Source: a virus
Length of the DNA stretch: 37,640 bases
Direction: 5' to 3' (one strand)
Virus record (IMG/VR): IMGVR_UViG_3300021256_000065
Shown: positions 1 through 37,640 of the stretch, one piece after another
How positions within the stretch are numbered: position 1 is the stretch's first letter
Layout of the letters: every line of letters begins with the position of its first letter
Notes under the pieces: generated by a model
The model's database searches: none
Told to the model about the DNA's origin: nothing
What the model saw: the letters and a program-made list of their open reading frames with translations, nothing else
Program-made: the position numbers and the translations under genes

Positions 1-1
1 A

Positions 2-241
2 AGACGCAACGGCAGTGAGAGAAAACCCACCAAGACCCAGCAGGCAAATGAGGGTCTGAAAGAAGATATGTGGGCTTACGTTTCTGAGAATGGCGCAAAG
101 CGTGCCAATGAGGTCGCTGAACACTTCGCTATCAGCGGTCAGAAGGCTTCGGCTCTGCTGAACGCACTGGTCAAGGAAGGTCGCCTTGACAAGTTCACCG
201 AGAAGCGTGTGACCTACTTCAGGGTTGCTGAGGGGATATAA
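2..241 (+). CDS. C-terminal part of small winged-helix-like protein; paralog of 3530, 4479 and 18004 (partial at window edge)
   Basis: Open frame from the window start to TAA at 239-241. Translation contains KPTKTQ, as do the paralogs. Confidence 0.5.
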   Translation, partial: RRNGSERKPTKTQQANEGLKEDMWAYVSENGAKRANEVAEHFAISGQKASALLNALVKEGRLDKFTEKRVTYFRVAEGI

Positions 242-264
242 TCCCCTCACCGCTACCCTCAAGC

Positions 265-302
265 GTGCCGAATCGTGATTGAAATAAATCCGTAGATTGA
301 GG
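265..302. repeat. 38-nt conserved element, copy 1 (second copy at 4855-4892)
   Basis: GTGCCGAATCGTGATTGAAATAAATCCGTAGATTGAGG is repeated with 1 mismatch. It is flanked by the inverted repeat CCTCAA...TTGAGG. Confidence 0.6.
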
Positions 303-356
303 ACGCTTGGGGGGCGCGCCCGGGCATTCGTTAAAAAAATAACTTTTAAAAAAATG

Positions 357-385
357 TTTGACATTCCAATAGAAAAGGATTATAA
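357..385 (+). promoter_or_regulatory. sigma-70 consensus promoter (TTGACA-17-TATAAT)
   Basis: TTGACA at 357-362 and TATAAT at 380-385. An A/T-rich UP-like tract lies upstream. Confidence 0.6.
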
Positions 386-415
386 TGTAATCATAAAAGG
401 AAAGGAGATACAAAG

Positions 416-718
416 ATGTTCAAAGAAATTAATGGAAAAATTACAGTTACTGCTGTTTGCCCAATGTGCGGAGATGTTAAATTTTTTAACCTTCCTGCGG
501 ACGGATTCAAAGCTTGGCAGGGCGGTGAGCTTATTCAGCGAGCATTGCCTGACCTTGATGCTAATGACCGTGAGCGCCTTATCTCTGGCACCTGCCCCAC
601 CTGTTGGGACAAAATGTTCAGTTTTCCCGATGATGAGGAAGATGATGAACTTTTTGACGACTGCGATTATGAAATGGGTTTTGACCCTTACATGGGGTGC
701 TTTTCAGATGACTGCTGA
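416..718 (+). CDS. small zinc-ribbon protein (CPMCGD...CPTCW), acidic C-terminus
   Basis: ORF with RBS AAAGGAAAGGAG upstream. Ends with TGA. Confidence 0.6.
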   Translation: MFKEINGKITVTAVCPMCGDVKFFNLPADGFKAWQGGELIQRALPDLDANDRERLISGTCPTCWDKMFSFPDDEEDDELFDDCDYEMGFDPYMGCFSDDC

Positions 719-771
719 GGTCATCTGACCCGCCCGGGCGCCAAATTTTTTAAAAAGTTTTAAAAGAGGTA

Positions 772-800
772 TTGACAATCCAAAAGGAAAATGCTATATT
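772..800 (+). promoter_or_regulatory. sigma-70-like promoter driving an untranslated transcript
   Basis: TTGACA at 772-777, a 17-nt spacer and TATATT at 795-800. There is no ORF before the next promoter. Confidence 0.45.
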
Positions 801-806
801 GTTATT

Positions 807-895
807 GTCAAGGGGAGACGCCCAAAGGTGGAGTCTTCGAGAGAGAATAACTAGAGCGCGTAAAGCGTAGCAGGAAAACCTCGATTTTTAAAAAA
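807..895 (+). ncRNA. candidate small non-coding transcript
   Basis: Promoter with no RBS or ORF. A GC-rich segment is followed by CCTCGATTTTT. Confidence 0.25.
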
Positions 896-910
896 TTTTT
901 TAAAAACCTC

Positions 911-939
911 TTGACATTTAAACTTAATCTGTTATAATA
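911..939 (+). promoter_or_regulatory. sigma-70 consensus promoter
   Basis: TTGACA at 911-916 and TATAAT at 934-939. Confidence 0.6.
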
Positions 940-969
940 AAGTTATCAAATGAAAGAGAGGTATTTTAA

Positions 970-1194
970 ATGAATGAAGTTATTGAATTTTGTGGATATA
1001 CTTTAACTGATGATGAGGCTGAAGCTTGCATGGCTCTTTTGCGAGATATTTGGAAAAGAAAAAGACAAGAAAAGCTGATTCAAAAAGCTAAAACATCTAT
1101 TTCTTTTGAAATCTCTAATGCTATTAGTGAGATAGGATTAGAAGAAACTAAAAGAATTGTTAGAGAATTAAATCGTGAATTAAGAGAAAAGTAA
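970..1194 (+). CDS. hypothetical protein (74 aa)
   Basis: ORF with RBS AAAGAGAGG. Ends with TAA. Confidence 0.55.
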   Translation: MNEVIEFCGYTLTDDEAEACMALLRDIWKRKRQEKLIQKAKTSISFEISNAISEIGLEETKRIVRELNRELREK

Positions 1195-1198
1195 ATTT

Positions 1199-1224
1199 AA
1201 GGGGCACAGGCCCCTTTTCTCTTT
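1199..1224 (+). terminator. rho-independent terminator
   Basis: GGGGCACAGGCCCC hairpin followed by a T-run. Confidence 0.55.
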
Positions 1225-1278
1225 AACTCGCCCGGGCGCCCGTTAACAATTCTGTAACAAAATTAATAAATTGTTAAA

Positions 1279-1307
1279 TTGACAAAATAAAAAAGATTTA
1301 TTATAAT
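1279..1307 (+). promoter_or_regulatory. sigma-70 consensus promoter
   Basis: TTGACA at 1279-1284 and TATAAT at 1302-1307. Confidence 0.55.
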
Positions 1308-1333
1308 TGTTACAGAAAGAGAGGTAAAAAGCT

Positions 1334-1498
1334 ATGAAGAACACTTGGAAAATGGAAACATCTAAGGATTTTACCGCATGGGATTTAAATTGCCGAAATG
1401 TAGTCCCCCACAAAAAGCATCACAATGAACTTGAAAAAAAATTAAAAAGAAAAAATCGTAGAAAAGTAAAAATGACGCTTGACATCCTTTCAAGATGA
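1334..1498 (+). CDS. small basic protein (54 aa)
   Basis: ATG follows RBS AGAAAGAGAGG. The ORF is shorter than the 60-aa track cutoff. Confidence 0.35.
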   Translation: MKNTWKMETSKDFTAWDLNCRNVVPHKKHHNELEKKLKRKNRRKVKMTLDILSR

Positions 1499-1507
1499 TG
1501 CTATAAT
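1479..1507 (+). promoter_or_regulatory. sigma-70 consensus promoter
   Basis: TTGACA, a 17-nt spacer and TATAAT. Confidence 0.55.
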
Positions 1508-1537
1508 ACAATTACAAAAAGAAAGGGGAATAAAAAA

Positions 1538-1975
1538 ATGACAATTTGGTTTGACATGGATGGAACAATCGCTAATCTTTATGGAGTTCAGAACTGGCTT
1601 GACTATCTGATGGCAAGCGACCCCACCCCCTACGCAATCGCTAAACCGCTTCTGAGATTGAACGCACTGGCAAGAGTTCTAAATAATCTTCAGCGCAAGG
1701 GTTACAAAGTCGGAGTCATCAGCTGGCTTGCTAAAAACAGCACCGCCGATTATGACGAAGCGGTCACCAAAGCAAAAATTGATTGGTTGACTAAACATCT
1801 TACAAGTGTTGCTTTCGATGAAATCAACATCGTAAAATATGGAACTCCAAAACACCTGTTCGCCACCTGCGAAGCCGACATTCTTTTCGATGATGAGGAA
1901 AAGAACCGCAACGAATGGACAGGAAAAGCGTTCGATGTGAACAACATTCTTGAGGTACTGAAAGGGCTGGATTAA
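1538..1975 (+). CDS. HAD-superfamily 5'(3')-deoxyribonucleotidase-like hydrolase
   Basis: N-terminal FDMDGTIA matches the HAD motif I (DxDGT). The protein is 145 aa and ends with TAA. Confidence 0.55.
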   Translation: MTIWFDMDGTIANLYGVQNWLDYLMASDPTPYAIAKPLLRLNALARVLNNLQRKGYKVGVISWLAKNSTADYDEAVTKAKIDWLTKHLTSVAFDEINIVKYGTPKHLFATCEADILFDDEEKNRNEWTGKAFDVNNILEVLKGLD

Positions 1976-1993
1976 TCCAGCCCCAATTTTTTT
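1964..1993 (+). terminator. rho-independent terminator
   Basis: GGGCTGGATTAATCCAGCCC hairpin followed by a T-run. Confidence 0.55.
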
Positions 1994-2026
1994 GGCCCGG
2001 GCGCCCATTTTTTTTACTAAACCCCT

Positions 2027-2055
2027 TGACAAATCAAAGAATATCAATTATAATT
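2027..2055 (+). promoter_or_regulatory. sigma-70 consensus promoter
   Basis: TTGACA at 2027-2032 and TATAAT at 2050-2055. Confidence 0.6.
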
Positions 2056-2082
2056 GATTTATCAAAAGAAAGGAGCAAAAAA

Positions 2083-2454
2083 ATGAAAACCGCAAAATTA
2101 TCTCTCTTAATATTATTTTTCTTTTTTGCTATTGTTGTTATTTCATCCCCTGCAACTGCTGCCAAAAACGATTTGAAAATCATTAAAACTCTTTGCAAAA
2201 ATAAACCATTTAAAGTGGTTTCCCACAAAGATTACAAGAAAATAGCTCACAGGAAAAATAAGCCTTACATAATAGTTATAAAAATCGTTTCCCGCTCAAA
2301 AGGAAATTATGGTTTTACAAAAGAGGGATATTACATTTCCTATAACAAAAGAGTCAAAGTAGGAAAAAAAGTTACTAGTTACCTTATTTATAATCCAAAA
2401 AACAATAGTCATGATGATGTGCTATGGGTTGTAGATAATGGAAAATATAAATAA
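2083..2454 (+). CDS. small secreted protein with N-terminal signal peptide
   Basis: ATG after RBS AAAGGAGC. Hydrophobic N-terminus LSLLILFFFAIVVISSPATAA. Confidence 0.55.
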   Translation: MKTAKLSLLILFFFFAIVVISSPATAAKNDLKIIKTLCKNKPFKVVSHKDYKKIAHRKNKPYIIVIKIVSRSKGNYGFTKEGYYISYNKRVKVGKKVTSYLIYNPKNNSHDDVLWVVDNGKYK

Positions 2455-2462
2455 AAAACATG

Positions 2463-2492
2463 TTGACTTTTTTCTTAATCAATGATATAATC
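2463..2492 (+). promoter_or_regulatory. sigma-70-like promoter
   Basis: TTGACT, a spacer and TATAAT. Confidence 0.5.
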
Positions 2493-2515
2493 TAATCAAG
2501 AAAGGAGAGATGAAC

Positions 2516-2851
2516 ATGACAAACAAAGATAAGCTGATTGAAAAAATCATGAGAGAGTGTGAACAGGAAGGCGAGCCTGTCACAAGAGAAGAAGCTGAAG
2601 AGATGGCAGAGATGGAAATCAAAGCTAATGGCATCAAGCGGTACGAACAGTCCGACAAACCGCGGAAGACCGCTAAAAAGGAGCGGAAGGTGGACACCAC
2701 AAAGAAACGCCTGCTGATGGATTGCAAGGTGCTTCTTGAAGGTCTTGGTGCTGAGGTTCTCAATGTGAAAACTGAGACCGAAGTCACTTTCAACTTTGAG
2801 GGTGAAGAGTATAGCCTGAAACTGGTCAAGCATCGCCCCAAGAAGGAATAA
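2516..2851 (+). CDS. hypothetical protein; paralog of 4997-5389
   Basis: Shared KPRK..K.ERK...Y.L.L.K.RP.K architecture. RBS AAAGGAGAG. Confidence 0.55.
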   Translation: MTNKDKLIEKIMRECEQEGEPVTREEAEEMAEMEIKANGIKRYEQSDKPRKTAKKERKVDTTKKRLLMDCKVLLEGLGAEVLNVKTETEVTFNFEGEEYSLKLVKHRPKKE

Positions 2852-2867
2852 AAAGGAGGTGCAAAAA

Positions 2868-2957
2868 ATGATTATTATTAAATGGAATAGAAATTATATT
2901 ATGGAATGGCTATGGTTTAAATTTGTCCCAAAAGATTATTGTGATGGAGCAAAATAA
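2868..2957 (+). CDS. tiny ORF (29 aa)
   Basis: Strong RBS AAAAGGAGG 8 nt upstream of ATG. Confidence 0.3.
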   Translation: MIIIKWNRNYIMEWLWFKFVPKDYCDGAK

Positions 2958-2967
2958 TTTTGCTCCA

Positions 2968-3155
2968 TCTTCCAGCGGGGCGCGAGCCTTCGGTTCGCGC
3001 CGAAATTTCCATTGTACCACACCCCGCACTTTTTGTCAAGCAAAATCTGCAAAAAAACTACACAAAATTATATCCCAAAATTAGTGCAACATTCCGATGT
3101 TGACTTTCTAAAAAACTTATATTATAATATGTTTACAAGGTAAGGGAAGGGCAAC
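2968..3155. repeat. 190-bp direct repeat unit A, copy 1
   Basis: Direct repeat of about 85 percent identity with 4045-4232. Each copy holds a GC hairpin, a TTGACT-17-TATAAT promoter and a conserved transcript start, with no ORF. Confidence 0.7.
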
Positions 3156-3243
3156 ACAATCGAGTAGGATGGTCGGCAGAGCCTAGCGCCTTCTGATTAT
3201 TTGAATAGACAGATAGCCACTTCAAAAAAAATAAAAAAACTTG

Positions 3244-3272
3244 TTGACAAATAAAAAATCTTATGTTATAAT
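3244..3272 (+). promoter_or_regulatory. sigma-70 consensus promoter; inverted repeat CTTATGT / ACATAAG flanks the -10
   Basis: TTGACA at 3244-3249 and TATAAT at 3267-3272. Confidence 0.6.
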
Positions 3273-3277
3273 AAGTA

Positions 3278-3440
3278 CATAAGATAAAGAAAGGATTGAT
3301 ACAGCTGATGAGACTTAGGATGTAAGCGTTGGGGCGCAAACGCTATGACATAAAAGAGGCGCAGGGGTAGATACGCGGACGCGGACAGAGTGAGAAAGGC
3401 GGTGGAATTGGCCACCCACCGCTCCCCGAAAAGTTTTTAA
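3278..3440 (+). ncRNA. candidate small RNA (no plausible ORF)
   Basis: Lies between a consensus promoter and the hairpin GCGGTGG..CCACCGC plus CCCCGAAAAGTTTTT. The only ATG gives a 5-aa ORF. Confidence 0.35.
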
Positions 3441-3449
3441 AAAAAAGAC

Positions 3450-3478
3450 TTGACAACTAAATGAGGAACTGTTATAAT
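3450..3478 (+). promoter_or_regulatory. sigma-70 consensus promoter
   Basis: TTGACA at 3450-3455 and TATAAT at 3473-3478. Confidence 0.6.
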
Positions 3479-3529
3479 AAGCACATAAGAAAACAAAACA
3501 CCACTTAATCAAGAAAGGAAGTATCTACC

Positions 3530-3889
3530 ATGACGAAGAGAGAAATGTTCACCAAAATCCGCACTGCTGTTGCTAACGATGCTGAGATGGTCGCCTTCAT
3601 TGACCACGAAATCGAGTTGCTGAACCGCAAGTCCGCAACCCCGAAGAAGCCCACCAAGACGCAGGTGGAAAATGATGGTTTCAAGGCCGAAATCCTTGCG
3701 GCTCTTGCAGAGATGGACTCTCCTGTGACCATCAAGGAACTGTGCGGTGCTTGTGAGGCTCTCGCAGGTCTTTCCAATCAGCGTGTGACTCACATGCTGA
3801 CTGACCTCCGCAAGGATAGCAAGGTTGTTCGCACCTACGTTAAGAAGGTTGCCTACTTTGCCCTTGGCTCTGAGGAAGAGGGGGAGTAA
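3530..3889 (+). CDS. small protein, winged-helix-like paralog family
   Basis: ORF with RBS AAGAAAGGAAG. Similar to 4479, 18004 and 2-241. Confidence 0.6.
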   Translation: MTKREMFTKIRTAVANDAEMVAFIDHEIELLNRKSATPKKPTKTQVENDGFKAEILAALAEMDSPVTIKELCGACEALAGLSNQRVTHMLTDLRKDSKVVRTYVKKVAYFALGSEEEGE

Positions 3890-3903
3890 TCCCCCAACCC
3901 TTT

Positions 3904-3976
3904 GAGGGTGTAGCTCAGTTGGTAGAGCATTAGACTTTTAATCTAAGTGCCGAGGGTTCAATTCCCTCCACCCTCA
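3904..3976 (+). tRNA. tRNA-Lys (anticodon TTT)
   Basis: Cloverleaf GAGGGTG/CACCCTC. Anticodon loop CTTTTAA, T-loop TTCAATT. Confidence 0.8.
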
Positions 3977-4010
3977 TTTTACTATCTTATTTTGTTCCTC
4001 CTTTCTTTGA

Positions 4011-4045
4011 AAAGACACCATCTTTTTAGATGGTGTCTTTTTCAT
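4011..4045 (+). terminator. rho-independent terminator, probably bidirectional
   Basis: 12-bp stem AAAGACACCATC/GATGGTGTCTTT flanked by T and A runs. Confidence 0.6.
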
Positions 4046-4232
4046 TTGGCGCCCCGCGGCCGACCGGTCGCGGGGCGAAACTTCCATTATATCATACTCT
4101 GGGCTTTTTGTCAAGTGAAAATCTGCACAAACATCTCACCGCAAAATTCCCAAAATTAGTGCAATATTCCGACATTGACTTTTTCAAAAAAATTTATTAT
4201 AATATATTTACAAGGTAAGGGAAGTCAACCGC
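4045..4232. repeat. 190-bp direct repeat unit A, copy 2
   Basis: See copy 1. Promoter TTGACT at 4175-4180 and TATAAT at 4198-4203. Confidence 0.7.
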
Positions 4233-4262
4233 TAAAAAAACTTAAAAAGTTAAAAAAAGTTC

Positions 4263-4291
4263 TTGACAAAACAAAAGCCTTGTGCTATAAT
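4263..4291 (+). promoter_or_regulatory. sigma-70 consensus promoter driving a short untranslated transcript
   Basis: TTGACA at 4263-4268 and TATAAT at 4286-4291. Confidence 0.55.
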
Positions 4292-4295
4292 AATC

Positions 4296-4378
4296 TTGTT
4301 GGGTGGTAGAAGCAACATAAAATAAAAGATACCCGTGGAGTTGATGGTACGATAGTCTCCGAAAAAAAACCATCAAAA
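4296..4378 (+). ncRNA. candidate small RNA
   Basis: No RBS or ORF between this promoter and the next. Ends with CTCCGAAAAAAAACC. Confidence 0.25.
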
Positions 4379-4392
4379 AATTAAAAAATCTA

Positions 4393-4421
4393 TTGACAAA
4401 TCAAAAATCTTATGTTAAAAT
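4393..4421 (+). promoter_or_regulatory. sigma-70 promoter with inverted repeat around the -10
   Basis: TTGACA, a 17-nt spacer and TAAAAT. CTTATGT...ACATAAG surrounds the -10. Confidence 0.55.
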
Positions 4422-4478
4422 AAGTACATAAGATAAAACAAAAACAAATCAATCAATCAAAAGAAAGAGGTGTTTATT

Positions 4479-4820
4479 ATGACAAAGAAAGAAATGTTCT
4501 CCAAAATCCGTACTGCTGTTGCTGATAACGCTGAAATGGTTGCTTTCATCGACCATGAGATTGAACTGCTGGAGAAGAAGTCCAGTTCCCCGAAAAAGCC
4601 GACCAAGACTCAGCTTGAGAATGACGGCTTCAAGGCGGAGATTGTCGCCTACCTCACGGATGCTGATGCTCCGAAGAACATCAAGGAACTTCAGGCCGAG
4701 GTCGCTTCTCTTAGCGGTCTGTCCAATCAGCGTATCACTCACATGCTGACAGACCTTGTCAAGGCGGAAACCCTTGTCAAGGAGTACGTGAAGAAAACTC
4801 CGTACTACTCTGTTGCCTGA
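4479..4820 (+). CDS. small protein, winged-helix-like paralog family
   Basis: RBS AGAGG 9 nt upstream. About 60 percent identical at the N-terminus to the 3530 product. Confidence 0.6.
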   Translation: MTKKEMFSKIRTAVADNAEMVAFIDHEIELLEKKSSSPKKPTKTQLENDGFKAEIVAYLTDADAPKNIKELQAEVASLSGLSNQRITHMLTDLVKAETLVKEYVKKTPYYSVA

Positions 4821-4854
4821 TGTGTGGGGCGAAAGCCCCCACACGCTCCAAAAT

Positions 4855-4892
4855 GTGCCGAATCGAGATTGAAATAAATCCGTAGATTGAGG
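4855..4892. repeat. 38-nt conserved element, copy 2
   Basis: See 265-302. Confidence 0.6.
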
Positions 4893-4936
4893 GTATTTTG
4901 GGGCGGGCCCGGGCCCCAAAAAATTTCAAAAAAGGG

Positions 4937-4965
4937 GTTGACAGATAAAAATAACTATGTTATAA
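4937..4965 (+). promoter_or_regulatory. sigma-70 consensus promoter
   Basis: TTGACA at 4937-4942 and TATAAT at 4960-4965. Confidence 0.6.
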
Positions 4966-4996
4966 TTTAACCATCAAGAGAAAGGAAGTACAAAAC

Positions 4997-5389
4997 ATGA
5001 CCTACAATTTGAATGGTAAGAACATCCGTATCCCCGATACTGAAATCACCAAAAGCATGAAACTGTTAAATATTTCTCAAGATGAAGCCGTTCAGATGTG
5101 GCTTGAAGATGAAGGCTATCTTGAAAATGAAGTGGTTGAGGAACTGACCGCAAAAGCCAAGGAAAACAAGGTCAACCATGAAGCAAAAGCCAACAAACCC
5201 CGCAAATCTGTTAAAAGAGAGCGGAAACCTGATGAAGAAAAGGAAAATCTTATCGAAATCCTCGCAAATTGTCTGAAAAATGCGGGATTTGACACAGAAA
5301 TCACCAATAAAAGCAAGATTATTCAGTTTAATGTGGGTGAAAACCACTACAAACTTGATTTAATCAAGCAAAGACCGCCAAAAAAGTGA
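4997..5389 (+). CDS. hypothetical protein; paralog of 2516-2851
   Basis: ORF with RBS AGAAAGGAAG. Confidence 0.55.
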   Translation: MTYNLNGKNIRIPDTEITKSMKLLNISQDEAVQMWLEDEGYLENEVVEELTAKAKENKVNHEAKANKPRKSVKRERKPDEEKENLIEILANCLKNAGFDTEITNKSKIIQFNVGENHYKLDLIKQRPPKK

Positions 5390-5391
5390 AA

Positions 5392-5418
5392 AAAGGGACT
5401 AAAAAGTCCCTTTTTTTC
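5392..5418 (+). terminator. rho-independent terminator
   Basis: AAGGGACT/AGTCCCTT hairpin followed by a T-run. Confidence 0.6.
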
Positions 5419-5486
5419 GCACAATTTGCCCGGGCGCCCGACAAAATGCACAATTTTAAAGCCGCATTTTTGTGTAATTTGCTATG

Positions 5487-5515
5487 TTGACTTTTTTATT
5501 TCTCTCTGCTATAAT
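5487..5515 (+). promoter_or_regulatory. sigma-70-like promoter
   Basis: TTGACT, a 17-nt spacer and TATAAT. Confidence 0.55.
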
Positions 5516-5547
5516 TGCATTATCAAATGAAAGAGAGGAAACCTAAA

Positions 5548-6261
5548 ATGAGCAATTATGTACTGATTATTGACACTGAAACCGCAAATTCTGTTGAACA
5601 GCCTATTCCCTATGATTTTGGATGGGCGGTTGTTGATACTATTACTGGAGAAATCATGGAAACCGCCTCTTATATGTGTGCGGAAATCTTCCTTGACAAA
5701 GAACTGATGTCACAAGCTTATTTTGCTGAAAAAATCCCGATGTATTGGGAAGAAATCAAACAAGGCAAACGTAAAATCACAAATCTTCTTACAATCCGTA
5801 AGGCACTCTGGAATTGTCTGAAAACTTATGATATTTCAGACATCGGCGCATACAATATGGGATTTGACAAGCGTGCTTGCAACAATGATATACGTTATGT
5901 GACAGCTTCCTTCCTGCGGTGGTTTTTCCCCTACAATGTTAGATTTTTCTGTATTTGGCACATGGCTTGCACAAGTTTTCTGAATACTTCAGATTATGTA
6001 AATTTTGCGACAACTCATGGTTTTGTGTCTGAAGCAGGAAATATTCAGACTTCTGCTGAATGCGCTTACCGCTATCTGAAAAATGACCCCTCTTTTGTGG
6101 AAAGTCACACAGGTCTGGAAGATGTGAGAATTGAAGCTGAAATCTTCATGAACTGTCTGAAAACAGGAGATGAAAACATGAAAGACTCAATTTACACCGC
6201 ATGTTGGAGAAATGTTCAGAAAATTGCTAAACAGATGATGCTTGAGGAAGTGTTCGCTTGA
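5548..6261 (+). CDS. DEDDh-family 3'-5' exonuclease (DnaQ/RNase T-like)
   Basis: LIIDTETAN (exo motif I) and HTGLEDVRIEAEIF (motif III, H...D). RBS AAAGAGAGG. Confidence 0.55.
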   Translation: MSNYVLIIDTETANSVEQPIPYDFGWAVVDTITGEIMETASYMCAEIFLDKELMSQAYFAEKIPMYWEEIKQGKRKITNLLTIRKALWNCLKTYDISDIGAYNMGFDKRACNNDIRYVTASFLRWFFPYNVRFFCIWHMACTSFLNTSDYVNFATTHGFVSEAGNIQTSAECAYRYLKNDPSFVESHTGLEDVRIEAEIFMNCLKTGDENMKDSIYTACWRNVQKIAKQMMLEEVFA

Positions 6262-6324
6262 ACACTTCCCCCAATTGTCTGAAAATTCGCGGGGCCCGGG
6301 CGCAAAAATTTTTTTCAAAACCGC

Positions 6325-6353
6325 TTGACAAAAAAGACCTTATTTGATATAAT
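6325..6353 (+). promoter_or_regulatory. sigma-70 consensus promoter
   Basis: TTGACA at 6325-6330 and TATAAT at 6348-6353. Confidence 0.6.
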
Positions 6354-6382
6354 TACATCATCAAGAGAAAGGAGATAAACAA

Positions 6383-6526
6383 ATGTACTTAGTAATTGCT
6401 GAAAACAAAACTGTAAGAACTTGTGACTCCTACAAAAAAGCCTATTGCACCATGGTTTGGCTTCGTTCTATCGCTAACCGCAAAGATGTTATCATTGTCA
6501 AAGATGGTAAAGTGTTAAGGGGGTAG
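6383..6526 (+). CDS. small protein (47 aa) ending in TAG; TAA lies 4 codons downstream
   Basis: RBS AGAGAAAGGAG. If TAG is read through, the protein gains 3 residues before TAA. Confidence 0.35.
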   Translation: MYLVIAENKTVRTCDSYKKAYCTMVWLRSIANRKDVIIVKDGKVLRG

Positions 6527-6530
6527 AAAA

Positions 6531-6728
6531 ATGGATAATGTCGTTCTTGAAATGTTGAGAGAATTGGCGGAGACTTCCGCAGAAGCCTACAAGAAAAATG
6601 CAAAAGCATTTTTTGATGATTACAAAAATTATGCGGATGCTTCTGATATCGCCTACATTTTTTCAAAGGCATTCCGTGATATGTTTTGGAACCTTGAAAA
6701 TGACATTAGAAAAGAAAGGAAATATTAA
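6531..6728 (+). CDS. hypothetical protein (65 aa)
   Basis: ORF with RBS AGGGGG. Confidence 0.45.
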   Translation: MDNVVLEMLRELAETSAEAYKKNAKAFFDDYKNYADASDIAYIFSKAFRDMFWNLENDIRKERKY

Positions 6729-6729
6729 A

Positions 6730-6918
6730 ATGTGGGAAGAAAATGCAAAATACGTTGAACAGGTTTATGGTTGTTATGTAGATTGGGAAGAAAGGTTTTA
6801 TGAATGTCCTGACTGTGGGGAGCCTGTCTATGAATGTGACTGGTCAAACGATGAATTGTGCGATTTCCTTTGCCCTATTTGTGAATTTAGAGAAGAAGAA
6901 GGAGAGGAAGATTTCTAA
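6730..6918 (+). CDS. small zinc-ribbon protein (CPDCG...CPIC)
   Basis: ATG after AAAGGAAATATTAAA. ORF ends TAA. Confidence 0.5.
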   Translation: MWEENAKYVEQVYGCYVDWEERFYECPDCGEPVYECDWSNDELCDFLCPICEFREEEGEEDF

Positions 6919-7073
6919 TGAATTGGGAAGAAAAAATTAAAGAAGGAATGAAACTTATTAAAGAAGGATGTTCAGAACAAACAGAATGGCGGAAATGCTA
7001 TGATTGCTCATTTAACACTTTCTGTGAACTTATGGAAGAAAATAATTATGAAGTTCCTAGTGAAGAATTTTAA
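6918..7073 (+). CDS. small Cys-containing protein (51 aa)
   Basis: ATG overlaps the upstream TAA (TAATG). Followed by a terminator. Confidence 0.4.
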   Translation: MNWEEKIKEGMKLIKEGCSEQTEWRKCYDCSFNTFCELMEENNYEVPSEEF

Positions 7074-7074
7074 A

Positions 7075-7100
7075 ATAAGGCGGAAACGCCTTATTTTTTA
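7075..7100 (+). terminator. rho-independent terminator
   Basis: TAAGGCGGAAACGCCTTA hairpin followed by a T-run. Confidence 0.6.
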
Positions 7101-7139
7101 TAATCATAATTAGATTAATCTAATTAAAATTAGTTAGGA

Positions 7140-7330
7140 AAATGCCGGGCCGCGGGCACTCGTGCCCAGGCCCGTTTCCCCCTCACGCGTACCATATGGA
7201 CTTTTTTTCTGGAACCTTGGCCTATATGGACCCGTCGCGTGGATTCCCGAAATGCGAACCCCGCATATGCATCTCCCTGCTGGAGCCCTACGCGTAACGC
7301 TGGTCATATGGCCGCGTTTCGTGGATCCTT
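7140..7330. other. GC-rich island with repeated CATATGG and ACGCGT motifs; function unknown
   Basis: About 60 percent GC in a genome of about 33 percent GC. Four (C/T)ATATGG-like repeats and two MluI-like palindromes. No credible ORF. Confidence 0.4.
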
Positions 7331-7334
7331 ACCT

Positions 7335-7362
7335 TGAAATCTTAAAAAATTTTTGTTATAAT
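7335..7362 (+). promoter_or_regulatory. promoter: TTGAAA plus extended -10 (TGtTATAAT), first of two tandem copies
   Basis: CTTGAAATCTTAAAAAATTTTTGTTATAAT. Confidence 0.5.
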
Positions 7363-7394
7363 ATTAAAAAAAGGCTTTGGGAATCCGCGCCCAC

Positions 7395-7423
7395 TTGAAA
7401 ACCTAAAAAATTTTTGTTATAAT
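7395..7423 (+). promoter_or_regulatory. promoter, second tandem copy
   Basis: CTTGAAAACCTAAAAAATTTTTGTTATAAT. Confidence 0.5.
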
Positions 7424-7457
7424 ATAATTACAATAAAAAACAAAAGGAGAAATACAT

Positions 7458-7892
7458 ATGGATCTATATGAAGCACTTAAAAATGGCATCAGCGCTGAAG
7501 AGCTAATTAAAACCTTTAATAATGATATGGAAGAAGCAAAGAAGCGGCTTGAACAAGAGAAAAAGAAAGAAAAGACTGAAGCTCGCAAAAAGAACAGAAC
7601 TAAATTTGCATCCGCCATCTCAGACTATTTGGCAGGTTGTCTTGACGAATCTTGCTACGCGTTACCGACGATTGCAGAGTTGGAAGAACTGCTTAAAGGA
7701 TTTGAAGAAGAAATGCAGGGGTCTATGGGTCTAATTGACGAACTGTCAAAAACTCTTGAAAATAATAATAAAAAGGAACCTGTTGGAGTAGAAATTAAAA
7801 CTTATTCAACAGATCCTAAGAACACATATAAGCGCAAAACTAATTATGATATTGATACCCAAATTCTTAATGCTTTTATTAAGGGGCTTTAA
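7458..7892 (+). CDS. hypothetical coiled-coil protein (144 aa)
   Basis: ORF with RBS AAAGGAGAAA. Confidence 0.55.
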   Translation: MDLYEALKNGISAEELIKTFNNDMEEAKKRLEQEKKKEKTEARKKNRTKFASAISDYLAGCLDESCYALPTIAELEELLKGFEEEMQGSMGLIDELSKTLENNNKKEPVGVEIKTYSTDPKNTYKRKTNYDIDTQILNAFIKGL

Positions 7893-7903
7893 TATTTTAA
7901 TTA

Positions 7904-7937
7904 CCAGATCTGGATTTTTATCCAGATCTTTTTTTTG
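7904..7937 (+). terminator. rho-independent terminator
   Basis: CCAGATCTGGA/TCCAGATCT hairpin followed by T8. Confidence 0.6.
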
Positions 7938-7989
7938 TTTACGGTCGCTTTTCAAAAGCATCTAATGTAATAGGATCTCTGATACGCGT

Positions 7990-8330
7990 TCCACCACCAC
8001 TGCCTATTTTTATCTATTTTTACTTATTTATTTCTATCTATATCTATTCAATCTATCTATTTATACTTATTTTGTCTATCTAGCCTTTATTTATACCTAT
8101 TTAATTTATTCATGTTTATTTATATTCATTTATACCCATTCTTGCTATTTTCTAACCTATTCCCATTTTAACTTATCTCTGCCTATTTATCCATTTCCGC
8201 CATTCATACTTATTTATATCTATCCCTAACTCTATTCTATCCTTCTTATCATTTATACCCATCTCTATTTGTCATTTAATCTATTCAGCTTATCTTACCC
8301 ATCTCATCCATCACCACTTTACTCATTTCT
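7990..8330. repeat. low-complexity, G-depleted plus strand with degenerate CTATTTAT, TCTATC and TTATAC repeats over about 340 bp
   Basis: The plus strand has almost no G. Short pyrimidine-rich motifs recur. Confidence 0.6.
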
Positions 8331-8589
8331 ACGTATCTCCCGCCGTCAATTCCTTAAACTTCTCCAGCGCTTTCCTGCTATTAAATATATTAAAATCTTC
8401 TCTAAACCACTCCAAACTATCATAGCTTAAACAAATTTTCTCCCCTATATCACTAATTAAAATCAACATAAATCCATCATTCAAAAATATTACCCTATCA
8501 ATAGCAAAGGGTTGATTATCTATCATTCCCAACTTATTACCTAATTTCTTTGCTTGTATATACTGCATGTTCATTCGCTCACAACTCAC
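8329..8589 (-). CDS. hypothetical protein (86 aa); terminal TAG, then 1 codon, then TGA
   Basis: ORF on the minus strand. Confidence 0.4.
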   Translation of the reverse strand: MSCERMNMQYIQAKKLGNKLGMIDNQPFAIDRVIFLNDGFMLILISDIGEKICLSYDSLEWFREDFNIFNSRKALEKFKELTAGDT

Positions 8590-8639
8590 GAAGCTTCGCT
8601 TCGTTCGTTAGTTCGCTCATTCACACCTCCTTACATTAT

Positions 8640-8775
8640 TATTACCATATATTATAATATTATATAACATTATTATATTATATATCATCACATTATTACA
8701 TTATTTTTATTATATTATACTACATTATTATATTACATATCTATATAATTATATCACTTATTATTTTTCTCACGA
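8640..8775. repeat. G-free A/T/C low-complexity ATTATTA-type repeats (possible DNA unwinding element)
   Basis: About 135 bp made only of A, T and C, with ATTATA and TTATTA reiterations. Confidence 0.5.
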
Positions 8776-9198
8776 AATTTTAAAATGAATTTTTATTTTG
8801 TTCCTCGCGGGACGGTGAAGCCTTCCTTTTTTAAAATCATTTTCCCCTAGTTTCCTTGTATCCTTTATTAAAAACGCGGCAATTTTATTACTCTACCCCA
8901 TCACCACATCATACCTCCCCCTTATTTTTAATGATTGTTAATAGTACTGCGATTTTCGTCTAATTTTTCACTTCGATTTTCGTTTTCCCCTCTGACCCTC
9001 ACTAACCGCAGAGTCCTTGCATTTGGTCTGGCGAAGCCAGACCAAATAAAACCTTTTATTATTTTCCCAATTTTTAATTATGCGACTAAAATTAGCAACT
9101 TTGGTAAAAATATATATAATATATATATCTTTACCAATCTTATTAAAACCTGTCGTTTAATTAAATTTTGGAAACTTTATCATATGCAAATTTTCAAA

Positions 9199-9966
9199 TC
9201 AATTAAAAAATCCATTCAATTCTACATCCATCCCTAAACACTTAAAATATGACCCTGCCCTATTTGTAATAAAAGCATCATTCTGTTCTAGTAATCTCTT
9301 TACATCTCTAATTTGTTTATAACTTAATCCAGTCATTTTCGCTAAATCCGCATATGTAAAAGGTTGATTTTCCTCACATATTCTAACAGCTTCCCATACT
9401 TGCATCAATTGCGGAATCTTATTAAAATTCTTATGATTTTCATCTGCAATTCTTTGGCATTCTCTCATCATATTAATAGAAATAGAATGTTGATTTTCTA
9501 ATTTAGCTCGCAAATATAAAATAATAAAATCTTCATCTTCATGAAATACAATAAATTCTCTTTCAACCAAAGACTCTATTACTTCATTTAAAGTTTCAAT
9601 ATTCTTTTTAGTAGGCTTAATTCCTACATATTTCAATAAATCTTCGCGGCGGCCCCTATAAACTCCCTGGGACGAGGCCGCAAGAGTAAGAAATACGAAA
9701 AACTCATACGCTTCAAAACTTAAACTTTCAATCGAAATTGGAATATCATTAACTTCATTATATATAGTTAATGCACGAGTATCTTCAAAAATTTGATAAT
9801 ATTTTTGACCATCCTTTTCACATCTAATAATATCAACATTATATTTCTTTTTTAATGAAGCTATGGTTCGTTTAAAATTAGTTTTTAAACTACTTTCTGA
9901 ACAACCAAATAATTCACAAATTTCTTTTGCTGTCATTAATTCTCTTATATCCATAAAATTTTTCAT
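9199..9966 (-). CDS. DNA-binding protein with N- and C-terminal HTH segments; candidate replication initiator or regulator
   Basis: ORF ending TGA. The ATG at 9966 gives MKNFMDIRELMTAKEICELFG, an HTH-like segment. The C-terminus has TYADLAKMTGLSYKQIRDVKRL. The inverted repeat GTCGTAAGATACGAC lies upstream. Confidence 0.45.
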   Translation of the reverse strand: MKNFMDIRELMTAKEICELFGCSESSLKTNFKRTIASLKKKYNVDIIRCEKDGQKYYQIFEDTRALTIYNEVNDIPISIESLSFEAYEFFVFLTLAASSQGVYRGRREDLLKYVGIKPTKKNIETLNEVIESLVEREFIVFHEDEDFIILYLRAKLENQHSISINMMRECQRIADENHKNFNKIPQLMQVWEAVRICEENQPFTYADLAKMTGLSYKQIRDVKRLLEQNDAFITNRAGSYFKCLGMDVELNGFFN

Positions 9967-10068
9967 TATTATAATTTTGTCGTATCTTACGACAACTCCT
10001 TTCAAATAATATAAAAATTATTTAAAATGAATTATCTAAAATCGACCAATTTCATGCGGCGACCTCCG

Positions 10069-10437
10069 TTATAATACCCGCTTGAACGGGTCCTCCGCCT
10101 TTTTCATATCAATAATTTTAGGTTCTCTAAAAGTTCCATTTTCAATATCAGGAGTATAACCAGCTGCCTCTCTAATGTAAGAAATACAATTTCTCAGAAC
10201 ATTTATCGTCTTTTCCATATCCCCAATAGAAAAAAGGCAAATTTTATCTAACAAAAATAATCCTGTAGCGCCCCGCTATGTTAATACCTCTCCTGCCATC
10301 TTTGCAGTTTGATTTATAGTTTCTATATTAATTAGCGGAATTCCCTAATCATCAGTTTTAACATAAAATAATAATACATCACCCGCTTTTGGATCCAATT
10401 TTTGAATACTTGATAAAATCTAATTTTGATCAGTCAT
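10069..10437 (-). CDS. hypothetical protein with 3 in-frame TAG codons
   Basis: ATG at 10437-10435 overlaps the upstream TGA (ATGA coupling). The frame runs without TAA or TGA to TAA at 10069. Confidence 0.45.
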
Positions 10438-10630
10438 TATAGATTTCATCTTCTCCGAAGTTTCCTTCTTCATCATCGACCACTGCTCCTTCATTTAAAG
10501 TTTCATCATTAACCCAATTTTCCTTAATCATATTTTCAAACCTATTTACCGCATCATTCGCCGCAGATTTTAATGCCTTTCTATAACCAGGAAATTTCCT
10601 TACCATTTTTCGTCTTGCCGCTCTATTCAT
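10430..10630 (-). CDS. hypothetical protein (66 aa)
   Basis: RBS AAGAGGATGATTTGAA before the ATG. Confidence 0.45.
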   Translation of the reverse strand: MNRAARRKMVRKFPGYRKALKSAANDAVNRFENMIKENWVNDETLNEGAVVDDEEGNFGEDEIYND

Positions 10631-10815
10631 TTCAAATCATCCTCTTGTTGAATTTTATTCAATATATTTACATATTTTCGCATAATATTAAAAATATGTT
10701 CATGCTCCTACTTCATATCATTAAAATCTTCTTCCATTTGATCAATATGTTTAACAATAAACATTAACATAATATTATCAAAAATAATAAGAAATAAGAC
10801 GCAATATATCATCAT
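10627..10815 (-). CDS. possible small membrane protein with 1 in-frame TAG
   Basis: RBS GGGGGAAG before ATGATG. Ends with TGA overlapping the downstream ATG. Confidence 0.25.
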
Positions 10816-11044
10816 TCTTTTTCTTCCCCCTTCTCCTTTTCCTATTGTTTAATTTCTTCAAATTTTCCATCCACAATAGTAATGGATTCCTTAAAATACT
10901 AAGATGCAGGATCCAGTTGGCGGGGAGCCCCTTTCCTCCATATCATAGTACACATTCCTTGTTCATCTATTCCAACAACGTCCCGCTTCGTACAAAAATT
11001 TTGATTATAATACGGGCAGTTTTTTACTTTACAATTTACAATCA

Positions 11045-11290
11045 TCATTTTTCGTTTTCTAATCTAATCCTTCTCTTGGCTTCAATAACCTTATCAATTA
11101 GTACCCCAAAAACCTGCTCCCCATTATCATCGGTGAATGCGGCGACGCCGATAGCAGACTCAATTTGACCAGCGAGTTTTTGTGCAGCTTCCTCCGTCTT
11201 TTCGCCTTCAGGGAACACCGCCGCAAATAACTGCTTTTCTAACATTGTTTTAATGTATTTTTGTTCCATTCTTTTGTTTGTTTCTGCCAT
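11045..11290 (-). CDS. hypothetical protein (81 aa)
   Basis: Strong RBS AAAGGAGAAAAACA before the ATG. Confidence 0.5.
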   Translation of the reverse strand: MAETNKRMEQKYIKTMLEKQLFAAVFPEGEKTEEAAQKLAGQIESAIGVAAFTDDNGEQVFGVLIDKVIEAKRRIRLENEK

Positions 11291-11459
11291 TGTTTTTCTC
11301 CTTTATTTCATTTTCTTATCTATATTATATAATATTTTTTTCATTTTTTCAACCTTTTATACCACTTTCCTTTTTCTTCTTTTGATTTTTATAAGTTTTT
11401 TTGATATAATAATATCATAAGAAAATAACTTATTACATTTTAACAAAAGAGGAAAAGCC

Positions 11460-11966
11460 ATGTGGACATTAAATCAAATCACCAAAATGTGCATTGAATA
11501 TTGCGGAAAAGCAGGTGTAAAGTTCAATTCACCTGTGGTTATTAATGGTAGGCTAACCCGCACTCTTGGAAGATGTTTCTATACTCGTATCGGCAATGTT
11601 TGGAATCCCGCAAAAATTGAAATTTCAAAACAATTACTTGAAACTTCCACAGATGAGTCCATTGAAGCTGTTATTGCTCATGAGTGCGCTCACTATGTAA
11701 CTTGTGCTCTCACACACGAAAACCATGGTCATGATTCCACATTTCGTTTCTATTGTGAAAAAATTGGAACAAATAATAGTATGACTCATTACGATGATCT
11801 TGAGCGAACAAAGCCTAACGAAGAAATTTATAAATACACTCTCTATTGCTCTAAATGCGGTAAGTTTGTTGGCGGTAGGTCTCGTGCCTGCCGCATCACC
11901 AAGGAACCTTGGAATTTTTATACAAAATGTTGTGAAGCTGAAGTTAAAGTTATTAAAAACTGGTAA
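11460..11966 (+). CDS. SprT-like zinc metalloprotease domain protein
   Basis: HExxH motif IAHECAHY. An N-terminal segment typical of the SprT family. C-terminal Cys pairs. Confidence 0.55.
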   Translation: MWTLNQITKMCIEYCGKAGVKFNSPVVINGRLTRTLGRCFYTRIGNVWNPAKIEISKQLLETSTDESIEAVIAHECAHYVTCALTHENHGHDSTFRFYCEKIGTNNSMTHYDDLERTKPNEEIYKYTLYCSKCGKFVGGRSRACRITKEPWNFYTKCCEAEVKVIKNW

Positions 11967-11971
11967 TAAAA

Positions 11972-12274
11972 ATGAATTGTAAAGAATGTGAACATTATCA
12001 AAATCAAACTTGCATATGGAACTATGATTATTTAGATACAGATTATGCATATGATTGTTGTGATTTTATTCATAAAAAGGAAAATTATCACTTAAAAATA
12101 TACATTTTTAAGGACAAAAAATATAAAAAGGAGAAAAAAATGACTGGAGATGAATTAATTGGTTTCATTATTGCGAACCATTTAGAAGATTATGAATTTA
12201 TAAGATATAATTATGGGGATAGGCATGATATTTATCCAGAAATAGATGAAGATAATCATCAGGTATTAATTTAA
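11972..12274 (+). CDS. Cys-rich small protein, possibly two fused small ORFs
   Basis: ORF. An internal RBS AAAAAGGAGAAAAAAA precedes the ATG at about 12140. Confidence 0.35.
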   Translation: MNCKECEHYQNQTCIWNYDYLDTDYAYDCCDFIHKKENYHLKIYIFKDKKYKKEKKMTGDELIGFIIANHLEDYEFIRYNYGDRHDIYPEIDEDNHQVLI

Positions 12275-12354
12275 TTTATTGATTTTTTTAAAAAATTATT
12301 GTATAATATATACATAAGATAAAAAGGGTATGCACAAAAGAAAAGAGGTCTGTT

Positions 12355-12654
12355 ATGAAAAGATATTCAACTGTTGAAGCGGCTGTTGAACTTGTAGTTA
12401 AAAATCTTGAAGCAAACCGAAAAGTCTGTGATACTGATTCTATTAGGGCAAAAGTTTACGCTTGGTATGAAAATACTGATGTAACAGACTCTGAAATTCT
12501 TGCGGCGTGTGTTCTTGAAGGAAAAGATTGGTCAGTAAAAACTTCTTATCAGGAGATGCTTGACCTCAAAGAGTGGTGGTTCCCGCACATCTCTTGTAAT
12601 GACATTGCTATCTGGGAAATTGAAGAGGCACAGCGGGATGCCTTTTGGTATTAA
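12355..12654 (+). CDS. hypothetical protein (99 aa)
   Basis: ORF with RBS AAGAGG. Confidence 0.5.
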   Translation: MKRYSTVEAAVELVVKNLEANRKVCDTDSIRAKVYAWYENTDVTDSEILAACVLEGKDWSVKTSYQEMLDLKEWWFPHISCNDIAIWEIEEAQRDAFWY

Positions 12655-12657
12655 AAA

Positions 12658-12873
12658 ATGAATGAAAAACAAATAGTTAATGAAGAAGTAAAAGAACCAA
12701 TGATAAGTATCACGGTTAAACAGTATGCAGAATACATTATGTCTATGCAGAAATTAATTGATATTGCATTAGTGGCAAATCAGACTGCATCAAACGGAGA
12801 TACAGCTGTTAAAATGATACAATCTATTCGTGCGATATGCGCGCAATCATTTAGTAAAGAGGATGATAAATAA
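12658..12873 (+). CDS. hypothetical protein (71 aa)
   Basis: ORF immediately after the upstream stop. Confidence 0.45.
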   Translation: MNEKQIVNEEVKEPMISITVKQYAEYIMSMQKLIDIALVANQTASNGDTAVKMIQSIRAICAQSFSKEDDK

Positions 12874-13551
12874 ATGACAAGAGAAGAGATCATAAGCGGT
12901 TTGCAGATGACAATGGATTTGATACAGTTTGACCCAGGCACAGGTAATGTGCGTCCCATTTATGAACTTAACGACCTCGACAAAACAACTTACGTAGCAT
13001 GTAAGGCAGCAATCAAAGCACTCAAGGCGCAGATGGATAGAGATACCATTAGCAGACAGGATGCGATAGATGCTGTTGAAAAAAGTAGGCGTTTAAATCA
13101 TCACCAAGATGGAAAAGAAGCTTGCGCACATGAATATGAACATAGACATTTCTTGAAAATATTAAGAGATTTACCGCCCGCACAGCCAGAACTGCCAGAA
13201 TCCGAAGAATTGGACTTCGTACAACCTCATAAAAAGATCGGTGTGCAGTTGGAAATTGCACAGCCCGAACAGAAAACAGGGAAGTGGATTTTATGCAGTG
13301 AGAGGCTGCCGGAAAAATGTGGATGGTATATATGTACCTTAAAAGACTATCGTGTAAATGCTTATTATTGGAACAATAAAGGCGAGTGGGTAGATAACGG
13401 TAAAAAACATTTTTTTGAACTGTATAACATTAGTAGTCGATATACTGGAAAAGAGATCACCGCAGAACAAGAAGGGTCGGTATATTGGACAGATTGGGTC
13501 ATCGCATGGATGCCGTTGCCAGAACCATACACAGAAAGGCAGGAGAAATGA
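12874..13551 (+). CDS. DUF551-like phage protein
   Basis: WILCSERLPE...AWMPLPEPY signature. Tandem paralog of the next gene. Confidence 0.5.
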   Translation: MTREEIISGLQMTMDLIQFDPGTGNVRPIYELNDLDKTTYVACKAAIKALKAQMDRDTISRQDAIDAVEKSRRLNHHQDGKEACAHEYEHRHFLKILRDLPPAQPELPESEELDFVQPHKKIGVQLEIAQPEQKTGKWILCSERLPEKCGWYICTLKDYRVNAYYWNNKGEWVDNGKKHFFELYNISSRYTGKEITAEQEGSVYWTDWVIAWMPLPEPYTERQEK

Positions 13552-14009
13552 CAGCAAAAGAAGCAATTGAGACTTTAAAAGCAAATTACCCAGATGACTG
13601 CTATAAGCAGCTTAGGGAAGCTGTTGACAAGGCAATAAAGGTCCTGGAAGTGCAGAATATTCCCGACACAAATGTCGGCAACAACAATGACACTATCTAT
13701 AGGCAGGATGCGATTAATGTAGTAAAAAGGCTTATGGGAGATTATGAACTCAGCAGAACAGTACAAACAGGTCTACATATATTGCCATCTGCACAGCCAG
13801 AACAGCGATGGATTCCGTGTAGTGAGCGGTTGCCGGAGGTAGAAGAACTGGTTTTGGTCACCGATGACAGCGGTGGGATAAAGACAGTGGATGTGGACTG
13901 GTGCGGTCAGTATGAGGACTCCAATGAACGTTTTTGGTATTACACCCAGAACGCTGTGGCATGGATGCCGCTGCCTAAACCGTATCATGAGGGTGAACAA
14001 AATGATTGA
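13548..14009 (+). CDS. DUF551-like phage protein (paralog)
   Basis: ATG overlaps the upstream TGA. WIPCSERLPE...AWMPLPKPY. Confidence 0.5.
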   Translation: MTAKEAIETLKANYPDDCYKQLREAVDKAIKVLEVQNIPDTNVGNNNDTIYRQDAINVVKRLMGDYELSRTVQTGLHILPSAQPEQRWIPCSERLPEVEELVLVTDDSGGIKTVDVDWCGQYEDSNERFWYYTQNAVAWMPLPKPYHEGEQND

Positions 14010-14259
14010 ACTAATCAAGATACTCCTGCCCTACATCCTGGGCGTGGTTTGTACAGCTATCATGTTCCGACCTATGAAGAACTGGCAGGAAGGCTATAAT
14101 GCCGCAAAACAGTTCTATGGTGATATGGAATCGGGCTTTGACCGAGGCTGGGAGACTGCAAAGAAGGTTTTTAAAGACTATGAAAAAGGCTTCGGCGATG
14201 GGTTTGAGGCAGGATGGATAACAGCGGAGGAACAAAAGAAACAAGATGAGCAAACTTGA
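14002..14259 (+). CDS. small membrane-anchored protein
   Basis: RBS GAGGGTGAACAAA. TM segment ILLPYILGVVCTAIMF. Confidence 0.45.
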   Translation: MIELIKILLPYILGVVCTAIMFRPMKNWQEGYNAAKQFYGDMESGFDRGWETAKKVFKDYEKGFGDGFEAGWITAEEQKKQDEQT

Positions 14260-14413
14260 CGACACAATTACAGATGTAGCTTATGTTCTTAACATCGTAG
14301 ATATGGCTTACATTCTTGATGCTCTTATGGCATACAGAAACATCATTCAAGCAGGGAACTGCAATGATTGTAAAGTGCAAAAAGAATGTGAGGTAAAACC
14401 AAAGTTGGGATAG
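14246..14413 (+). CDS. small protein ending in TAG; TAG read-through would extend it 19 codons to TGA
   Basis: ATG overlaps the upstream gene. Confidence 0.3.
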   Translation: MSKLDDTITDVAYVLNIVDMAYILDALMAYRNIIQAGNCNDCKVQKECEVKPKLG

Positions 14414-14537
14414 TTAGTTAGATACAACTGTCCATTTTACCATGGAGATGAATAGAATGAGACTAATTGATGCTACGTAGCATGATGCAATGTGGTGGTA
14501 AGAAGAAAGGTTGCGCTAAAGCGCAACTTTCTCCTAT

Positions 14538-14759
14538 TTGGAGGAAAATATGCAAAAAGAAGATGTTGTATGGCATGAAGAAGATGAGTCTATTGTAATG
14601 GAAGATGCGGATGGATGGAAATTAATTTGTATTATGAATCATTTTAAAGGCAAATTTCATTATGAAATTAAAACACCTGATAATTATTATCTTGATTATA
14701 CGAGCAATGATATATATGAAACGATTGAAAGATTAAATCAAGAGAAAAGAACCTACTAA
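14538..14759 (+). CDS. hypothetical protein (73 aa)
   Basis: ORF with RBS GGAGGAAAATATG. Confidence 0.5.
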   Translation: MEENMQKEDVVWHEEDESIVMEDADGWKLICIMNHFKGKFHYEIKTPDNYYLDYTSNDIYETIERLNQEKRTY

Positions 14760-14793
14760 ATATAAATTAATAATAAAAAGGAGAATAATAGTA

Positions 14794-15021
14794 TTGACTT
14801 ACTCTATTGATGAAATTTGGCCAGTTAGCACTAAAATTATCCCAGATGGCGGAATTGGTATAGATTGGTCTGGCCCCATTGGCTGGGGTCAATTAACCAT
14901 CTATTGGGGAAAAGATAACAAATTACATGCGGAAACTGAAACTTTATGCTCTAATAATAACAAAATCTTTCTCAAGAAGATATTAAATTTACTTGCTGAT
15001 GAAATAATTGTTGATGAATAA
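14794..15021 (+). CDS. hypothetical protein (75 aa), probable TTG start
   Basis: RBS AAAAAGGAGAA 9 nt upstream of TTG. Confidence 0.4.
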   Translation: MTYSIDEIWPVSTKIIPDGGIGIDWSGPIGWGQLTIYWGKDNKLHAETETLCSNNNKIFLKKILNLLADEIIVDE

Positions 15022-15050
15022 AGCTGCGGATCCGCAGCTTTATTTTTTTA
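15022..15050 (+). terminator. rho-independent terminator
   Basis: AGCTGCGG/CCGCAGCT hairpin followed by a T-run. Confidence 0.6.
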
Positions 15051-15103
15051 AAAAATTATTATATAATATATACATAAGATAAAGAAAAGGAAAGGTGATA
15101 AGT

Positions 15104-15994
15104 ATGGAAAAAATCTTTGTAGCTGATTCTTATAAGGATATGGAGATTATTGGTGAGCCTTTTAAAAATGAAAAAGGACGCCTCTATGTAAAAGTCAAAG
15201 GCGTTTGCCCGCGTTGTGGCGGTTCTGGTCACTATTCTTATAATCAAATGGACGGGACCCGTTGCTACGGATGTATGGGATCTGGCATTTCTATCCAGAA
15301 AGTCCGTGCTTACACTGAAAAAGAATACACTCGTATGCAGGCGGCAAATGAGCGTGCCCGCGCAAAGAAAGAAGCAGAAAAAGAAGCTAAAGCTCGTGAC
15401 CTTGTTGAAAATGCCACTAAGTATAAGCATGAAGTTGCTTTGAAACTTGGCTTTGGTGAGAATGAAAAAGCTTATCTTGTTTATGGTGATGACACTTTTG
15501 CTATTAAAGACCAGCTGAAGAAACTGGGAGCAAGATTTGATCCCACTCTTAAATGGTTCTTTGCTGAAGAAGTTGCGCTGCCCGAAGGTTATAAGCTCTG
15601 CGAGATGAGTTTCGACGAGCTTTATAACTACAATATCAACACTAAATGGGCAGAGTTTAAGGAAGATGCTAAGGCTATTGTCTCCCGCCGCATTAATGAA
15701 CTCAAAGGCCCCTCTACTTCGGAATATTATCCTGGAGCAGAGAAGGAGCGGATTCGCAATATTACTGCAAAAGTAGCCAGCATCCGCGGTTTTGAGGGTA
15801 TGTATGGATATACTTCTGTATATACTTTTACCTCTGGTAATTATGTTTTTGTGTGGATGACCGCAAAATGTGATCTTGATCTTACTGCAGGAGAAACTGT
15901 TGACCTTACTGGAACTATCAAAAAATTTGATGAGTATATGGGAATTAAACAGACTCATCTTACTAGATGCGTTGTCAAGAAGATTGAAGAATAA
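15104..15994 (+). CDS. hypothetical protein with N-terminal CxxC-x16-CxxC zinc ribbon (297 aa)
   Basis: ORF with RBS AAAGGAAAGG. An extended -10 promoter with the conserved leader lies upstream. Confidence 0.55.
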   Translation: MEKIFVADSYKDMEIIGEPFKNEKGRLYVKVKGVCPRCGGSGHYSYNQMDGTRCYGCMGSGISIQKVRAYTEKEYTRMQAANERARAKKEAEKEAKARDLVENATKYKHEVALKLGFGENEKAYLVYGDDTFAIKDQLKKLGARFDPTLKWFFAEEVALPEGYKLCEMSFDELYNYNINTKWAEFKEDAKAIVSRRINELKGPSTSEYYPGAEKERIRNITAKVASIRGFEGMYGYTSVYTFTSGNYVFVWMTAKCDLDLTAGETVDLTGTIKKFDEYMGIKQTHLTRCVVKKIEE

Positions 15995-16096
15995 TATAAA
16001 TAATCAATGAAGGCATATTAAAAATCCTTCATTGATTATTATTAAAAAATATATTATAATATATATATAATAAAAAAGAGGAAGGAAATCACCATT

Positions 16097-16786
16097 ATGG
16101 TATTCAATCATGAGCTAGTAAATGAAATTTTAGATGCAATTTTTCCTCTTCCAGATGAATTTGGAGTTGAATTGTCTGAAGATTATGATCCTGAACCATC
16201 TTTTCTTTCTTCTCTTGAGGCGGCAGTCCACGATATAGATGAAGATGCATCAATCTTATTTGGAATGTCAAAATTAGTTATTACTTCGTCCAATCTTGAA
16301 AATGTAGTTATAAAAATTCCATTTAATGGATTTTATGATGAATACAAAGAGTGGAATGATTTTAGGTGGGCTCCAGGATCTGATCCTTCAGACTATTGTC
16401 TTGCGGAATATGAAAAATATCGTAGATTAAAAACATATAGACTGGATTGTTTTGTTGCTAAAATTTTTCATTATAAAACTATATCTGGTGTTCACGTTTT
16501 CATTCAAGAGAAAGTCACCCCTAAATGTGATTTATGCTTTAAGTATAAAGCATCTGCTAAATCGCAAAATCTTGCAAAAAAATGGTATAAAGAAAGAAAA
16601 TTTGATATTGATCCCGAATGGATTGCAAATTGTCTTGACAAGTACGGCAAATCAAAAGTAGAAAGATTTTTATATTATTGTGCAAATATTGATTTAGACA
16701 TTTTAGAAGATGCTCATAACGGTAACTTTGGATATAGAAATAATGAGACTCCAGTAATTTTGGATTATTCAAATTTTTTAGACTGA
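16097..16786 (+). CDS. hypothetical protein (229 aa)
   Basis: ORF with RBS AAGAGGAAGGAAA. Confidence 0.55.
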   Translation: MVFNHELVNEILDAIFPLPDEFGVELSEDYDPEPSFLSSLEAAVHDIDEDASILFGMSKLVITSSNLENVVIKIPFNGFYDEYKEWNDFRWAPGSDPSDYCLAEYEKYRRLKTYRLDCFVAKIFHYKTISGVHVFIQEKVTPKCDLCFKYKASAKSQNLAKKWYKERKFDIDPEWIANCLDKYGKSKVERFLYYCANIDLDILEDAHNGNFGYRNNETPVILDYSNFLD

Positions 16787-16801
16787 TAGAAAGGAGAAAA
16801 T

Positions 16802-17341
16802 ATGAGCAGAAGTCCATTCTTTTTTGTAGAAAGACCAGACTGGCGAACCAAAAAATATGAACTTCAGCATCCTTGGGTCTGGAACTTCGAGCATACTGAG
16901 CGGGTGCCCGCAGCACTTTTTCCTTATAATGGTTGTCATGATCTGTTTTCTATTGTGGAAAATAAAGATGTTGGAGATTTTCCCAGAATGAGAGGCATTC
17001 ATACGGGACTTCCCGCAGATGTTTGCGAAGAAATTGCGGAAGAGTATAAAAAATGCTCTTATGATACTGAATGGGGTAATGAATCTCATCACGTTGAACC
17101 AAATGCCTGTTGGTTCACATATGCTGATATGTATATCTATTGTATGGAGCATCCCGAAGTGGTTGACTATGATGCCATGGATGAAGCATTCTACAATGGA
17201 GAAGAGCCTCAAAAGAAAATTATGAAACCAACTCCAGTAAAAACTCTTATGGATCGAGTTAATGCATTTCTTGAAGTTAGTGACGATTTAGGCTGGGAAA
17301 ATGATTACAGCCAAATTCGTATCGTTTATTGGATTGAATAA
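16802..17341 (+). CDS. hypothetical protein (179 aa)
   Basis: ORF with RBS AAAGGAGAAAA. Confidence 0.55.
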   Translation: MSRSPFFFVERPDWRTKKYELQHPWVWNFEHTERVPAALFPYNGCHDLFSIVENKDVGDFPRMRGIHTGLPADVCEEIAEEYKKCSYDTEWGNESHHVEPNACWFTYADMYIYCMEHPEVVDYDAMDEAFYNGEEPQKKIMKPTPVKTLMDRVNAFLEVSDDLGWENDYSQIRIVYWIE

Positions 17342-17369
17342 ACATATAAATCTTCTTTTGATTTTTAAT

Positions 17370-17401
17370 AAAAATTTTGTTATAATATATACATAAGATA
17401 A
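17370..17401 (+). promoter_or_regulatory. extended -10 promoter (TGtTATAAT) with conserved leader ATATACATAAGATAAAG
   Basis: One of at least 12 copies of this promoter and leader module. Confidence 0.5.
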
Positions 17402-17412
17402 AGAAAGGAGAA

Positions 17413-17667
17413 ATGAATATGACAGACATATGGTATTATGAATATCAAGTAAAAACCTGGAATGAGATTGACCACAAAGAAGAAATCTTTTCTGGTGTGG
17501 TTCCTGCTGAATCTATTGTTGAAGCAGTAAAGAGATTGGATGATTACTATGGAACTGATATCATGGAAATTCAGATGTTGAAACCTATTTTTGAAGGTAC
17601 TGTATTTGAATTTCAGTGTGTAATGGAAGATCCAGAATTTGATTATGTCATTAATAAAAAAGCATAA
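17413..17667 (+). CDS. hypothetical protein (84 aa)
   Basis: ORF with RBS AAAGGAGAAATGAAT. Confidence 0.5.
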   Translation: MNMTDIWYYEYQVKTWNEIDHKEEIFSGVVPAESIVEAVKRLDDYYGTDIMEIQMLKPIFEGTVFEFQCVMEDPEFDYVINKKA

Positions 17668-17680
17668 GGAGGCGGCAATA

Positions 17681-17893
17681 ATGAAATTCCCAGAGTTATT
17701 CTTCTACGCGGAAGCCGAAGGTTTACTTCCAACTCGAGCTGGCAAAATTAATGCAGTTATCAATGACATTAAAAATTATCCTGGTTCTGAAATTGAATTT
17801 TCAGAGTTTGAAAGTATTCTTAATCATTATGGATTAAGATATGAAGATTTAACAGATAGGGAAATCCGCCATATCAATGCTAGTATCCGTTGA
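17681..17893 (+). CDS. hypothetical protein (70 aa)
   Basis: RBS AAGGAGG before the ATG. Confidence 0.45.
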   Translation: MKFPELFFYAEAEGLLPTRAGKINAVINDIKNYPGSEIEFSEFESILNHYGLRYEDLTDREIRHINASIR

Positions 17894-18003
17894 AAATGGC
17901 AACAAAGAGACCGCCGCTTGAAAATCTTAAAAATTTTTGATATAATAAATATGTAAGATAAAGAAAGAACAAATTGAAAAAAGAGAAAAAAGGAGAATTT
18001 ACT

Positions 18004-18408
18004 ATGGAAAACACCACAAAGAAAACTAAGGCTATGTATTTTGCAGAACTTCGCGAGATGGTTGCAGGCTTGGTCGATAGAGAGGATCAGGATGAGCTTC
18101 TTGAGTTTATTGACAAGCAGATCGAGGCTATCGAAAAGCGGAAGGTAGCTGCCGCAAATAGAGCGGAAAAGAAGAAAGCTGAGTCCGATGCTTTGACTGA
18201 TGCTATTCTGGCACAGATCGGAGAAGAACTCATTACTGTGGATGAGATTGTTGTGGCTCTTGATGATGAAGAGGTTACTCGCAACAAGGTCACCGCTCGT
18301 CTTGGTAAGCTGGTAAAGGCTGGCGTTATCACCAAGGAAACCGTAAAGGTTGATGGTAACAAGAGAATGGCCTATAGGCTTGCCGCAGCCGCTGATGATG
18401 AAGAGTAA
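18004..18408 (+). CDS. small protein, winged-helix-like paralog family (4th member)
   Basis: RBS AAAAGGAGAA. FIDKQIEAIEKRK parallels FIDHEIELLNRK in the paralogs. Confidence 0.5.
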   Translation: MENTTKKTKAMYFAELREMVAGLVDREDQDELLEFIDKQIEAIEKRKVAAANRAEKKKAESDALTDAILAQIGEELITVDEIVVALDDEEVTRNKVTARLGKLVKAGVITKETVKVDGNKRMAYRLAAAADDEE

Positions 18409-18485
18409 TTCATCAAAAGTGGTATAATAAAAATAAGGGAAGATAAAACTATCTTCCCTTTTTATTTTGGCATAGGAGGATAAAC

Positions 18486-19271
18486 ATGTTTTGTTTAGAT
18501 TATTATCCTTCTCAAAAGTATCTATAGGACGCGGATGAATTTAAAATTAAATATCGTCCATCTGATCGTACATTAGAAGATTTCTTAAATAAATATATTA
18601 ACAAATCTATCGTGATAGATGTATCAGATTCTTTTGAGTAGGTTGATGCACAGTTATTAAAAGGATTATCTGATAAATATCAAAATGTTAAGATTATTTT
18701 TAATTTTAATAAAAAAGATTATTTATCAAGAGCCGAAAAATATAACATTCCACATTTTTTTATCAATCCAATTACTTCAATAGATCAACTGTGGGGATTG
18801 ATAAAATATAATCCAACTGATATGTATATATGTAGTGAATTAGGTTTTTCATTAGATAAAATTAGTAGGCTGTTACATGAAAATAACATTAAAGTTAGGG
18901 TTTTTCCAAATGTTTGTCAATCAACTTTTTTTTCAGAAATTCCTAGTATAAAAACATTTTTTATTAGACCAGAAGATATTCCCGTATATAGTTAGTATGT
19001 AGATGTTTTTGAATTAGTCACAAATGAAAAAACTCAACGAATTTTATTTAAGATTTATAAACAAAATAAATGGATTGGACAATTAAAAGATATTATTCCT
19101 ACTTTTAAAGATTAGCTTGATAATAAATATTTATTAAAAAATTTTGGAGAACTTAGAAGTAAATGCGGCAAGCGGTGTATGTACACCTTTGGCGGCTGTA
19201 ATATATGCGATAGATTCATAGAAATTGTAAATCTTATTGAAGAAAGTAAAAATGCGTCAGAAAATCAGGAT
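18486..19271 (+). CDS. hypothetical protein with 4 in-frame TAG codons and a C-terminal CGKRC...GGCNIC motif
   Basis: RBS AGGAGG. A single frame of about 260 codons interrupted only by TAG. Ends TGA. Confidence 0.45.
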
Positions 19272-19328
19272 TGATTTTTTTGAAAATTTTTGATATAATA
19301 TGTATATAAAATAAAGAGGAGAAATAAT

Positions 19329-19646
19329 ATGGCTGCAAAAGGAAGTATTTTGAAACAAGAGGTTATGGATAAAATCCTTGCTGCATTCCCTGGAAGTTTT
19401 CTTTATAATGATGGAAAAGAAGTTCGTATTAACGGGCTTGAAAATGGAGTTCCTATTCAAATTAAGGTGACTTTAACAGCTGCTAAAGTTGCGGTTGAAG
19501 GTGGCGATGACACGGCATTACCTGGAGAAAAGGCTGCGGCAACCGCAGATGTAGAGTCTGTAAGAACGAATGAAAAAATTCCTCAGGAGCCAACCGCAGA
19601 AGAAAAAGAGCGATTGACCATGTTGTTAAATAAACTAGGACTATAA
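19329..19646 (+). CDS. hypothetical protein (105 aa)
   Basis: ORF with RBS AAGAGGAGAAA. Confidence 0.5.
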   Translation: MAAKGSILKQEVMDKILAAFPGSFLYNDGKEVRINGLENGVPIQIKVTLTAAKVAVEGGDDTALPGEKAAATADVESVRTNEKIPQEPTAEEKERLTMLLNKLGL

Positions 19647-19656
19647 GGAGAATAAT

Positions 19657-19956
19657 ATGGGAGTAGGAGTGCATCTTTATCAAATGACTTGTTGGGAATC
19701 AGTTGGTCGTTGGCATGTAAATGATGTAAAAAATCTTGGCGGCCGCTCCGCCAAATGGTATACTCCTATGCGTATTCTTAACATTTCTATTGAAGAGTAT
19801 ATTAATCTTTTGTTAAATACTTTTCATGCACAGGGAGTGTATTATTATGCTCCCACAGATTATTTAGCTTTTTATTTTACAAAAGAAAAAGATGCTAAAG
19901 CATTTTGTTCGTATGTTAATAAGATCGCGCGACACAACAACTATTGTTGTGCATAA
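19657..19956 (+). CDS. hypothetical protein (99 aa)
   Basis: ORF with RBS AAGGAGAATAAT. Confidence 0.5.
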   Translation: MGVGVHLYQMTCWESVGRWHVNDVKNLGGRSAKWYTPMRILNISIEEYINLLLNTFHAQGVYYYAPTDYLAFYFTKEKDAKAFCSYVNKIARHNNYCCA

Positions 19957-20131
19957 GTATATACTTTGGAAGTTGAGTGGCGTGCCTCCCCAGTCATGAA
20001 TGGAGTTGAGGACCGGAAGGTGCAATCAGAGTTGAGGCGCTCAATACACTCTGTTTAAAAATACCGAACAAAAGGCTAAAGTAGGGTCTATCAAACCAGG
20101 GCCTTATATAAATCTGTTAGGATAGACATAA

Positions 20132-20202
20132 AGGGCATTAGCTCAGTGGGAGAGCGCGCGTCTTATAAACGCGTGAGGGTAGTTCAATTCTACCATGCCC
20201 TA
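20132..20202 (+). tRNA. tRNA-Ile (anticodon TAT)
   Basis: Cloverleaf AGGGCAT/ATGCCCT. Anticodon loop CTTATAA. Confidence 0.7.
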
Positions 20203-20294
20203 TTATCTGGTTTAAAGAATTTCTTTTTGATTTTTTTAAAAAAATATTATATAATATTTATATGATAAAGATAGAAAAAGAAAGGAAATTGCAT

Positions 20295-21209
20295 ATGACA
20301 GAGATTATGATTGATGCACTTGATCTTGATGAAGATATGGAATTTGATCAAGAGAATGAAACAATTATAGAACAGCCTGATGCGGTTGTTACAAGTCCTG
20401 TAAAAATGTATTTACGAGAAATCGGCAAATATAATCTTCTGTCAAGAGAAGAAGAAATAGAACTAGCGGAAGCCGCCCTTAAAGGCGATAAGGAAGCGAA
20501 AGAAGCCCTTATCAATCACAATTTACGTTTGGTGGTTTCTGTTGCTAAACGCTATATGGGGCGAGGACTTACTCTTCTTGACCTGATTCAGGAAGGAAAT
20601 GTAGGTTTAATTAAGGCAGTTGATAAGTATGATGTGTCTAAGGGTTTTAAATTCTCTACATATGCTACCTATTGGATTAAGCAGGCAATTTCTCGTGCAG
20701 TAATGGATCAGACTAGAAATATTCGTATTCCTGCCCATATCATTGAGATGATGAGTAATATTAAAAAGACTGAACGTGAATTTCAGCAGATTCATGGGCG
20801 TGAGCCTAAAGAAGCTGAAGTTGCGGCTGCTCTTGATATTGAAGTTAAAAAAGTTAAGGAAGTATATGCCTGGATGAAGGATACTACTTCTCTTGATATT
20901 ATAGTCGGCGATGATGAAGATATTACGGTTGGCTCTTTTATTGAAGATGAGTCTGCAGTTCCTGCTTTTGCGGCAATCGAAGAAAATGATCGCACTATCG
21001 CGATTAAAAATATCCTTGATACTTTGAATGATCGTGAAAAAATGGTTATTGTACGGCGGTTTGGTATTGGTCTTGATAGAGCCGAAACTCTTGATGAGAT
21101 TGGTAAGGAACTTGGACTTAGCAGAGAGCGCATTCGTCAGATTGAAGCAGCTGCGCTTAGAAAGTTGCGGAATCCTCGTCGTGCTAATCTGCTTAAAGAA
21201 TTTTTCTAA
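20295..21209 (+). CDS. RNA polymerase sigma-70 family factor (RpoD-like regions 1.2 to 4)
   Basis: YLREIG (1.2). [18 protein letters not shown] and [12 protein letters not shown] (region 2). A region-4 [30 protein letters not shown]. Confidence 0.85.
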
Positions 21210-21301
21210 AATTTTTTTGGGCAGGGTTGTTTAAAAAAATCTACATAATTTTTAATAAAAATAGACTTCCAGGGAAGCTTATTGATTTTCTTATAAAATT
21301 T

Positions 21302-21335
21302 TGATATAATATATATGTAAGATAAAGAGAGAAGA
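21302..21335 (+). promoter_or_regulatory. extended -10 promoter (TGaTATAAT) plus ATGTAAGATAAAG leader, upstream of the tRNA cluster
   Basis: TTTTGATATAATATATATGTAAGATAAAGAG. Confidence 0.45.
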
Positions 21336-21436
21336 AAATAATAGTTCCTTGAAGAAGTCAGAAATTCCTTATGGAGGTTGAGCCAAGCGCCACTCTCTGT
21401 AAGGAAGATTAGAAAATTGATTTTATAAAAAATTTT

Positions 21437-21460
21437 TGATATAATATATATGGAAAATTA
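21437..21460 (+). promoter_or_regulatory. extended -10 promoter (TGaTATAAT)
   Basis: TTTTTGATATAAT. Confidence 0.4.
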
Positions 21461-21639
21461 ATAAAGACAGCAATACTGCAAAATTTCAATTATTCTAGTA
21501 TAAAAATAAATTTAATTGGGTTAAATGAAAATCGTCTTTAAAAAAGACTCCAGAAAGAGCTAAAGTTTATAGTTGTTCTAATTTGGTAAGCTGCCCTGCC
21601 ATGGGAATAGTAGAAAAGGAACTTGCTGTCTTGTAATAA

Positions 21640-21713
21640 TGCCAGATAGTTCAGTCGGTTAGAACGCGTGGCTGTTAACCACGATGTCGGGGGTTCAAGT
21701 CCCTCTCTGGCAG
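21640..21713 (+). tRNA. tRNA-Asn (anticodon GTT)
   Basis: TGCCAGA/TCTGGCA acceptor. Loop CTGTTAA. Confidence 0.75.
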
Positions 21714-21916
21714 TTCTCTCAGAAACGTCTGTATTAGTACGAAGGGGCGATAGAGTGTGCGCACTAGTAGGCGAGGCAGAAGACTGAGTAGGTACACGTG
21801 TGCGGGTTTTGGTGTATATTCCTTTGCAGTGCATCAAGGTTTCCCCGAAATTAAACCAAAATCCTCATGTGTTGGCGCATGTGGGGCTTGAGGTCTGACG
21901 CCAATCAGATCTTATT

Positions 21917-21995
21917 ACTTCGATGGTGGAATGGTAGACACGCTGGTCTTAGGAGCCAGTCCTTTGGGGTGAGGGTTCGAGTCCCTCTCGAAGTA
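21917..21995 (+). tRNA. tRNA-Leu (anticodon TAG), class II
   Basis: Loop CTTAGGA. Long variable arm. T-loop TTCGAGT. Confidence 0.7.
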
Positions 21996-22163
21996 CGTAG
22001 TGAGAGTTCTAAGTCACTTTAAAGAAAGAACAGCGTCGTGTTTTTATAATTTTTAATGCTCGGCTGAATATGTGAAGTAAAAAAATTAAAGAGAGGAAAG
22101 ACTCTTGTTAGATGTTCTTTAGTTGCAACCCTCTCGCTTCCCTAATGCGCATATGGGAAGATT

Positions 22164-22230
22164 TGGAACGAAGTTTTTCAGGTAAAAACACTCGGCAGAG
22201 AGACTGTGGGTTCAAATCCTATCGTTCCAT
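22164..22230 (+). pseudogene. degenerate tRNA-like element with truncated anticodon arm
   Basis: Acceptor TGGAACG/CGTTCCA and canonical GGTTCAAATCC T-loop. Only about 15 nt lie between the D and T arms. Confidence 0.3.
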
Positions 22231-22521
22231 TTTGTCAAAGTCCTTCATGGAGGGCAGACCTAAATTGATATTAATCATGCTTGATAAAGACCGTATTTCA
22301 GCAAAACACCCTTTTCTGAACATAGGAATATTGATAAGGATCGGCTAATAACTGACGGAGTAGATTTAGCAAGTGAGGGAATTTTGTAACTCCAAATATT
22401 AAACTAAAAACCTCATTACGGTCTTGCTTTAATTGAAAATTTTAAAAAAATATATTATAATATATATAGAAAGTTAAAAAGGAGTTGATTTTATGAAAGG
22501 TGATAAACCTCTTAAATATTA

Positions 22522-22594
22522 GCGCCATTAGCTCAGATGGAAGAGCACTTGACTTTTAATCAAGAAATCTCGGGTTCGAGTCCCGAATGGCGCA
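22522..22594 (+). tRNA. tRNA-Lys (anticodon TTT)
   Basis: GCGCCAT/ATGGCGC acceptor. Loop CTTTTAA. Confidence 0.8.
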
Positions 22595-22752
22595 TTTAGT
22601 GTGATCTATCCCTCGATACCACTATCCAAAAAGTGTAAAGCGTAATGGTAGGGAGTCGTCAAAACAGGATTTTAATATTTTTCTGAAGGCAGAGACGAAT
22701 TAAATCTAAACAGGCAGAGAAAAATATATCTTTTATAATAATTTAATAAAGG

Positions 22753-22941
22753 ATGGTGAAAATTATGATATATATTGTTCATTATTTTGATGATAAACAT
22801 AAGCAGCACATGACCTTTGTTAAAACTTATAAAGATGTTGAATTTATAAGAGATCGTTTTGGAAATATCACGGTCGAAACATTAAAAGTAAAAGAGTATC
22901 CATACATAGAATATAAAATGGCAATGGCGATTGAGCAATAG
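22753..22941 (+). CDS. small hypothetical protein (62 aa) inside the tRNA array
   Basis: RBS AAAGGATGG before the ATG. Confidence 0.4.
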   Translation: MVKIMIYIVHYFDDKHKQHMTFVKTYKDVEFIRDRFGNITVETLKVKEYPYIEYKMAMAIEQ

Positions 22942-23090
22942 TGTACATAAAACTCAAAGAGTCCACCACACTGCGGCGGTCGGTAGAGAGAGACCATAGC
23001 AGACTACCTTATGGAAGTCATGATCCGTGAATTTAGGCTATATAAACGTCTGGGGAGCCTACGAAATGGACAAAGCCATTTTTAATTTAA

Positions 23091-23174
23091 GGGTCGGTGG
23101 CAACAGCGGCGACTGCACCTGACTGTAAATCAGGCACACCGGAGACACCGAAGGTTCGAGTCCTTCCCGGCCCA
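23091..23174 (+). tRNA. tRNA-Tyr (anticodon GTA), class II
   Basis: Stem CCTGA/TCAGG with loop CTGTAAA. Long variable arm. Confidence 0.7.
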
Positions 23175-23179
23175 CTTAG

Positions 23180-23253
23180 GCGGCAATAGTGGAGTGGTTT
23201 AACACAGCGGTCTCTAAAACCGCGGATCCTGGGTTCGAATCCCAGTTGCCGTA
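23180..23253 (+). tRNA. amber suppressor tRNA (anticodon CTA, reads UAG)
   Basis: Canonical 74-nt cloverleaf. Acceptor GCGGCAA/TTGCCGT with G1-U72. D-loop AGTGGTTTA. Anticodon stem GCGGT/ACCGC with 7-nt loop CTCTAAA, anticodon at 23214-23216. T-arm CTGGG-TTCGAAT-CCCAG. Discriminator A. Confidence 0.85.
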
Positions 23254-23257
23254 TTAT

Positions 23258-23331
23258 CGCGGGGTAGAGCAGTTCGGTAGCTCGTCAGATTCATATTCTG
23301 AAGGTCGTGGGTTCAAATCCCACCCGCCGCA
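23258..23331 (+). tRNA. tRNA-Met or Ile2 (anticodon CAT)
   Basis: Begins CGCGGGG like an initiator tRNA. Loop TTCATAT. The acceptor 3' strand CCGCCGC needs one bulged nucleotide. Confidence 0.6.
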
Positions 23332-23669
23332 ATTCAAAGCACATATATCCGCGCAGATATATGTTTTGTGCTGAGAAGTTTGTTTTCTACTTTTGTTCTT
23401 AAAATCAAAGAGAGTGACTTTAGGTATTCAAGAAGAATATCTCCGTGCTTCTGGAGACAGCGGTCGTCAATGAGTTCATGTCCTTAATGAGCGATTCCCC
23501 TTCGAGGCGCAAAAAAGTAGAGGGGTTACGAGTCTACTAGCTACTATACTCGTGAGTAGCAAATATGCGGGGGCCACGATACCGTGTGGTGTAAAATCGG
23601 TAGCATACTGAATAATCAATTCAGAGATCTAAAGTAGCGTATTAGCACGGTGGGCGTGTAGCCGCATTT

Positions 23670-23740
23670 GCCTCTATCCGCTAATGGTAGGCGAAGTGAC
23701 CTGTAATCACTCAATCCCCGTTCGAATCGGGGTGGAGGCT
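23670..23740 (+). tRNA. tRNA-Thr (anticodon TGT)
   Basis: GCCTCTA/TGGAGGC acceptor. Loop CCTGTAA, with an unusual C33. Confidence 0.6.
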
Positions 23741-23762
23741 TAAAATCACTTACAGCAAAAAT

Positions 23763-23835
23763 TGTTCAGTAGTCAAAAGGTTAAGACATTAATTTTTAAG
23801 ATTAAGTAATGCTGGTTCGATTCCAGCCTGAGTTG
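23763..23835 (+). tRNA. tRNA-like gene with anticodon TTA (ochre-suppressor-like); functionality doubtful
   Basis: Canonical T-arm GCTGG-TTCGATT-CCAGC. Anticodon stem TTAAT/ATTAA with loop TTTTAAG. Acceptor has a 1-72 U-U mismatch. TAA clearly terminates genes in this window. Confidence 0.35.
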
Positions 23836-23849
23836 AGTGATTTGTTTTT

Positions 23850-23932
23850 GCGGGCGTGGCGTAATAGGTAGGCGCTAAGGTCTTAAAAACCTTTGGATCT
23901 AGTCCGTACGGGTTCAAGTCCCGTCGCCCGTA
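23850..23932 (+). tRNA. tRNA-Leu (anticodon TAA), class II
   Basis: Loop CTTAAAA. Long variable arm. GCGGGCG acceptor. Confidence 0.7.
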
Positions 23933-24108
23933 TTAATAATATATTTGGATGGTTTGGAATCCATCGCCGCACTTTATTATTGGTTGAGTATAAGTGCGAC
24001 ATAACCCAACCAAAGGGCAAATATATATTATATATTAAAAGTTTTGCAAAACTTATTAGAATTGCCCAATAGCAAATTATTAATGGAAGATGGGCATTAA
24101 TTACAATT

Positions 24109-24181
24109 TGATAGGTAGCTCAATTGGTAGAGCGGCGGCGCGTTAAGCCGTGTGTTGGAGATTCGAGTTCTCCCCTATCAA
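24109..24181 (+). tRNA. tRNA with GTT-type anticodon loop GCGTTAA (Asn-like, non-canonical C33)
   Basis: TGATAGG/CCTATCA acceptor. D-arm GCTC-AATTGGTA-GAGC. T-arm GGAGA-TTCGAGT-TCTCC. Confidence 0.5.
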
Positions 24182-24187
24182 CTATAT

Positions 24188-24272
24188 GGTGTAGTACCTC
24201 AGTGGGGAGGAGGCGCGGTCCTGAAAACCGTCGCTCCGAGAGGGGCTGAAGGTTCGAATCCTTCCTGCACCG
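24188..24272 (+). tRNA. tRNA-Ser (anticodon TGA), class II
   Basis: Anticodon arm GCGGT-CCTGAAA-ACCGT resembles the bacterial Ser(UGA) arm. Long variable arm. Confidence 0.6.
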
Positions 24273-24277
24273 CTATT

Positions 24278-24365
24278 GGATGGGTGGCAGAGTTGGTTGA
24301 ATGCGGCACCCTGCTAAGGTGTTAGTCACTTCGGTGGCTCGCGAGTTCGAATCTCGCCTCATCCG
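24278..24365 (+). tRNA. tRNA-Ser (anticodon GCT), class II
   Basis: Loop CTGCTAA. Long variable arm. T-arm GCGAG-TTCGAAT-CTCGC. Confidence 0.65.
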
Positions 24366-24402
24366 CATTTATAATAAAATATAATAGAAAAGGAATATTA
24401 AT

Positions 24403-24942
24403 ATGCAGGATATAAGATTAAAAATTTCCCCGCCTTGGGTAACTTATATTAATAAAATCTAGGCTCTTTTTGATGGAGATTCGCAGATTGATTGTAGTGT
24501 AAATTATAGTAGCAAAAAACCAGAAGTTGTACTTACTTGTAATAATGGTGATAAGGTTAATGCCTTAATGCAAATTCTTCCTAGGGAGGTTCCATTTGGA
24601 AATGTAACTCTTAATGTTGTAATTAATGGAGTTCCAAGCAATAGAGCATTTGTAAATAAAAAGGAGTTGTTTGAAGTTGTTTTTGAAAAGAATCCTGTAT
24701 TTGCATATGCGGTTGCCCCTGCTGAAGAAGGTGTCTTTTGGTTTGATATTGTTTATGTTGTCTTTAAAAATTGTGTTGTGCAATTCTTTAATGATAATTT
24801 AAATGATTGTCATGGTATAATTAGCACTCTTTATCAAAATATTGCGGAAGATATTTTAACAGGTGAAGCTGTTAATGGTGTATATTTTAATACAGATATT
24901 GAACAAGGTAAACTTGGTAAACCTCTTGGAGAGTGGCCATAA
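24403..24942 (+). CDS. hypothetical protein with 1 in-frame TAG, inside the tRNA array
   Basis: RBS AAAAGGAAT before the ATG. The frame is continuous with the ORF at 24568-24942 through the TAG at about 24460. Confidence 0.4.
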
Positions 24943-24961
24943 TTAAGATTTGTTTAATAAT

Positions 24962-25077
24962 AGTGCGGTGGCGGAACAGGTAAACGCATCGAAGGAGCGA
25001 GATGGTTAGGAACATATTATTGCGTGGAAAACCTCATGTAAAAACCATCATGTAAGGTGCAAATCCTTACCCGCACA
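24962..25077 (+). tRNA. tRNA-like structured RNA, paralog 1, with an insert of about 60 nt between the D and T arms
   Basis: Acceptor, D-arm GG-containing loop and T-arm TAAGG-TGCAAAT-CCTTA are shared with 25510-25615. Compensatory acceptor changes (C4-G69 versus U4-A69) support the fold. Confidence 0.45.
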
Positions 25078-25304
25078 ATTAAGGAGTGGTCTGGCAATAC
25101 CTCTATTATCATAGTGCAGATATGCATAAGTAATAACTTCAGATGAGTTATTACAAAAAGGCAGACCTTAGTATACAAAGACTCCAATATGAATATACGA
25201 AAACTCTGATTGGAAGTCAGTCACGGTTGATATATCGTGCAATGAAAACTGGTTTGCTAATGAGCATTAAAGTGCGGTCGAAGGCCAAGACTGCCGCCAG
25301 TCAT

Positions 25305-25394
25305 CGGAACGTAGCTCAATGGTAGAGCTTTGACGGTAAACAACAAGGGGTTCGTCACCTACTTGTGATGCACGTTCGAATCGTGCCGTTCCAA
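25305..25394 (+). tRNA. tRNA-like gene with C1xA72 mismatch and about 18 extra nt; anticodon unresolved
   Basis: Perfect D-arm GCTC-AATGGTA-GAGC and T-arm GCACG-TTCGAAT-CGTGC. Internal stem ACAAG/CTTGT with a 14-nt loop. Confidence 0.4.
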
Positions 25395-25509
25395 CGGCTG
25401 CCGAGAGCAAACGATCCGCTTGCAGGGAAGTTACCATAGAGTAGAGCTTCAGAAGAGTGCGGGATGAGCGGTTGGTGGAAACCTGAACCACCATTATAGA
25501 ATTTAGCAT

Positions 25510-25615
25510 TATGTGGTGGCGGAATAGGTAGACGCAGTGAGCGCCAAGCGGACATTGATTGTAGGGTAAGACCTGAGAGTCTTTGTCATGTAAGGTGCAA
25601 ATCCTTACCCACATA
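25510..25615 (+). tRNA. tRNA-like structured RNA, paralog 2
   Basis: See 24962-25077. Confidence 0.45.
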
Positions 25616-25674
25616 ATAAGCTGTATGGCTTACCATAGGGGGTCATAGCTCAGTTGGGAGAGCGCATCCCTTGC

Positions 25675-26152
25675 TTGAAAAACTTATATTTTTAAAATAT
25701 TATGGAAACTAAACAACTTGGAAATTTAACTTAGTTACAATGTATTACTCGTTTTTATGAATTAGGATATTCAGTATCAATACCTTATGGAGATAGTGAA
25801 AAATATGATATGATACTTGATATTAATGGAAAATTATATAAACTTCAAGCAAAACATGCTAAAGAATTTTATACAGAAGATAATCAATTATCATATATAA
25901 AGATAAAAACTTCTTGGCAATCTGGATATACTAAACAAAGTCAATATCATACAAATAAGTATTCTAAAAATGAAATTGATTTTTTTGTTACATACTTTCA
26001 AGGTAAAAATTATTTAATTCCAGTAGAAGAATGCTCAACTGAAAAAATATTAAGAATTTTACCTCCAAAAAATGGACAAATAAAAGGAATATCTTTTTTA
26101 GAAAACTATATTGATGAGGAGGTTATTAAAAAATTATAAGTATTATCAGGTA
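25675..26152 (+). mobile_element. intervening sequence in tRNA-Ala carrying a nuclease ORF (intron or homing-element candidate)
   Basis: Lies between the two tRNA halves and contains the ORF 25702/25810-26139. Confidence 0.5.
25702..26139 (+). CDS. PD-(D/E)XK / Hjc-like nuclease (homing-endonuclease candidate); the longer form needs TAG read-through
   Basis: ELGYSVSIPYGDSEKYDMILDINGKLYKLQAK fits an E...D...(D/E)xK nuclease core. The ATG at 25702 is in frame with the 25810 ORF through one TAG. Confidence 0.4.
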
Positions 26153-26330
26153 AAGGATGAGGTCGAGAGTTCGATTCTCTCTGGCTCCACCATTGCGGCA
26201 TCTGGAACTATGTATTTAGTTTTAACCACGCCAAAAGCAAGAAGGATTGGATTCGCGAATACAGATGAGACTTCTTGTAAAGACCCTCTGGCTTGATAGT
26301 TACTTCGAGAAGTATAGGAACTATCAATAG

Positions 26331-26406
26331 ACTCGATTAACTCAGCTGGGAGAGTGCGACTCTTACAAAGTCGAAGTCGTTGGTTCGAGTCCAACATCGA
26401 GTACCA
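26331..26406 (+). tRNA. tRNA-Val (anticodon TAC), CCA encoded
   Basis: ACTCGAT/ATCGAGT acceptor. Loop CTTACAA. T-arm GTTGG-TTCGAGT-CCAAC. Confidence 0.75.
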
Positions 26407-26530
26407 TCTGCGGGGCCGGCGTATAAATGGTCCCACCACCTGACTCGTAGTGAACACGGAACGCTGAAAGGTCTTGGGGAACTCCAGGGTAAGATACTCT
26501 GCAAGGGGAGGTTGTGCTCCCTACTTTTAA

Positions 26531-26602
26531 CGGGGCGTAGCGTAGCGGTTACGCGCTAGTTTTGGGAACTAGATTAGGCAGGTCCGACTCCTGTCGCCCC
26601 GA
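26531..26602 (+). tRNA. tRNA-Pro (anticodon TGG)
   Basis: C1-G72 and A73. Anticodon arm CTAGT-TTTGGGA-ACTAG. Confidence 0.65.
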
Positions 26603-26952
26603 TTGTATTTCAAAACCTGACGTTTAGCTTATTATAAAAATAAGTTTCGTACTATTAATAACAGAGATAGGAATTAAATAAACGTAAACCCATTGTAGCC
26701 CCCGACACGGAAACAATAAGAATAGAAGTTATTTGAAATGATATATAATAACTCTCGAAAAAAGTAGGTTAGCAATACTGAAAATTTTCTTGGATACAGA
26801 TAGGGAAATCGCAATGAAATGTCCAATAGTTGAAGGTCTATTGGAAGAACACTATAGTGTTTTAAAGTTTAGGTGTTCACGATATAACTTTTGGTAGGGT
26901 GATATAATGGATGGTTGGCCCCTAAATCTTTTAAAGCAAAGGAGTGTTTTTT

Positions 26953-27525
26953 ATGAAAAAAATAATATTATGTACTGCTTTTTCCTTATTTTTACTTAAC
27001 ACTGATGCGGTTGCCGCTACAAAAAAAGTCACCGCAAATTTAAATGTAAGAAAATAGCCAAATACAGAGTCTGAAATAGTTGGGTTATTACCAAAAGGGA
27101 AGATAATTAAAACTAAAAAGACTGAAAATTAGAATTGGGATAAAATTAAATATGAAGATGAAACTTGCTATGTTTGTAATACTTATTTAGAAAAAGTAAG
27201 TAAAGAATAGCTAGAAAAGATAGAAGAACTTTTATCCTTACGAGAAATTTCTTTAGAAGATTTTAGATATAGAGGTGTTATTAATTGGAGTGGATGGAAT
27301 TGGACATATTACTTAATGAGTCAATTCCCTGGATCAACTTCAACACCAGTAGAGGGAAGGTATGTTAATGATGAAGGTTTTGTTTGTGATAGTTAGGGAT
27401 ATATAATTTTAGCTTCAGTTGACTTATCTCCCTACACAATAGTAGATACACCATTTGGTTATCAAGGTAAGGTATATGATACTGGATGCCCATATGGAAC
27501 ACTTGATGTTTACGTTAATTGGTAA
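26953..27525 (+). CDS. secreted cell-wall-binding hydrolase-like protein (signal peptide, SH3b, 3D domain) with 4 in-frame TAG
   Basis: Signal peptide MKKIILCTAFSLFLLNTDAVAA. LNVR.xP...W.KIKY (SH3_3-like). GYIILASVD...GKVYDTGCPYGTLDVYV (3D-domain-like). Only TAG interrupts the frame. Ends TAA. Confidence 0.55.
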
Positions 27526-27574
27526 TTATTTGAAAAAATAAAAAAATTTTATTATAATATATATATAAAGAAAA

Positions 27575-27868
27575 GATGCTTACAGCAAATAAATATAATA
27601 CAAAAAAAACATTAACCTGGAAAAATTTTTTTAGTATACGCATCTTGAAAATAGGGGATTAATACAACAGTAGTATATGCGGCTTTGACCCGTAGTACCC
27701 AGGGGCAGCACCTGGATCCCCTGTTTCCTGTAGACACATACAGCAAAATATTATAAATTTTTAGGAAAATTTAGCAGAGAATATTAAGTGTCTAGTTTAA
27801 TCAGTTTCTTTACTCCCTTTCTTTTGATTTTGGGGCTAGACGTAATATGTCTAGCCCTATATTTTTTT
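27575..27868 (+). ncRNA. candidate non-coding RNA of about 290 nt between an A/T promoter and a strong terminator
   Basis: -10 TATAAT at about 27554. No ORF over 33 aa. GC-rich core CCCAGGGGCAGCACCTGGATCCCCTG. Terminator GGGCTAGAC/GTCTAGCCC plus T7 at 27833-27868. Confidence 0.3.
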
Positions 27869-27881
27869 GGAGAAAAATAAA

Positions 27882-28181
27882 ATGAGCAGATCTTATAAAA
27901 AAGCTCCTTATTATGGAGATAAAAAAAATAAAGAAACTAAAAGAATAGCAAATAAAGCTGTTAGAAATTATCTTAAAAATTTTGAACATGAATTGCCTAA
28001 AAGAGATTTTAGAAAAGTTTTTTGTTCTTGGGATATATGTGATTACGGTTGGCTGCAGCCTTGGGAAGAATATTGGAAAAATTGTTTAAGAAATTACAAA
28101 AGACATCCTGAATGGTATAAGCATCCGCCGAATAAAAAAGAAGAATATAGAAACTGGTATAAAACTTATAAAATGAAGTGA
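27882..28181 (+). CDS. small highly basic Lys/Tyr/Trp-rich protein (99 aa)
   Basis: RBS GGAGAAAAATAAA before the ATG. Ends TGA. No TAG. Confidence 0.5.
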   Translation: MSRSYKKAPYYGDKKNKETKRIANKAVRNYLKNFEHELPKRDFRKVFCSWDICDYGWLQPWEEYWKNCLRNYKRHPEWYKHPPNKKEEYRNWYKTYKMK

Positions 28182-28199
28182 TAAAAGGAGATAAAGGAT

Positions 28200-29711
28200 A
28201 TGAATACTTTTCTTAATCAGATGAAGAAAGATAATAATATTGATTATACAGAGAATGGCGGCGTGACCCATAAGTCTACGGAGTCTAAGGTTCTTGACAT
28301 GTTTGCGGTCGGCGGTGCATATAGAAACCGTTCTGATGAAGATGTTATTCTTCTCTTCAAAAACGCATTTGAAGAAGACCGCCTTCTGGCTATGAAATGC
28401 CTGTTTTATCTTCGCGATGTGCGCGGAGGACAGGGAGAAAGACGCTTCTTTAGAGTTGCCTTTCGCTGGCTTTGTGACGAATATCCTGAAGTTGCAAAGA
28501 AGAACCTTGACAATGTTAGTGAGTATGGTCGCTGGGATGATTTGATTTATGTTACGGAAGGTACTAGATGTCAAACCGCCGCATTCAATATCATCAGACA
28601 TCAGCTTGCTCTTGATACTCAGTGCAAAACGCCCTCCCTGCTTGCAAAGTGGCTTCCTTCTCAGAATGCTTCCAATGCAGAGACCAAGAGATTGGGACAT
28701 GTTTTGGCAAATTTCTTAGGGATGACCAGCCGCGAATATCGTAAGACCCTTTCTGTTCTTCGTGAACGCATTAATGTGCTTGAGCGTCTTATGAGCACTG
28801 GTAGATGGGATGAAATCGAATTTGATAAAATTCCTTCTAGAGCAGGTATTATTTATCGTAATGCCTTTGCTCGCCGCGATATTCTTGCCAAAAAGTATGA
28901 AGCTTTTGCCAAGAGTAAAGATACTAAGGTAAATGCAGATGCACTGTATCCGCACGATATTGCTCACAGAGCTTTTGAGATGCGTTATCATACTAACCTT
29001 GAAGATCCCACTCGTCTTATGCTTCAGAAGTATTGGGATAATCTCAAAGACTTCTATAACGGCAGAGAAGAGAATGGTATTGCAGTCGTTGATGTGTCTG
29101 GCTCCATGTCTGGAACTCCAATGGAAGCTGCAGTTTCTATGGGGGCTTACATCGCAGATAAAGCACATGGGCCTTTTGCGAATCACTTTATTACTTTTTC
29201 TTCCTCTCCTGAATTGGTAAGGTTTGAAGGAGTTGATATTGTTGATAAGTTTCGTCGTTGTGTTGGGGCAAACTGGGGTATGAATACCAACTTGCAGGCG
29301 GTATTTGATATGCTTCTGCATACTGCAATGAGAAAGAATGTAAAGGCTGAAGATATGCCGACTCGAATTTACATTTTTTCTGATATGGAGTTTGATCAGT
29401 GTGTGTCTTTTGATTGTACCCCTAAGCTTCACAGATGGGAAGGTTACCGTACTGTCAACTCTGTTGATGAGGTAAATTCCGATCTTGAGAAGATTAAAAA
29501 GGAATGGGCACGGTATGGATACAAAATGCCTCAGGTCATCTTTTGGAATCTCGATGCCCGTCAGAATCATATTCCAGCTATTGGAGAAGGGTTCAGTTAC
29601 GTGAGTGGTTTTTCGCCTTCTATGATTGACTGCATCTTGAGCGGCAAGGATGGCTGGGATTTGATGCTTGAAAAGCTCATGTCCAAACGTTATGCGGCAG
29701 TTGTTGCATAA
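28200..29711 (+). CDS. vWA-domain protein, DUF2828-like (503 aa)
   Basis: MIDAS-like VVDVSGSMSG. N-terminal TENGG...YLRDVRGGQGERRFFR, as in DUF2828. No internal TAG. GC content above that of its neighbours. Confidence 0.5.
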   Translation: MNTFLNQMKKDNNIDYTENGGVTHKSTESKVLDMFAVGGAYRNRSDEDVILLFKNAFEEDRLLAMKCLFYLRDVRGGQGERRFFRVAFRWLCDEYPEVAKKNLDNVSEYGRWDDLIYVTEGTRCQTAAFNIIRHQLALDTQCKTPSLLAKWLPSQNASNAETKRLGHVLANFLGMTSREYRKTLSVLRERINVLERLMSTGRWDEIEFDKIPSRAGIIYRNAFARRDILAKKYEAFAKSKDTKVNADALYPHDIAHRAFEMRYHTNLEDPTRLMLQKYWDNLKDFYNGREENGIAVVDVSGSMSGTPMEAAVSMGAYIADKAHGPFANHFITFSSSPELVRFEGVDIVDKFRRCVGANWGMNTNLQAVFDMLLHTAMRKNVKAEDMPTRIYIFSDMEFDQCVSFDCTPKLHRWEGYRTVNSVDEVNSDLEKIKKEWARYGYKMPQVIFWNLDARQNHIPAIGEGFSYVSGFSPSMIDCILSGKDGWDLMLEKLMSKRYAAVVA

Positions 29712-29721
29712 TTTTATATAT

Positions 29722-29757
29722 GAAGGATATGCAAAAATTGCATATCCTTCTTTTTTT
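29722..29757 (+). terminator. rho-independent terminator
   Basis: 12-bp stem GAAGGATATGCA/TGCATATCCTTC followed by T8. Confidence 0.7.
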
Positions 29758-29981
29758 GTGTGTAGAAAATGGATAAATGGATTTTTAAGGTCTACTTCAA
29801 TAAATCTCCAAAACTGTTCGGCGCGCAGACACTCGTATTTCAGAATTCAAAACGGCCTTTGGATTTTTTATTTTTACATTTTCATATTTAGCATTTTGGC
29901 CAAAAATAGATAACTACCATTATTAATTTTTAATATAAGATATAGGAATGAATATGCTAATCAAAAGGAGGGACTATAATT

Positions 29982-30461
29982 ATGATAGCATTACTTTAGC
30001 ACTATTCTTTATCTGATATATTAATCTTCTTGATTTTTCTTGCTCTAGGTATTAAAAGTTTAATTTCTTTTTTTGACTGGGTTTATGGATATATAAAAAG
30101 AGCTTTTAATATAGAATACTCTAAAAAGAGTGAAAAATAGCAAATTGAGTAGCGGTTACAGCAAGGTAGCGAAACCATAGCAATTTTAACCGCAAATCAA
30201 TAGGCAACTGATAAAGTTCTTTTAGATTTATCCGCAAAAATTGATATGTTAATTGATTCAGATAAAGATGCAATAAAGTCTTATATAACAAAAGAACATC
30301 ATCATTTCTGTTATTAGGTTGGATAGATAGACGACTTTAGTTTGGATTGTCTTGAAAAACGTTATCAACATTATACAGATGAAGGCGGAAATTCATTTAT
30401 TGAACACTTTATGTGTGATTTAAGAGCTTTGCCTAAATAGGGTTCTTTTAATGGCAACTAA
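29982..30461 (+). CDS. small membrane protein (holin-like candidate) with about 7 in-frame TAG
   Basis: RBS AAAAGGAGGG. N-terminal TM ILIFLIFLALGIKSLISFF. Frame closed only by TAA at 30459-30461. Confidence 0.35.
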
Positions 30462-30491
30462 TAACAATGGAGAAAAAAGGAGAATTAAAAA

Positions 30492-32369
30492 ATGGCATTG
30501 ATGTTAAACACTTTATATCCACCTATTATGATGGATGTAATCCCTGGTTTTATAAGAACATCAACATGTAGAATATATTTTTCTATATCCGATTATAATT
30601 CTGCCAAAGACATAGCAAATGTTCAAGTTGCATTAACAAATGTAAAAACTAACACTTCTGCATTGAATACTGATTTGTACCCCGCAGAAATTAAATTAAC
30701 TGAATTACTTTATGATGACCAAAAGTAGGACGATTATTGTTATTATATAACAATAAGTCCTGCTGATTTAGCGGGCGGGGAATTTTTATTAAATCAATAT
30801 TATAAAATTCAATTACGCTTTACATCAAAAGATGCAGATAGTGTTAGTTTAACTGGAGTTCAACAAATTGCTACTTGGTTAAATAATAATCTTATGTTCT
30901 TTTCTTAGTGGTCACGTGCGGGAATCATTAGAGGGATTTCAAGACCAACGCTTTATATTGATTATTTAGATGATGAGGATGAAGAAGAGGAAGAAGAAAG
31001 TGAAAATATTTCATTATCCGCCCCATTATCAAAAATTACTGGTAGATTAACTTTTGCAGATGAAGGCGAATTAGACTATTTAGCTTCTTATAATGTTAAA
31101 GTTTATTTAAGTAAGCAAGATAATAAATTAATTTTTGATAGTGGTATTCAACATCCAATAGAAGAAAATGAGATTGATTGTAACTTATTATGTGATTTAT
31201 AGGATTAGCGGCTGTATATGATAAAAATTAGTTATACTACAAACTATGCTTATAGTAAATAGGAAAACTATATAATACAAGTGCGAGTCGAGAGCCAAGA
31301 CTTAAATCCATTCAATCTAACAATCACTCCAACAAGAAATGAAGAGGATGGTTATATAAATCTTCATATTACGATGGATAAAACTAAAGATTTTTCTGAT
31401 AAACAATTATTAATTAGAAGAATATCTTCAAAAGATAATTTCTTAATATGGGAAAATTTATATGCTATAGATTAGAGCTTTTCCACATTTGATTGGCAAG
31501 ACTTATCTGTAGAAAGCGGGATTTGGTATAAATATGCGTTATATGTAGTAGATTTAAATAAAACTATTTTATATAACCCTATAGAAACAGATCCAATATT
31601 GTGCATTTTTGAAGATATATTTTTAGTAAGTGATAATATTCAATTAAGATTACAATTTAATCCTTCCATAACAAGTTTTAAATATAATACAACTGAATCT
31701 CAACAAGTTACTTTAGGAGGAAAATTTCCTTATATTAGAAGAAATGGAAATAATTATTATAGAACCTTTTCTATTGGCGGTCTTATTAGTTCTTTAATGG
31801 ATGAAACTGATTGGTATGATTCTTATATTCATCCGCCGCATCCAATATAGGGAGAAGAAGAACAGGAAGAAGAAGAAATCACTTTACCACATATCAGATT
31901 TACTTCTAAATAGGATAAATATAAAGATTCTTATGATTTATATCAACAATATGAATCAGATAAAAATATTTCTAATTATCTTAATCCAATATATGAAAGA
32001 TTCTTTAGAGAAACTGTATATGATTTCTTTTATAAAAATAGTGTAAAATTATTTAAATCTCCAACAGAAGGTAATATATTAGTTAAATTAACCAATATTA
32101 ATTTTGAGCCTCAAGCTCAATTAGGACGCGTATTATATTCATTTACCGCAACCACAGTTTAGATAGATGAACCAACTTTTGAAAATTATAAAAAATATAA
32201 AATCTTTCCTGATGATATATTTGAATATGTTACTGAATCTCCTGCTTTAGAGATCGAATTTGGTACAGCCACAATGGTGCTGGTTATAAATGCAAATGGT
32301 GCAAGTCAAAATGGAAATCAGAATTGGGCATTGCATTTAGAGCCTTATCCTATTAAAGGAGGAGGTTAA
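30492..32369 (+). CDS. large virion structural protein (tail or baseplate-like, about 625 aa) with about 9 in-frame TAG
   Basis: RBS AAAAAGGAGAA. The ORF fragments 30492, 31281 and 31599 share one frame and are separated only by TAG. Ends TAA at 32367-32369. Confidence 0.55.
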
Positions 32370-32371
32370 TA

Positions 32372-34396
32372 ATGCAAACATATCCATATTTAAATGATTT
32401 AGCTTTTTTAAGAGAACTTGATCTATCAAAAGTAAAAGAACAATTTGTGAGAATTAACGTTTTGTCTTTTAAAGATGAAAAACCAATAGAACAAATTGAA
32501 GGAGATGTGGTAAGCGGCAATATTACAATAGATGGAAATTCAGCGATGCGGCGAACCGCAAATTTATCTATTGTGGTAAAAAAAGATGAATATTCTAATA
32601 GAGATATTAGAAAAATTTTAACTATAAATAAAAAAGTATAGTTATTAATAGGATTTACTAATACAACTAATAAATATGAACAATATCCAATTTTATGGTT
32701 CCCGCAAGGAATTTATGTAATTATTACTCCTAATATTATTTATAATAATAATGGTATCAATATTTCATTGACATTACATGATAAAATGGCCTTGCTAAAT
32801 GGGGAATGCGGCGGAACTCTACCTGCATCTATTACATTTACTGAAATAGAAGATGTTGATGAGAATGGCGAAAGACAAATTTCTAATCCTACTATATATC
32901 AAATTGTACAAGAATTAGTTAATCATTTTGGCGGATAGCAGCTTGGAAAAATAATTATTGAACTTGATAAAAAAATAAAAAAGGTAATGCGGTGGACAGG
33001 TTCAACGCCGCTTTACCTATATCAAGAAGCACTTCCAGACGGTACAATGTATAGTAGTTTTAGTACAAATGAAAATTAGTTAAGAAGGCAAGGAGAAGGG
33101 ACAATTCAAGAATTTTAGTACGGATAGGATATAGGTTACGTTTTGACTGATTTTATCTATCCACAATAGCTAACTAATAACCCTGGAGAGACCATTGTAA
33201 GTGTCTTAGACAAAATTAAGAATTGGCTTGGAAATTACGAATATTTTTATGATATTAATGGTAATTTCAGATTCCAAGAGATAAAGAATTATTTGAATAA
33301 AACATATGCAACATTTTTAATTAATGAAATAAATTCAAATAATTACTTAACTAATTATGCAAATGGAAAATCTGTTTATACTTTTGAAGATTCTGATATT
33401 ATTCAATCATATTCAAATTCCCCGCAATATCAACAAATAAAAAATGATTTTGTTGTTTGGGGTAAAAGAACTACAACAGAAGGAAAATAGATTCCTATTC
33501 GTTATCATTTAGCTATTGATAAAAAGCCTGCAGTCGGGAATTAGTATAAAGTATTTTTCTATACTGATCCCGATGATAACATTTTAAAAGCTAAAAGACC
33601 TTTAGAATTTGCTACAAGAAATTAGTTTCCAGAAACCGGAGATGTATGTCAATATTATTATGCGGCAGACACTGGTTTTATATATAAATGGGACGCGAGT
33701 GTACAAAATTATGCCACAACCCCATATATAATTGAAACAATAGAAGCAAAAGATTATAGGACTTAGCTCTATATGTCTGGTGTTGCTAGTTAGCCGTTTG
33801 GTTTAGATAGTAATTATTATTACACAGAATTAAAAAATGAATGGCCTAAACTATATGATATGCGGCAAGGAAAATTCTTTGATGAAATACTAGATCAGCC
33901 TAGTAACATGGATTTCTTTTTAGATTTTATAGATACTTCTACCGCTATTTCAGAATTTAGCATAGAAAATATTGGTAGACGTACCCTTACAATATCAAAT
34001 GATGCAATAAATTGTATTTTTTAGCCTGATAACCCTGATATAGTTATTATTGAAGCAAACAGCGAAGGCGCGGATGATCTTCGAGAATAGTGTTAGCATA
34101 GACGACAAGAATATTCTCAAGTAACATCAGACATTTATTCACAGCTAGTTACTGGCGGAGTTTTAAGATCTGCTTATGAAGAAATAAGAACAGAACTCTA
34201 TCAATATACTGATTATAATGAACAAGTTACATTAACTACTTTACCAATTTATTATCTTGAACCTAATGTACGGATAACAATTAAAAATTAGTAGAGCGGA
34301 ATTGATGGAGATTACATGATAAAAACAATTTCATTACCATTAGATGTTAATGGAATGATGAATTTATCTTGTACAAAAGCACTTGAAAGAATTTAA
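32372..34396 (+). CDS. large virion structural protein (about 675 aa) with more than 12 in-frame TAG, including a tandem TAG TAG
   Basis: RBS AAAGGAGGAGG. Fragments 32372 and 33293 are in frame. Ends TAA near 34394. Confidence 0.5.
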
Positions 34397-34399
34397 CAA

Positions 34400-34446
34400 A
34401 AAAAAATAATGGCGATGATATTTTTATATCATCGCCATTTTTTTAT
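34400..34446. terminator. bidirectional rho-independent terminator between convergent genes
   Basis: 13-bp stem AATGGCGATGATA/TATCATCGCCATT with A-run and T-run flanks. Confidence 0.65.
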
Positions 34447-36470
34447 GGTTTTAATCGGATAATATATCCAACTTTATAGTTAGGCCACGAAAGTGGACCA
34501 ATCCATTTTACAAAGTGAGCACCTTCACCTTTTTCTTTGCAGAAGGCATGTCCAGAATCAAATGACAAACCATTACCAAAGTAAATACATGTATGATTGA
34601 TAGTTACAAAAGTAAGAATGTCACCAGGGCAAAGTTTTCCTTCATTCATAAGCTGCTTAGGAGTTTTATTACCTACTTTAATTAAGTCTGCATACTTGCG
34701 GAGATCAGCCTACGCGTGACTATTTAACCAGCGGATGCCGCCTCCTTTTTGCCCATACCAGCTACATGCGGATGCGGGAAGTCCAGACTATTTCATTGCA
34801 AAACCAACGCCGCCCATGCAATTTGTATATAGTTTATTAGCTTTTCTTGTTTTCCAGAATGTACTTTCACTTACATGTCCACTGTTGTAATATCTCCAGT
34901 CCTTACCAGCTTTTATGTCGTCTACTAACCATTGATTTAACCGAGCACATGCCGCAAGTAATTTTTGCACTCTATTTAATTTTGGTTTATATACAACTGT
35001 TTTTGGATTTTTTAAATCATAAACTCTAAATCCCCAATTTTGATTAGCCTTGTTTTTAGCATTACTTAAGTATTGATAAGCACCAAGTTGATATTGAGAT
35101 TCAGACCATCTTCTACGAACAACATATCTATCTATTGGTGTTGCGGCGGGAGTCATTGTTACGGGCGCTTGGACTGGTGCCGCAACCGCTTTCACCTATG
35201 GATAAATTTGATTACCATTCTAATCATATGCTTTTAACCCTTTAGCTTTTGCTCTTGCTATTGCGTTAGCTTTAATTTCATAAGCATTATCCTGATTAAT
35301 ATATTTTCCATTTTTATAGTCTTGTGCAACTCTATACCAGACAGTTTTTGGCTGCGGGACTGGTGCCATCGCCCCCGCTTCTACATCTAATTTTGCTAAA
35401 TTATTTTCTTTTATAATACGAAGTACCTTCTCTTCATAATTAGGATCAGTGCAATATCCCTATGGATTGCTAGCTGTCCCAGTTCCAATTCTAATTGCAT
35501 GAATAACCGCCCCAGGATCTGTCATACCTTTGACGCGATTATATTTATAACCTTTATTATTTTTTACATGTAAAAGAAACATCTAATAATCTTCAATACA
35601 GTTTTTATAGTCTTTATAAACTCTAAAATTATCAGGCTTATGAATTAATTTACCATTAACATATTCAGGAGTTATCTTAGAAAAAACAGTGCCATCCCAA
35701 ACTGTATAATTAGACCAGCTGCCATTGATTAAATCAGCTTTCATTCCAAGAAGATTATTTCGTTTTGTTAATTCAATAGCATCAGATCCCAATCCATAAC
35801 CATTCTAGAGGCAGCACTGTGCGGCGACCACTGATGGTAAAATTTTTGTTTGTTTATAAAGATCTACACAAATTTTAGATACTTTATTAATAAAATCTTC
35901 TTTGCTTTGAGGAATACCAGAAGCTGCGGTTGTTGACGGTGTTGTACCTGCGTTTCCGCCCTTCACCCTCTCAAGAAATTCATTCCAAGTCCAAGATGTT
36001 TTATATTTATTATTATGAACATATGGAGCTGGGCAGACTTTATTTACAATATCATAATGTCTTAATACATGGTCTATTGGGATTTTTAAGTCCTTCATTA
36101 ATTTTTGGACAAGCCATACTGCGGCTTCTTGTGTTTCTTTTGTAAAATACCAATATGGATCACTTGCTAGTCCTTTGTTACCATCACAGTGACAACATAA
36201 TTCAATGCTAATTGTATTAGCATTTCTTGCGTATGGATGCTTTTGAGCATATATGCCAGCAGTACCAACTGCCCACACAATTGCATCATGGGAGCATCTT
36301 TGGAAAATTGTTCCATCCCAATAAATTGTATAGTGGGCACCAGTACCATTTTTTGATAATTCATAATTTTGACCATCTACTCCTAAATAGTGAATGGCTA
36401 TATATTCATGTGTATTTCCAAATTTTGGCACATATACTTCTGAAATTTTATTTACTATTTTATATGCCAT
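34443..36470 (-). CDS. multidomain endolysin: N-acetylmuramoyl-L-alanine amidase (Amidase_2/PGRP), linker, NlpC/P60 or CHAP-like peptidase; 3 in-frame TAG
   Basis: RBS GGAGAAAAAAT before the ATG at 36470. HYLGVDGQ...AHYTIYWDGTIFQ...NANTISIELC are amidase_2 motifs. C-terminal GDILTF...HTCIYFGNG...DSGHA. Four ORF fragments share one frame, split by TAG at 35805, 35583 and 34788. Ends TAA at 34443. Confidence 0.65.
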
Positions 36471-36484
36471 ATTTTTTCTCCAAT

Positions 36485-36504
36485 GGGCGGGGCAAACCCC
36501 GCCT
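36485..36504 (-). other. GC hairpin between esterase and endolysin genes (attenuator or stability element)
   Basis: GGGCGGGG-CAAA-CCCCGCC. No U-run. Confidence 0.3.
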
Positions 36505-36568
36505 AAAAGGACCATCCTGAAGGACGGTCCTGGTTATTAATTGTCTAAATGAATTTTTAAGATATTTA

Positions 36569-37640
36569 TTAATTTGTTTTCGAATAATATAGATTATTGT
36601 ATTTTGGGTCATACATGGTAGGTTCTTTTCCTGTAGTGACATAATAAGCAGCATTAATTCCTGCGTATTCACCCATTTCATTATAGCCAGTTTGATAAAA
36701 ATGAAATAAGTCTTTCATTAGACCCCTACTTTTAAAACTAGCCAATGTCGTTGTAACCATCACAATATCTTTATTTTCTTTAGCAAGTTCTGTTTGTTTT
36801 TCGATTACACGGCTATAATCTGTGCCTGTGCCATTATATTCTCCGATTCTGCAAAGAAAACATTTTTCAACACCAACAGCTTTTAATGCAGTAAACATTG
36901 TTTCAAAACTGGTTATATATGCTTCATCATCAGTAATTGTTGATGTATCTCCTTCGTGCTCACCTTGGCACCAAACTAAAAAGATATGTCGAATTGTATA
37001 CCCTCTCGATACAGCAAAATTTTTAGCAGAATTAAGTCTGCTAATAGCATCGTTTAAATATGGTGTATTCGGTTGCCATTCATTAATTCCAGAACCGCCT
37101 TTTGAAGCAGATACGGCAAGTACAGGAATATTACCATTGTTAGAATAATAAGCATTAACAAAGGCTGTGACCATCGAACCAGTTTTTAAATTACCATCAT
37201 CTATTCCATTACTGTTATTTTCTTTTACCCCAAAAGGTTCAATAATGGTGTCCATATATAAAGGGGCAGATATTGCTTTATATTCAAGTCCTGCATTAGG
37301 TAAAATAACGGGTGCGCTATCAGGCCATTGCTAATTTGTTATACCTCGTCCTGCCATATTTGATTGACCTGCAAACAAACATAAGTCAAAAACATTTGTT
37401 AATTTTATATTCGATATATCGCTGGTCAATGCTGCGCTGTGTTCACTTGGGTCGATGTTACTATTGTTGGTTTTTCTAATTTGAAAATAAAATGCGGTAC
37501 CCTTCTTAATATATACATCCGAAACCCAACCCTCAATACTAATTAAATCGGTTTTAGCAACTGGTGCTTCCGTGGAGGTAACTTTCATAACCGATAACTC
37601 ATATCCACTGTTAGCAGATAGATGCAAATCATAATCAACA
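36569..37640 (-). CDS. SGNH/SASA-family carbohydrate esterase (sialate-O-acetylesterase-like) with N-terminal beta-rich domain; at least 1 in-frame TAG; 5' end beyond the window
   Basis: GQSNMAGRG motif, then TAG at 37331-37333, then the in-frame continuation QWPDSAPV...LVWCQGEHEGD. TAA at 36569-36571. The frame stays open to the window edge. Confidence 0.55.

What the first reader, a model, noticed from the sequence alone, without database searches (positions are those of the whole stretch)
1..20000. TAG is excluded from early and middle genes but sits at the termini of a few, suggesting temporal code switching
Early and middle genes end with TAA or TGA and carry no internal TAG. Three of them end with TAG followed within 2-19 codons by TAA or TGA: 6383-6526, 14246-14413 and 8329-8589. 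If the suppressor tRNA is made only after infection starts, TAG would terminate these genes early and be read through later, giving C-terminally extended isoforms. The split between a TAG-free early proteome and a TAG-rich late proteome would act as a translational timing lock.
Basis: inference. Interest (0 to 1): 0.6.

Follow-up and report, generated by a model that had tools for sequence, protein, structure and literature searches.

The report
Phage reads TAG as glutamate
This is part of a large rumen phage that reads the stop codon TAG as an amino acid, mostly in its tail and lysis genes; that early-versus-late pattern is already known from other phages, but here the amino acid looks like glutamate, not the glutamine reported for phages so far.

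Summary
The three TAG-ended ORFs exist at the stated coordinates. In-frame TAG is 4.6 times more frequent in the late module than in 1-21.2 kb (p=4e-8); same-composition control codons differ 0.8-1.7 times and off-frame TAG 1.5 times. But 1-20000 is not TAG-free. Four genes there (18486-19274, 10069-10476, 10812-11048, 10627-10815) carry ten in-frame TAGs. Three are conserved full-length in 18-21 related phages; the fourth has only a near-identical relative. The "backup stop within 2-19 codons" is chance: ordinary stops here have a second in-frame stop at a median of 10 codons. The timing-lock idea is the published Borges et al. model and cannot be tested from sequence. It is supported indirectly: ten perfect sigma-70 promoters drive the TAG-free 1-7.9 kb module, and a sigma factor gene precedes the tRNA array holding tRNA(CUA). 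The unexpected result is the meaning of TAG. In this lineage TAG falls in glutamate-conserved alignment columns and almost never in glutamine-conserved ones (102:2). A sister lineage shows the reverse (1:55; p=3e-39). One TAG replaces the catalytic glutamate of the lysin's GH73 domain. Database translations put Q there by convention.

The parts
358..7423 (+). Cluster of sigma-70 consensus promoters: ten perfect TTGACA-N16/17-TATAAT and eight 11/12 matches. They mark the early module (genes from 2 to 7892), which has no convincing internal TAG.
   Evidence: promoter scan: 115 sites against 69.8 expected; the 12/12 sites are nearly all here. (1.1 TAG per 1000 codons, and both TAGs are terminal or in a doubtful ORF).
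6383..6538 (+). Small ORF ending in TAG (6524-6526), then K-N-G and TAA. The TAG lies between an AGGGGG ribosome-binding site and the ATG (6531) of the next gene.
   Evidence: The only relative is L001 (96% identical), with the same arrangement.
8323..8589 (-). ORF ending in TAG (8329-8331), then K and TGA. Orthologues in L001, L010, L013, L017 and L020 end with TAA/TGA 3-5 codons before this TAG.
10069..11048 (-). They lie downstream of a sigma-70-like promoter at 11352-11324.
   Evidence: conserved in 18, 1 and 21 loci; TAG aligns mostly with GAA/GAT..
14246..14470 (+). ORF ending in TAG (14411-14413). The frame continues 18 codons, including a second TAG, to TGA. A terminator-like hairpin lies at 14507-14530.
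18486..19274 (+). 262-codon gene of unknown function with 4 in-frame TAG (codons 14, 52, 170, 210). It sits in the middle block, just after a hairpin at 18435-18460.
   Evidence: near full-length orthologues in 21 loci, 54-98% identity. (no PHROG or Pfam match).
20295..21209 (+). Phage sigma-70 family factor with no TAG, immediately upstream of the tRNA array.
   Evidence: phrog_351, E=1e-94.
20132..26602 (+). Array of 16 tRNA genes, mostly with anticodons that read A-ending codons. Sigma-70-like promoters lie at 21282, 21417 and 22433.
23180..23253 (+). tRNA with anticodon CUA, the TAG decoder. It has a G1.U72 first pair, A73 and a long D-loop. A tRNA(CUA) occurs in 15 of the 23 related loci L001-L023.
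   Evidence: (68.3 bits).
23763..23835 (+). tRNA with anticodon UUA (would read TAA and TAG). Found only in the window and in contig IMGVR_UViG_3300021399_000007 (loci L001 and L140). Its role is unknown, because TAA ends almost all late genes.
   Evidence: (51.3 bits).
26953..27525 (+). Secreted SH3-domain protein with 4 TAG.
28200..29711 (+). TROVE-type RNA-binding protein with 0 TAG in 503 codons. It is a TAG-free gene inside the late region.
   Evidence: phrog_850, E=4e-121.
29982..34396 (+). Three late genes: 29982-30461 (7 TAG), 30492-32369 (9) and 32372-34396 (16; baseplate/tail protein with DUF5048).
34443..36515 (-). Lysin with Amidase_2 and GH73 glucosaminidase domains, 7 TAG. The TAG at 35805-35807 replaces the catalytic glutamate.
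36569..37639 (-). SASA-type carbohydrate esterase (probable tail fibre or receptor-destroying enzyme), 1 TAG. The gene runs off the window end.

Best explanation
The window is about 38 kb of a roughly 134 kb virulent-type phage from rumen metagenomes, distantly related to large phages of Bacillota. The phage reassigns TAG from stop to sense.

Shown:
- TAG is in frame in conserved full-length genes.
- TAG is concentrated in tail, baseplate and lysis genes plus a handful of other genes.
- TAG is absent from the 1-7.9 kb block of small genes, each behind a consensus host-type promoter.
- The phage carries a tRNA(CUA) in a tRNA array that follows its own sigma factor gene.
- Comparative analysis indicates that in this lineage TAG stands for glutamate, while a sister lineage uses it for glutamine.

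Inferred:
- Early genes are transcribed by host RNA polymerase and translated with the host's standard code.
- Once the phage tRNA array is expressed, tRNA(CUA) competes with release factor 1. TAG-containing messages, including a lysin whose catalytic residue is a TAG, can then be completed.
- TAG therefore acts as an extra translational check on late and lytic functions, as proposed by Borges et al.
- The suppressor is probably charged with glutamate by the host glutamyl-tRNA synthetase. It probably escapes conversion to glutamine because it lacks the features of tRNA-Gln (a weak first base pair and G73).

The three TAG-ended ORFs are most simply ordinary genes that end at TAG, or have a sense TAG a few codons from their end. 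Read-through would add 2, 4 or 19 residues. Nothing suggests that these tails are selected.
For: Recoding:
- Coding density rises from 0.56 to 0.97 in 29721-37640 when TAG is read through.
- There are 44 in-frame TAGs in 8 late genes.
- Orthologues are full length across the TAG positions.

Module bias: the in-frame ratio is 4.6 (p=4e-8), against 1.7 or less for control codons and 1.5 for off-frame TAG.

Temporal anatomy:
- Ten perfect and eight 11/12 sigma-70 promoters lie in 358-7423.
- A TTGATT-N17-TATAAT variant occurs at 11382-21417.
- The late module has nothing as good as either of these two promoter classes.
- A sigma factor gene is present.
- tRNA(CUA) occurs in 15 of the 23 related loci.

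Glutamate:
- The TAG at 35805-35807 aligns with the catalytic glutamate of GH73 enzymes (FlgJ 'AQAALETGWG'). The nine more distant phage lysins recovered (57-73% identical) have GAA or GAG there.
- In 120 database homologues of the tail protein, 10 of 16 TAG columns are dominated by E, for example E116/Q2 and E59/D53.
- In a codon-level alignment of 44 orthologues, TAG occurs in 19 of 19 E-dominated columns and 8 of 10 Q-dominated columns, but in 10% or less of any other class.
- The genomes separate cleanly. The window's group has 69 TAGs in E columns and 0 in Q columns. The other group has 0 and 26.
- Five other gene families give 33:2 and 1:29. Combined: 102:2 against 1:55, p=2.6e-39.
- Masking real codons as a calibration shows that the TAG profile resembles GAG, not CAG.

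tRNA:
- The suppressors of the window's lineage have G1-C72, G1.U72 or C1-G72 with A73 or C73.
- The suppressors of phAss-1, published as TAG to Gln, have U1.C72 or A1-U72 with G73.
Against: - No expression data exist, so the timing is inferred from promoter consensus matches only.
- The suppressor sits behind sigma-70-like promoters (22433-22461). It could therefore be made from the start of infection.
- TAG-bearing genes at 10.0-11.0 kb also lie behind a sigma-70-like promoter.
- Some late-region genes have no TAG.
- GC content and codon usage differ between modules (0.40 against 0.33), so part of the TAG difference is compositional.
- For glutamate: the evidence is comparative only. In the window itself one TAG lies in a Q-dominated column.
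- In the 18486-19274 family, glutamate-group genomes have TAG in a few Q-rich columns.
- A profile test of tRNA body similarity was inconclusive. The best matches were Asp, Ile and Glu.
- No release factor or synthetase gene was seen in the window.
Confidence: 0.7

Rival explanations
1. The TAG-poor and TAG-rich mosaic is a by-product of gene history and composition, not a timing device. Small early genes turn over quickly, are GC-richer and use host-like codons. Old, AT-rich, conserved genes have had time to accumulate TAG by drift once a suppressor existed.
For: - GC is 0.40 in 1-7.9 kb against 0.33 in late genes, and codon preferences differ.
- Off-frame TAG is also 1.5 times rarer in early genes.
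- Many early genes have few or no orthologues in the 23 loci.
- TAG-free genes occur in the late region, and TAG-bearing genes lie behind a sigma-70-like promoter.
Against: - The in-frame bias (4.6 times) is about three times larger than any composition control.
- 512 of 667 unique genes in the early and middle regions of the clade lack TAG.
- TAG sits on a catalytic residue of a lysin.
- Other recoded phage families show the same convergence on lysis and structural genes.
Confidence: 0.2
2. The three TAG-ended genes are built so that TAG terminates early in infection and is read through later, giving functional C-terminally extended isoforms. Nearby TAA/TGA codons would serve as selected backup stops.
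For: - The three ORFs exist.
- In relatives, TAG sits exactly at the orthologous stop position of some middle genes, with a TAA/TGA 3-6 codons later.
- Near-terminal TAGs are slightly over-represented in the clade: 22 genes with a first TAG in the last 10 codons, against 14.6 expected.
Against: - The downstream stop distances (2, 4 and 19 codons) match the control distribution (median 10; 72% within 19).
- The extensions would be 2, 4 and 19 residues.
- Orthologues of 8329-8589 end before the TAG.
- No independent orthologues exist to test conservation of the other two tails.
Confidence: 0.07
3. TAG means glutamine, as in NCBI table 15. The glutamate signal arises only because E-to-Q replacements are tolerated at surface positions.
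For: - All published phage TAG reassignments are to Gln.
- Database gene calls translate these TAGs as Q.
- A few TAGs in glutamate-group genomes fall in Q-rich columns.
Against: - If TAG were Gln, the window's lineage should use TAG in Q-conserved columns at least as often as the sister lineage does. It does so 2 times against 102 in E columns, while the sister lineage shows 55 against 1.
- TAG replaces the catalytic Glu of GH73, which every distinct lysin orthologue recovered encodes as GAA or GAG.
- Some TAG columns are mixed E/D columns.
- The suppressor is unlike the phages' own tRNA-Gln genes.
Confidence: 0.08

Closest known systems
TAG-recoded ('code 15') phages and the code-switch model (Borges et al. 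2021/2022; crAss-like, Lak, Agate and others; Mgcod block-wise codes)
   Same: TAG is in frame mainly in structural and lysis genes. Early genes are compatible with the standard code. The phage encodes tRNA(CUA). The host presumably uses the standard code. The proposed function is a translational gate on late genes.
   Different: The amino acid inferred here is glutamate, not glutamine. TAG-bearing genes are scattered in the non-structural half. No release factor or synthetase gene was seen in the window.
Phage phAss-1 / proposed Phassvirus (OQ749652, 136 kb, human gut; Babkin et al. 2023)
   Same: Similar genome size and a large tRNA set with suppressor tRNA(CUA). TAG occurs in about 28% of its ORFs. 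It is a distant homologue: 29% identity to a Gln-group orthologue (L062) of the window's baseplate/tail protein.
   Different: The authors infer TAG to Gln. Its suppressors look Gln-like (weak 1-72 pair, G73). The window's suppressor does not.
Eukaryotic codes with TAG read as Glu (NCBI tables 30 and 31: peritrich ciliates, Blastocrithidia); from general knowledge
   Same: TAG has the same new meaning.
   Different: Those are nuclear codes in which TAA is also reassigned. Here TAA remains the main terminator, and the reassignment is carried by a virus inside a standard-code cell.
SPO1-type and other large Bacillota phages with an early host-takeover module and phage sigma factors; T4-type tRNA arrays matched to late codon usage (general knowledge)
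   Same: Dense strong host-type promoters in front of many small early genes. A phage sigma factor. A tRNA array whose anticodons fit late-gene codon usage.
   Different: Those phages use the standard code. Relatedness here is only distant (33% identity to Bacillus phage SP-10 for one protein).

Membership tests
Stop-codon-recoded phage (TAG read as sense) | Coding density and ORF length recover when TAG is not a stop | tested here: met
   0.56 rises to 0.97 in 29721-37640. Recoding TGA or TAA gives no gain.
Stop-codon-recoded phage (TAG read as sense) | In-frame TAG inside genes whose orthologues are full length, with sense codons at those positions | tested here: met
Stop-codon-recoded phage (TAG read as sense) | Phage-encoded suppressor tRNA with anticodon CUA | tested here: met
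   23180-23253, 68.3 bits to Rfam tRNA. A tRNA(CUA) is present in 15 of the 23 related loci.
NCBI translation table 15 (TAG = Gln) | TAG aligns with glutamine in homologues | tested here: not met
   The window's lineage has 102 TAGs in E-dominated columns and 2 in Q-dominated columns. The sister lineage has 1 and 55. One TAG replaces the catalytic Glu of GH73.
Temporal code switch (Borges model) | Early genes are translatable with the standard code; structural and lysis genes need read-through | tested here: met
   The 1-7.9 kb module behind consensus sigma-70 promoters has no internal TAG. Tail and lysin genes have 1-16 each. Exceptions: four TAG-bearing genes in 10-19.3 kb and two TAG-free genes in the late region.
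Temporal code switch (Borges model) | Suppressor activity appears after early translation and before late protein synthesis | not testable with these tools
   Only promoter-like sites are available. The suppressor lies behind a sigma-70-like site at 22433-22461.
Programmed read-through giving extended isoforms | The extension is conserved as coding sequence and the distance to the next stop departs from chance | tested here: not met
   Distances of 2, 4 and 19 codons against a control median of 10. Orthologues of 8329-8589 end earlier. The other two ORFs lack divergent orthologues.
TAA+TAG reassigned codes (tables 30 and 31 type) | TAA is also read as sense | tested here: not met
   TAA ends 7 of 8 late genes, and recoding TAA does not improve gene calls. 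A tRNA(UUA) gene is nevertheless present.

The most novel reading that the evidence does not exclude
Within one family of large Bacillota-type phages, the reassigned stop codon TAG has two different meanings. It is glutamate in the rumen lineage that includes this window, and glutamine in a sister lineage. Non-recoded relatives lie in between. The glutamate reading would come from a suppressor tRNA(CUA) that is charged by the host glutamyl-tRNA synthetase but lacks the tRNA-Gln features needed for amidation. If so, current 'code 15' annotations put the wrong residue at every TAG in these phages, including the catalytic residue of a lysin. In the same genomes TAG would still end a few early and middle genes, so its meaning would depend on when a message is translated.
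Probability: 0.7. Interest if true: 0.8.

Novelty: new variant of a known kind. Interest (0 to 1): 0.6.

Why it matters
The early-versus-late split itself is ordinary for recoded phages. It adds one more clade to a published model.

What would matter is the amino acid. All phage TAG reassignments reported so far are to glutamine, and gene callers hard-code that. A glutamate reading would have four consequences:
- It would be a new viral genetic code.
- It would show that the meaning of a captured stop codon can differ between close relatives.
- It would point to the host's Glu/Gln charging pathway as the factor that decides the outcome.
- It would correct thousands of database protein sequences.

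The case also offers a clean test: peptides spanning TAG positions differ by 0.98 Da between Glu and Gln.

Tried and rejected
- Megablast of both halves of the window against GenBank phages found nothing except a tRNA.
- PHROG and Pfam scans gave no function for most early and middle genes, nor for the TAG-bearing gene 18486-19274.
- An all-against-all codon comparison of raw ORFs was contaminated by non-coding frames (many TAG-TGG pairs). I replaced it with gene-restricted alignments.
- The first ortholog-column tally on early and middle genes alone could not separate E from Q.
- Picking the longest ORF per locus for the tail gene gave wrong genes. I redid it from the match coordinates.
- I tried to obtain suppressor tRNAs of the glutamine-group genomes. 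A profile search with gene 15104-15994 found no such genomes. The 10 kb flanks around their tail gene hold no tRNAs. I used phAss-1 instead.
- tRNA identity could not be settled by pairwise similarity or by isotype profiles built from the phages' own tRNAs. The profiles gave best hits to Asp, Ile and Glu.
- I considered TAG = Asp and rejected it: TAG occurs in 2 of 31 D-dominated columns against 19 of 19 E-dominated columns.
- I considered TAA or TGA recoding in the window and rejected it.
- I considered a zinc-finger reading of the 14246-14470 extension (CxxC...CP). I dropped it because L001 has R in place of the first Cys.

Full report
WHAT THE WINDOW IS

ARAGORN finds 17 tRNA genes. Sixteen form an array at 20132-26602, including a tRNA with anticodon CUA (23180-23253) and one with UUA (23762-23836). 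Rfam's tRNA model scores them at 68.3 and 51.3 bits against a threshold of 29.

Megablast finds no close relative among GenBank phages. IMG/VR holds 23 related loci from contigs of up to 144 kb, several of them 130-144 kb, with 66-98% identity on gene 15104-15994. The closest contig is IMGVR_UViG_3300021399_000007, 133,873 bp.

Distant protein matches are to large phages of Bacillota: Bacillus SP-10, and Enterococcus and Enterocloster phages and phAss-1.

I called genes with a simple codon-usage scorer. Stops were set to TAA/TGA only, or to other sets for comparison. These calls are my own and approximate. Weak calls were dropped unless conserved.

CHECKING THE OBSERVATION

TAG is a sense codon in the late region. 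Coding density in 29721-37640 is 0.56 with the standard code and 0.97 when TAG is read through. Recoding TGA or TAA gives no gain.

The late genes and their TAG counts are:
- 26953-27525: 4 TAG
- 29982-30461: 7
- 30492-32369: 9
- 32372-34396: 16
- 34443-36515, minus strand, a lysin with Amidase_2 and GH73 domains: 7
- 36569-37639, minus strand, a SASA esterase: 1

The module bias survives a composition control:
- In-frame TAG is 15/5150 codons in 1-21.2 kb against 44/3288 in the late module (ratio 4.6, p=4.4e-8).
- The sense codons made of the same three bases give ratios of 0.8-1.7.
- Off-frame TAG gives 1.4-1.5.

The range 1-20000 is not TAG-free.
- 18486-19274 has four in-frame TAGs. Its orthologues align over nearly its whole length (at least residues 1-254 of 262) in 21 of 23 loci, at 54-98% identity, with sense codons opposite the TAGs.
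- 10069-10476 (3 TAG) is conserved in 18 loci and 10812-11048 (2 TAG) in 21 loci.
- 10627-10815 has one TAG and a match only in L001.

The minus-strand block at 8.3-11.3 kb has 10.2 TAG per 1000 codons, close to the late module's 13.4.

Conversely, 28200-29711 (503 codons, TROVE-type RNA-binding protein) and 27882-28181 in the late region have none.

The 'TAA or TGA within 2-19 codons' is what chance gives. After the true stop of 54 window genes, the next in-frame TAA/TGA is at a median of 10 codons, and 72% lie within 19.

For 8329-8589, five orthologues end 3-5 codons before the TAG. For the other two ORFs only a 96-97% identical relative exists, so conservation of the tails cannot be tested. 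Read-through would add 2, 4 or 19 residues.

IS TAG EVER A TERMINATOR IN THESE GENOMES?

Across 667 unique genes called in the 23 loci plus the window, 512 have no TAG. Genes whose first TAG lies in the last 10 codons are slightly over-represented: 22 against 14.6 expected.

In two families TAG sits exactly where many orthologues have their TAA/TGA:
- the L003, L009 and L012 orthologues of window gene 19329-19646 (16 orthologues stop there);
- L023 1694-2095 (11 orthologues stop there).

So TAG appears to serve as the last codon of some middle genes in genomes that elsewhere read it as sense.

ANATOMY RELEVANT TO TIMING

The plus strand of 358-7423 carries ten perfect TTGACA-N16/17-TATAAT sites and eight 11/12 sites, most with an extended -10 TG. 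They are spaced so that most of the small genes have one a short way upstream.

A variant, TTGATT-N17-TATAAT, recurs at 11382, 12279, 16032, 17358, 19271, 20227, 21282 and 21417. An 11/12 site at 22433-22461 precedes the tRNA group that includes tRNA(CUA). Within the late module there is one 11/12 site, at 27530-27558 just downstream of the first TAG-bearing late gene (26953-27525), and several 10/12 matches, but no perfect site and no TTGATT-variant site.

A sigma-70 family gene (20295-21209, phrog_351, E=1e-94) lies just before the array.

Early genes use more G/C-ending codons per 1000 codons (AAG 39.9, GAG 25.3, TAC 16.3) than late genes (14.0, 8.8, 7.6). The array's anticodons mostly read A-ending codons.

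This fits an early block read by host machinery and late genes matched to phage tRNAs. These are consensus matches, not measurements. The suppressor's own promoter looks host-type, so it need not be late.

WHAT AMINO ACID TAG STANDS FOR

This came out of the checking and was not part of the finding.

1. The catalytic residue. The TAG at 35805-35807 aligns with the catalytic glutamate of GH73 enzymes in solved structures: 'AQAALETGWG' in FlgJ. One of the aligned entries (3k3t) has A at this one position in an otherwise identical segment. The nine more distant lysins recovered (57-73% identical to the query segment) encode GAA or GAG there, while the window and its two near-identical relatives have TAG.

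2. Database homologues. In 120 database homologues of tail protein 32372-34396, 10 of the 16 TAG columns are dominated by E, for example E116/Q2, E115/Q2, E113/Q6 and E59/D53. P0001 is 95% identical to the window's protein and has Q at all 16 positions. Those Qs are evidently TAG codons translated by the code-15 convention.

3. Codon-level alignment. I fetched the DNA of 66 orthologues and aligned 44 unique ones codon by codon. TAG occurs in 19 of 19 columns dominated by E and in 8 of 10 dominated by Q, but in 10% or less of any other class (2 of 31 for D).
   - One group of genomes (the window, L038, L040, L044-L049, L056, L058, L060, L066, L067, L069) has 69 TAGs in E columns and none in Q columns.
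   - Another group (L061, L062, L072, L083, L084, L087, L089) has none in E columns and 26 in Q columns.
   - Two genomes are mixed at low counts.

4. Independent gene families. Five other late-gene families give 33:2 and 1:29. Combined: 102:2 against 1:55, Fisher p=2.6e-39.

5. Calibration. Treating real codons as if unknown, the TAG profile resembles GAG (E, then D and K) and not CAG (Q, then K and E).

If TAG were glutamine everywhere, the window's lineage would have to avoid TAG precisely at glutamine-conserved positions, which makes no sense. I therefore conclude that TAG is most likely glutamate in this lineage.

Caveats on the glutamate reading:
- The evidence is comparative only.
- One window TAG lies in a Q-dominated column.
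- A few Q-rich columns in the 18486-19274 family carry TAG in glutamate-group genomes.

THE SUPPRESSOR tRNA

Suppressors of the window's lineage have G1-C72, G1.U72 or C1-G72, with A73 or C73 and a long D-loop. The same genomes carry ordinary tRNA-Gln genes with U1-A72 and G73, which look quite different.

The two suppressors I read from phAss-1, a phage published as TAG to Gln, have U1.C72 or A1-U72 with G73.

From general knowledge, not tested here: Bacillota lack GlnRS. They make Gln-tRNA by charging tRNA-Gln with Glu and amidating it, and the amidotransferase recognises the U1-A72 pair and D-loop size. A CUA tRNA charged by GluRS without those features would keep its Glu.

A profile test using the phages' own tRNAs was inconclusive on isotype. 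Glu scored above Gln for 9 of 12 suppressors of the window's lineage, and Gln scored above Glu for both phAss-1 suppressors.

COMPARISON WITH WHAT IS KNOWN

The early standard-code and late recoded arrangement, and its reading as a gate on late and lytic genes, is the model of Borges et al.. Block-wise code use is also the premise of Mgcod. Phage TAG reassignment is reported only as glutamine in the papers I could search. Phrase searches for a glutamate reassignment in phages found none. A search of a held library cannot prove absence.

VERDICT

- Its new element, extended isoforms with backup stops, is not supported.
- The window is a new member of the recoded-phage kind with one apparently new property, TAG read as glutamate. 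That property makes it a new variant and worth an experimental check.

Noticed in passing
window 23763-23835; identical copy in L001 19361-19435 and L140 2383-2457: A tRNA gene with anticodon UUA (51.3 bits to the Rfam tRNA model). It has a U1.U72 mismatch, G73 and a very AT-rich body. It is 100% identical in the closest relative and absent from the other loci. It would read TAA (and TAG by wobble), yet TAA ends 7 of 8 late genes and recoding TAA does not improve gene calls.
   Followed up: partly
window 358-7423, plus strand: Ten perfect and eight 11/12 matches to TTGACA-N16/17-TATAAT, most with an extended -10 TG, so that most of the small genes have one a short way upstream. This density of consensus promoters is far above the shuffled expectation and resembles host-takeover modules of large Bacillota phages.
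   Followed up: partly
window 11382, 12279, 16032, 17358, 19271, 20227, 21282, 21417 (plus strand): A recurring promoter-like variant, TTGATT-N17-TATAAT. It occurs in front of middle-block genes, the sigma factor gene and the start of the tRNA array, and may be a distinct promoter class.
   Followed up: no
window 28200-29711 and 24129-24240: A TROVE-type RNA-binding protein gene (phrog_850, E=4e-121) with no TAG lies next to the tRNA array. A weak Y-RNA-like (YrlA) match of 30.5 bits, below the family threshold of 69, overlaps tRNA-Asn/Ser. This may be a Ro-like protein with a partner RNA.
   Followed up: no
window 3530-3889 and 4479-4820; also 2516-2851 and 4997-5389: Pairs of early genes encode clearly paralogous small proteins (for example MTKREMFTKIRTAVANDAEMVAFIDHEIELL... 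against MTKKEMFSKIRTAVADNAEMVAFIDHEIELL...). 18004-18408 has a similar layout.
   Followed up: no
proteins P0001 and others: Public protein collections hold full-length versions of the recoded tail protein with Q at every TAG position (P0001 has Q at all 16). If TAG is glutamate, these database sequences carry systematic E-to-Q errors.
   Followed up: yes
loci L064, L065, L068, L070, L071, L075, L081, L094 (tail-gene orthologues): In these relatives the frame of the tail gene hits TAA or TGA after only 5-33 codons, although tblastn matches nearly the whole protein. This hints at a different recoded stop (TGA or TAA), frameshifts or insertions in those genomes.
   Followed up: no
L010 18648-18722, L013 13780-13854, L020 18501-18575: ARAGORN reports tRNAs with a four-base anticodon 'atca' (an eight-base loop containing TCA) next to the CUA suppressor. 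These may be TGA-reading or frameshift-type tRNAs.
   Followed up: no
window 22164-22230 and 25305-25395: A tRNA-like element (37.9 bits) that ARAGORN does not call, lying inside ORF 22112-22348. Also a 91-base tRNA with an undetermined anticodon (42.1 bits), possibly carrying an insertion.
   Followed up: no
It has TAG at codon 59, then two codons and TAA. One orthologue ends at the TAG position.
   Followed up: partly

What the first reader, a model, noticed from the sequence alone, without database searches (positions are those of the whole stretch)
20295..21209. Phage-encoded full-length sigma-70 factor alongside two distinct promoter classes
The ORF has clear regions 1.2, 2.1-2.4, 3 and 4. 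The window shows two promoter classes. The early class is a perfect TTGACA-17-TATAAT with UP-like A/T tracts (at least 15 copies in 1-7500). The middle class is an extended -10 TGnTATAAT, with or without TTGAAA, followed by the conserved leader ATATACATAAGATAAAG(A)AAGGAG. At least 12 copies of the middle class sit at about 7335, 7395, 11399, 12296, 15050, 16045, 17370, 17925, 19283, 20238, 21302, 21437, 22445, 26893 and 27548. The phage sigma may redirect RNA polymerase to one class.
Basis: partly seen in the sequence, partly recalled or inferred. Interest (0 to 1): 0.55.

Follow-up and report, generated by a model that had tools for sequence, protein, structure and literature searches.

The report
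Optional housekeeping-like sigma factor in phage
An uncultured rumen-type phage of about 135 kb carries its own copy of a bacterial "housekeeping-like" sigma factor and has two clearly different promoter types, but close relatives that lack the sigma gene keep both types, so the sigma looks like an optional booster and not the switch between them.

Summary
ORF 20295-21209 is a 304-aa sigma-70 family protein with regions 1.2, 2, 3 and 4, but no region 1.1. It lies in a phage that reads TAG as a sense codon.

Two promoter classes are real and well separated.
- Early class: 16 sites on the + strand and 1 on the - strand, at 358-6353. Each has an A/T-rich UP-like tract, TTGAC(A/T), a 17-nt spacer and TATAAT.
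- Middle class: 14 sites on the + strand and 1 on the - strand, at 7334-27558. Each has TTGA(TT/AA), an A/T-only spacer and TATAAT followed by AT.

The proposed link between the sigma and one class is not supported.
- The residues that read the -10, extended -10 and -35 elements match those of host-type SigA.
- Every promoter class carries TATAAT.
- The sigma gene itself sits behind a middle-class promoter.
- Six syntenic relatives lack the sigma at its slot. They keep both promoter classes at the same density, and they keep the amber suppressor tRNA. The one relative for which the late region was fetched also keeps the late-operon box and TAG-rich late genes.

Where the sigma is present it is under purifying selection (dN/dS 0.05-0.16).

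Best reading: an accessory, primary-like sigma cassette that supplements host SigA on the phage's TATAAT promoters. It is a new member of a known kind, of moderate interest.

The parts
20295..21209 (+). Sigma-70 family gene, 304 aa, primary-like (regions 1.2, 2, 3, 4; no region 1.1), with no in-frame TAG
   Evidence: Pfam hits, NCBIfam hits, alignment to solved SigA chains at E = 3e-85, dN/dS 0.05-0.16
20227..20255 (+). Middle-class promoter in front of the sigma gene (TTGATT, 17-nt spacer, TATAAT)
   Evidence: a promoter at the same place was found upstream of sigma in 11 of the relatives examined
20132..20202 (+). tRNA-Ile(UAU), which appears to belong to the tRNA + promoter + sigma cassette that several relatives lack
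   Evidence: a tRNA-like stretch lies upstream of sigma in L010, L011 and L013 (read from the sequences printed); no tRNA lies in the slot of L289
358..386 (+). Early-class promoter
772..800 (+). Early-class promoter (-10 is TATATT)
911..938 (+). Early-class promoter (16-nt spacer)
1279..1307 (+). Early-class promoter
1479..1507 (+). Early-class promoter
2026..2054 (+). Early-class promoter
2463..2491 (+). Early-class promoter (-35 is TTGACT)
3100..3128 (+). Early-class promoter (TTGACT), part of a duplicated module
3244..3272 (+). Early-class promoter followed by the ACATAAGATAAAG leader (a hybrid of the two classes)
3450..3478 (+). Early-class promoter
4086..4114 (-). Early-type promoter on the minus strand, followed by a G+C-rich hairpin
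4175..4203 (+). Early-class promoter (TTGACT), second copy of the duplicated module
4263..4291 (+). Early-class promoter
4393..4421 (+). Early-class promoter (-10 is TAAAAT) followed by the leader
4938..4966 (+). Early-class promoter
5487..5515 (+). Early-class promoter (TTGACT)
6325..6353 (+). Early-class promoter, the last of the block
7334..7362 (+). Middle-class promoter (first of a tandem pair)
7395..7423 (+). Middle-class promoter
11324..11352 (-). Middle-class promoter for the minus-strand block
11382..11410 (+). Middle-class promoter
12279..12307 (+). Middle-class promoter
15039..15067 (+). Middle-class promoter (-35 is TTTATT)
16032..16060 (+). Middle-class promoter
17358..17386 (+). 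Middle-class promoter
17918..17946 (+). Middle-class promoter
19271..19299 (+). Middle-class promoter
21282..21310 (+). Middle-class promoter downstream of sigma, at the head of the tRNA region
21417..21445 (+). Middle-class promoter
22433..22461 (+). Middle-class promoter, the nearest matrix-scan promoter upstream of the main tRNA cluster that holds the suppressor tRNA
27530..27558 (+). Middle-class promoter that leads into a non-coding stretch of about 300 nt
23180..23253 (+). Amber suppressor tRNA (anticodon CUA) inside the middle-class region
   Evidence: TAG recoding shown
29896..29945 (+). Conserved box TTGGCCAAAAATAGATAA-N15-AATTTTTAATATAAGAT upstream of the first heavily TAG-recoded operon (29982-34396); a candidate late promoter or activator site
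   Evidence: also present in L041, which comes from the same contig as the sigma-less locus L289

Best explanation
The ORF encodes a primary-like (group 1/2-type) sigma-70 family factor that an uncultured, TAG-recoded phage of about 135 kb carries as an accessory cassette: tRNA-Ile, a middle-class promoter, and the sigma gene.

The gene has no in-frame TAG, so the host can translate it in the standard code. It is most likely first transcribed by host SigA holoenzyme from its own TTGATT-17-TATAAT promoter. The protein then probably binds host core RNA polymerase and reads the same elements that host SigA reads: TATAAT at -10, the TG-extended -10, and a TTGA-type -35.

On this reading it does not define a promoter class. 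It adds to, or stands in for, the pool of primary sigma on all of the phage's TATAAT promoters. This could matter when host SigA is scarce, sequestered or out-competed.

The early/middle difference is instead written into the promoters themselves.
- Early promoters have a UP-like tract and a consensus TTGAC(A/T) -35.
- Middle promoters have TTGA(TT/AA), an A/T-only spacer and an A/T discriminator.
Host SigA presumably reads both, with or without other phage factors.

**Shown:** domain content, the conserved DNA-contact residues, the two classes and their layout, the presence/absence polymorphism of the cassette, and purifying selection.

**Inferred:** binding to host core, the timing of expression, and the booster role.
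For: - **Domains and residues.** Regions 1.2, 2, 3 and 4 are present. The alignment to solved SigA chains has E = 3e-85 and keeps RERIRQIE in region 4.2, the His and Glu of region 3.0, and the Gln of region 2.4.
- **Shared -10.** All classes carry TATAAT.
- **Sigma's own promoter.** The gene lies 13 kb inside the middle-class region, behind a middle-class promoter. No early-class promoter was found between 6353 and the sigma gene. Host polymerase must therefore be able to start at this class.
- **Sigma-less relatives.** Six syntenic relatives lack the gene. In L289 the slot is 413 bp and runs straight into sequence resembling what follows the sigma stop codon in the window.
- **What these relatives keep.**
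  - Middle-class density is 5.7-9.0 per 10 kb, against 5.3-7.1 in sigma-bearing loci.
  - There are 7-8 early sites in the two loci that reach well into the early block.
  - TTGATT makes up 55% of -35 hexamers, against 51% in sigma-bearing loci.
  - The suppressor tRNA is present in all six.
  - For the L289 lineage, L041 shows the late box and TAG-rich late genes.
- **Scattered distribution.** Sigma-bearing and sigma-less lineages are interleaved on a tree of a neighbouring marker gene.
- **Negative scans.** The contigs of the sigma-less relatives, including the 132.7-kb contig, are absent from two collection-wide sigma scans.
- **Selection.** dN/dS is 0.05-0.16 among six sigma alleles.
- **Literature.** RpoD-like sigmas are reported in large phages (PMC7824862), and one huge phage is reported to encode its own sigma-70 (PMC7162821).
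Against: - No experiment or transcript data exists for this phage.
- Only about 20-30 kb of each sigma-less genome was read. A relocated or divergent sigma lacking the STYA[TM]YW and KLRN motifs cannot be excluded.
- The middle-class -35 is a specific alternative consensus (TTGATT or TTGAAA with TTGA fixed), not a random weakening. This hints at a dedicated reader.
- The promoter next to sigma has the host-consensus TTGAC in 5 of 12 lineages, against 14 of 135 other A/T-spacer promoters (p = 0.009). That would fit a sigma that has to be made first in order to serve TTGATT promoters.
- The phage sigma clade has a conserved W433Y/R436K signature in region 2.4 whose effect is unknown.
Confidence: 0.5

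Rival explanations
1. The phage sigma is the preferred reader of the middle class. Host SigA would give a first trickle of sigma from its own promoter. Phage-sigma holoenzyme would then favour TTGA(TT/AA) + A/T-spacer + TATAAT-AT promoters, a positive-feedback loop that also switches on the suppressor tRNA.
For: - The middle-class -35 deviates from the consensus only at positions 5-6, and it does so in a conserved way across relatives whose marker protein is as little as 52% identical.
- Promoters next to sigma are enriched for TTGAC (5/12 against 14/135, p = 0.009).
- The phage sigma clade shares the YWIKQ signature and lacks region 1.1.
- Sigma and the suppressor tRNA both lie in the middle-class region.
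Against: - Sigma-less syntenic relatives keep middle-class promoters at the same density and with the same hexamer make-up.
- The region 4.2 recognition helix, including the Arg that reads C at -31, is unchanged.
Confidence: 0.15
2. The sigma is made in the middle phase and directs late transcription of the TAG-recoded structural and lysis genes, as T4 gp55 and SPO1 gp33/34 do. It would act at promoters such as the conserved box at 29896-29945.
For: - In known phage cascades a sigma is made in one class and serves the next (established knowledge of SPO1 and T4; PMC9429907, PMC2988021).
- A distinct conserved element with a degenerate -35 precedes the late operon.
Against: - The late box and the TAG-rich late operon are conserved in L041, which is the same contig as sigma-less L289.
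- Only one late site per locus could be examined.
- A sigma with an intact region 4.2 would be expected to use a -35 element, and none is conserved there.
Confidence: 0.1
3. The sigma acts mainly on the host, not on phage promoters. It would compete with host alternative sigmas (stress, sporulation) for core polymerase to hold the cell in a growth-like state, or it would resist or act as a decoy for an anti-sigma factor, whether phage- or host-encoded.
For: - It is accessory and patchily distributed, like auxiliary genes.
- Phage sigma homologues are reported to alter host dormancy (PMC9429907).
- One huge phage is reported to target its host's sigma-70 gene while encoding its own (PMC7162821).
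- In close relatives, region 4 differs from the SigA consensus at positions that are activator or anti-sigma contacts in E. coli: K593A and H600N. The contact roles are from my own knowledge.
Against: - No anti-sigma or other RNA-polymerase-directed gene was recognised among the early ORFs tested.
- The host is unknown.
- Nothing in the sequence distinguishes host targets from phage targets.
Confidence: 0.15

Closest known systems
RpoD-like sigma factors of large and jumbo phages (Iyer et al. 2021, PMC7824862; the huge phage with its own sigma-70 in Al-Shayeb et al. 2020, PMC7162821)
   Same: A phage with no RNA polymerase of its own carries a nearly complete sigma that is close to cellular RpoD. 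It is presumed to recruit host core polymerase.
   Different: - This phage family is about 135 kb, TAG-recoded and probably infects Bacillota.
- The sigma is shown here to be an optional cassette within the family.
- The promoter repertoire around it has been mapped.
- No relative closer than about 52% identity was listed among GenBank phage records or among species-representative genomes.
Bacterial group 2 (primary-like, non-essential) sigma factors such as RpoS and actinobacterial SigB
   Same: About 300 aa, regions 1.2 to 4.2 without region 1.1, DNA-reading residues like those of the primary sigma, and dispensable.
   Different: It scores below the curated cut-offs of the RpoS model and of all RpoD/SigA models. 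It is encoded by a phage and forms a clade with a YWIKQ signature.
Bacillus phage SPO1 sigma cascade (gp28, gp33/34) and its host-takeover module
   Same: A long battery of very strong SigA-type early promoters in front of small ORFs, followed by later classes, with a phage-encoded sigma acting on host core polymerase.
   Different: SPO1 sigmas are highly diverged and essential, and they read promoters unlike those of SigA (PMC9429907; the promoter sequences are from my own knowledge). Here the sigma is primary-like and optional, and all classes keep TATAAT.
T4 early and middle promoters, and phiEco32 gp36/gp79
   Same: Early promoters are consensus sigma-70 promoters with UP elements. Later classes keep the -10 but change the -35 region (PMC2988021). 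phiEco32 pairs its own sigma with an inhibitor of the host sigma (PMC12276001).
   Different: No AsiA, MotA or gp79 homologue was recognised here. The middle-class -35 keeps TTGA instead of being replaced by an activator box.

Membership tests
Sigma-70 family | Region 2 and region 4 domains | tested here: met
   PF04542 scores 78.5 bits and PF04545 scores 65.3 bits, both above the gathering score. TIGR02937 scores 117.9 against a cut-off of 42.9.
Sigma-70 family, groups 1-2 (primary and primary-like) | Region 1.2 and region 3 present in addition to regions 2 and 4 | tested here: met
   PF00140 scores 52.9 bits and PF04539 scores 70.1 bits.
Group 1 primary sigma (RpoD/SigA) | N-terminal region 1.1 | tested here: not met
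   Only 35 residues precede region 1.2. Alignments to SigA chains start at about chain residue 83.
Group 1 primary sigma (RpoD/SigA) | Reaches the curated equivalog score of an RpoD/SigA model | tested here: not met
   NF004208 scores 353 against a cut-off of 555. NF006666 scores 334 against 572. TIGR02393 scores 302 against 354.
Group 1 primary sigma (RpoD/SigA) | Conserved residues that read the -10, extended -10 and -35 elements | tested here: met
   RERIRQIE in region 4.2, the His and Glu of region 3.0, and the Gln of region 2.4 are all kept. The changes are W433Y, R436K and T440S.
Group 2 primary-like sigma (for example RpoS) | Dispensable paralogue without region 1.1 | tested here: met
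   The gene is absent from the syntenic slot in six relatives. The RpoS model itself is below its cut-off, 291 against 378.7.
Phage class-switching sigma (SPO1 gp28, T4 gp55, phiEco32 gp36 type) | Reads a promoter class that the host primary sigma does not read | tested here: inconclusive
   The residues predict host-like specificity, and all classes share TATAAT. No biochemical data exists.
Phage class-switching sigma (SPO1 gp28, T4 gp55, phiEco32 gp36 type) | The dependent promoter class occurs together with the sigma gene | tested here: not met
   Sigma-less relatives keep early and middle promoters. One of them, the only one checked, also keeps the late box.
Phage class-switching sigma (SPO1 gp28, T4 gp55, phiEco32 gp36 type) | Binds host core RNA polymerase and displaces the host sigma | not testable with these tools
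   This needs biochemistry.
SigA/sigma-70-type promoter (early class) | TTGACA, a spacer of 17 +/- 1 nt, and TATAAT, found above chance and upstream of genes | tested here: met
   11 exact matches against 0.04 expected. All 16 + strand sites point the same way. Most are followed within about 50 nt by a GGAG-type ribosome-binding site and a start codon.

The most novel reading that the evidence does not exclude
The sigma cassette is a mobile 'transcription insurance' module. It would be a primary-like sigma with region 2.4 and region 4 substitutions (W433Y, R436K, K593A, H600N) and no region 1.1. That would make it insensitive to whatever inactivates or limits host SigA during infection: a phage early protein, a host defence, or stationary-phase sequestration. 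It would also give preference to the TTGA(TT/AA), A/T-spacer promoters that drive the amber-suppressor tRNA. Transcription takeover and the genetic-code switch would then be coupled in the phages that carry it.
Probability: 0.15. Interest if true: 0.65.

Novelty: new member of a known kind. Interest (0 to 1): 0.4.

Why it matters
Sigma factors encoded by phages are usually described as switches that move host RNA polymerase from one gene class to the next. This case is different. A primary-like sigma sits in a phage with a very clear two-tier, and probably three-tier, promoter layout, yet comparison with relatives shows the sigma is optional and none of the promoter classes depends on it.

That argues for a different role for RpoD-like sigmas in large gut and rumen phages: supplementing or protecting housekeeping-type transcription. 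It also offers a natural with/without comparison for testing that role.

The promoter map shows in addition that the amber-suppressor tRNA lies in the middle transcription class, upstream of the TAG-recoded late operon. This fits the published idea that recoding times late protein synthesis.

Tried and rejected
- **GenBank phage relatives.** Megablast of 20 kb matched only a tRNA. tblastn with the sigma and with the DUF2828 protein listed nothing above about 52% and 41% identity respectively. No annotated relative could be used.
- **Host identification.** A scan of species-representative genomes with the sigma gave at most 51% identity, spread over many phyla. There is no host and no prophage.
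- **A repeated late promoter class.** The TTGGNCAANAAT box occurs once per locus, and the late operon has no internal gaps. A class could not be established. Walking downstream with the SASA esterase found only one distant locus.
- **Co-variation of region 4.2 with the -35.** The L019-L024 phages have a different recognition helix (SREWIRRIE), but too few promoters per locus to judge.
- **Anti-sigma or takeover genes.** Pfam and PHROGs gave only a deoxyribonucleotidase-like protein and an exonuclease-like protein among the early ORFs tested.
- **Compensation in sigma-less phages.** They do not have a better -35. TTGAC makes up 11% of hexamers in both groups.
- **Extended -10 as the class marker.** Rejected.
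- **Rfam match for the non-coding stretch at 27566-27870.** None was significant.
- **Not run.** Structure prediction, because the sequence match to solved SigA structures is already unambiguous.

Full report
**What the window is.** The window is part of an uncultured tailed phage.
- It holds 17 tRNA genes, including an amber suppressor (anticodon CUA).
- It holds a tail protein, an amidase/glucosaminidase endolysin and a sialate-esterase-like protein.
- Reading TAG as a sense codon raises long-ORF coverage of 27000-37640 from 0.49 to 0.95. The late genes carry 7-16 in-frame TAGs each.
- Relatives are IMG/VR contigs of 118-145 kb.
- The exact sigma protein occurs on metagenome contigs of up to 113 kb.
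- No close GenBank phage was found.
- No close homologue was found among species-representative bacterial genomes, where the best identity was 51%.

**The sigma ORF.** ATG 20295 to TAA 21209 encodes 304 aa, the length called for its more than 100 database homologues.
- Pfam finds regions 1.2, 2, 3 and 4, all above threshold.
- NCBIfam ranks RpoD/SigA models first, but all are below their curated cut-offs.
- The protein aligns to solved Firmicute SigA chains from about chain residue 83 to the C-terminus, with E = 3e-85. Region 1.1 is therefore missing, and a 35-residue acidic tail takes its place.
- The residues that read DNA in primary sigmas are kept. These are RERIRQIE in region 4.2, the His and Glu of region 3.0 that read an extended -10, and the Gln of region 2.4. 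E. coli numbering and contact roles are from established structural knowledge.
- The changes are W433Y, R436K and T440S in region 2.4. In close relatives there are also K593A and H600N in region 4.
- The YWIKQ signature is shared by nearly all phage homologues, down to 35% identity.
- Pairwise dN/dS among six alleles is 0.05-0.16, so the gene is functional where it is present.

**The promoter classes.** A listing of every TATAAT with its flanks shows two families. I aligned them, built position weight matrices (PWMs) and scanned the window.
- **Early class.** There are 16 sites on the + strand between 358 and 6353, and one on the - strand. Each has an A/T-rich UP-like tract, TTGAC(A/T), a 17-nt variable spacer (16 nt once) and TATAAT (or TATATT or TAAAAT). 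Most are followed by a ribosome-binding site and a small ORF. Exact TTGACA-N16-18-TATAAT occurs 11 times against 0.04 expected.
- **Extent of the early block.** It continues for at least 8 kb upstream of the window on a metagenome contig that carries identical copies of two window genes. That adds about 13 more + strand sites.
- **Middle class.** There are 14 sites on the + strand from 7334 to 27558, and one on the - strand at 11324-11352. Each has TTGA(TT/AA), a 17-nt spacer that is 82-100% A/T (consensus tttTtAAAAAatTtT), and TATAAT followed by ATAT. A class pattern gives 18 hits against 0.05 expected.
- **Separation of the classes.**
  - C at -35 position 5: 17/17 early against 0/15 middle (p = 1.8e-9).
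  - A/T content of the spacer: p = 1e-4.
  - A/T content upstream of the -35: p = 0.0014.
  - AT straight after the -10: 13/15 middle against 2/17 early (p = 4e-5).
  - TG before the -10 does not separate them: 12/17 early against 8/15 middle.
- **The leader.** ACATAAGATAAAG is found behind only some middle sites and also behind two early ones.

**Conservation of the layout.** The middle-class consensus recurs throughout a broad phage group in which a neighbouring DUF2828 protein is 52-87% identical. This scan used the window's own matrix, so it leans towards that motif. A distant relative whose sigma is 45% identical (L021) shows the same two classes, with the early block on the opposite strand. 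The layout is therefore old and under selection.

**A third element.** A conserved box lies upstream of the first heavily recoded operon (29982-34396). It reads TTGGYCAAAAATAGATAA, then about 15 nt, then AATTTTTAATATA(A/T). It includes a TATAAT-like -10 and a degenerate -35. It occurs once per locus, and the operon behind it has no internal gaps. It is a candidate late promoter or activator site, but not a demonstrated class.

**Does the sigma define a class?** Four lines of evidence say no.
1. Its DNA-reading residues predict the same specificity as host SigA.
2. Every class uses TATAAT.
3. The gene lies 13 kb inside the middle-class region, behind a middle-class promoter of its own (20227-20255). 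The same is true in the relatives where a promoter could be identified. Host holoenzyme must therefore be able to start at this class.
4. The decisive test came from relatives fetched with a neighbouring marker gene (window 15104-15994).
   - In eleven relatives the sigma sits 4.2-7.3 kb downstream of the marker, in the same slot.
   - In six relatives with full downstream sequence (L285, L288, L289, L295, L296, L297) the sigma is missing. The marker protein in these is 66-84% identical. All nine upstream genes tested and the downstream tRNA array with its suppressor tRNA are in place.
   - In L289 the slot is 413 bp. It runs straight into sequence resembling what follows the sigma stop codon in the window.
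   - Sigma-bearing and sigma-less lineages are interleaved on a tree of the marker protein.
   - Sigma-less loci have 5.7-9.0 middle-class sites per 10 kb, against 5.3-7.1 in sigma-bearing loci. They have 7-8 early sites in the two loci that reach well into the early block.
   - Their -35 hexamer make-up is the same: TTGATT 55% against 51%, and TTGAC 11% in both.
   - All six have the suppressor tRNA. For the L289 lineage, L041 (the same 132.7-kb contig) also shows the late box and TAG-rich late genes.
   - None of their contigs appears in two collection-wide sigma scans.

**Caveats.**
- Only part of each sigma-less genome was read.
- The second scan lists the best 80 of 122 hits, although a family-type orthologue would rank well inside that list.
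- Some points still favour a specific reader for the middle class. Its -35 is a defined alternative consensus, not a random weakening. The promoter next to sigma carries TTGAC in 5 of 12 lineages, against 14 of 135 other A/T-spacer promoters (p = 0.009; the lineages are not fully independent).

**Most likely mechanism.** The sigma is an accessory, primary-like factor.
- It is translatable in the standard code and is first expressed through host SigA.
- It then supplements or substitutes for the host primary sigma on the phage's TATAAT promoters in general.
- The early/middle distinction lies in the promoter architecture: UP-like tract plus consensus -35, against TTGATT plus A/T spacer and A/T discriminator.
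- Rival readings are kept at lower confidence: a preferred reader of the middle class, a late sigma, and a host-directed or anti-sigma-resistant factor.

**Comparison with what is known.**
- RpoD-like sigmas in large phages are on record (PMC7824862, PMC7162821).
- Phage sigma cascades (SPO1, T4, phiEco32) are classic (PMC9429907, PMC2988021, PMC12276001).
- Two papers on TAG-recoded gut phages contain neither 'sigma' nor 'promoter' in their main text (bioRxiv 10.1101/2021.08.26.457843; PMC10607447).
- This is therefore a new member of a known kind. What is added here is that the sigma is optional within its family and is not tied to any promoter class.

Noticed in passing
window 27000-37640; tRNA at 23180-23253: TAG is read as a sense codon in the late genes. 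Genes at 29982-36470 carry 7-16 in-frame TAGs each, and ORF coverage rises from 0.49 to 0.95 when TAG is read through. An amber-suppressor tRNA(CUA) lies in the middle-class region.
   Followed up: partly
window 23762-23836: A tRNA with anticodon UUA, which would read the TAA stop codon. It scores 51 bits against the Rfam tRNA model and sits close to the amber suppressor. TAA nevertheless ends the sigma gene and appears to be a common stop codon here.
   Followed up: no
window 27566-27870, next to 27882-29711: A middle-class promoter leads into about 300 nt with no ORF, ending at a strong terminator (27831-27859). The predicted fold has z = -2.9 and includes a cloverleaf-like branch. There is no Rfam match. 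It lies just upstream of a small basic ORF and a DUF2828/DUF7788 protein that one Bacillus phage record annotates as an RNA-binding protein. It may be a Y-RNA-like RNA paired with a Ro-like protein.
   Followed up: partly
window 8000-8330 and 8640-8760: A gene-poor, A/T-rich stretch with short iteron-like repeats (variants of CTATTTATAC) and strongly negative GC skew. It is followed by a dense run of overlapping TATAAT/ATAATAAT repeats ahead of the minus-strand block. It may be a replication origin or a regulatory region.
   Followed up: no
window about 3040-3130 and 4086-4203; L195 2735, 4458, 5482: Duplicated modules with divergent early-type promoters. The minus-strand promoters have no ORF behind them and are followed directly by G+C-rich hairpins. 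They may give short antisense RNAs.
   Followed up: no
window 21330-21400: Between the two middle-class promoters downstream of sigma there is what looks like a hairpin carrying GTTGAGCCAAGCGCC. The motif is kept almost unchanged in relatives, including sigma-less ones. It may be a small RNA or a processing signal at the head of the tRNA region.
   Followed up: no
window 20295-21209 compared with L005/L276 and L001: The sigma allele looks mosaic. The first ~170 residues (regions 1.2-2) nearly match L005. The last ~60 residues (region 4) match L001 and not L005. The flanking genes are 93-100% identical to the L005 contig, while the sigma is only 87% identical (dS 0.55). This suggests recombination within the gene.
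   Followed up: partly
window 25305-25395: An odd tRNA-like gene. ARAGORN reports a two-base anticodon, and the Rfam tRNA model gives 42 bits. It may be an unusual or interrupted tRNA. Similar odd calls occur in relatives.
   Followed up: no
window 29896-29945: The near-palindromic box TTGGCCAA... upstream of the first TAG-rich operon is conserved at the same place in about a dozen sequence-distinct relatives. It is a candidate binding site for a late activator. Weak helix-turn-helix candidates lie at 18004-18408 and 9199-10005 (minus strand).
   Followed up: partly

Follow-up and report, generated by a model that had tools for sequence, protein, structure and literature searches.

Gut phages that reassign the amber codon, among them the crAss-like, Lak, Garnet and Topaz phages (Borges et al., Peters et al.; code 15), carry a tRNA with the anticodon CUA in a tRNA cluster and concentrate TAG in structural and lysis genes, where it does not serve as terminator, while their other genes keep the standard code and no dedicated synthetase lies nearby. 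The locus described here is alike in all these respects. In the gut phages, however, TAG aligns with glutamine (Gln), and Gln has been shown by proteomics, whereas here TAG aligns with glutamate (Glu); the tRNA studied here also differs from their suppressors in having A73 and no U1. According to Borges et al., phages whose code departs from that of the host show TAG to Gln or TGA to Trp and nothing else, the rationale being that GlnRS and TrpRS are easy to hijack, and Gln was likewise assumed or shown by Peters et al., by Cook et al. and in the description of phAss-1 (PMC10607447). When tested in an E. coli extract, which contains GlnRS, 28 of 29 tRNA-CUAs from phages gave Gln, according to a 2025 preprint. 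Surveys and annotation tools all take TAG as Gln, and a full-text literature search over open-access papers and bioRxiv returned no report of amber-to-Glu reassignment in phages.

Another described system is phAss-1, with the proposed Phassvirus group (PMC10607447; OQ749652). Its genome of about 136 kb is rich in tRNAs and places TAG in its late genes, it is akin to Enterococcus phages, and one of its CTA tRNAs adjoins a tRNA-Glu, as in the lineage studied here. It differs in that its TAG is annotated as Gln (PMC10607447) and in its three suppressors, one of which has U1 and G73 and scores as Trp, and another a long extra arm. As an external Gln control, phAss-1 gave a mixed, untypable TAG profile at about 30% identity. 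The tail protein of the present phage shares 31% identity with that of phAss-1 and 26% with those of Enterococcus phages EF1, VRE9 and H1, a distant kinship that suggests a host among the Bacillota.

Among natural codes, the nuclear code of peritrich ciliates (NCBI table 30; TAA and TAG = Glu) is the only one well known to assign Glu to TAG, and it is read by Glu-accepting suppressor-type tRNAs. That code is eukaryotic, nuclear and genome-wide, and it reassigns TAA, whereas TAA is the main terminator here. The E. coli laboratory amber suppressor su7 is a tRNA-Trp with a CUA anticodon that is charged with Gln. Laboratory suppressors, including a synthetic tRNA-Glu CUA in E. coli (PMC9976931), are comparable in that a single anticodon change makes an amber reader and that U35 attracts GlnRS, GluRS or LysRS, so that the inserted residue depends on the enzymes of the cell. 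They differ in being point mutants that mostly insert Gln in a host with GlnRS, and here we are dealing with a natural, long-lived lineage and a probable Bacillota host. The phage amber suppressor itself is of a known kind; the amino acid is not the expected one.

An amber-reading tRNA in a phage tRNA array

The window, by which we mean the whole 37,640-nucleotide stretch analysed (IMG/VR virus record IMGVR_UViG_3300021256_000065), contains 17 tRNA genes, one at position 3903 and the others in an array (Table 1). ARAGORN and Rfam agree on the coordinates of an amber-reading tRNA in this array, with the cloverleaf, the anticodon, the loop, the discriminator and the anticodon arm exactly as the first-pass annotation had described them. 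The ARAGORN call places the anticodon cta from gene position 35, at 23214-23216, and the covariance model RF00005 matches the same coordinates, with 68.3 bits (E = 5e-13; model positions 1-71, the full model) against a gathering score of 29. The gene is 74 nt long and encodes no CCA.

Table 1. Coordinates of the suppressor, its array and the genes discussed in the text
Feature	Position	Strand	Basis or remark
tRNA array, 16 genes including the suppressor	20132..26602	+	ARAGORN
Amber-reading tRNA	23180..23253	+	ARAGORN, Rfam, ortholog covariation, covariance models
Second suppressor-type tRNA, anticodon UUA	23762..23836	+	ARAGORN; Rfam 51.3 bits
Gene with 4 TAGs, upstream of array	18486..19274	+	
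Phage sigma-70 family factor, 0 TAG	20262..21209	+	Pfam regions 1.2, 2, 3, 4
Gene with 1 TAG, within array	24403..24942	+	
SH3_3-domain secreted protein, 4 TAGs	26953..27525	+	Pfam
Small, probably membrane protein, 159 aa, 7 TAGs	29982..30461	+	
Late protein, 625 aa, 9 TAGs	30492..32369	+	
Tail-module protein, 674 aa, 16 TAGs	32372..34396	+	DUF5048 C-terminus, weak PHROG 'tail protein' match
Lysin, 675 aa, Amidase_2 + Glucosaminidase (GH73) + C-terminal domain, 7 TAGs	34443..36470	-	Pfam
TAG at the GH73 catalytic glutamate, motif AAQCCL-TAG-NGYG	35805..35807	-	
SASA-family carbohydrate esterase, 1 TAG	36569..37639	-	Pfam; 5' end beyond window

The 5' part of the gene reads GCGGCAA-TA-GTGG-AGTGGTTTAA-CAC-A-GCGGT-CTCTAAA-ACCGC, and the 3' part after the anticodon arm GGATC-CTGGG-TTCGAAT-CCCAG-TTGCCGT-A. 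The acceptor stem (GCGGCAA/TTGCCGT) begins with the pair G1.U72 and is followed by U8 and A9; the D-arm (GTGG-AGTGGTTTAA-CAC) carries the D-loop AGUGGUUUAA, the five-pair anticodon stem closes a 7-nt loop, and the variable loop GGATC of 5 nt, which has 4 nt in 5 of 10 orthologs, leads to the T-arm (CTGGG-TTCGAAT-CCCAG) and the discriminator A73. The canonical elongator residues U8, A14, G18G19, U33 and the T-loop TTCGAAT are all present. The minimum-energy fold yields the acceptor, anticodon and T arms at -26.4 kcal/mol (z = -2.1). In 10 distinct orthologs from related phage contigs the cloverleaf is kept, with 99.5% of cells paired and compensatory changes on both sides at 15 of 20 pairs; none of 500 shuffles did as well, no slid control was comparable, and the anticodon loop CTCTAAA does not vary. 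The tRNA gene is genuine, and selection maintains it as a reader of amber.

The label 'Pyl' printed by ARAGORN derives from the anticodon alone. A tRNA-Pyl has a six-pair anticodon stem, a 3-nt variable loop, a tiny D-loop without G18G19 and an atypical T-loop; the five-pair stem, 5-nt variable loop, G18G19 and TTCGAAT found here rule that identity out. It is also contradicted by the alignment of TAG positions to Glu, and neither pylS nor pylBCD was found among the proteins of the window with Pfam and PHROGs.

The neighbours of the suppressor are tRNA-Tyr (23091-23175), which ends 4 nt before it, and tRNA-Met (23259-23331), which begins 5 nt after it, so that the adjacency first proposed holds and only its trivial spacing of 5 then 4 nt is reversed. 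Relatives keep around the suppressor the gene order Glu(ttc)-[Glu(ctc)]-Sup(cta)-Met(cat)-Thr-Leu(taa), from which the window deviates in having tRNA-Tyr before the suppressor. A mosaic breakpoint lies at 23085-23185 between the window and its 96%-identical relative L067, and the two carry different acceptor stems, both perfectly paired, on an identical tRNA body. From these two alleles it appears that the acceptor stem can be exchanged without loss of Glu reading, which fits GluRS, an enzyme with weak acceptor-pair determinants that does not need the discriminator. A search of GenBank phage DNA with the array region gave generic tRNA matches only.

A decaying or non-functional tRNA, with read-through provided by a host suppressor or by a phage gene outside the window, would be in keeping with a window that covers only 37.6 kb of a genome of about 134 kb, and with the many recoded phages that have no suppressor. 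It is nevertheless exceedingly improbable given the strong compensatory covariation and the invariant anticodon loop in the 10 orthologs, the syntenic slot kept in every Glu-type genome with its array recovered, and the perfect pairing of both acceptor-stem alleles.

In-frame TAG in late genes

Read with the standard code, the window splits into short ORFs, and long genes are restored when TAG is taken as sense. At least eight genes, at 18.5-19.3 kb and 24.4-37.6 kb, hold 49 in-frame TAGs, in agreement with the pervasive use of TAG in late genes that had been noted at first. TAG terminates none of the 20 genes assessed, and the homologs of TAG-bearing genes are full length. Twelve other genes are free of TAG, including that of the sigma-70 factor, which lies immediately upstream of the suppressor region, and that of a Ro/TROVE-like RNA-binding protein. 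This distribution matches the pattern of recoded gut phages. With a selected amber-reading tRNA beside the phage's own TAG-containing genes, the proposal of the first-pass annotation that the phage supplies its own decoder is borne out.

Codon usage is in line with Glu. With TAG taken as Glu, the Glu content of late genes rises from 57 to 73 per 1000 codons, early genes having 87; with TAG taken as Gln, late genes would have 48 Gln per 1000 codons versus 23 in early genes.

Alignment of TAG codons with glutamate

The main source for inferring the amino acid is the tail-module gene, for which 62 relatives were found in IMG/VR and 52 aligned codon by codon (in-frame stops are absent from 17, and the reading frame holds TGA in 6 and TAG in 29). 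At the 16 TAG columns of this gene, the 17 standard-code relatives have 48% Glu and 5% Gln. The true Glu columns of the same gene show 39% Glu and 5% Gln, and its true Gln columns 28% Gln and 6% Glu. Over the different analyses, relatives that do not recode TAG gave 36-48% Glu and 5-7% Gln at TAG columns. A Codetta-style likelihood over three genes, 32 TAG columns and 23 relatives not recoding TAG returned -80.9 for Glu, -91.5 for Gln, -94.9 for Asp, -97.7 for Lys and -150.7 for Trp. Glu was best in 9952 of 10000 bootstraps over columns, with a median advantage over Gln of 10.5 units (95% interval 2.5-18.7), and Trp and Lys never won.

The same procedure called the true Glu, Gln, Lys, Asp and Trp columns correctly. 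In the same alignment, the six TGA-recoded relatives have Trp-dominated TGA columns, with Trp first in four and second, 0.4 units behind Tyr, in the other two (L029 and L038). Among TAG-recoded relatives, Gln was returned for eight (L026, L027, L036, L043-46 and L049), and for L060-62 in the all-gene tally, and Glu for the window and its closer relatives. Since these internal controls yield Trp, Gln or Glu according to group, the method separates Gln from Glu.

Individual columns point the same way. The TAG at 32936 in the tail gene faces Glu in 43 of 43 relatives, those at 30906 and 32160 in the 625-aa late protein in 30/30 and 35/36, and the one at 18639, in the gene upstream of the array, in 7/7. 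A few columns deviate: in the 625-aa protein the TAG at 31206 stands on a mostly-Gly column (17/24), and in the small gene 30315 stands on a mostly-Gln column (17/23) and 30324 on a mostly-Trp column (20/26). Inspected codon by codon, the Gln-rich and Trp-rich columns contain other residues as well, among them Lys, Asp, Glu, Tyr and His, and such variety indicates that they tolerate change. The small gene as a whole slightly favours Gln (-21.0 versus -23.0 for Glu) on columns of low information. Several Glu-type phages share a TAG at its position 112, a Gln-rich column.

From these alignments, it is likely that TAG is read mainly as Glu through the tRNA at 23180-23253. Insertion of Gln, as in crAss-like and Lak phages under code 15, could proceed through GlnRS or through GluRS followed by GatCAB. 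It is the only amber reassignment reported for phages, the preprint cited above speaks for it, the small gene leans towards it with one TAG on a mostly-Gln column, and public databases already translate the family in this way: entry P0001, 95% identical to the tail protein, prints Q at all 16 TAG positions. Gln is still quite improbable here, because the TAG columns resemble Glu columns and Glu takes 99.5% of bootstraps, because other relatives are typed as Gln by this very method, because invariant-Glu columns and the GH73 catalytic residue are encoded by TAG, and because the tRNA itself, with A73, C2-G71 and no U1-A72, is unlike the tRNA-Gln of the family; the E. coli extract, for its part, is not the native context. 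Neither of the two residues that had been considered plausible at first, Gln and Trp, is therefore supported, and Trp fits the TAG columns worst of all 20 amino acids.

A TAG codon at the active site of the lysin

In the GH73 domain of the lysin, the TAG at 35805-35807 stands opposite the catalytic general acid of GH73, the Glu within AQAAL-E-TGWG or AQAAL-E-SGWG of the FlgJ structures 2zyc, 3vwo and 5dn5 and within AQAIV-E-SGWG of structure 7qfu. Structure 3k3t, an active-site mutant, has Ala at the matching residue. Seven of seven database homologs have Glu at this position, and TAG occurs at the same site in two further phages of the set, L001 and L048. Of the other two TAGs of the domain, one faces Glu in 5 of 6 homologs and the other in all 3 homologs with the insert in question. 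As database entries made with table 15 print Q for TAG, each Glu in these homologs reflects a genuine GAA or GAG. Loss of GH73 activity need not be lethal, since the lysin has an amidase domain too. Relatives of the lysin were not found in reference bacterial genomes, and one homolog at NCBI lies in a MAG.

Isoacceptor class of the suppressor

The suppressors share with the tRNA-Glu genes of the family A73, G2.U71, U11-A24 and a 17-nt D-arm, in which tRNA-Gln differs. G1.U72 occurs in 4 of 9 tRNA-Glu genes of these phages, and the combination G1.U72 with C2-G71 of the window is also seen in tRNA-Glu(UUC) genes of the family. Of the 12 tRNA-Gln genes, 11 have G73 and all have G2-C71; from the tRNA-Gln set (U1-A72, G2-C71, G3-C70, G73 and a small D-loop) the tRNA of the window, with G1.U72, C2-G71, G3-C70, A73 and a D-arm of 17 nt in which G18G19 is followed by UUU, shares G3-C70 only.

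Global identity to the other isoacceptors is uninformative on ancestry, as all classes lie at 0.65-0.74. Covariance models were built, with anticodons masked, on tRNAs of these phage loci (24 for Glu, 23 for Gln and 17 for Trp), and they placed Glu at the top for each of the 12 lineage members, with margins between 3 and 14 bits, although the Glu model also gives high scores to tRNA-Asp. L066 scored 71.4 bits for Glu, 57.7 for Gln and 52.2 for Trp, and the window allele 68.1, 65.0 for Trp and 64.0 for Gln, a margin of 3 bits over Trp. In contrast, the models put Gln first for the U1/G73 suppressor of L079 and Trp first for the second suppressor of phAss-1. A sequence profile with masked anticodon, whose leave-one-out accuracy is only 65-79%, ranked Trp first for window-type alleles and Glu first for L063, L066, L075 and L163. 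For the window allele its Trp score of 45 bits equals the median of real phage tRNA-Trp, with Lys second, and stems from the anticodon arm GGTCTC...AAAACC and the D-stem GTG/CAC.

Judged from these scores, the suppressor lineage is Glu-like overall, and the window allele is nearly equidistant from Glu, Gln and Trp; for this reason the amino-acid assignment rests on the proteins and not on the tRNA body. The Trp-tRNA origin that had been proposed at first is accordingly left with the sequence profile on its side and the covariance models, as well as A73 in place of G73, against it. The comparison with the E. coli tRNA-Trp arm behind that proposal is irrelevant to a probable Bacillota host.

Insertion of Trp or Lys by TrpRS or LysRS, on account of a Trp-derived body or of the A73 and U35 that the tRNA has in common with tRNA-Lys, would accord with the ranking of the profile, with the one TAG on a mostly-Trp column and with Lys as the majority residue in 4 of 32 TAG columns. 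We give this hardly any credence: Trp is the worst-fitting residue, Lys lies 17 units below Glu, neither wins a bootstrap, the G73 of all family tRNA-Trp genes (5 of 5) is absent, and the catalytic and invariant Glu columns contradict both.

Across relatives the alleles of the suppressor form a graded series. Those of L063-66 have GGCCCCA.../...TGGGGTC, a D-arm GTCA-AGCGGTTTAA-GAC and a 4-nt variable loop, features common to the tRNA-Glu genes of the family; L022, L069 and L163 follow, then L001, L072 and L074, and then the window, L214 and L071.

The identity set of E. coli GluRS comprises U34, U35, C36 and A37, U11-A24, U13-G22:A46 and the lack of residue 47, with G1-C72 and U2-A71 as weak determinants (PMC9976931). 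The window tRNA has U35, A37 and U11-A24, the last in 10 of 10 orthologs, and departs from the set in C34, A36, G13.A22, the 5-nt variable loop and G1.U72 with C2-G71. C34 and A36 are unavoidable in an amber reader, and the rules of the host's own GluRS may differ from those of E. coli; the GluRS of B. subtilis is reported to rely mainly on modified U34.

Distribution of codes in the phage family

In a neighbour-joining tree of the tail protein, computed without support values, a single clade of 22 tips takes in all Glu-type loci; 19 of its tips are typed as Glu (L013 from a single TAG in the tail gene) and three more, each with a single TAG, are untypable. Gln-type loci fall into two or three lineages of their own next to relatives with the standard code, and the TGA-to-Trp loci make up another clade. 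These relatives with other codes have homologous tail-module genes and a similar genome size and differ in sitting on other branches. From this placement, one phage family appears to hold four codes.

All 13 contigs of the Glu clade with a recovered array have a suppressor of this lineage at the same place, immediately before tRNA-Met(cat), and in Glu-type genomes it often directly follows tRNA-Glu(ttc) and tRNA-Glu(ctc). No suppressor of this lineage was seen in the recovered regions of Gln-, Trp- or standard-code relatives, and no tRNA was found within 10 kb of the tail genes of Gln-type relatives. The L079 locus is nearly free of TAG, and its TAG cannot be typed.

Tentatively, and on comparative grounds, the whole clade of gut and rumen phages of about 130-145 kb may use TAG to Glu, a code undescribed in viruses or bacteria, with the residue at amber codons set by aminoacylation in the host together with the acceptor top and the D-loop of the suppressor.

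A possible route to glutamate insertion

In the proposed mechanism, the host ribosome would read in-frame UAG of structural, tail and lysis genes as Glu via the phage tRNA, in competition with release factor 1. The TAG-free genes, including the phage's own sigma factor, would be translatable under the standard code of the host, and the full-length products of TAG-containing genes would have to await the suppressor. We infer that this has a role in timing, with TAG-free genes translated first and TAG-bearing late genes after the tRNA has accumulated; early-standard, late-TAG timing is the published model for recoded phages.

GluRS, as the only enzyme that attaches Glu to tRNA, would have to charge the suppressor, which retains the U35, A37 and U11-A24 used by this enzyme. 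The GluRS is probably that of the host, since no synthetase is encoded in the window; neither a release factor nor a tRNA-modifying enzyme was found there with Pfam and PHROGs. The charged suppressor would then have to escape GatCAB, so that its Glu is not amidated to Gln. Bacterial GatCAB requires U1-A72 in its substrates, and a supernumerary base in the D-loop makes a tRNA unacceptable to it (PMC2811023). In the suppressor lineage the first pair is CG, GU or GC and never U-A, and two extra U follow G18G19; the absence of U1-A72 and the enlarged D-loop (GG-UUU-A) predict that no amidation takes place. We offer this combination of GluRS charging and GatCAB evasion as a possibility, and one that may well need amendment.

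Partial amidation, or a second UAG-reading tRNA, might instead produce a mixture of Glu and Gln. Such ambiguous decoding would account for the few TAGs on Gln-rich columns, among them the one shared at position 112 of the small gene; the window does contain the UUA tRNA, and the first pairs tested for GatCAB, U1-A72 (accepted) and G1-C72 (rejected), both differ from G1.U72. However, the TAG columns as a whole are no richer in Gln than true Glu columns are (5-7% in each), and the D-loop has the extra bases that block GatCAB, which makes a mixture unlikely.

Possible consequences for annotation and surveys of recoding

If Glu is indeed inserted, the residue at amber codons of recoded phages is not fixed at Gln, and the rule that phages use only Gln and Trp would need revision. 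In hosts with both GluRS and GatCAB, a CUA tRNA would yield Glu when it evades GatCAB and Gln otherwise, so that this route, common in Bacillota, may decide between the two. One family would then comprise the standard code, TGA to Trp, TAG to Gln and TAG to Glu. Gene callers that apply table 15 would misplace a residue at every TAG of the clade, active sites included, and proteomic searches on such translations would miss the peptides that span TAG. Entries made in this way are already in public protein databases. Natural Glu-inserting amber suppressors could also serve as tools for synthetic biology.

A second suppressor-type tRNA

Recoding of TAA or TGA in the window, suggested by the presence of the UUA tRNA (Table 1), was rejected. 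In-frame TAA was not detected in the genes of the window; the apparent TAA and TGA sites within alignments are almost entirely antisense to real genes and align to single-nucleotide neighbours. TAA, moreover, terminates 14 of the 20 assessed genes, with no back-up-stop pattern. The UUA tRNA was found only in the window and in its near-identical relative.

Genetic codes and TAG sites in the phage family

Four genetic codes appear, judging from the sequences, to be in use within one phage family (related loci L001-L062, most of which have the tail-protein gene at about 10001-12000): the standard code in part of these loci, TGA to Trp in L029-31, 34, 35 and 38, TAG to Gln in L026, 27, 36, 43-46, 49 and 60-62, and TAG to Glu in the window's clade. 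P0001, a 674-aa protein of a public database cluster with 95% identity to the window's tail protein, has Gln at 16/16 sites that are TAG in the window; it is a translation by table 15, and, if TAG is Glu, it would be wrong at all 16 TAG sites. In the distant relative phAss-1, an alignment at about 30% identity places the TAG sites against conserved residues of several kinds (K 17/17, M 32/40, L 24/26, W 10/11, D 27/39, Q 5/5) and gives no confirmation of the published assignment of TAG to Gln. The three CTA tRNAs of phAss-1 are all unlike one another: one has an extra arm of roughly 21 nt, another combines U1/G73 with scoring as a tRNA-Trp, and the remaining one has a generic D-arm (GCTC...GAGC).

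Diversity of the suppressor tRNAs

A collection-wide sample of phage CTA tRNAs (loci L097-L216), comprising at least 99 distinct ones, is very diverse in both bodies and discriminators. In particular, among the 99 matches listed, 37 have G1-C72 with A73, 10 have C1-G72 with A73, U1-A72 with A73 and G1-C72 with G73 are found in 9 each, and the rest have other ends. This diversity suggests many independent origins and possibly the insertion of more than one amino acid across phages.

The window (23085-23252) and its 96%-identical relative L067 (12096-12912) have the CTA suppressor body in common, while the acceptor stems, both fully paired, are wholly unlike (GCGGCAA/TTGCCGT in the window vs CGCCCGA/TCGGGTG in L067). 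The 5' side is swapped along with an inserted tRNA-Tyr, and the 3' strand differs by five clustered changes. One body with two paired acceptor stems and a tRNA-Tyr insert thus suggests allelic exchange among co-circulating phages.

The window also encodes a second suppressor-type tRNA, whose UUA anticodon would be predicted to read TAA and possibly TAG too. Its anticodon stem is entirely A/U, and the tRNA has a U1.U72 mismatch and G73; the same sequence is present in the 96%-related contig and in none of the other loci compared. No in-frame TAA was found in the window genes, where TAA is the usual terminator.

Other elements around the tRNA array

Features of the array region and CTA tRNAs of phAss-1
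Feature	Location	Strand	Evidence
Weak tRNA-like match, 3' end GGGTTCAAATCC...CCA	22164-22230	+	24-30 bits, isotype models of this analysis
Second suppressor-type tRNA, anticodon UUA	23762-23836	+	Rfam 51.3 bits
tRNA-like gene, 91 nt	25305-25395	+	Rfam 42.1 bits
PD-(D/E)XK endonuclease, within tRNA array	25810-26139	+	PF11645
503-aa protein, DUF2828 + DUF7788 domains, TAG-free	28200-29711	+	PHROG phrog_850 'RNA-binding protein', E = 4e-121
Three CTA tRNAs of phAss-1 (L094-L096)	OQ749652: 62445-62532, 62539-62610, 105747-105820		

The DUF2828/DUF7788 protein is Ro/TROVE-like, and its gene flanks the tRNA array. Ro-type proteins bind Y RNAs that contain tRNA-like modules, and a partner RNA may therefore lie close to this gene. 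The anticodon loop of the 91-nt tRNA-like gene is 6 nt in length and its extra arm is long; ARAGORN could not assign this gene ('Thr|Tyr', 2-nt anticodon). The weak match, with no ARAGORN call and no Rfam match at gathering threshold, may represent either the remnant or an interrupted form of a tRNA, and the endonuclease is possibly a homing endonuclease. In the related phage contig L163, ARAGORN calls a tmRNA (5686-5940, minus strand; tag peptide ANEYQMAA) that adjoins the CTA suppressor of that contig.

What the first reader, a model, noticed from the sequence alone, without database searches (positions are those of the whole stretch)
23763..23835. Possible second suppressor-like tRNA (anticodon TTA) that conflicts with TAA being a working stop
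A good T-arm, D-arm and 5-bp anticodon stem with a 7-nt loop TTTTAAG put TTA at positions 34-36, which would read UAA (and UAG by wobble). Yet every recoded late gene, and most early ones, terminate at TAA. Either this tRNA is inactive (its acceptor has a U1-U72 mismatch and the whole molecule is A/T-rich), or it is tightly restricted, or my fold is wrong. Predicted Sup-TTA tRNAs recur in phage arrays and their role is unsettled.
Basis: seen in the sequence. Interest (0 to 1): 0.5.

Follow-up and report, generated by a model that had tools for sequence, protein, structure and literature searches.

The report
Weak TAA-reading tRNA in recoded phage
A real but unusually feeble tRNA gene with a stop-codon-reading anticodon (UUA) sits in a phage tRNA cluster; the phage still ends its genes at TAA, and following the tRNA up showed that this phage reads the other stop codon, TAG, as glutamate rather than the glutamine that databases assume.

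Summary
G18G19 and the T-loop are intact, and U1·U72 is the only non-canonical pair.

TAA is a working stop. About 39 of 57 ORFs end in TAA. No in-frame TAA lies inside protein homology, against 33 in-frame TAG. Orthologues end at the same residue.

The tRNA is an outlier among 949 phage tRNAs: 33% GC, no G-C pair in the anticodon stem, G38 instead of A38, and a cloverleaf that is not the minimum-energy fold. It occurs in only two near-identical genomes, whereas the CUA suppressor is conserved with covariation. Its scaffold is Glu/Gln-like.

Unexpectedly, TAG here aligns with glutamate, including the catalytic Glu of the GH73 endolysin. Public databases translate these codons as Q.

Best reading (confidence 0.42): a weak second reader of UAR codons that helps TAG decoding by wobble and reads TAA only marginally. 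An inert relic is the main rival.

The parts
23763..23835 (+). tRNA gene with anticodon UUA (Sup-TTA). Acceptor UGUUCAG/CUGAGUU with U1.U72, G2.U71 and U3.G70; discriminator G73; no encoded CCA.
   Evidence: Rfam RF00005 51.3 bits, full length; ARAGORN tRNA-Stop(tta) at 23762-23836
23796..23798 (+). Anticodon TTA (positions 34-36) inside the loop TTTTAAG (23794-23800). U32 and G38 are an unusual loop context.
   Evidence: cmscan alignment. G38 occurs in 13 of 949 tRNAs; A37-G38 after A36 occurs in 2 of 277
23180..23253 (+). Dedicated amber suppressor tRNA (anticodon CUA, loop CUCUAAA), conserved in related phages.
   Evidence: Rfam 68.3 bits. In 11 family members the loop is invariant and 14 of 20 pairs show compensatory changes
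22522..24366 (+). Co-oriented tRNA block Lys-Tyr-Sup(CUA)-Met-Thr-Sup(UUA)-Leu(UAA)-Asn-Ser-Ser. Spacers beside Sup-TTA are 22 nt and 14 nt. It is probably one transcript.
   Evidence: No + strand promoter-like site between 22461 and 24035, and no + strand terminator-like site until 24577; these are consensus scans only
29982..34396 (+). Three late (tail/baseplate-like) genes with 7, 9 and 16 in-frame TAG. All end in TAA, two of them in TAATAA (30459-30464 and 32367-32372).
34443..36470 (-). Endolysin (Amidase_2 + GH73 glucosaminidase) with 7 in-frame TAG. The TAG at 35805-35807 occupies the catalytic Glu position (AAQCCL-TAG-NGYG against FlgJ AQAALETGWG).
   Evidence: Pfam; PDB alignment to 3vwo/2zyc
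25732..25734 (+). In-frame TAG in a PD-(D/E)XK endonuclease gene (25702-26139) at a position that is Glu in 16 of 18 homologues.

Best explanation
23763-23835 is a genuine tRNA gene of the Glu/Gln ('Glx') tRNA family that carries the ochre anticodon UUA. It sits inside a phage tRNA operon. The phage has reassigned TAG, not TAA, in its late genes, and reassigned it to glutamate. It has a dedicated, conserved CUA suppressor for that codon. TAA remains the main terminator. I think the UUA tRNA is a low-efficiency second reader of the UAR codon pair. Its U34 would pair with the G of UAG by wobble, as classical ochre suppressors do, and so add capacity for the roughly 40 TAG codons of the late genes. 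It would read UAA only marginally, for four reasons: UAA is recognised by both release factors; the tRNA is thermodynamically feeble; its anticodon loop lacks the A37-A38 context of efficient suppressors; and many genes in this window have a second stop directly behind TAA. SHOWN: the gene and its anticodon register; TAA is a stop; TAG is Glu; the outlier features; the narrow distribution. INFERRED: expression, charging with Glu, wobble reading of UAG, and low efficiency at UAA.
For: The tRNA is real and keeps every tertiary-interaction nucleotide.

All three variable stems differ from every candidate parent yet remain paired. The D arm GUCAAAAGGUUAAGAC is identical to that of a canonical tRNA-Glu(UUC) in L130. 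The T arm, acceptor and G73 resemble tRNA-Gln(UUG) of relatives L003 and L044, at 68-70% identity outside the anticodon arm.

TAG means Glu. 18 of 31 TAG columns have a Glu majority. A log-likelihood score gives E +16.3 against Q -19.2. In 120 database homologues, 10 of 16 columns have a Glu majority, up to 116/120. TAG occupies the catalytic Glu of GH73.

TAA is a stop. Inside true-frame homology there are 33 TAG, 0 TAA and 0 TGA. Orthologues of 32372-34396 end at the same residue.

A back-up stop follows TAA in 7 of 24 genes here against 82 of 964 in relatives (p=0.004; p=0.012 after dropping one doubtful ORF). TAATAA after gene 29982-30461 occurs in both Sup-TTA genomes but in only 1 of 10 other relatives.

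That ochre suppressors read UAA and UAG, and that RF1 and RF2 both read UAA, is established knowledge (Eggertsson & Soll 1988; the RF specificities are also stated in 10.1101/2021.08.26.457843).
Against: There is no evidence of expression or aminoacylation.

The cloverleaf (-8.3 kcal/mol) loses to an alternative hairpin (-15.0). The D and anticodon stems have under 1% probability in the predicted ensemble.

The U1.U72 mismatch may weaken synthetase and EF-Tu binding.

An ad hoc isotype classifier is undecided: Arg 15.1, Glu 13.1, Gln 12.0 bits.

The gene occurs only in this phage and a 96-98% identical one, with identical flanks, so nothing can be said about selection.

The probable homologue in L137/L140/L141/L145 has a 6-nt loop UUUUAA, which argues against strict selection for decoding.

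The conserved CUA suppressor should be enough for TAG on its own.

The tandem-stop enrichment rests on a crude gene call and few genes.
Confidence: 0.42

Rival explanations
1. Inert or nearly inert relic. It is a duplicated Glx tRNA whose anticodon mutated (UUG or UUC to UUA by one substitution) and which has drifted to A/T. It is tolerated because it is barely charged or barely decodes, and it has no selected function.
For: Extreme outlier: 11th-lowest GC of 949 tRNAs; anticodon stem with no G-C pair (7 of 949); G38 (13 of 949). The cloverleaf is not the minimum-energy fold. 1:72 is mismatched. It is present in one lineage only, while about 78 related loci lack it. Sup-TTA genes appear sporadically and independently, in L047 and L144. 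The L140-type homologue has a defective 6-nt loop. Suppressor tRNAs that look unused are reported in zeta crAss-like phages (PMC12386605).
Against: All conserved tertiary nucleotides and all stems are intact, apart from one mismatch and two wobbles. Random decay of a 73-nt gene that has diverged this far from any parent should have broken some of them. It still scores 51 bits, within the range of its neighbours (42-79). It is packed tightly in an operon.
Confidence: 0.27
2. Deliberate TAA read-through. The tRNA decodes TAA at particular sites or times. It could make C-terminally extended or fused phage proteins. Alternatively it could disturb termination of host genes as a take-over device, with phage genes shielded by tandem stops.
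For: Back-up stops after TAA are enriched. Several adjacent genes are in the same frame and separated only by one TAA: 12355-12654 / 12658-12873 / 12874-13551, and two tail-fibre-like ORFs in L004. UAA is the cognate codon of a UUA anticodon.
Against: No homology continues across any TAA; the one apparent case at 26137 is a 4-residue over-extension of the alignment. Same-frame neighbours are expected by chance one time in three. The poor loop context and stability argue against an efficient suppressor. Only 37.6 kb plus about 10 kb of a ~134 kb genome was examined.
Confidence: 0.15
3. A non-translational tRNA-like RNA. It could be a decoy for a host anticodon nuclease (its loop hexamer UUUUAA equals the tRNA-Lys loop shifted by one position), or a ligand of the phage Ro/TROVE-like protein encoded 4.4 kb downstream.
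For: The UUUUAA hexamer is kept in the window tRNA and in the L140-type homologue, although their stems differ and the loop lengths differ (7 and 6 nt). A Ro-like gene lies at 28200-29711 (phrog_850, E=4e-121). There is a weak YrlA-like hit at 23783-23904 (17.7 bits).
Against: The YrlA hit is far below the gathering score of 69 and is explained by general tRNA-likeness. There is no evidence for any nuclease or for Ro binding. Homology between the window tRNA and the L140-type gene is only probable (62% identity outside the anticodon arm, different array position).
Confidence: 0.1
4. Not a tRNA, or a different anticodon register.
For: The minimum-energy fold of the bare sequence is not a cloverleaf.
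Against: Two independent tRNA finders agree on the gene and the anticodon. The alignment has high posterior probability at every position of the anticodon arm.
Confidence: 0.02

Closest known systems
Classical bacterial ochre suppressor tRNAs (E. coli supB = tRNA-Gln UUA, supG/supL = tRNA-Lys UUA, supC = tRNA-Tyr UUA)
   Same: A sense tRNA one substitution away from anticodon UUA. Such tRNAs read UAA and, by wobble, UAG. They are tolerated as weak suppressors although UAA is the main stop (own knowledge; Eggertsson & Soll 1988).
   Different: Those are laboratory or spontaneous mutants of otherwise normal, G+C-rich tRNAs. This one is a stand-alone phage gene with remodelled A/U-rich stems, a 1:72 mismatch and G38. 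Its activity is untested.
Predicted tRNA-Sup-TTA genes in phage genomes (e.g. Klebsiella jumbo phage phiKp24, PMC8386662; the TAA-suppressor column in Fig. 2C of Borges et al., 10.1101/2021.08.26.457843)
   Same: A tRNA-finder call of a UUA anticodon in a phage that ends its genes at TAA, with no known role. I found two more such calls: L047:1109-1181 in a standard-code relative, and L144:8189-8262.
   Different: No sequence homology to those. This one sits in a TAG-recoded genome next to a CUA suppressor and has a Glu/Gln-type scaffold.
Phage stop-codon recoding, genetic code 15 (TAG to Gln) with Sup-CTA tRNA, in crAss-like, Lak and phAss-1 phages (10.1101/2021.08.26.457843; PMC9523058; PMC10607447)
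   Same: In-frame TAG is concentrated in late structural and lysis genes. Early genes use the standard code. A phage-encoded CUA suppressor is present. TAA is the preferred stop. The genome is low in G+C.
   Different: Here TAG aligns with Glu, not Gln. There is also an extra UUA tRNA. I found no paper reporting TAG to Glu in phages.
Peritrich ciliate nuclear code (NCBI table 30: TAA and TAG to Glu)
   Same: UAR codons are read as glutamate by tRNA-Glu-like suppressors with UUA and CUA anticodons (own knowledge).
   Different: In peritrichs TAA is a sense codon and TGA is the only stop. Here TAA is demonstrably a stop, and only TAG is a sense codon.

Membership tests
Canonical elongator tRNA (Rfam RF00005) | Covariance-model score above the curated threshold over the full model | tested here: met
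   51.3 bits against 29; model positions 1-71 of 71
Canonical elongator tRNA (Rfam RF00005) | 7-nt anticodon loop with U33 and a purine at 37; G18G19; T54-Psi55-C56; A58 | tested here: met
   Loop UUUUAAG, D loop AAAGGUUA, T loop UUCGAUU
Canonical elongator tRNA (Rfam RF00005) | Watson-Crick or G.U pair at 1:72 (elongators) and a stable cloverleaf | tested here: not met
   U1.U72 is flagged non-canonical. Cloverleaf -8.3 against MFE -15.0 kcal/mol; the D and anticodon stems have under 1% ensemble probability
Functional ochre suppressor tRNA | Anticodon UUA | tested here: met
Functional ochre suppressor tRNA | Efficient 'extended anticodon' context (A37 A38; MiaA motif A36A37A38) | tested here: not met
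   G38. Among 277 tRNAs with A36, 230 have A37-A38 and only 2 have A37-G38. The Sup-CTA loop is CUCUAAA
Functional ochre suppressor tRNA | Aminoacylation and measurable UAA/UAG read-through | not testable with these tools
   Needs tRNA-seq, acid gels or reporter assays
Code-change suppressor tRNA of a recoded phage (like Sup-CTA in code-15 phages) | Its cognate stop codon occurs in frame at sense positions of phage genes | tested here: not met
   0 in-frame TAA against 33 in-frame TAG inside true-frame homology. The apparent case at 26137 is an alignment over-extension. Only the window and part of a sister genome were examined
Code-change suppressor tRNA of a recoded phage (like Sup-CTA in code-15 phages) | Conserved among related recoded phages, with covariation | tested here: not met
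   Found only in the window and in IMGVR_UViG_3300021399_000007. Sup-CTA, by contrast, has 23 distinct sequences; among 11 of them aligned, 14 of 20 pairs show compensatory changes
tRNA-Glu / tRNA-Gln isoacceptor family | Scaffold resembling tRNA-Glu (U11:A24, extra D-loop base) or tRNA-Gln (U1, G73) | tested here: inconclusive
   D arm identical to L130 tRNA-Glu. Acceptor, T arm and G73 are closest to L003/L044 tRNA-Gln, 68-70% against 64% identity. The HMM classifier is undecided
Genetic code 15 (TAG = Gln) | In-frame TAG aligns with Gln in homologues | tested here: not met
   Glu majority in 18 of 31 columns against Gln in 2. TAG occupies the catalytic Glu of GH73. Database 'Q' residues at these columns are TAG codons translated by convention

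The most novel reading that the evidence does not exclude
This Bacillota-type phage lineage runs a peritrich-like UAR-to-glutamate system built from Glx-type tRNAs. TAG is fully reassigned to Glu through a conserved CUA suppressor. The UUA tRNA is an active partner that reads TAG and, at a controlled low level or at a specific time, TAA, with tandem stops guarding phage genes. The choice of Glu rather than Gln would follow from the host's indirect Gln-tRNA pathway. A suppressor glutamylated by a non-discriminating GluRS, but lacking the U1-A72 pair and carrying the enlarged D loop that GatCAB rejects, stays Glu-tRNA. That would be the first phage stop-to-Glu code and the first functional TAA-reading phage tRNA.
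Probability: 0.15. Interest if true: 0.85.

Novelty: new variant of a known kind. Interest (0 to 1): 0.58.

Why it matters
Taken alone, the UUA tRNA is one more unexplained 'Sup-TTA' call. I show that it is a real gene, that it does not abolish TAA termination, and that by several measurable criteria it should be a poor decoder. That is a useful caution against reading such calls as evidence of TAA recoding.

The larger point came from following it up. In this phage clade, in-frame TAG sits at conserved, even catalytic, glutamate positions. Public protein databases have translated those codons as glutamine under code 15. If TAG is Glu, hundreds of deposited phage proteins carry wrong residues, including active-site residues.

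Phage stop-codon recoding would then not be limited to Gln and Trp. The host's aminoacylation pathway (GlnRS versus GluRS plus GatCAB) becomes a testable determinant of which amino acid a hijacked stop codon acquires.

Tried and rejected
1. Exact and degenerate DNA patterns for the tRNA in IMG/VR found only the sister contig.
2. A loop-plus-T-arm pattern returned 44 loci, but ARAGORN showed that all except the sister contig were other tRNAs, mostly tRNA-Lys(UUU) matched one base out of register. I dropped it as a census of Sup-TTA.
3. The genome-contig scan gave only partial tRNA-Glu-like fragments in rabbit-gut Clostridia MAGs and unrelated hits, with no host clue.
4. My first search for in-frame stops used all ORFs of the relatives and produced about 99 'TAA' hits. 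These were antisense shadow alignments: TAA opposite Leu TTA, aligned with Q, K or E. Restricting the queries to a greedy non-overlapping gene set removed them. The same artefact made standard-code L047 look TAA-recoded until its intact standard-code ORFs were listed.
5. Nearest-neighbour and per-isotype HMM classification of both suppressors was inconclusive, with 79% hold-out accuracy and top scores within 3 bits for Sup-TTA. I therefore do not claim a definite Glu identity from sequence.
6. Codon-usage depletion of GAG in late genes was uninformative, because all G-ending codons are depleted there.
7. The identity of the tRNA between the window and L004 says nothing about selection, because the flanks are identical too.
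8. The YrlA and HCV_SL1412 hits near the tRNA are sub-threshold chance or tRNA-likeness.
9. A pair-count on a mixed X/Glu alignment was abandoned because MAFFT mis-registered the acceptor strands.
10. Walking into the sister genome added about 10 kb and showed no gene split by TAA.

Full report
THE OBSERVATION

ARAGORN finds 17 tRNA genes in the window, all on the + strand. They include tRNA-Stop(tta) at 23762-23836 and a CUA suppressor at 23180-23253.

Rfam's tRNA model matches 23763-23835 over its whole length at 51.3 bits (gathering score 29). This is rank 13 of 16 hits, which range from 42 to 79 bits.

The covariance alignment gives these parts:
- acceptor UGUUCAG/CUGAGUU
- D arm GUCA-AAAGGUUA-AGAC
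- anticodon stem UUAAU/AUUAA
- loop UUUUAAG
- variable loop GUAAU
- T arm GCUGG-UUCGAUU-CCAGC
- discriminator G

The anticodon is therefore U34 U35 A36 at 23796-23798, preceded by U33 and followed by A37. Only 1:72 (U.U) is flagged non-canonical. G18G19, U54-U55-C56, A58, U8, A14, A21 and an A15:U48 pair are present (sequence).

CONTEXT

The window is phage DNA. It encodes:
- a sigma factor at 20262-21209
- a Ro/TROVE-like DUF2828 protein at 28200-29711
- tail/baseplate-like genes at 29982-34396
- an Amidase_2 + GH73 endolysin at 34443-36470 (-)
- a SASA-type esterase

With TAG read through, the late genes become long ORFs carrying 7, 9, 16, 7 and 1 in-frame TAG. Early genes have none.

GenBank phages hold no close relative. 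IMG/VR holds 178 loci with the Ro-like gene. One of them, IMGVR_UViG_3300021399_000007 (133,873 bp; loci L004, L081, L159), is 93-98% identical to the window in the aligned blocks.

The nearest cultured carriers of the Ro-like protein are Bacillus siphophages at about 40% identity. A Bacillota host is therefore likely; this is an inference.

IS TAA A STOP?

In a crude gene call, 39 ORFs end in TAA and 18 in TGA.

I aligned a non-overlapping gene set from about 80 related loci to the window. In that comparison, 33 TAG codons lie inside homology with at least 3 supporting homologues. Only two TAA do, and both are antisense shadows inside the sigma and Ro genes. The one apparent read-through, at 26137, is a four-residue over-extension at a C-terminus.

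Orthologues of 32372-34396 end at exactly residue 674, in TAA or TGA, in 9 of 11 relatives outside the sister genome, and one codon later in a tenth.

TAA is a genuine terminator here. The literature held reports no TAA recoding in phages (PMC13037316).

HOW GOOD A tRNA IS IT?

It is the outlier of its array. GC is 0.34 against 0.48-0.63 for the others. MFE is -15 against -21 to -34 kcal/mol. It is one of only two tRNAs in the array (the other is tRNA-Val) whose minimum-energy fold is clearly not a cloverleaf.

The cloverleaf costs 6.7 kcal/mol more than an alternative long hairpin. The D and anticodon stems have under 1% probability in the predicted ensemble.

Among 949 distinct tRNAs in all sequences fetched:
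- it has the 11th-lowest GC
- it is one of 7 whose anticodon stem has no G-C pair
- it is one of 13 with G38
- of 277 tRNAs with A36, 230 have A37-A38 and only 2 have A37-G38

From established knowledge (Yarus's extended anticodon; the MiaA A36-A37-A38 motif), this predicts poor decoding. The conserved Sup-CTA, in contrast, has the ideal loop CUCUAAA.

DISTRIBUTION

The gene is identical in the sister contig, but its flanks are identical too, so this says nothing about selection. It is absent from the other roughly 78 Ro-gene loci and from IMG/VR under three pattern searches.

A metagenome scan for a Glu-type D arm followed by UUA found a probable homologue in related phages L137, L140, L141 and L145:
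- It has the same D arm apart from one base, and the same T stem.
- It has 30% GC and scores 46.3 bits.
- It lies immediately upstream of tRNA-Glu(UUC) and tRNA-Glu(CUC).
- It has a 6-nt loop UUUUAA.

The same scan found a well-formed Glu-like Sup-TTA in an unrelated contig, L144.

Relative L047 uses the standard code, with TAA, TAG and TGA all as stops. It nevertheless carries an unrelated Sup-TTA with an ideal loop CUUUAAA.

Sup-TTA genes therefore arise sporadically and are not conserved. The Sup-CTA family is different: it has 23 distinct sequences, and in 11 of them aligned the loop is invariant and 14 of 20 pairs show compensatory change.

WHAT KIND OF tRNA IS IT?

The D arm GUCAAAAGGUUAAGAC, with U11:A24 and an extra D-loop base, is identical to that of a canonical Firmicutes-type tRNA-Glu(UUC) in L130.

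The T stem, five of seven bases of the 3' acceptor strand, and G73 match tRNA-Gln(UUG) of L003 and L044. Most of the acceptor differences between them are changes to A or T.

Outside the anticodon arm it is 68-70% identical to those Gln tRNAs and 64% identical to the Glu tRNA. An ad hoc isotype classifier is undecided for it, but puts the other two Sup-TTA genes in Glu.

I call it a Glx-family scaffold. One substitution at position 36 converts either UUC or UUG into UUA.

THE UNEXPECTED RESULT: TAG IS GLU

At TAG positions of window genes, related loci have Glu far more often than Gln: 125 cells against 24.
- 18 of 31 columns have a Glu majority, and 2 have a Gln majority.
- A Codetta-like log-likelihood score gives E +16.3 and Q -19.2.
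- The TAG at 25732 is Glu in 16 of 18 homologues of a PD-(D/E)XK nuclease.
- The TAG at 35805-35807 aligns with the catalytic Glu of GH73 enzymes: FlgJ AQAALETGWG in 3vwo and 2zyc. Entry 3k3t carries Ala at that position.

Among 120 database homologues of 32372-34396, Glu is the majority in 10 of 16 TAG columns, reaching 116, 115 and 113 of 120.

The 'Q' residues in those columns are artefacts of convention:
- P0001 has Q at all 16 TAG positions.
- In L161 and L162, every residue that departs from table 11 is TAG printed as Q (8 and 12 codons).
- Those positions are again mostly Glu in other homologues.

I found no paper describing TAG to Glu in phages. Borges et al. state that only TAG to Gln and TGA to Trp were observed.

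MECHANISM

The most economical reading is that the UUA tRNA belongs to the same Glx-derived suppressor set as the CUA tRNA. It would act as a weak second reader of UAR codons, helping with the 40 TAG codons of the late genes (GAA 121, GAG 16, TAG 40) by U.G wobble. It would read UAA only marginally because RF1 and RF2 both compete there and the tRNA itself is poor.

A back-up stop directly after TAA is more frequent here than in relatives: 7 of 24 against 82 of 964, p=0.004, or p=0.012 without one doubtful ORF. TAATAA after gene 29982-30461 is shared by the two Sup-TTA genomes but occurs in only 1 of 10 other relatives. This is suggestive, not decisive.

No promoter-like or terminator-like site on the + strand separates the tRNA from its neighbours, so co-transcription is likely.

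Expression, charging and decoding are all inferred.

The main rival is an inert relic. Its strongest support is the set of outlier features, the sporadic distribution, and the 6-nt loop of the probable homologue.

WHY GLU RATHER THAN GLN (HYPOTHESIS FROM ESTABLISHED PATHWAY KNOWLEDGE, NOT TESTED)

In bacteria without GlnRS, a non-discriminating GluRS glutamylates tRNA-Gln. GatCAB then amidates it, recognising the U1-A72 pair and rejecting the enlarged D loop of tRNA-Glu.

Both suppressors here lack U1-A72. Position 1:72 is U.U in Sup-TTA, and G.U, C-G or G-C in the Sup-CTA family. Both have enlarged D loops. They would therefore stay charged with Glu.

VERDICT

The tRNA is real. The conflict with TAA is resolved in favour of TAA remaining a stop, with a weak or idle tRNA. 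The surrounding recoding system is a new variant, TAG to Glu, that deserves direct testing.

Noticed in passing
window 25732-25734, 35805-35807 and the other roughly 38 in-frame TAG of 29982-37588; also L161:10001-12037 and L162:10001-12028: In-frame TAG aligns with glutamate, not glutamine, including the catalytic Glu of the GH73 endolysin. Public protein databases print Q at these codons (code-15 convention). I found no report of TAG to Glu in phages.
   Followed up: yes
window 25305-25395 (+), with 28200-29711 (+): An odd tRNA-like element (ARAGORN 'tRNA-???' with a 2-nt anticodon; Rfam tRNA 42.1 bits; 90 nt) lies 2.8 kb upstream of a Ro/TROVE-like DUF2828 gene. It could be a Y-RNA-like partner of that protein. 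A sub-threshold YrlA hit (30.5 bits, cut-off 69) overlaps tRNA-Asn in L081:3264-3375.
   Followed up: no
L004:5716-6504 against window 23699-23705 (tRNA-Thr 23670-23740): In the sister genome the tRNA-Thr(UGU) gene is interrupted within its anticodon loop by about 790 nt that are absent from the window. Only its 3' half aligns. This could be an intron or a mobile insertion.
   Followed up: partly
L047:1109-1181: A relative that uses the standard code (TAA, TAG and TGA all serve as stops) carries an unrelated Sup-TTA tRNA with an ideal suppressor loop CUUUAAA. It too is confined to one lineage.
   Followed up: partly
L140:328-398 (-), L141:8638-8710, L137:2841-2911, L145:11156-11228 (-): A 30%-GC tRNA-like gene with the same D arm and T stem as the window Sup-TTA, but with a 6-nt anticodon loop UUUUAA. 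It lies immediately upstream of tRNA-Glu(UUC) and tRNA-Glu(CUC) in related phage arrays.
   Followed up: partly
L011-L020 and L125-L135 (e.g. L011:874-947, L125:7966-8017, L131:1493-1545): Other A/T-rich tRNAs share the 21-nt D-arm block TAGTCAAAAGGTTAAGACAT but carry unusual anticodon arms: 'Cys' ACA, 'Gly' UCC, and an 8-nt loop. Their acceptor ends are frayed. This looks like a family with swapped anticodon arms.
   Followed up: no
L012:4387-4460, L013:902-975, L014:3502-3575 and others: A conserved tRNA with an 8-nt anticodon loop GUUAAAAG and an encoded CCA follows tRNA-Met in a standard-code subclade. It resembles a frameshift suppressor.
   Followed up: no
L007:5694-5769, L010:398-473, L025:127-202, L028:3653-3728, L140:615-688 (-): 'tRNA-Leu(CAA)' genes of 74-77 nt lack the long variable arm that bacterial tRNA-Leu normally has.
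   Followed up: no
window 12355-13551; L004:19856-21271 (-): Consecutive genes lie in the same reading frame, separated only by a single TAA (three genes in the window, two tail-fibre-like ORFs in the sister genome). TAA read-through would fuse them. This could be chance.
   Followed up: partly
window 23743-23750 and 23836-23843: An 8-nt inverted repeat (AAATCACT / AGTGATTT) brackets the Sup-TTA gene asymmetrically. Its significance is unknown and it may be chance.
   Followed up: no
L162:3863-6058: In one relative the Ro-like DUF2828 gene is split by a NUMOD3 (homing-endonuclease-type) ORF.
   Followed up: no
window 23850-23932 against L004:6648-6733: The tRNA-Leu(UAA) next to Sup-TTA differs at about 20 positions between the two otherwise near-identical genomes, with compensatory changes in its stems. 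Everything around it is identical. This suggests a local replacement by recombination.
   Followed up: no

Follow-up and report, generated by a model that had tools for sequence, protein, structure and literature searches.

TAG is a sense codon in the viral DNA analysed here (IMG/VR record IMGVR_UViG_3300021256_000065; 37,640 nucleotides, referred to as the window). The DNA comes from an alternative-code phage, and the codon is concentrated in its late genes for structure and lysis. Comparison with related sequences indicates that TAG in this phage specifies glutamate and not glutamine. The window falls within a monophyletic group of phages, roughly 130-145 kb in size, in which TAG corresponds to Glu (the TAG~Glu clade); positions 24000-37640 gave no match to GenBank phages by megablast.

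Open reading frames were called by accepting just TAA and TGA as stops, which gave 56 in-frame TAG codons across 12 genes, each terminated by TAA or TGA. The late block (24403-37640) contained 46 of the 56 in eight genes (46 TAG in 3624 late codons), and the three consecutive tail genes at 29982-34396 had 32 TAG and zero TAA or TGA among 1458 in-frame codons (P about 2e-57 at the off-frame TAA plus TGA rate of 8.6% of codons). The longest TAG-tolerant ORF had 696 codons; the longest found in 200 shuffles had 367. Full-length homologs, like the Pfam domains given below, ran uninterrupted over the TAGs, and 46/46 late TAGs were kept in a relative 94-99% identical to the window. Terminators in the window were TAA (33) and TGA (14) in 47 genes and were conserved in a close relative. 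TAA was dropped as an additional sense codon, because no in-frame TAA was found in the late genes and the TAA stops are conserved.

On the plus strand, the late block comprised a gene without predicted function (24403..24942; ORF call, one TAG, TAA end), a PD-(D/E)XK nuclease-like gene (25702..26139; PDDEXK_5 at residues 1-136, E 5.5e-23, spanning the single TAG at codon 11), a secreted SH3b-domain protein (26953..27525; four TAG, two of them spanned by SH3_3 at residues 29-80), a small membrane-anchored protein with a strong Shine-Dalgarno sequence ahead of its ATG (29982..30461; seven TAG, ending TAA-TAA), a large tail/baseplate-like protein (30492..32369; nine TAG, homologs in 59 loci) and a large tail protein (32372..34396; 16 TAG, phrog_32343 / phrog_1887, 62 related loci aligned over residues 1-674). 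By domain search, a TROVE/Ro-like protein (28200..29711, plus strand; DUF2828 and DUF7788) was also identified, with zero TAG despite its late-block position. A lysin with Amidase_2 and GH73 glucosaminidase domains, assigned by Pfam and homologs (34443..36515; seven TAG, Glucosaminidase at residues 201-358 spanning TAGs), and a SASA/SGNH esterase tail-fibre-like protein (36569..37640; one TAG, spanned by SASA at residues 84-324; phrog tail fibre) were encoded on the minus strand, the latter running off the window so that its N-terminus lies beyond the window end. The earlier note, which had not placed these last two genes (34443-36515, 36569-37640) on the minus strand, had proposed TAG reassignment in late structural and lysis genes, and this was borne out by long ORFs ending at TAA or TGA with homologs and domains across the TAGs. 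It had also considered that segments after TAG might be junk or separate genes; sequence 3' of each TAG was homologous to relatives, and domains span the TAGs. Its Amidase_2, SASA/SGNH and SH3_3 domains were recovered, whereas no match to its 3D domain reached E<0.01.

The same note had compared the pattern to phages that recode only late genes, and this held in part: in addition to the 46/56 late TAGs, 30/37 genes before 24403 had no in-frame TAG, seven genes sharing 14 TAG, on a rough map of early genes from a home-made caller (68% coverage), and off-frame TAG in this region made up 1.3% of codons. However, at least four genes outside the late module contained internal TAG, namely 18486..19274 (plus strand; four TAG, TGA end) and three small minus-strand genes at 10069..10494 (three TAG), 10627..10815 (one TAG) and 10812..11048 (two TAG), all from ORF calls, with relatives for 18486..19274 and 10069..10494. 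The genes 10069-10494 and 10627-10815 had been listed previously and were confirmed, 10812-11048 is new, and a third candidate (8329-8589) was withdrawn, its TAG being the terminal codon. A phage sigma-70 family factor (20262..21209, plus strand; Pfam Sigma70 r1.2, r2, r3 and r4, E 3e-22 to 4e-14) had zero in-frame TAG and was located directly 5' of a tRNA array.

It had further been held that the amino acid could not be read from the sequence, with Gln as the usual precedent. The tally of homologous residues at TAG was run here, and alignment with relatives favoured Glu over Gln: 31 TAG positions in four genes scored +52.2 bits for E, -2.7 for D and -11.2 for Q, and a reference restricted to 27 TAG-free relatives gave E +32.4 and Q -15.3. 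In the tail gene 32372-34396, Glu was the majority residue in 12/16 TAG columns, and the aligned sense cells at these columns were 43% Glu and about 4.5% Gln. In 30492-32369, TAG codon 139 was aligned with Glu in 47/55 relatives and codon 557 in 54/58. Among nine TAG columns with one residue conserved at 70% or more, that residue was Glu in eight. Outside the late block, the first TAG of 10069-10494 was GAA in the 94% identical relative L069 (related loci are numbered with L), and in 18486-19274 codons 52 and 210 were mostly GAA in relatives, codon 14 being TAG in most relatives of the TAG~Glu clade. About half of the TAG columns were variable and little informative; other TAGs fell on Gly- or Thr-majority columns, codon 115 of 29982-30461 on a well-conserved Trp (W in 29/41), and a few on Gln-majority columns (e.g. 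codon 112 of the same gene). The scoring method can distinguish Glu from Gln, because the same test picked out Gln in a sister clade (L026, Q +32.6 / E -21.2; L043, Q +23.2); it also returned Trp for TGA-recoded relatives with 31-fold enrichment. Phass-1, as a published Gln control, was too distant in the tail gene, with only 5 usable columns. Table 15 (TAG = Gln) does not describe the window on these scores; of NCBI table 30, the assignment TAG = Glu would fit, and TAA = Glu fails, since TAA ends 33/47 genes.

One TAG of the lysin (35805..35807, minus strand; residue 222 when the ATG at 36470 is taken as the start) was located at the GH73 catalytic Glu. This codon was aligned with the E of FlgJ 2ZYC (AQAALETGWG) and the E of 7QFU (AQAIVESGWG), and with Ala in 3K3T, which we take to be the E-to-A active-site mutant. 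The column was Glu in 116/120 homologs, and four further TAGs of the seven in the lysin were also Glu-majority. A genome-collection scan with the lysin for the host gave one irrelevant match. The host is probably a member of the Firmicutes (Clostridia); Lachnospiraceae would be a guess taken solely from the names of the lysin homologs.

Relatives of the window include a sister clade with TAG~Gln (L026, L027, L036, L043-L046, L049), relatives with TGA~Trp (L029-L031, L034, L035, L038, L041, L055) and standard-code relatives (L015-L021, L024 and others). The sister clades have homologous collinear tail genes, 35-57% identical to those of the window, with recoding in the same genes, but either another stop codon is recoded or TAG has a different meaning. 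Gln content was 3-4% in the TAG~Glu clade (not depleted) versus 1.3-2.7% in the TAG~Gln clade (depleted). Within the TAG~Glu clade, GAG dropped as TAG climbed, from TAG 1 / GAG 12 in L002 to TAG 19 / GAG 0 in L010.

The tRNA array (20132..26602, plus strand; 16 ARAGORN calls and one Rfam-only call), flanked by the sigma gene and the structural genes, includes an amber suppressor with anticodon CUA, the presumed TAG reader (23180..23253, plus strand; ARAGORN, Rfam tRNA 68.3 bits), which the earlier note did not contain, and a tRNA of ochre-suppressor type with anticodon UUA (23762..23836, plus strand; ARAGORN, Rfam 51.3 bits). The tRNA(CUA) folds into a clean cloverleaf with G1.U72, C2-G71, A73, a 3-bp D stem and an 11-nt D loop. 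Homologous CUA tRNAs occupy the same site just before tRNA-Met in L069, L066, L068, L071, L073-L077 and L022, and in L065-L068 the CUA tRNA lies directly 3' of tRNA-Glu(UUC) and tRNA-Glu(CUC). With home-made isotype HMMs, which are noisy, the CUA tRNAs of L065, L068 and L077 scored best with the tRNA-Glu profile, and the tRNA(CUA) of the window with Ile/Ser/Lys, its nearest neighbours being Trp/Ile; its whole-tRNA pairwise identities were all 0.65-0.74, too noisy for isotype assignment, and its anticodon loop (CUCUAAA) resembles that of tRNA-Trp. The 11-nt D loop is common to the CUA tRNAs and the tRNA-Glu(UUC) genes of the phage family, as are, under manual register assignment, A73 and the G.U pair that opens the acceptor stem. 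The tRNA-Gln genes of the family had G73 in 9/14 and mostly U-A, A-U or U.G as first pair; acceptor stems were read from ARAGORN bracket output, whose register shifts by one base where an 8-bp acceptor helix is possible. The tRNA(UUA) of the window looks Gln-like by isotype profiles, and its copy was identical in L001 and L069. When IMG/VR was scanned by exact pattern for the scaffold of the CUA tRNA, the anticodon being left free, only two already-known contigs and no non-suppressor relatives came up, and no suppressor tRNA was found in the TAG~Gln-clade loci examined. Scanning the approximately 20 largest window proteins revealed neither a release factor nor an aminoacyl-tRNA synthetase, and a low-threshold Rfam search of the tRNA region gave no ribozyme or Y RNA above threshold. 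A per-locus TAG tally around the sigma gene was uninformative, yielding mostly TAG-free early genes and spurious ORFs; L081, which has a Gln-like CUA tRNA, was linked to no TAG meaning by this tally.

If TAG were a true stop, the pieces would be pseudogene fragments or separate small genes, much as table 11 splits the region into many short ORFs and GenBank annotates the Phass-1 homolog as five fragments; the statistical absence of TAA and TGA, the homology and domains continuing over every TAG and the retention of all 46 late TAGs in the 94-99% identical relative leave this reading virtually no probability. It is also extremely unlikely that the phage follows a host with sense TAG. Some phages do have the same altered code as their host (examples are Mycoplasma phages and code 25 phages), but here 30/37 genes before 24403 avoid TAG in spite of its off-frame frequency, a tRNA(CUA) is encoded by the phage itself, the code of close relatives is standard, TGA = Trp or TAG = Gln, and no bacterium with TAG = Glu was found in the searched literature.

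Ordinary code 15, with TAG = Gln as in crAss-like phages, Lak and Phass-1 and the Glu signal an alignment artefact, would agree with the assignment reported in phages, with the public pipelines that already translate the proteins with Q (P0001, P0121), with the few Gln-majority TAG columns such as codon 112 and with the Gln-like tRNA(UUA). We regard it as very improbable, as Q scored far below E in a test that does identify Gln in the sister clade, the GH73 enzyme is expected to be inactivated by Gln in place of its catalytic Glu, the Gln content of the window clade is not depleted, and many database Q at TAG columns are themselves translated TAGs. A mixture, in which tRNA(CUA) inserts mostly Glu and a second amino acid enters through tRNA(UUA) by wobble or through mischarged tRNA(CUA), could make the late proteins statistical mixtures. 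The two suppressor-type tRNAs, both kept in the closest relative, the TAGs at columns where Trp, Gly or Thr is conserved and the ambiguous isotype of the window tRNA(CUA) are consistent with such decoding, which nevertheless appears unlikely: Glu occupies eight of the nine strongly conserved TAG columns, the active-site residue among them, and a UUA tRNA would also read TAA, the main and conserved terminator (33/47 genes).

We therefore retain decoding of TAG as Glu and consider it highly likely that the window derives from a phage of ~130 kb, probably with a Firmicutes (Clostridia) host, which uses a split code with TAG = Glu in late genes and its own tRNA(CUA). An unmodified host would translate most genes before 24403, the sigma factor included, since these are TAG-free, and the tail and lysis genes together with a few others would use TAG as sense and terminate at TAA or TGA alone. 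The TAG reader, tRNA(CUA) 23180-23253, would be supplied by the phage from the array that is flanked by the sigma gene and the late genes, and full-length late proteins would be made only after this tRNA outcompetes host release factor 1, so that their production would be tied to the late phase. Bacterial GluRS reads the anticodon including position 36, and Glu charging of a CUA tRNA is not expected by default. The host glutamyl-tRNA synthetase presumably charges tRNA(CUA) with Glu; in a host with the indirect Gln pathway, this tRNA may also evade GatCAB because it has no U1-A72 pair and a long D loop. The tRNA(CUA) may have been derived from the neighbouring tRNA-Glu genes, with TAG gradually replacing GAG, and recoding may serve to time late expression, a role already suggested for other recoded phages.

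Phages of code 15 (TAG to Gln) include crAss-like phages, Lak, Garnet/Topaz and Phass-1 (bioRxiv 10.1101/2021.08.26.457843; PMC9523058; PMC10607447). They share with the window the concentration of TAG in structural and lysis genes, a phage tRNA(CUA), retained TAA/TGA stops, early genes in standard code and a low-GC genome, Phass-1 being distantly related (tail proteins 30.9% identical), but differ in reading Gln instead of Glu. For phages with a code unlike that of the host, Borges et al. reported TAG to Gln and TGA to Trp as the only changes observed (bioRxiv 10.1101/2021.08.26.457843), and described an 'Agate' clade of about 127-154 kb from cattle, pig and tortoise with standard, TGA- and TAG-recoded genomes mixed. 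Compared by description, this clade resembles that of the window in size, animal-gut/rumen-type sources and code switches between close relatives; code 15 was assumed for the published TAG-recoded Agate genomes. In the searched literature, TAG to Glu was found for ciliates only and for no virus or prokaryote: peritrichs reassign UAA and UAG to Glu (NCBI table 30), and an uncultured ciliate has UAA = Lys and UAG = Glu, as cited in PMC11687900. These codes share UAG = Glu with the window phage, but are eukaryotic and genome-wide with altered eRF1, and peritrichs reassign TAA too, whereas in the window phage TAA is the main stop and recoding covers part of a viral genome in a standard-code host.

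Judged from sequence comparison, it is likely that a rumen/gut phage clade of roughly 130-145 kb uses a code with TAG = Glu and TAA/TGA stops, undescribed for a virus or prokaryote in the searched literature, switched on for late genes by a tRNA(CUA) probably from an adjacent tRNA-Glu, with TAG progressively replacing GAG, and that table-15 pipelines mistranslate all members. Taken jointly with this and held equally likely, the meaning of one codon would have diverged inside a single phage family, with TAG = Glu in one clade and Gln in its sister. The working rule of the field allows phages only two reassignments, TAG to Gln and TGA to Trp, and is usually rationalised by GlnRS and TrpRS being easily hijacked; a Glu-reading amber codon would break it, would mean that host GluRS or another factor can serve a CUA anticodon, and would show that a single codon can switch meaning between sister phage clades. 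The tRNA(CUA) would be a candidate natural part for Glu-inserting amber suppression. Table-15 gene callers and databases would put Gln for Glu, including at the lysin catalytic residue, and annotation, structure prediction and enzyme mining from such phages would consequently be systematically wrong; public protein sets translate the TAG of this phage as Gln (P0001, P0121).

Open reading frames were defined on the window with TAG treated as sense and only TAA and TGA as stops, and long TAG-tolerant frames were found exactly at the positions where the earlier note had placed its recoded genes. Within the 37,640 bp (GC content, 35.5%), 56 in-frame TAG codons were distributed over 12 genes, all of which (12/12) terminated with TAA or TGA: on the plus strand, 18486-19274 (4 TAG), 24403-24942 (1), 25702-26139 (1), 26953-27525 (4), 29982-30461 (7), 30492-32369 (9), and 32372-34396 (16), and on the minus strand, 34443-36515 (7), 36569-37640 (1; extending past the window edge), and the small genes 10069-10494 (3), 10627-10815 (1), and 10812-11048 (2). 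Strands had been left unspecified in that note, and 34443-36515 and 36569-37640 were assigned to the minus strand. The three consecutive tail genes contained 32 TAG and neither TAA nor TGA over 1458 codons; from the proportion of TAA and TGA among their off-frame codons (8.6%), the probability of this absence was calculated as P ~2e-57. The longest TAG-tolerant frame reached 696 codons, a length that no shuffled sequence approached (n = 200; maximum, 367), and chance was therefore excluded. PDDEXK_5, SH3_3, Glucosaminidase, and SASA domains (Pfam) each spanned TAGs, and PHROG matches of the window proteins fell into tail, tail-fibre, and endolysin families, while a 3D domain that had been proposed was not detected. 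TAG is thus a sense codon in these genes. The observation of the earlier note was confirmed, and its reading as TAG reassignment in late genes, a system of an already known kind, was supported.

A rough gene map comprised 47 genes, 37 of them before 24403. In-frame TAG was absent from 30 of these 37 genes, even though TAG accounted for 1.3% of their off-frame codons; avoidance of TAG was seen in most early genes. Genes in the map terminated with TAA (33) or TGA (14) and in no clear case with TAG, and these terminators were unchanged in a relative of 94-99% identity. Several late genes finished with TAA-TAA. The possible internal TAG of 8329-8589 proved to be the terminal codon. TAG near the 3′ end was also seen in the small open reading frames 10812-11048 (minus), 14246-14470 (plus), and 22753-22950 (plus), and in L069, a locus of the closest relative, TAA precedes the second TAG of 10812-11048 by one codon. 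In 10812-11048 the 3′-proximal TAG may be a true stop, and because of these observations some TAGs outside the late block are possibly still terminators.

With the 674-aa tail protein as the query, related phages were retrieved from IMG/VR as 62 loci (L001-L062; contigs up to ~150 kb), the closest being IMGVR_UViG_3300021399_000007 (133,873 bp, 96% identity in the tail protein). Of the homologous tail genes at these loci, 35 contained in-frame TAG and 8 in-frame TGA, and the other 19 had neither codon in frame. The amino acid had been considered unreadable from the sequence, but alignment to these relatives yielded Glu. A codon-aware tail-gene alignment had Glu as the majority residue in 12 of the 16 TAG columns (for example 51/61, 46/61, and 45/61), and Glu made up 43% of the aligned sense cells at TAG columns, with Gln at ~4.5%. 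For 31 TAG positions located in four genes, the log-odds, calculated with near-identical loci left out, were +52.2 bits for Glu, -2.7 for Asp, -11.2 for Gln, and below -28 for the others; with 27 entirely TAG-free relatives as the reference, the window gave +32.4 for Glu and -15.3 for Gln. Codons 52 and 210 of 18486-19274 were GAA in most relatives, and one window TAG in 10069-10494 was GAA in a 94% identical relative. Among nine TAG columns with one residue conserved at 70% or more, eight were Glu and one was Trp. The latter, codon 115 of 29982-30461, was the sole strongly conserved TAG column other than Glu; it is TAG in the window and L001 (a locus of the closest relative) and Trp in 29 of 41 relatives, in the motif VGWIDDF.

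The identical procedure returned Trp for the TGA-recoded relatives (31-fold enrichment), and for a further set of relatives recoded at TAG it returned Gln. In the latter, the tail gene gave Gln +32.6 and Glu -21.2 for L026 and Gln +16.8 for L049, and the adjacent gene upstream of the tail gene gave Gln +23.2 for L043 and +18.6 for L027. The same upstream gene pointed to Glu in the clade of the window (L032, +26.6; L022, +20.0), and in the window itself Glu scored +2.1 against -17.5 for Gln. Near-identical copies of the lysin (P0001) and of the 18486-19274 protein (P0121) in public ENA clusters show Q at every TAG, even at the GH73 catalytic Glu of P0001, and the database Q at TAG columns is partly an artefact, because translation with table 15 writes TAG as Q. 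Gln content was depleted to 1.3-2.7% in the clade with TAG as Gln, compared with ~3.3% in standard-code relatives, and showed no depletion (3-4%) in the clade of the window. In the tail gene of the clade with TAG as Glu (L002-L039), the GAG count dropped with increasing TAG, from 1 TAG and 12 GAG in L002 through 16 and 3 in the window to 19 and 0 in L010, as though GAG were being displaced by TAG in late genes. As judged entirely by comparison of sequences, TAG is very probably read mainly as Glu.

The lysin (34443-36515, minus) provides an independent, functional argument for Glu. Its TAG at residue 222 (35805-35807, minus; counted from the ATG at 36470) aligned with the Glu that is catalytic in GH73 enzymes, corresponding to E of AQAALETGWG in FlgJ (2ZYC), E of AQAIVESGWG in 7QFU, and Ala in 3K3T, which we take to be an E-to-A active-site mutant. 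This column contained Glu in 116 of 120 database homologs. Four further columns of the seven lysin TAGs had a Glu majority (87, 58, 48, and 62 sequences), and the two remaining ones fell within a variable linker. Lysin homologs carried names from Parablautia and Marvinbryantia, which suggests a host of Lachnospiraceae type; genome scanning confirmed no host.

Four code states, namely standard, TGA as Trp, TAG as Gln, and TAG as Glu, were distinguished within one phage family (L001-L062), and the many TAGs of L058/L059 and L061/L062 matched neither Glu nor Gln. In the tail-protein tree, built by neighbour joining, every genome with TAG as Glu was placed in a single clade, whose sister group consisted of the main genomes with TAG as Gln (L026, L027, L036, L046, and L049) and standard-code genomes; the clade with TGA as Trp branched next, and L043-L045 and L060, with TAG as Gln, branched much deeper. 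The tree indicates rather than proves this pattern, because it was built from one protein by a distance method. Even the nearest GenBank records were distant, namely an unannotated human-gut phage (37.7% identity), Phass-1 (30.9%; filed under 'Caudoviricetes code 15 clade'), and Enterococcus phages of ~140 kb (26%).

A well-formed tRNA(CUA) gene at 23180-23253 (plus; ARAGORN, and Rfam at 68.3 bits), overlooked in the earlier note, was located in an array of ~17 tRNA genes (20132-26602). The array begins directly after a complete, TAG-free phage gene for a sigma-70-family factor (20262-21209, plus; regions 1.2, 2, 3, and 4) and stops shortly before the recoded genes. A strong terminator was present at 29722-29750, ahead of the tail genes; before 29982, no good promoter of sigma-70 type was found. 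Among the ~20 largest window proteins, neither a release factor nor an aminoacyl-tRNA synthetase was detected (Pfam, PHROGs). The tRNA order is Tyr, CUA, Met, Thr, UUA, Leu in the window and Glu(UUC), Glu(CUC), CUA, Met, Thr, Leu in L065-L068, and the tRNA-Tyr of the window stands at the place that is taken by a tRNA-Asp in L001/L069. The CUA tRNAs of the related loci L065, L068, and L077 scored highest with the profile of the family's tRNA-Glu genes, and in both the D loop and the variable loop (4 nt) they matched tRNA-Glu(UUC). An 11-nt D loop was present in 9 of 11 CUA tRNAs, and elsewhere in 3 of 10 tRNA-Glu, two tRNA-Gln, one tRNA-Ile, and one tRNA-Met. With a manually set acceptor register, the CUA tRNAs had A73 and a G.U pair at 1-72 or 2-71, matching the family's tRNA-Glu genes; in ARAGORN's own register, A73 was assigned to just 4 of the 11 CUA tRNAs. 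The family's tRNA-Gln genes had G73 in 9 of 14 and mostly U-A, A-U, or U.G as the first pair. The window copy had Trp and Ile tRNAs as nearest neighbours (0.69 identity) and Ile, Ser, and Lys as best profiles. Its body was identical to that of L001 1026-1101 and L069 12838-12913, whereas five acceptor pairs differed, all compensated (GCGGCAA/TTGCCGT in the window, CGCCCGA/TCGGGTG in L001/L069), with flanking DNA ~98% identical. The tRNA evidence is compatible with Glu identity and is non-decisive, because the window copy resists typing by sequence and these five acceptor pairs differ.

Under the published model of recoded phages, late proteins would be incomplete until the suppressor tRNA is present, and recoding would thereby gate late and lytic functions. 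From general knowledge of tRNA identity, the CUA tRNA would be charged by the host GluRS. Some hosts make Gln-tRNA by means of a non-discriminating GluRS and GatCAB. In such hosts, a suppressor with a long D loop and without U1-A72 would remain Glu-tRNA and the Glu on a suppressor resembling tRNA-Gln would be turned into Gln, which would explain two TAG meanings in sister clades.

In phages differing in code from their hosts, Borges et al. report having observed TAG read as Gln and TGA read as Trp and no other change, tables 15 and 4 were the only ones considered by Cook et al., and the published assignment for Phass-1 is Gln. A preprint on theta ribozymes predicted 30% of phage suppressor tRNAs as non-Gln (Trp, Ile, and Tyr), without a matching code. 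In the literature searched, UAG as Glu was reported in ciliates only; the full-text search, with partial journal coverage that makes an earlier report possible, returned no TAG as Glu in a phage or prokaryote. A Glu meaning would therefore represent a variant of phage recoding not known before.

An ochre-suppressor-type tRNA(UUA) gene was found at 23762-23836 (plus; Rfam, 51.3 bits; AU-rich, with a U1.U72 mismatch), with an identical copy in L001/L069; despite it, TAA is the main terminator and never occurs in frame in late genes. A low-threshold Rfam search gave a short tRNA-like sequence at 22164-22230 (plus; 37.9 bits) without an ARAGORN call. At 25305-25394 (plus; Rfam tRNA, 42.1 bits), a further tRNA-like element retained intact acceptor, D, and T arms, with 36 nt replacing the anticodon arm. 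The TROVE/Ro-like gene at 28200-29711 (plus; DUF2828 and DUF7788, phrog_850), 2.8 kb downstream, contains no TAG though inside the recoded block and differs in codon usage from the neighbouring genes; the element is possibly its Y-RNA-like partner.

Follow-up and report, generated by a model that had tools for sequence, protein, structure and literature searches.

What is an RNA that has the D arm and the T arm of a tRNA, with a region far too long for an anticodon arm between them? The question is raised by two tRNA-like sequences, here designated tL1 and tL2, in a stretch of viral DNA of 37,640 nucleotides (IMG/VR record IMGVR_UViG_3300021256_000065), which was analysed whole and is referred to as the window. 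The two lie in an array of RNA elements that also includes an aberrant tRNA-like gene (tX), a conserved motif (the CUGG module), two spacers and a split tRNA gene (Table 1).

Table 1. Features of the RNA array, with their positions in the window
Feature	Position	Strand	Description	Basis
tL1	24962..25078	+	tRNA-Leu-derived RNA without anticodon arm	model R1, Rfam, ARAGORN, sequence
tL1 acceptor	24962-24968 / 25071-25077	+	A1 x A72 mismatch	
tL1 D arm	24971-24987	+	preceded by U8 G9	
tL1 variable middle	24988..25049	+	linker AUCGAAGGAGCGA, then long hairpin closed by GAUGGUU/AACCAUC, then conserved junction A-U	fold
tL1 T arm	25052-25070	+	6-bp stem, loop UGCAAAU; A at position 73	
Element A	25079..25247	+	structured spacer RNA, tL1 to CUGG module	fold, L068 copy
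CUGG module	25248..25303	+	56-nt conserved motif; outer 5-bp helix, inner 6-bp hairpin with loop GAAGGCCAAG	
tX	25305..25394	+	aberrant class I tRNA-like gene; canonical D and T arms; stem UGACG/CGUCA around 17 nt, not a 7-nt anticodon loop	
Element B	25395..25509	+	spacer, tX to tL2	L019 comparison, fold
tL2	25510..25616	+	second tL family member	model R1, sequence, fold
tL2 acceptor	25510-25516 / 25609-25615	+	7 bp	
tL2 D arm	25519-25535	+		
tL2 variable middle	25536-25587	+		
tL2 T arm	25590-25608	+	A at position 73	
Split tRNA gene	25639..26192	+	G3:U70, encoded CCA; anticodon loop broken by ~477-nt insert; outside 24962-25615	
ORF in split-tRNA insert	25703..26139	+	PD-(D/E)XK homing endonuclease	Pfam PF11645 PDDEXK_5, E 3.7e-23, residues 1-136

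tL1 and tL2 share a 5' block, GGTGGCGGAAyAGGTArACGC, and a 3' block, CATGTAAGGTGCAAATCCTTACCC, and two compensatory pair changes separate their acceptor stems (GUGCGG/CCGCAC in tL1, AUGUGG/CCACAU in tL2); an earlier note on this DNA had called the two RNAs paralogs with compensatory acceptor changes, and both points are borne out. Because position 1 is an A x A mismatch, the tL1 acceptor has six pairs. A covariance model, R1, built from 100 scaffolds of the family described below, identifies just tL2 (54.4 bits, E 8.9e-13) and tL1 (39.5 bits, E 1.5e-8) as copies in the window, its sole weak matches being the window's genuine tRNA-Leu genes, at only about 21 bits. The terminal hairpin of tL2 (AGAC-loop-GUCU) recurs in the tL copies of three other loci (L062, L068 and L053). 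Standard tools recognise neither RNA: ARAGORN leaves both uncalled whether introns are allowed or not, Rfam 15 detects neither, and the Rfam tRNA model (RF00005, gathering threshold 29 bits) has no match on them even at E<=10 in a 1.6-kb search. A scan with Rfam of the whole window at gathering threshold, and of positions 24800-26400 at E<=10, left tL1, tL2, element A and element B without a match. A canonical anticodon arm (5-bp stem, 7-nt loop, U33, purine 37) is absent from tL1, from tL2 and from 192 middles of the family. The statement in the earlier note that these are not ordinary tRNAs and its suggestion of tRNA mimics are both supported by the lack of such an arm and of a tRNA match and by strong covariation across homologs.

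The two RNAs are, by homology, genuine members of a large, unannotated phage RNA family. Blastn of positions 24900-25700 against 50,697 phage records gave zero matches at E<=1e-5; a relaxed search with a prophage tL as query found the 3' block in 35 cultured-phage records. The cultured carriers are phages of Leuconostoc, Enterococcus, Listeria, Weissella and Lactiplantibacillus, in whose GenBank records the tL site is unannotated. Among the 35 are 28-kb virulent Leuconostoc phages, with one tL copy each and no tRNA annotated in the end region that flanks it. As an exact-word seed, the 24-nt 3' block matches at least 120 viral contigs; a seed made of the 21-nt 5' block adds at least 120 others. 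Each of these scans leaves the opposite block free: the 5' block lies within 4 mismatches in 121 of the 137 3'-block matches listed, and a tL-type T arm is found in most of the 112 5'-block matches listed, only about 5 of which are canonical tRNA-Leu(UAA) genes. The family was recovered at no fewer than 206 phage or prophage loci, with at least 201 distinct copies, and the invariance of its D and T blocks is partly a consequence of how the loci were collected. Of 185,579 species genomes only 16 contain the 3' block, and with one exception these are Bacilli, Clostridia or relatives; by these searches, the family is confined to phages and prophages of Firmicutes. A full-text search of the literature turned up no account of this RNA, although an unnamed entry in the supplement of a survey of 10,006 csRNAs may overlap it. 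If this membership is right, tL constitutes a widespread, highly conserved and hitherto unannotated class of phage RNA, in at least several hundred viral contigs, and some of its cultured carriers are relevant to dairy fermentation or phage therapy.

That tL is a folded RNA is indicated by comparison of its copies. Across 100 distinct scaffolds 97.3% of cells are paired, as against 78.0% in shuffles (a level reached by none of 500), changes on both sides of a pair number 300 cells versus 74, and the covariation score is 0.533 versus 0.144; slid controls are only 34-52% paired. The covarying helices are an acceptor of 7 bp, a D stem of 3 bp and a T stem of 6 bp, the sixth pair of which occurs as G-C, A-U, C-G, G.U or U.G and is never unpaired. 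G.U pairs exceed A.C pairs (39 vs 11), which fits an RNA read from the given strand. The earlier note had made its proposed stems depend on covariation in related phages, and since covariation among the homologs is strong, the stems survive that test.

What the copies keep is the whole class II tRNA core: an acceptor-type helix of about 7 bp, U8 and a Leu-type D arm with G18 G19. Conserved throughout the family are U8, A14, G18, G19, U54, C56 and A58, while position 55 is G, and the T loop U-G-C-A-A-A-U is still able to form the U54-A58 and G19-C56 contacts. Because the T stem has 6 pairs, acceptor and T stem would form a stack of 13 bp. Ahead of the T stem stand C (79% of copies), A (95%) and U (99%), this A-U junction corresponding to class II tRNA positions 47-48, and a hairpin closes exactly at the junction C in 73% of copies, compared with 47% when the middle is shuffled. 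The linker between D arm and hairpin is most often 10-14 nt. Of the anticodon arm only a linker of about 10-14 nt is left, and a hairpin that is hypervariable in both sequence and length occupies the position of the class II long variable arm. The middles range from 8 to more than 160 nt and whole copies from about 60 to 360 nt; one copy (L173), with D and T arms only 8 nt apart, does without the arm because of that short distance. Loci L017 and L018 combine an identical middle with different acceptor stems, and L018 and Leuconostoc phage Ln-9 an identical acceptor with different middles, which indicates modular exchange of acceptors and middles. The ends of the molecule vary: G stands at position 1 in only 23% of copies, this position pairs with position 72 in only 75%, the discriminator is unconserved (A73 in 42-45% of the family, near the A content of the flanks, and present in tL1, tL2 and the copies of Ln-9 and Enterococcus phage EFDG1), and CCA is not encoded. 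In tL1 and tL2 the D stem and the T stem are 64 and 54 nt apart, so that the 55-64-nt region of the earlier note was close in size; its placement as an insertion into the anticodon arm was wrong, since that arm is missing and the hairpin stands at the variable-arm position. The UGCAAAU loop with G55 was likewise read correctly, within a T stem that was taken as 5 bp and has 6 pairs in the covariation set.

Among known RNAs, bacterial class II tRNA-Leu is close to tL. The tL segment G6-C25 (GGUGGCGGAAUAGGUAGACGC) hardly differs from the matching part of genuine tRNA-Leu genes, the tRNA-Leu(UAA) of the window among them, and tL has the same 3-bp D stem, G18G19, U8 and A14, with a variable-arm hairpin followed by R-U and then the T stem. 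Unlike tRNA-Leu, it has a 10-14-nt stub for an anticodon arm, UGCAAAU with G55 in place of a UUCRANY T loop, a 6-bp T stem, an arm of 0 to more than 150 nt, and no conserved A73, G1 or CCA. The near identity of the D arm to that of the window's tRNA-Leu(UAA), and the fact that true tRNA-Leu genes alone give weak R1 matches, argue for an origin from tRNA-Leu. If this is so, a tRNA body has remained under strong selection despite loss of both ends of its decoding function.

Other known RNAs resemble tL in part. The tRNA-like domain of tmRNA is also a tRNA top half (acceptor, T arm, D-loop contacts) without an anticodon arm, and is carried by bacteria and phages; tL differs in its full D stem, in lacking a tag reading frame, pseudoknots, G3:U70 and CCA, and in being negative with the ARAGORN and Rfam tmRNA models. 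tRNA-Sec and allo-tRNAs share with tL the departure from the 7/5 acceptor/T layout and the long variable arms, the tRNA-Sec stack being 13 bp, but they decode and have canonical anticodon arms and T loops, whereas tL has a 7/6 layout and no anticodon. The species 1 and 2 RNAs of phage T4 (rnaC, rnaD) are stable small RNAs of unknown function that lie in the phage tRNA cluster and are matured with the tRNAs; the host of T4 is a proteobacterium, and these RNAs are likened to tL by description only. YrlA, a Y RNA-like non-coding RNA of bacteria and phages that is bound by Ro60/Rsr, has a domain that imitates the tertiary core of tRNA together with its D and T arms (PMC4201824). tL, too, would be a non-coding mimic of these arms and core. 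The termini of YrlA sit in the conserved Ro-binding helix, whereas those of tL are in the acceptor helix; the distal arm of tL is hypervariable, and it has no Rfam match. The window encodes an 'RNA-binding protein' (phrog_850, DUF2828) 2.6 kb away; a Ro/Y-RNA reading was rejected, as this protein has no homolog beside any of the other tL loci and no sequence match to a solved structure. ROOL and GOLLD resemble tL as unexplained structured RNAs of Firmicutes phages, prophages and rumen samples, often beside tRNA islands, and GOLLD at times encloses tRNAs (PMC12286853), but tL is built on a tRNA core and measures roughly 60-360 nt. Neither ROOL (RF03087) nor GOLLD (RF01998) has a match in the window at gathering threshold or in 24800-26400 at E<=10, and ROOL occurs at one of 25 related tL loci scanned (L134, where a ROOL RNA and a DUF3800-VIII RNA lie upstream of tL).

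The reading adopted here, with moderate confidence, is that tL1 and tL2 both belong to a phage-borne, non-decoding RNA family derived from tRNA-Leu, which acts in trans as a mimic and scaffold of the tRNA core. We infer this function from comparison of sequences and structures. Because no anticodon is present, tL should be unable to read codons, and, with position 1, the discriminator and CCA all free of constraint, it is probably no dedicated amino-acid acceptor. Large phages would transcribe it together with their tRNA array, and small ones as the first element of the late/packaging operon; tRNA-like folding would give it stability and probably processing by RNase P and RNase Z; the conserved elbow and core would then engage or titrate a host factor that binds tRNA cores, and the exchangeable arm, lineage-specific and of almost any length or sequence, may carry a phage-specific module. 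The scarcity of G1 and the unconserved discriminator are weak RNase P substrate features and count against this reading, and the 'acceptor' could be a mere closing helix within a longer transcript. In the engineered 'tRNA scaffold', a cargo hairpin is inserted into the body of a tRNA, so that the chimera folds, undergoes processing and withstands nucleases; there the cargo sits in the anticodon stem, whereas tL is natural and has its arm at the variable-arm position. A bolder form of the adopted reading, which is rather improbable, takes tL as a natural tRNA scaffold of Firmicutes phages: an anticodon-stripped tRNA-Leu core, barred from translation by its 13-bp stack and G55, that shows a fast-evolving, exchangeable module or titrates a tRNA-core-binding host protein, for example a tRNA-directed immune effector. 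Were this true, tL would represent a new class of phage counter-measures or host-takeover factors that consist of RNA. An exchangeable arm on a constant scaffold is also of interest to RNA engineering, and the single-copy 28-kb virulent phages would, if the family is what it seems, offer a tractable system for the long-standing puzzle posed by odd, stable RNAs within phage tRNA clusters.

A more specific version of the adopted reading, unlikely but worth weighing, is that tL is a decoy or inhibitor of a host factor that recognises class II tRNA cores, be it a tRNA-directed anti-phage nuclease or nucleotidyltransferase, LeuRS or the T-box leaders of Firmicutes. The restriction of the family to Firmicutes phages and prophages, the exact retention of the Leu-type D arm and elbow, the fast-evolving, exchangeable arms and the keeping of the gene by small virulent dairy phages all fit such a role. 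A decoy would, however, be up against a very large pool of tRNAs; the anticodon nucleases that are known recognise the anticodon loop, a part that tL lacks, and the variable discriminator speaks against LeuRS or T-box pairing.

Somewhat less probable is that tL serves as processing punctuation only, its fold being an RNase P/RNase Z handle that frees adjacent RNAs (tmRNA, CUGG module, leaders, late mRNA) and is idle afterwards. The setting of several copies suits this: in EFDG1 a tmRNA ends 5 nt upstream of tL, in the window and in L068 a structured element begins a few nt 3' of tL, every CUGG module is followed at once by an aberrant tRNA-like gene or a tL, ending 1-4 nt short of it, and no terminators were found inside the window's RNA array. 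Yet 65% of tL copies have no tRNA or tmRNA within 2 kb, and the Ln-9 copy, on the minus strand less than about 300 nt from the left end of that genome, has promoter-like and terminator-like sites of its own with no recognised RNA adjoining. Position 1, moreover, has no G preference, and G55, the 6-bp T stem and the maintained arms go unexplained because an ordinary tRNA would suffice as a handle.

Three further proposals about the setting and partners of tL were tried and rejected. Terminator-like hairpins stand 3' of just 17% of copies, compared with 11% upstream, which speaks against tL as an independent gene. A search for a specific partner protein, in which 3,234 ORFs within 4 kb of tLs were clustered, gave a largest cluster at 14 of 206 loci, with terminases, an HNH endonuclease and the late activator at the top; the clusters therefore reflect synteny, not a specific partner. 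For an antisense role of the tL1, tL2 and tX middles, the longest complements in the window are 9-11 nt, no better than in shuffles. These three outcomes also weigh against the adopted reading.

It is very doubtful that tL is a leucine-accepting RNA used off the ribosome, or a sink for LeuRS. Bacterial LeuRS ignores the anticodon and depends on the core and A73, which the tL1, tL2, Ln-9 and EFDG1 copies have, and the 13-bp stack and G55 could keep tL off EF-Tu. Family-wide, however, A73 is hardly commoner than in the flanks, CCA is not encoded, a quarter of copies leave position 1/72 unpaired and G1 is unconserved, and leucylation was rejected on these grounds. The main idea of the earlier note, a genuine tRNA-Leu with a short intron or expansion that decodes after splicing, is highly improbable. 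The two RNAs do lie in a tRNA array, with a Leu-type D arm and beside a tRNA split by a large insert; against splicing stand the failure of intron-aware ARAGORN at both, 192 distinct middles without a conserved anticodon loop or stem, some as short as 8 nt, the lack of a group I or other ribozyme match in Rfam, and a T arm with G55 and a 6-bp stem. tRNA pseudogenes in decay, or a recombination or packaging signal that works as DNA close to the terminase genes, would explain why standard tools call nothing and why tL lies between the late activator and terminase genes in small phages, but are disfavoured to a similar degree by compensatory changes in three helices over 100 distinct copies, by the strand-specific G.U excess and by conservation across very different phages.

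tX is, by these comparisons, separate from the tL family. The Rfam tRNA model (RF00005, threshold 29 bits) matches it at 42.1 bits with 36 nt where 17 are expected, so that the extra nucleotides reported by the earlier note are there, as is the C1 x A72 mismatch. The mismatch is not an initiator hallmark: it is unconserved, the L019 homolog pairing this position in an 8-bp stem, and there is no CAU anticodon and no anticodon-stem G-C run. Nor does an intron account for tX: ARAGORN reports tRNA-???, its only solution with introns allowed is a forced Pro(GGG) with a non-canonical loop (G32, U37), and no 10-nt deletion yields a canonical anticodon loop by ARAGORN or by inspection of the sequence. 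Homologs of tX behind the CUGG module in L019, L062 and L091 have anticodon regions that are also aberrant. Over 8 loci the CUGG module is 100% paired in 88 cells, with compensatory changes in 6 pairs, and slid controls are 7-56% paired. The stretch 25078-25304, which takes in element A and the CUGG module, folds at -61.8 kcal/mol against -47.4 +/- 4.3 in shuffles (z = -3.4), and a copy of element A, 91% identical over 255 nt, again lies directly 3' of tL in L068. Element B is conserved only in L019 (83% over 294 nt, tX included) and its fold is no better than shuffles (z = 0.26).

Downstream of tL2, the split tRNA gene is read by ARAGORN -i as a tRNA(UUA) with a 478-nt intron, Ala(UGC) being equally possible by eye. 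A search of 24800-26400 with Rfam at E<=10 found no group I intron or other ribozyme family. ARAGORN finds no tmRNA in the window, and the sole Rfam tmRNA match scores 18 bits, where the threshold is 47, and falls on the 3' half of this split tRNA (26119-26192). The endonuclease ORF within the insert has an in-frame TAG at codon 11, and its homologs in L106 and L070 adjoin or lie inside tRNA genes. Stop-to-stop frames in the window grow longer on read-through of TAG, TGA or TAA alike.

The feature noticed at tL1 and tL2, two paralogous RNAs with a tRNA-Leu-type core, is genuine. Both lie in a plus-strand tRNA array, where 17 genes are called by ARAGORN and 16 tRNAs by Rfam, and share a 5' block (GGTGGCGGAAyAGGTArACGC) and a 3' block (CATGTAAGGTGCAAATCCTTACCC). 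The middles between these blocks, 61 nt in tL1 and 51 nt in tL2, have no sequence relation. The paralogy with compensatory acceptor changes claimed in an earlier note is borne out by the shared blocks and by two compensatory pair differences between the terminal helices. ARAGORN, with introns allowed or not, makes no call at either locus, which speaks against the intron-bearing tRNAs that the same note had considered there, and none of 4,227 Rfam families matches them, even at E<=10. Members of the family, here called tL, are tRNA-like non-coding RNAs, a variant for which Rfam 15 holds no model. The window is AT-rich (35% G+C); positions 24900-25650 reach 37-51%, as do the neighbouring tRNA genes, and contain no terminator-like site.

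Features of the window and their positions
Feature	Position	Description
Suppressor-type tRNAs	23180-23253 and 23762-23836	anticodons CUA, UUA; called by ARAGORN
tL1	24962-25078	tL, first paralog
Element A	25079-25303	spacer tL1 to tX, including CUGG module; strongly structured (fold z = -3.4); recurs in L068
CUGG module	25248-25303	56-nt covarying motif directly 5' of tX
tX	25305-25394	aberrant tRNA-like gene, distinct in kind from tL; canonical class I D and T arms
Element B		spacer tX to tL2; conserved only in L019; fold not thermodynamically distinctive
tL2	25510-25616	tL, second paralog
Split tRNA	25639-26192	just outside the interval; G3:U70, encoded CCA
Split-tRNA insert ORF	25703-26139	PD-(D/E)XK homing endonuclease; PF11645 (PDDEXK_5), E 3.7e-23; in-frame TAG
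Sigma-70 family factor	20262-21209	full-length (regions 1.2, 2, 3, 4); just upstream of tRNA array
DUF2828 + DUF7788 protein	28200-29711	503 aa; phrog_850 'RNA-binding protein' match, E 4e-121

The proposed helices covary at homologous loci. Across 100 distinct scaffolds, made by joining the 5' and 3' parts, 97.3% of helix cells are paired, as against 78.0% with shuffled partners (0/500 shuffles reach the observed value) and 34-52% with slid partners; 300 cells are changed on both sides versus 74 in shuffles, and the covariation score is 0.533 versus 0.144. The acceptor-type helix has 7 bp; pairing is seen in at least 92% of copies at positions 2-7, in 75% at position 1 and in 60% one position further out, over a background of about 37%. 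The D stem, of 3 bp, shows covariation between C-G and U-A. The T stem is 6 bp long rather than 5; its additional pair is G-C, A-U, C-G, G.U or U.G and never unpaired, and together with the acceptor-type helix the stem makes a 13-bp stack. In the T loop, U-G-C-A-A-A-U, the bases U54, C56 and A58 are kept, and the unusual G55 remarked earlier recurs in the family. In the D arm and the two preceding G-C pairs, tL is of the bacterial tRNA-Leu type; two bases set it apart there from the tRNA-Leu(UAA) of the window. With a covariance model of the family, tL2 scores 54.4 bits and tL1 39.5 bits, the sole weak matches being true tRNA-Leu genes (~21 bits).

In class II tRNAs two bases lie between the variable arm and the T stem, and some 20 nt (position 26, the 17-nt anticodon arm and positions 44-45) separate the variable arm from the D stem. 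In tL the T stem is preceded by C (79%), A (95%) and U (99%), and the minimum-energy fold has a hairpin closing exactly at that C in 73% of 192 distinct middles, versus 47% when shuffled. The linker from D stem to hairpin, most often 10-14 nt, is shorter than the span needed; with the class II geometry, this places the hypervariable hairpin at the variable-arm position and leaves the anticodon arm as a stub. This stub could form a mini-hairpin of 3-5 bp in many members; no conserved loop motif was found in the middles. Compared across its members, the family thus shows a conserved, covarying core of tRNA-Leu type that lacks an anticodon arm, has a free variable arm and carries both G55 and the 13-bp stack.

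At one extreme L173 lacks an arm (8 nt between its D and T arms); at the other, arms exceed 150 nt. About one arm in seven holds additional canonical T-arm-like hairpins (GGGUUCGAUUCCC). One arm occurs with differing acceptor helices, and one acceptor with differing arms, at L017, L018 and Leuconostoc phage Ln-9, a pattern that indicates exchange of arms as modules. At seven loci (L174, L214, L215, L226, L180, L181 and L205) the T loop diverges directly after GGUG (e.g. GGTGACTATACGAG...), as if a further element had been inserted. RNAs at L060 (2760-2890), L229 and L236 have a D arm of Leu type, a T loop of the canonical form UUCGANU and a middle that is long and non-canonical, so that tRNA-like genes without an anticodon arm may comprise several scaffold classes.

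The extent of the family was defined by two exact-word scans of IMG/VR. The 24-nt 3' block matched at least 120 loci and the 21-nt 5' block at least 120 further loci, mostly new; because each scan leaves the opposite block free, the two sets act as mutual controls. Among the matches listed, 121 of 137 for the 3' block have the 5' block (<=4 mismatches) 26-165 nt upstream, and most of the 112 for the 5' block have the same T-arm type, only about five being ordinary tRNA-Leu(UAA). A common definition applied to the matches listed gives at least 226 copies, at least 201 of them distinct, at 206 sources; they are 76-361 nt long (median 123), as a rule one per locus and at most four. Species genomes hold the 3' block only 16 times (185,579 genomes), all but one in Bacilli, Lachnospiraceae, Erysipelotrichaceae, Acutalibacteraceae and relatives, so that tL is essentially cargo of Firmicutes phages and prophages. 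Cultured phages carry it in 35 GenBank records, none with annotation at the site, including Leuconostoc phages (Ln-9, LN34, phiLNTR2/3, CHA, CHB, P974), Enterococcus Schiekvirus (e.g. EFDG1), Listeria, Weissella (PWc) and Lactiplantibacillus phages.

We infer that tL RNA cannot decode and that its elbow and core are the conserved functional unit. As a stable RNA it would act as a mimic or scaffold of the tRNA core and interact with the machinery by which the host handles tRNAs; we rate this reading about as likely as not. The arm would be an appendage particular to each lineage. The carriers are many unrelated Firmicutes phages, among them small phages in which no tRNA is annotated in the vicinity of tL. 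Of the protein families that accompany tL, none occurs at more than 14 of the 206 loci, and any partner is therefore likely to come from the host. A specific version of the mimic reading, in which tL serves as a decoy for some tRNA-core-binding host factor, is rather unlikely. Pure processing punctuation is a still more doubtful role. Among the matches listed, just 35% of distinct copies have a tRNA or tmRNA gene less than 2 kb away, and 17% belong to arrays; the Ln-9 copy has its own promoter-like and terminator-like sites, and terminators are only slightly enriched downstream of tL family-wide. Copies away from tRNA or tmRNA genes have recurring same-strand neighbours in recurring order, with a DUF722 late activator upstream, terminase large subunits downstream (46/51 cases) and an HNH endonuclease gene on either side.

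Positions 1 and 73 and the CCA end are expected to be constrained in real tRNAs and in a dedicated LeuRS substrate. G stands at position 1 in only 23% of tL copies, A at position 73 in 42-45%, barely over flank composition, and no CCA is encoded at the 3' ends; this argues against aminoacylation as a conserved function, which seems unlikely. Both tL1 and tL2 do have A73, as do the copies in Ln-9 and EFDG1. A leucine acceptor, a spliced tRNA, a pseudogene and a DNA site are each very improbable; the excess of G.U over A.C pairs in the helices (39 versus 11) fits the expectation for an RNA transcribed from this strand.

The unexplained species 1 and 2 RNAs of T4 may be comparable. In working mode tL would be closest to the tRNA-like domain of tmRNA and to YrlA (PMC4201824), but lacks the defining features of both; ROOL and GOLLD are alike in habitat and unlike in structure (PMC5737381, PMC12286853). 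Full-text literature searches, which covered the conserved words too, gave no description of tL, and an unnamed entry in large csRNA catalogues may overlap it (PMC10690425).

The interval from tL1 to tL2 is an island of structured RNAs, not of intron-bearing tRNAs. The proper D and T arms seen earlier in tX were confirmed, and a 5-bp stem around 17 nt occupies its anticodon-stem position. Its C1 x A72 mismatch, taken as an initiator hallmark, is unconserved, and the initiator idea falls because the L019 homolog is paired there inside an 8-bp helix. An intron-bearing reading of tX is not supported: intron-aware ARAGORN forces only Pro(GGG), with G32 and U37. The CUGG module, with outer helix CUGG/CCAG, inner 6-bp hairpin and loop GAAGGCCAAG containing the palindrome GGCC, occurs at eight loci (the window, L019, L046, L053, L060, L062, L068 and L091), each time with 1-4 nt between its end and the aberrant tRNA-like gene or tL that follows. 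All 88 of its 88 cells are paired, six pairs show compensatory changes, and Rfam gives no match.

The split tRNA lends no support to an intron reading of tL1 and tL2. Its anticodon loop is broken by an insert of ~477 nt, which has only ~40 nt beyond the ORF and no detectable group I core; depending on junction placement the anticodon is UUA (ARAGORN) or UGC (by eye). Endonuclease homologs of 37-41% identity, at L070 (reverse strand, ~4858-5277) and L106 (1396-1863), either interrupt a tRNA-Asp-like gene, as an insert of 657 nt, or follow immediately on a tRNA 5' half, so that endonuclease inserts lacking a ribozyme are a recurrent feature of tRNA anticodon loops in these phages.

EFDG1 (L249, KP339049) has an unannotated tmRNA at 1976-2323 (tag AKNEELLAVA*) and, starting 5 nt after it, an unannotated tL at 2329-2530 with a 136-nt arm. 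At L134 (Acutalibacteraceae MAG), alone among 25 loci scanned, RNAs of the ROOL (282 bits) and DUF3800-VIII families, at 1-548 and 3146-3210, lie upstream of tL. The window's DUF2828/DUF7788 protein may be of the Ro/TROVE type; homologs near other tLs and sequence matches to solved structures are both absent. A sigma-70 family factor precedes the array. Under the standard code the window's ORFs are fragmented: stop-to-stop frames of 150 codons or more cover 16.5 kb, a figure that rises to 27 kb when TAG is read through, and stop-codon recoding is likely.
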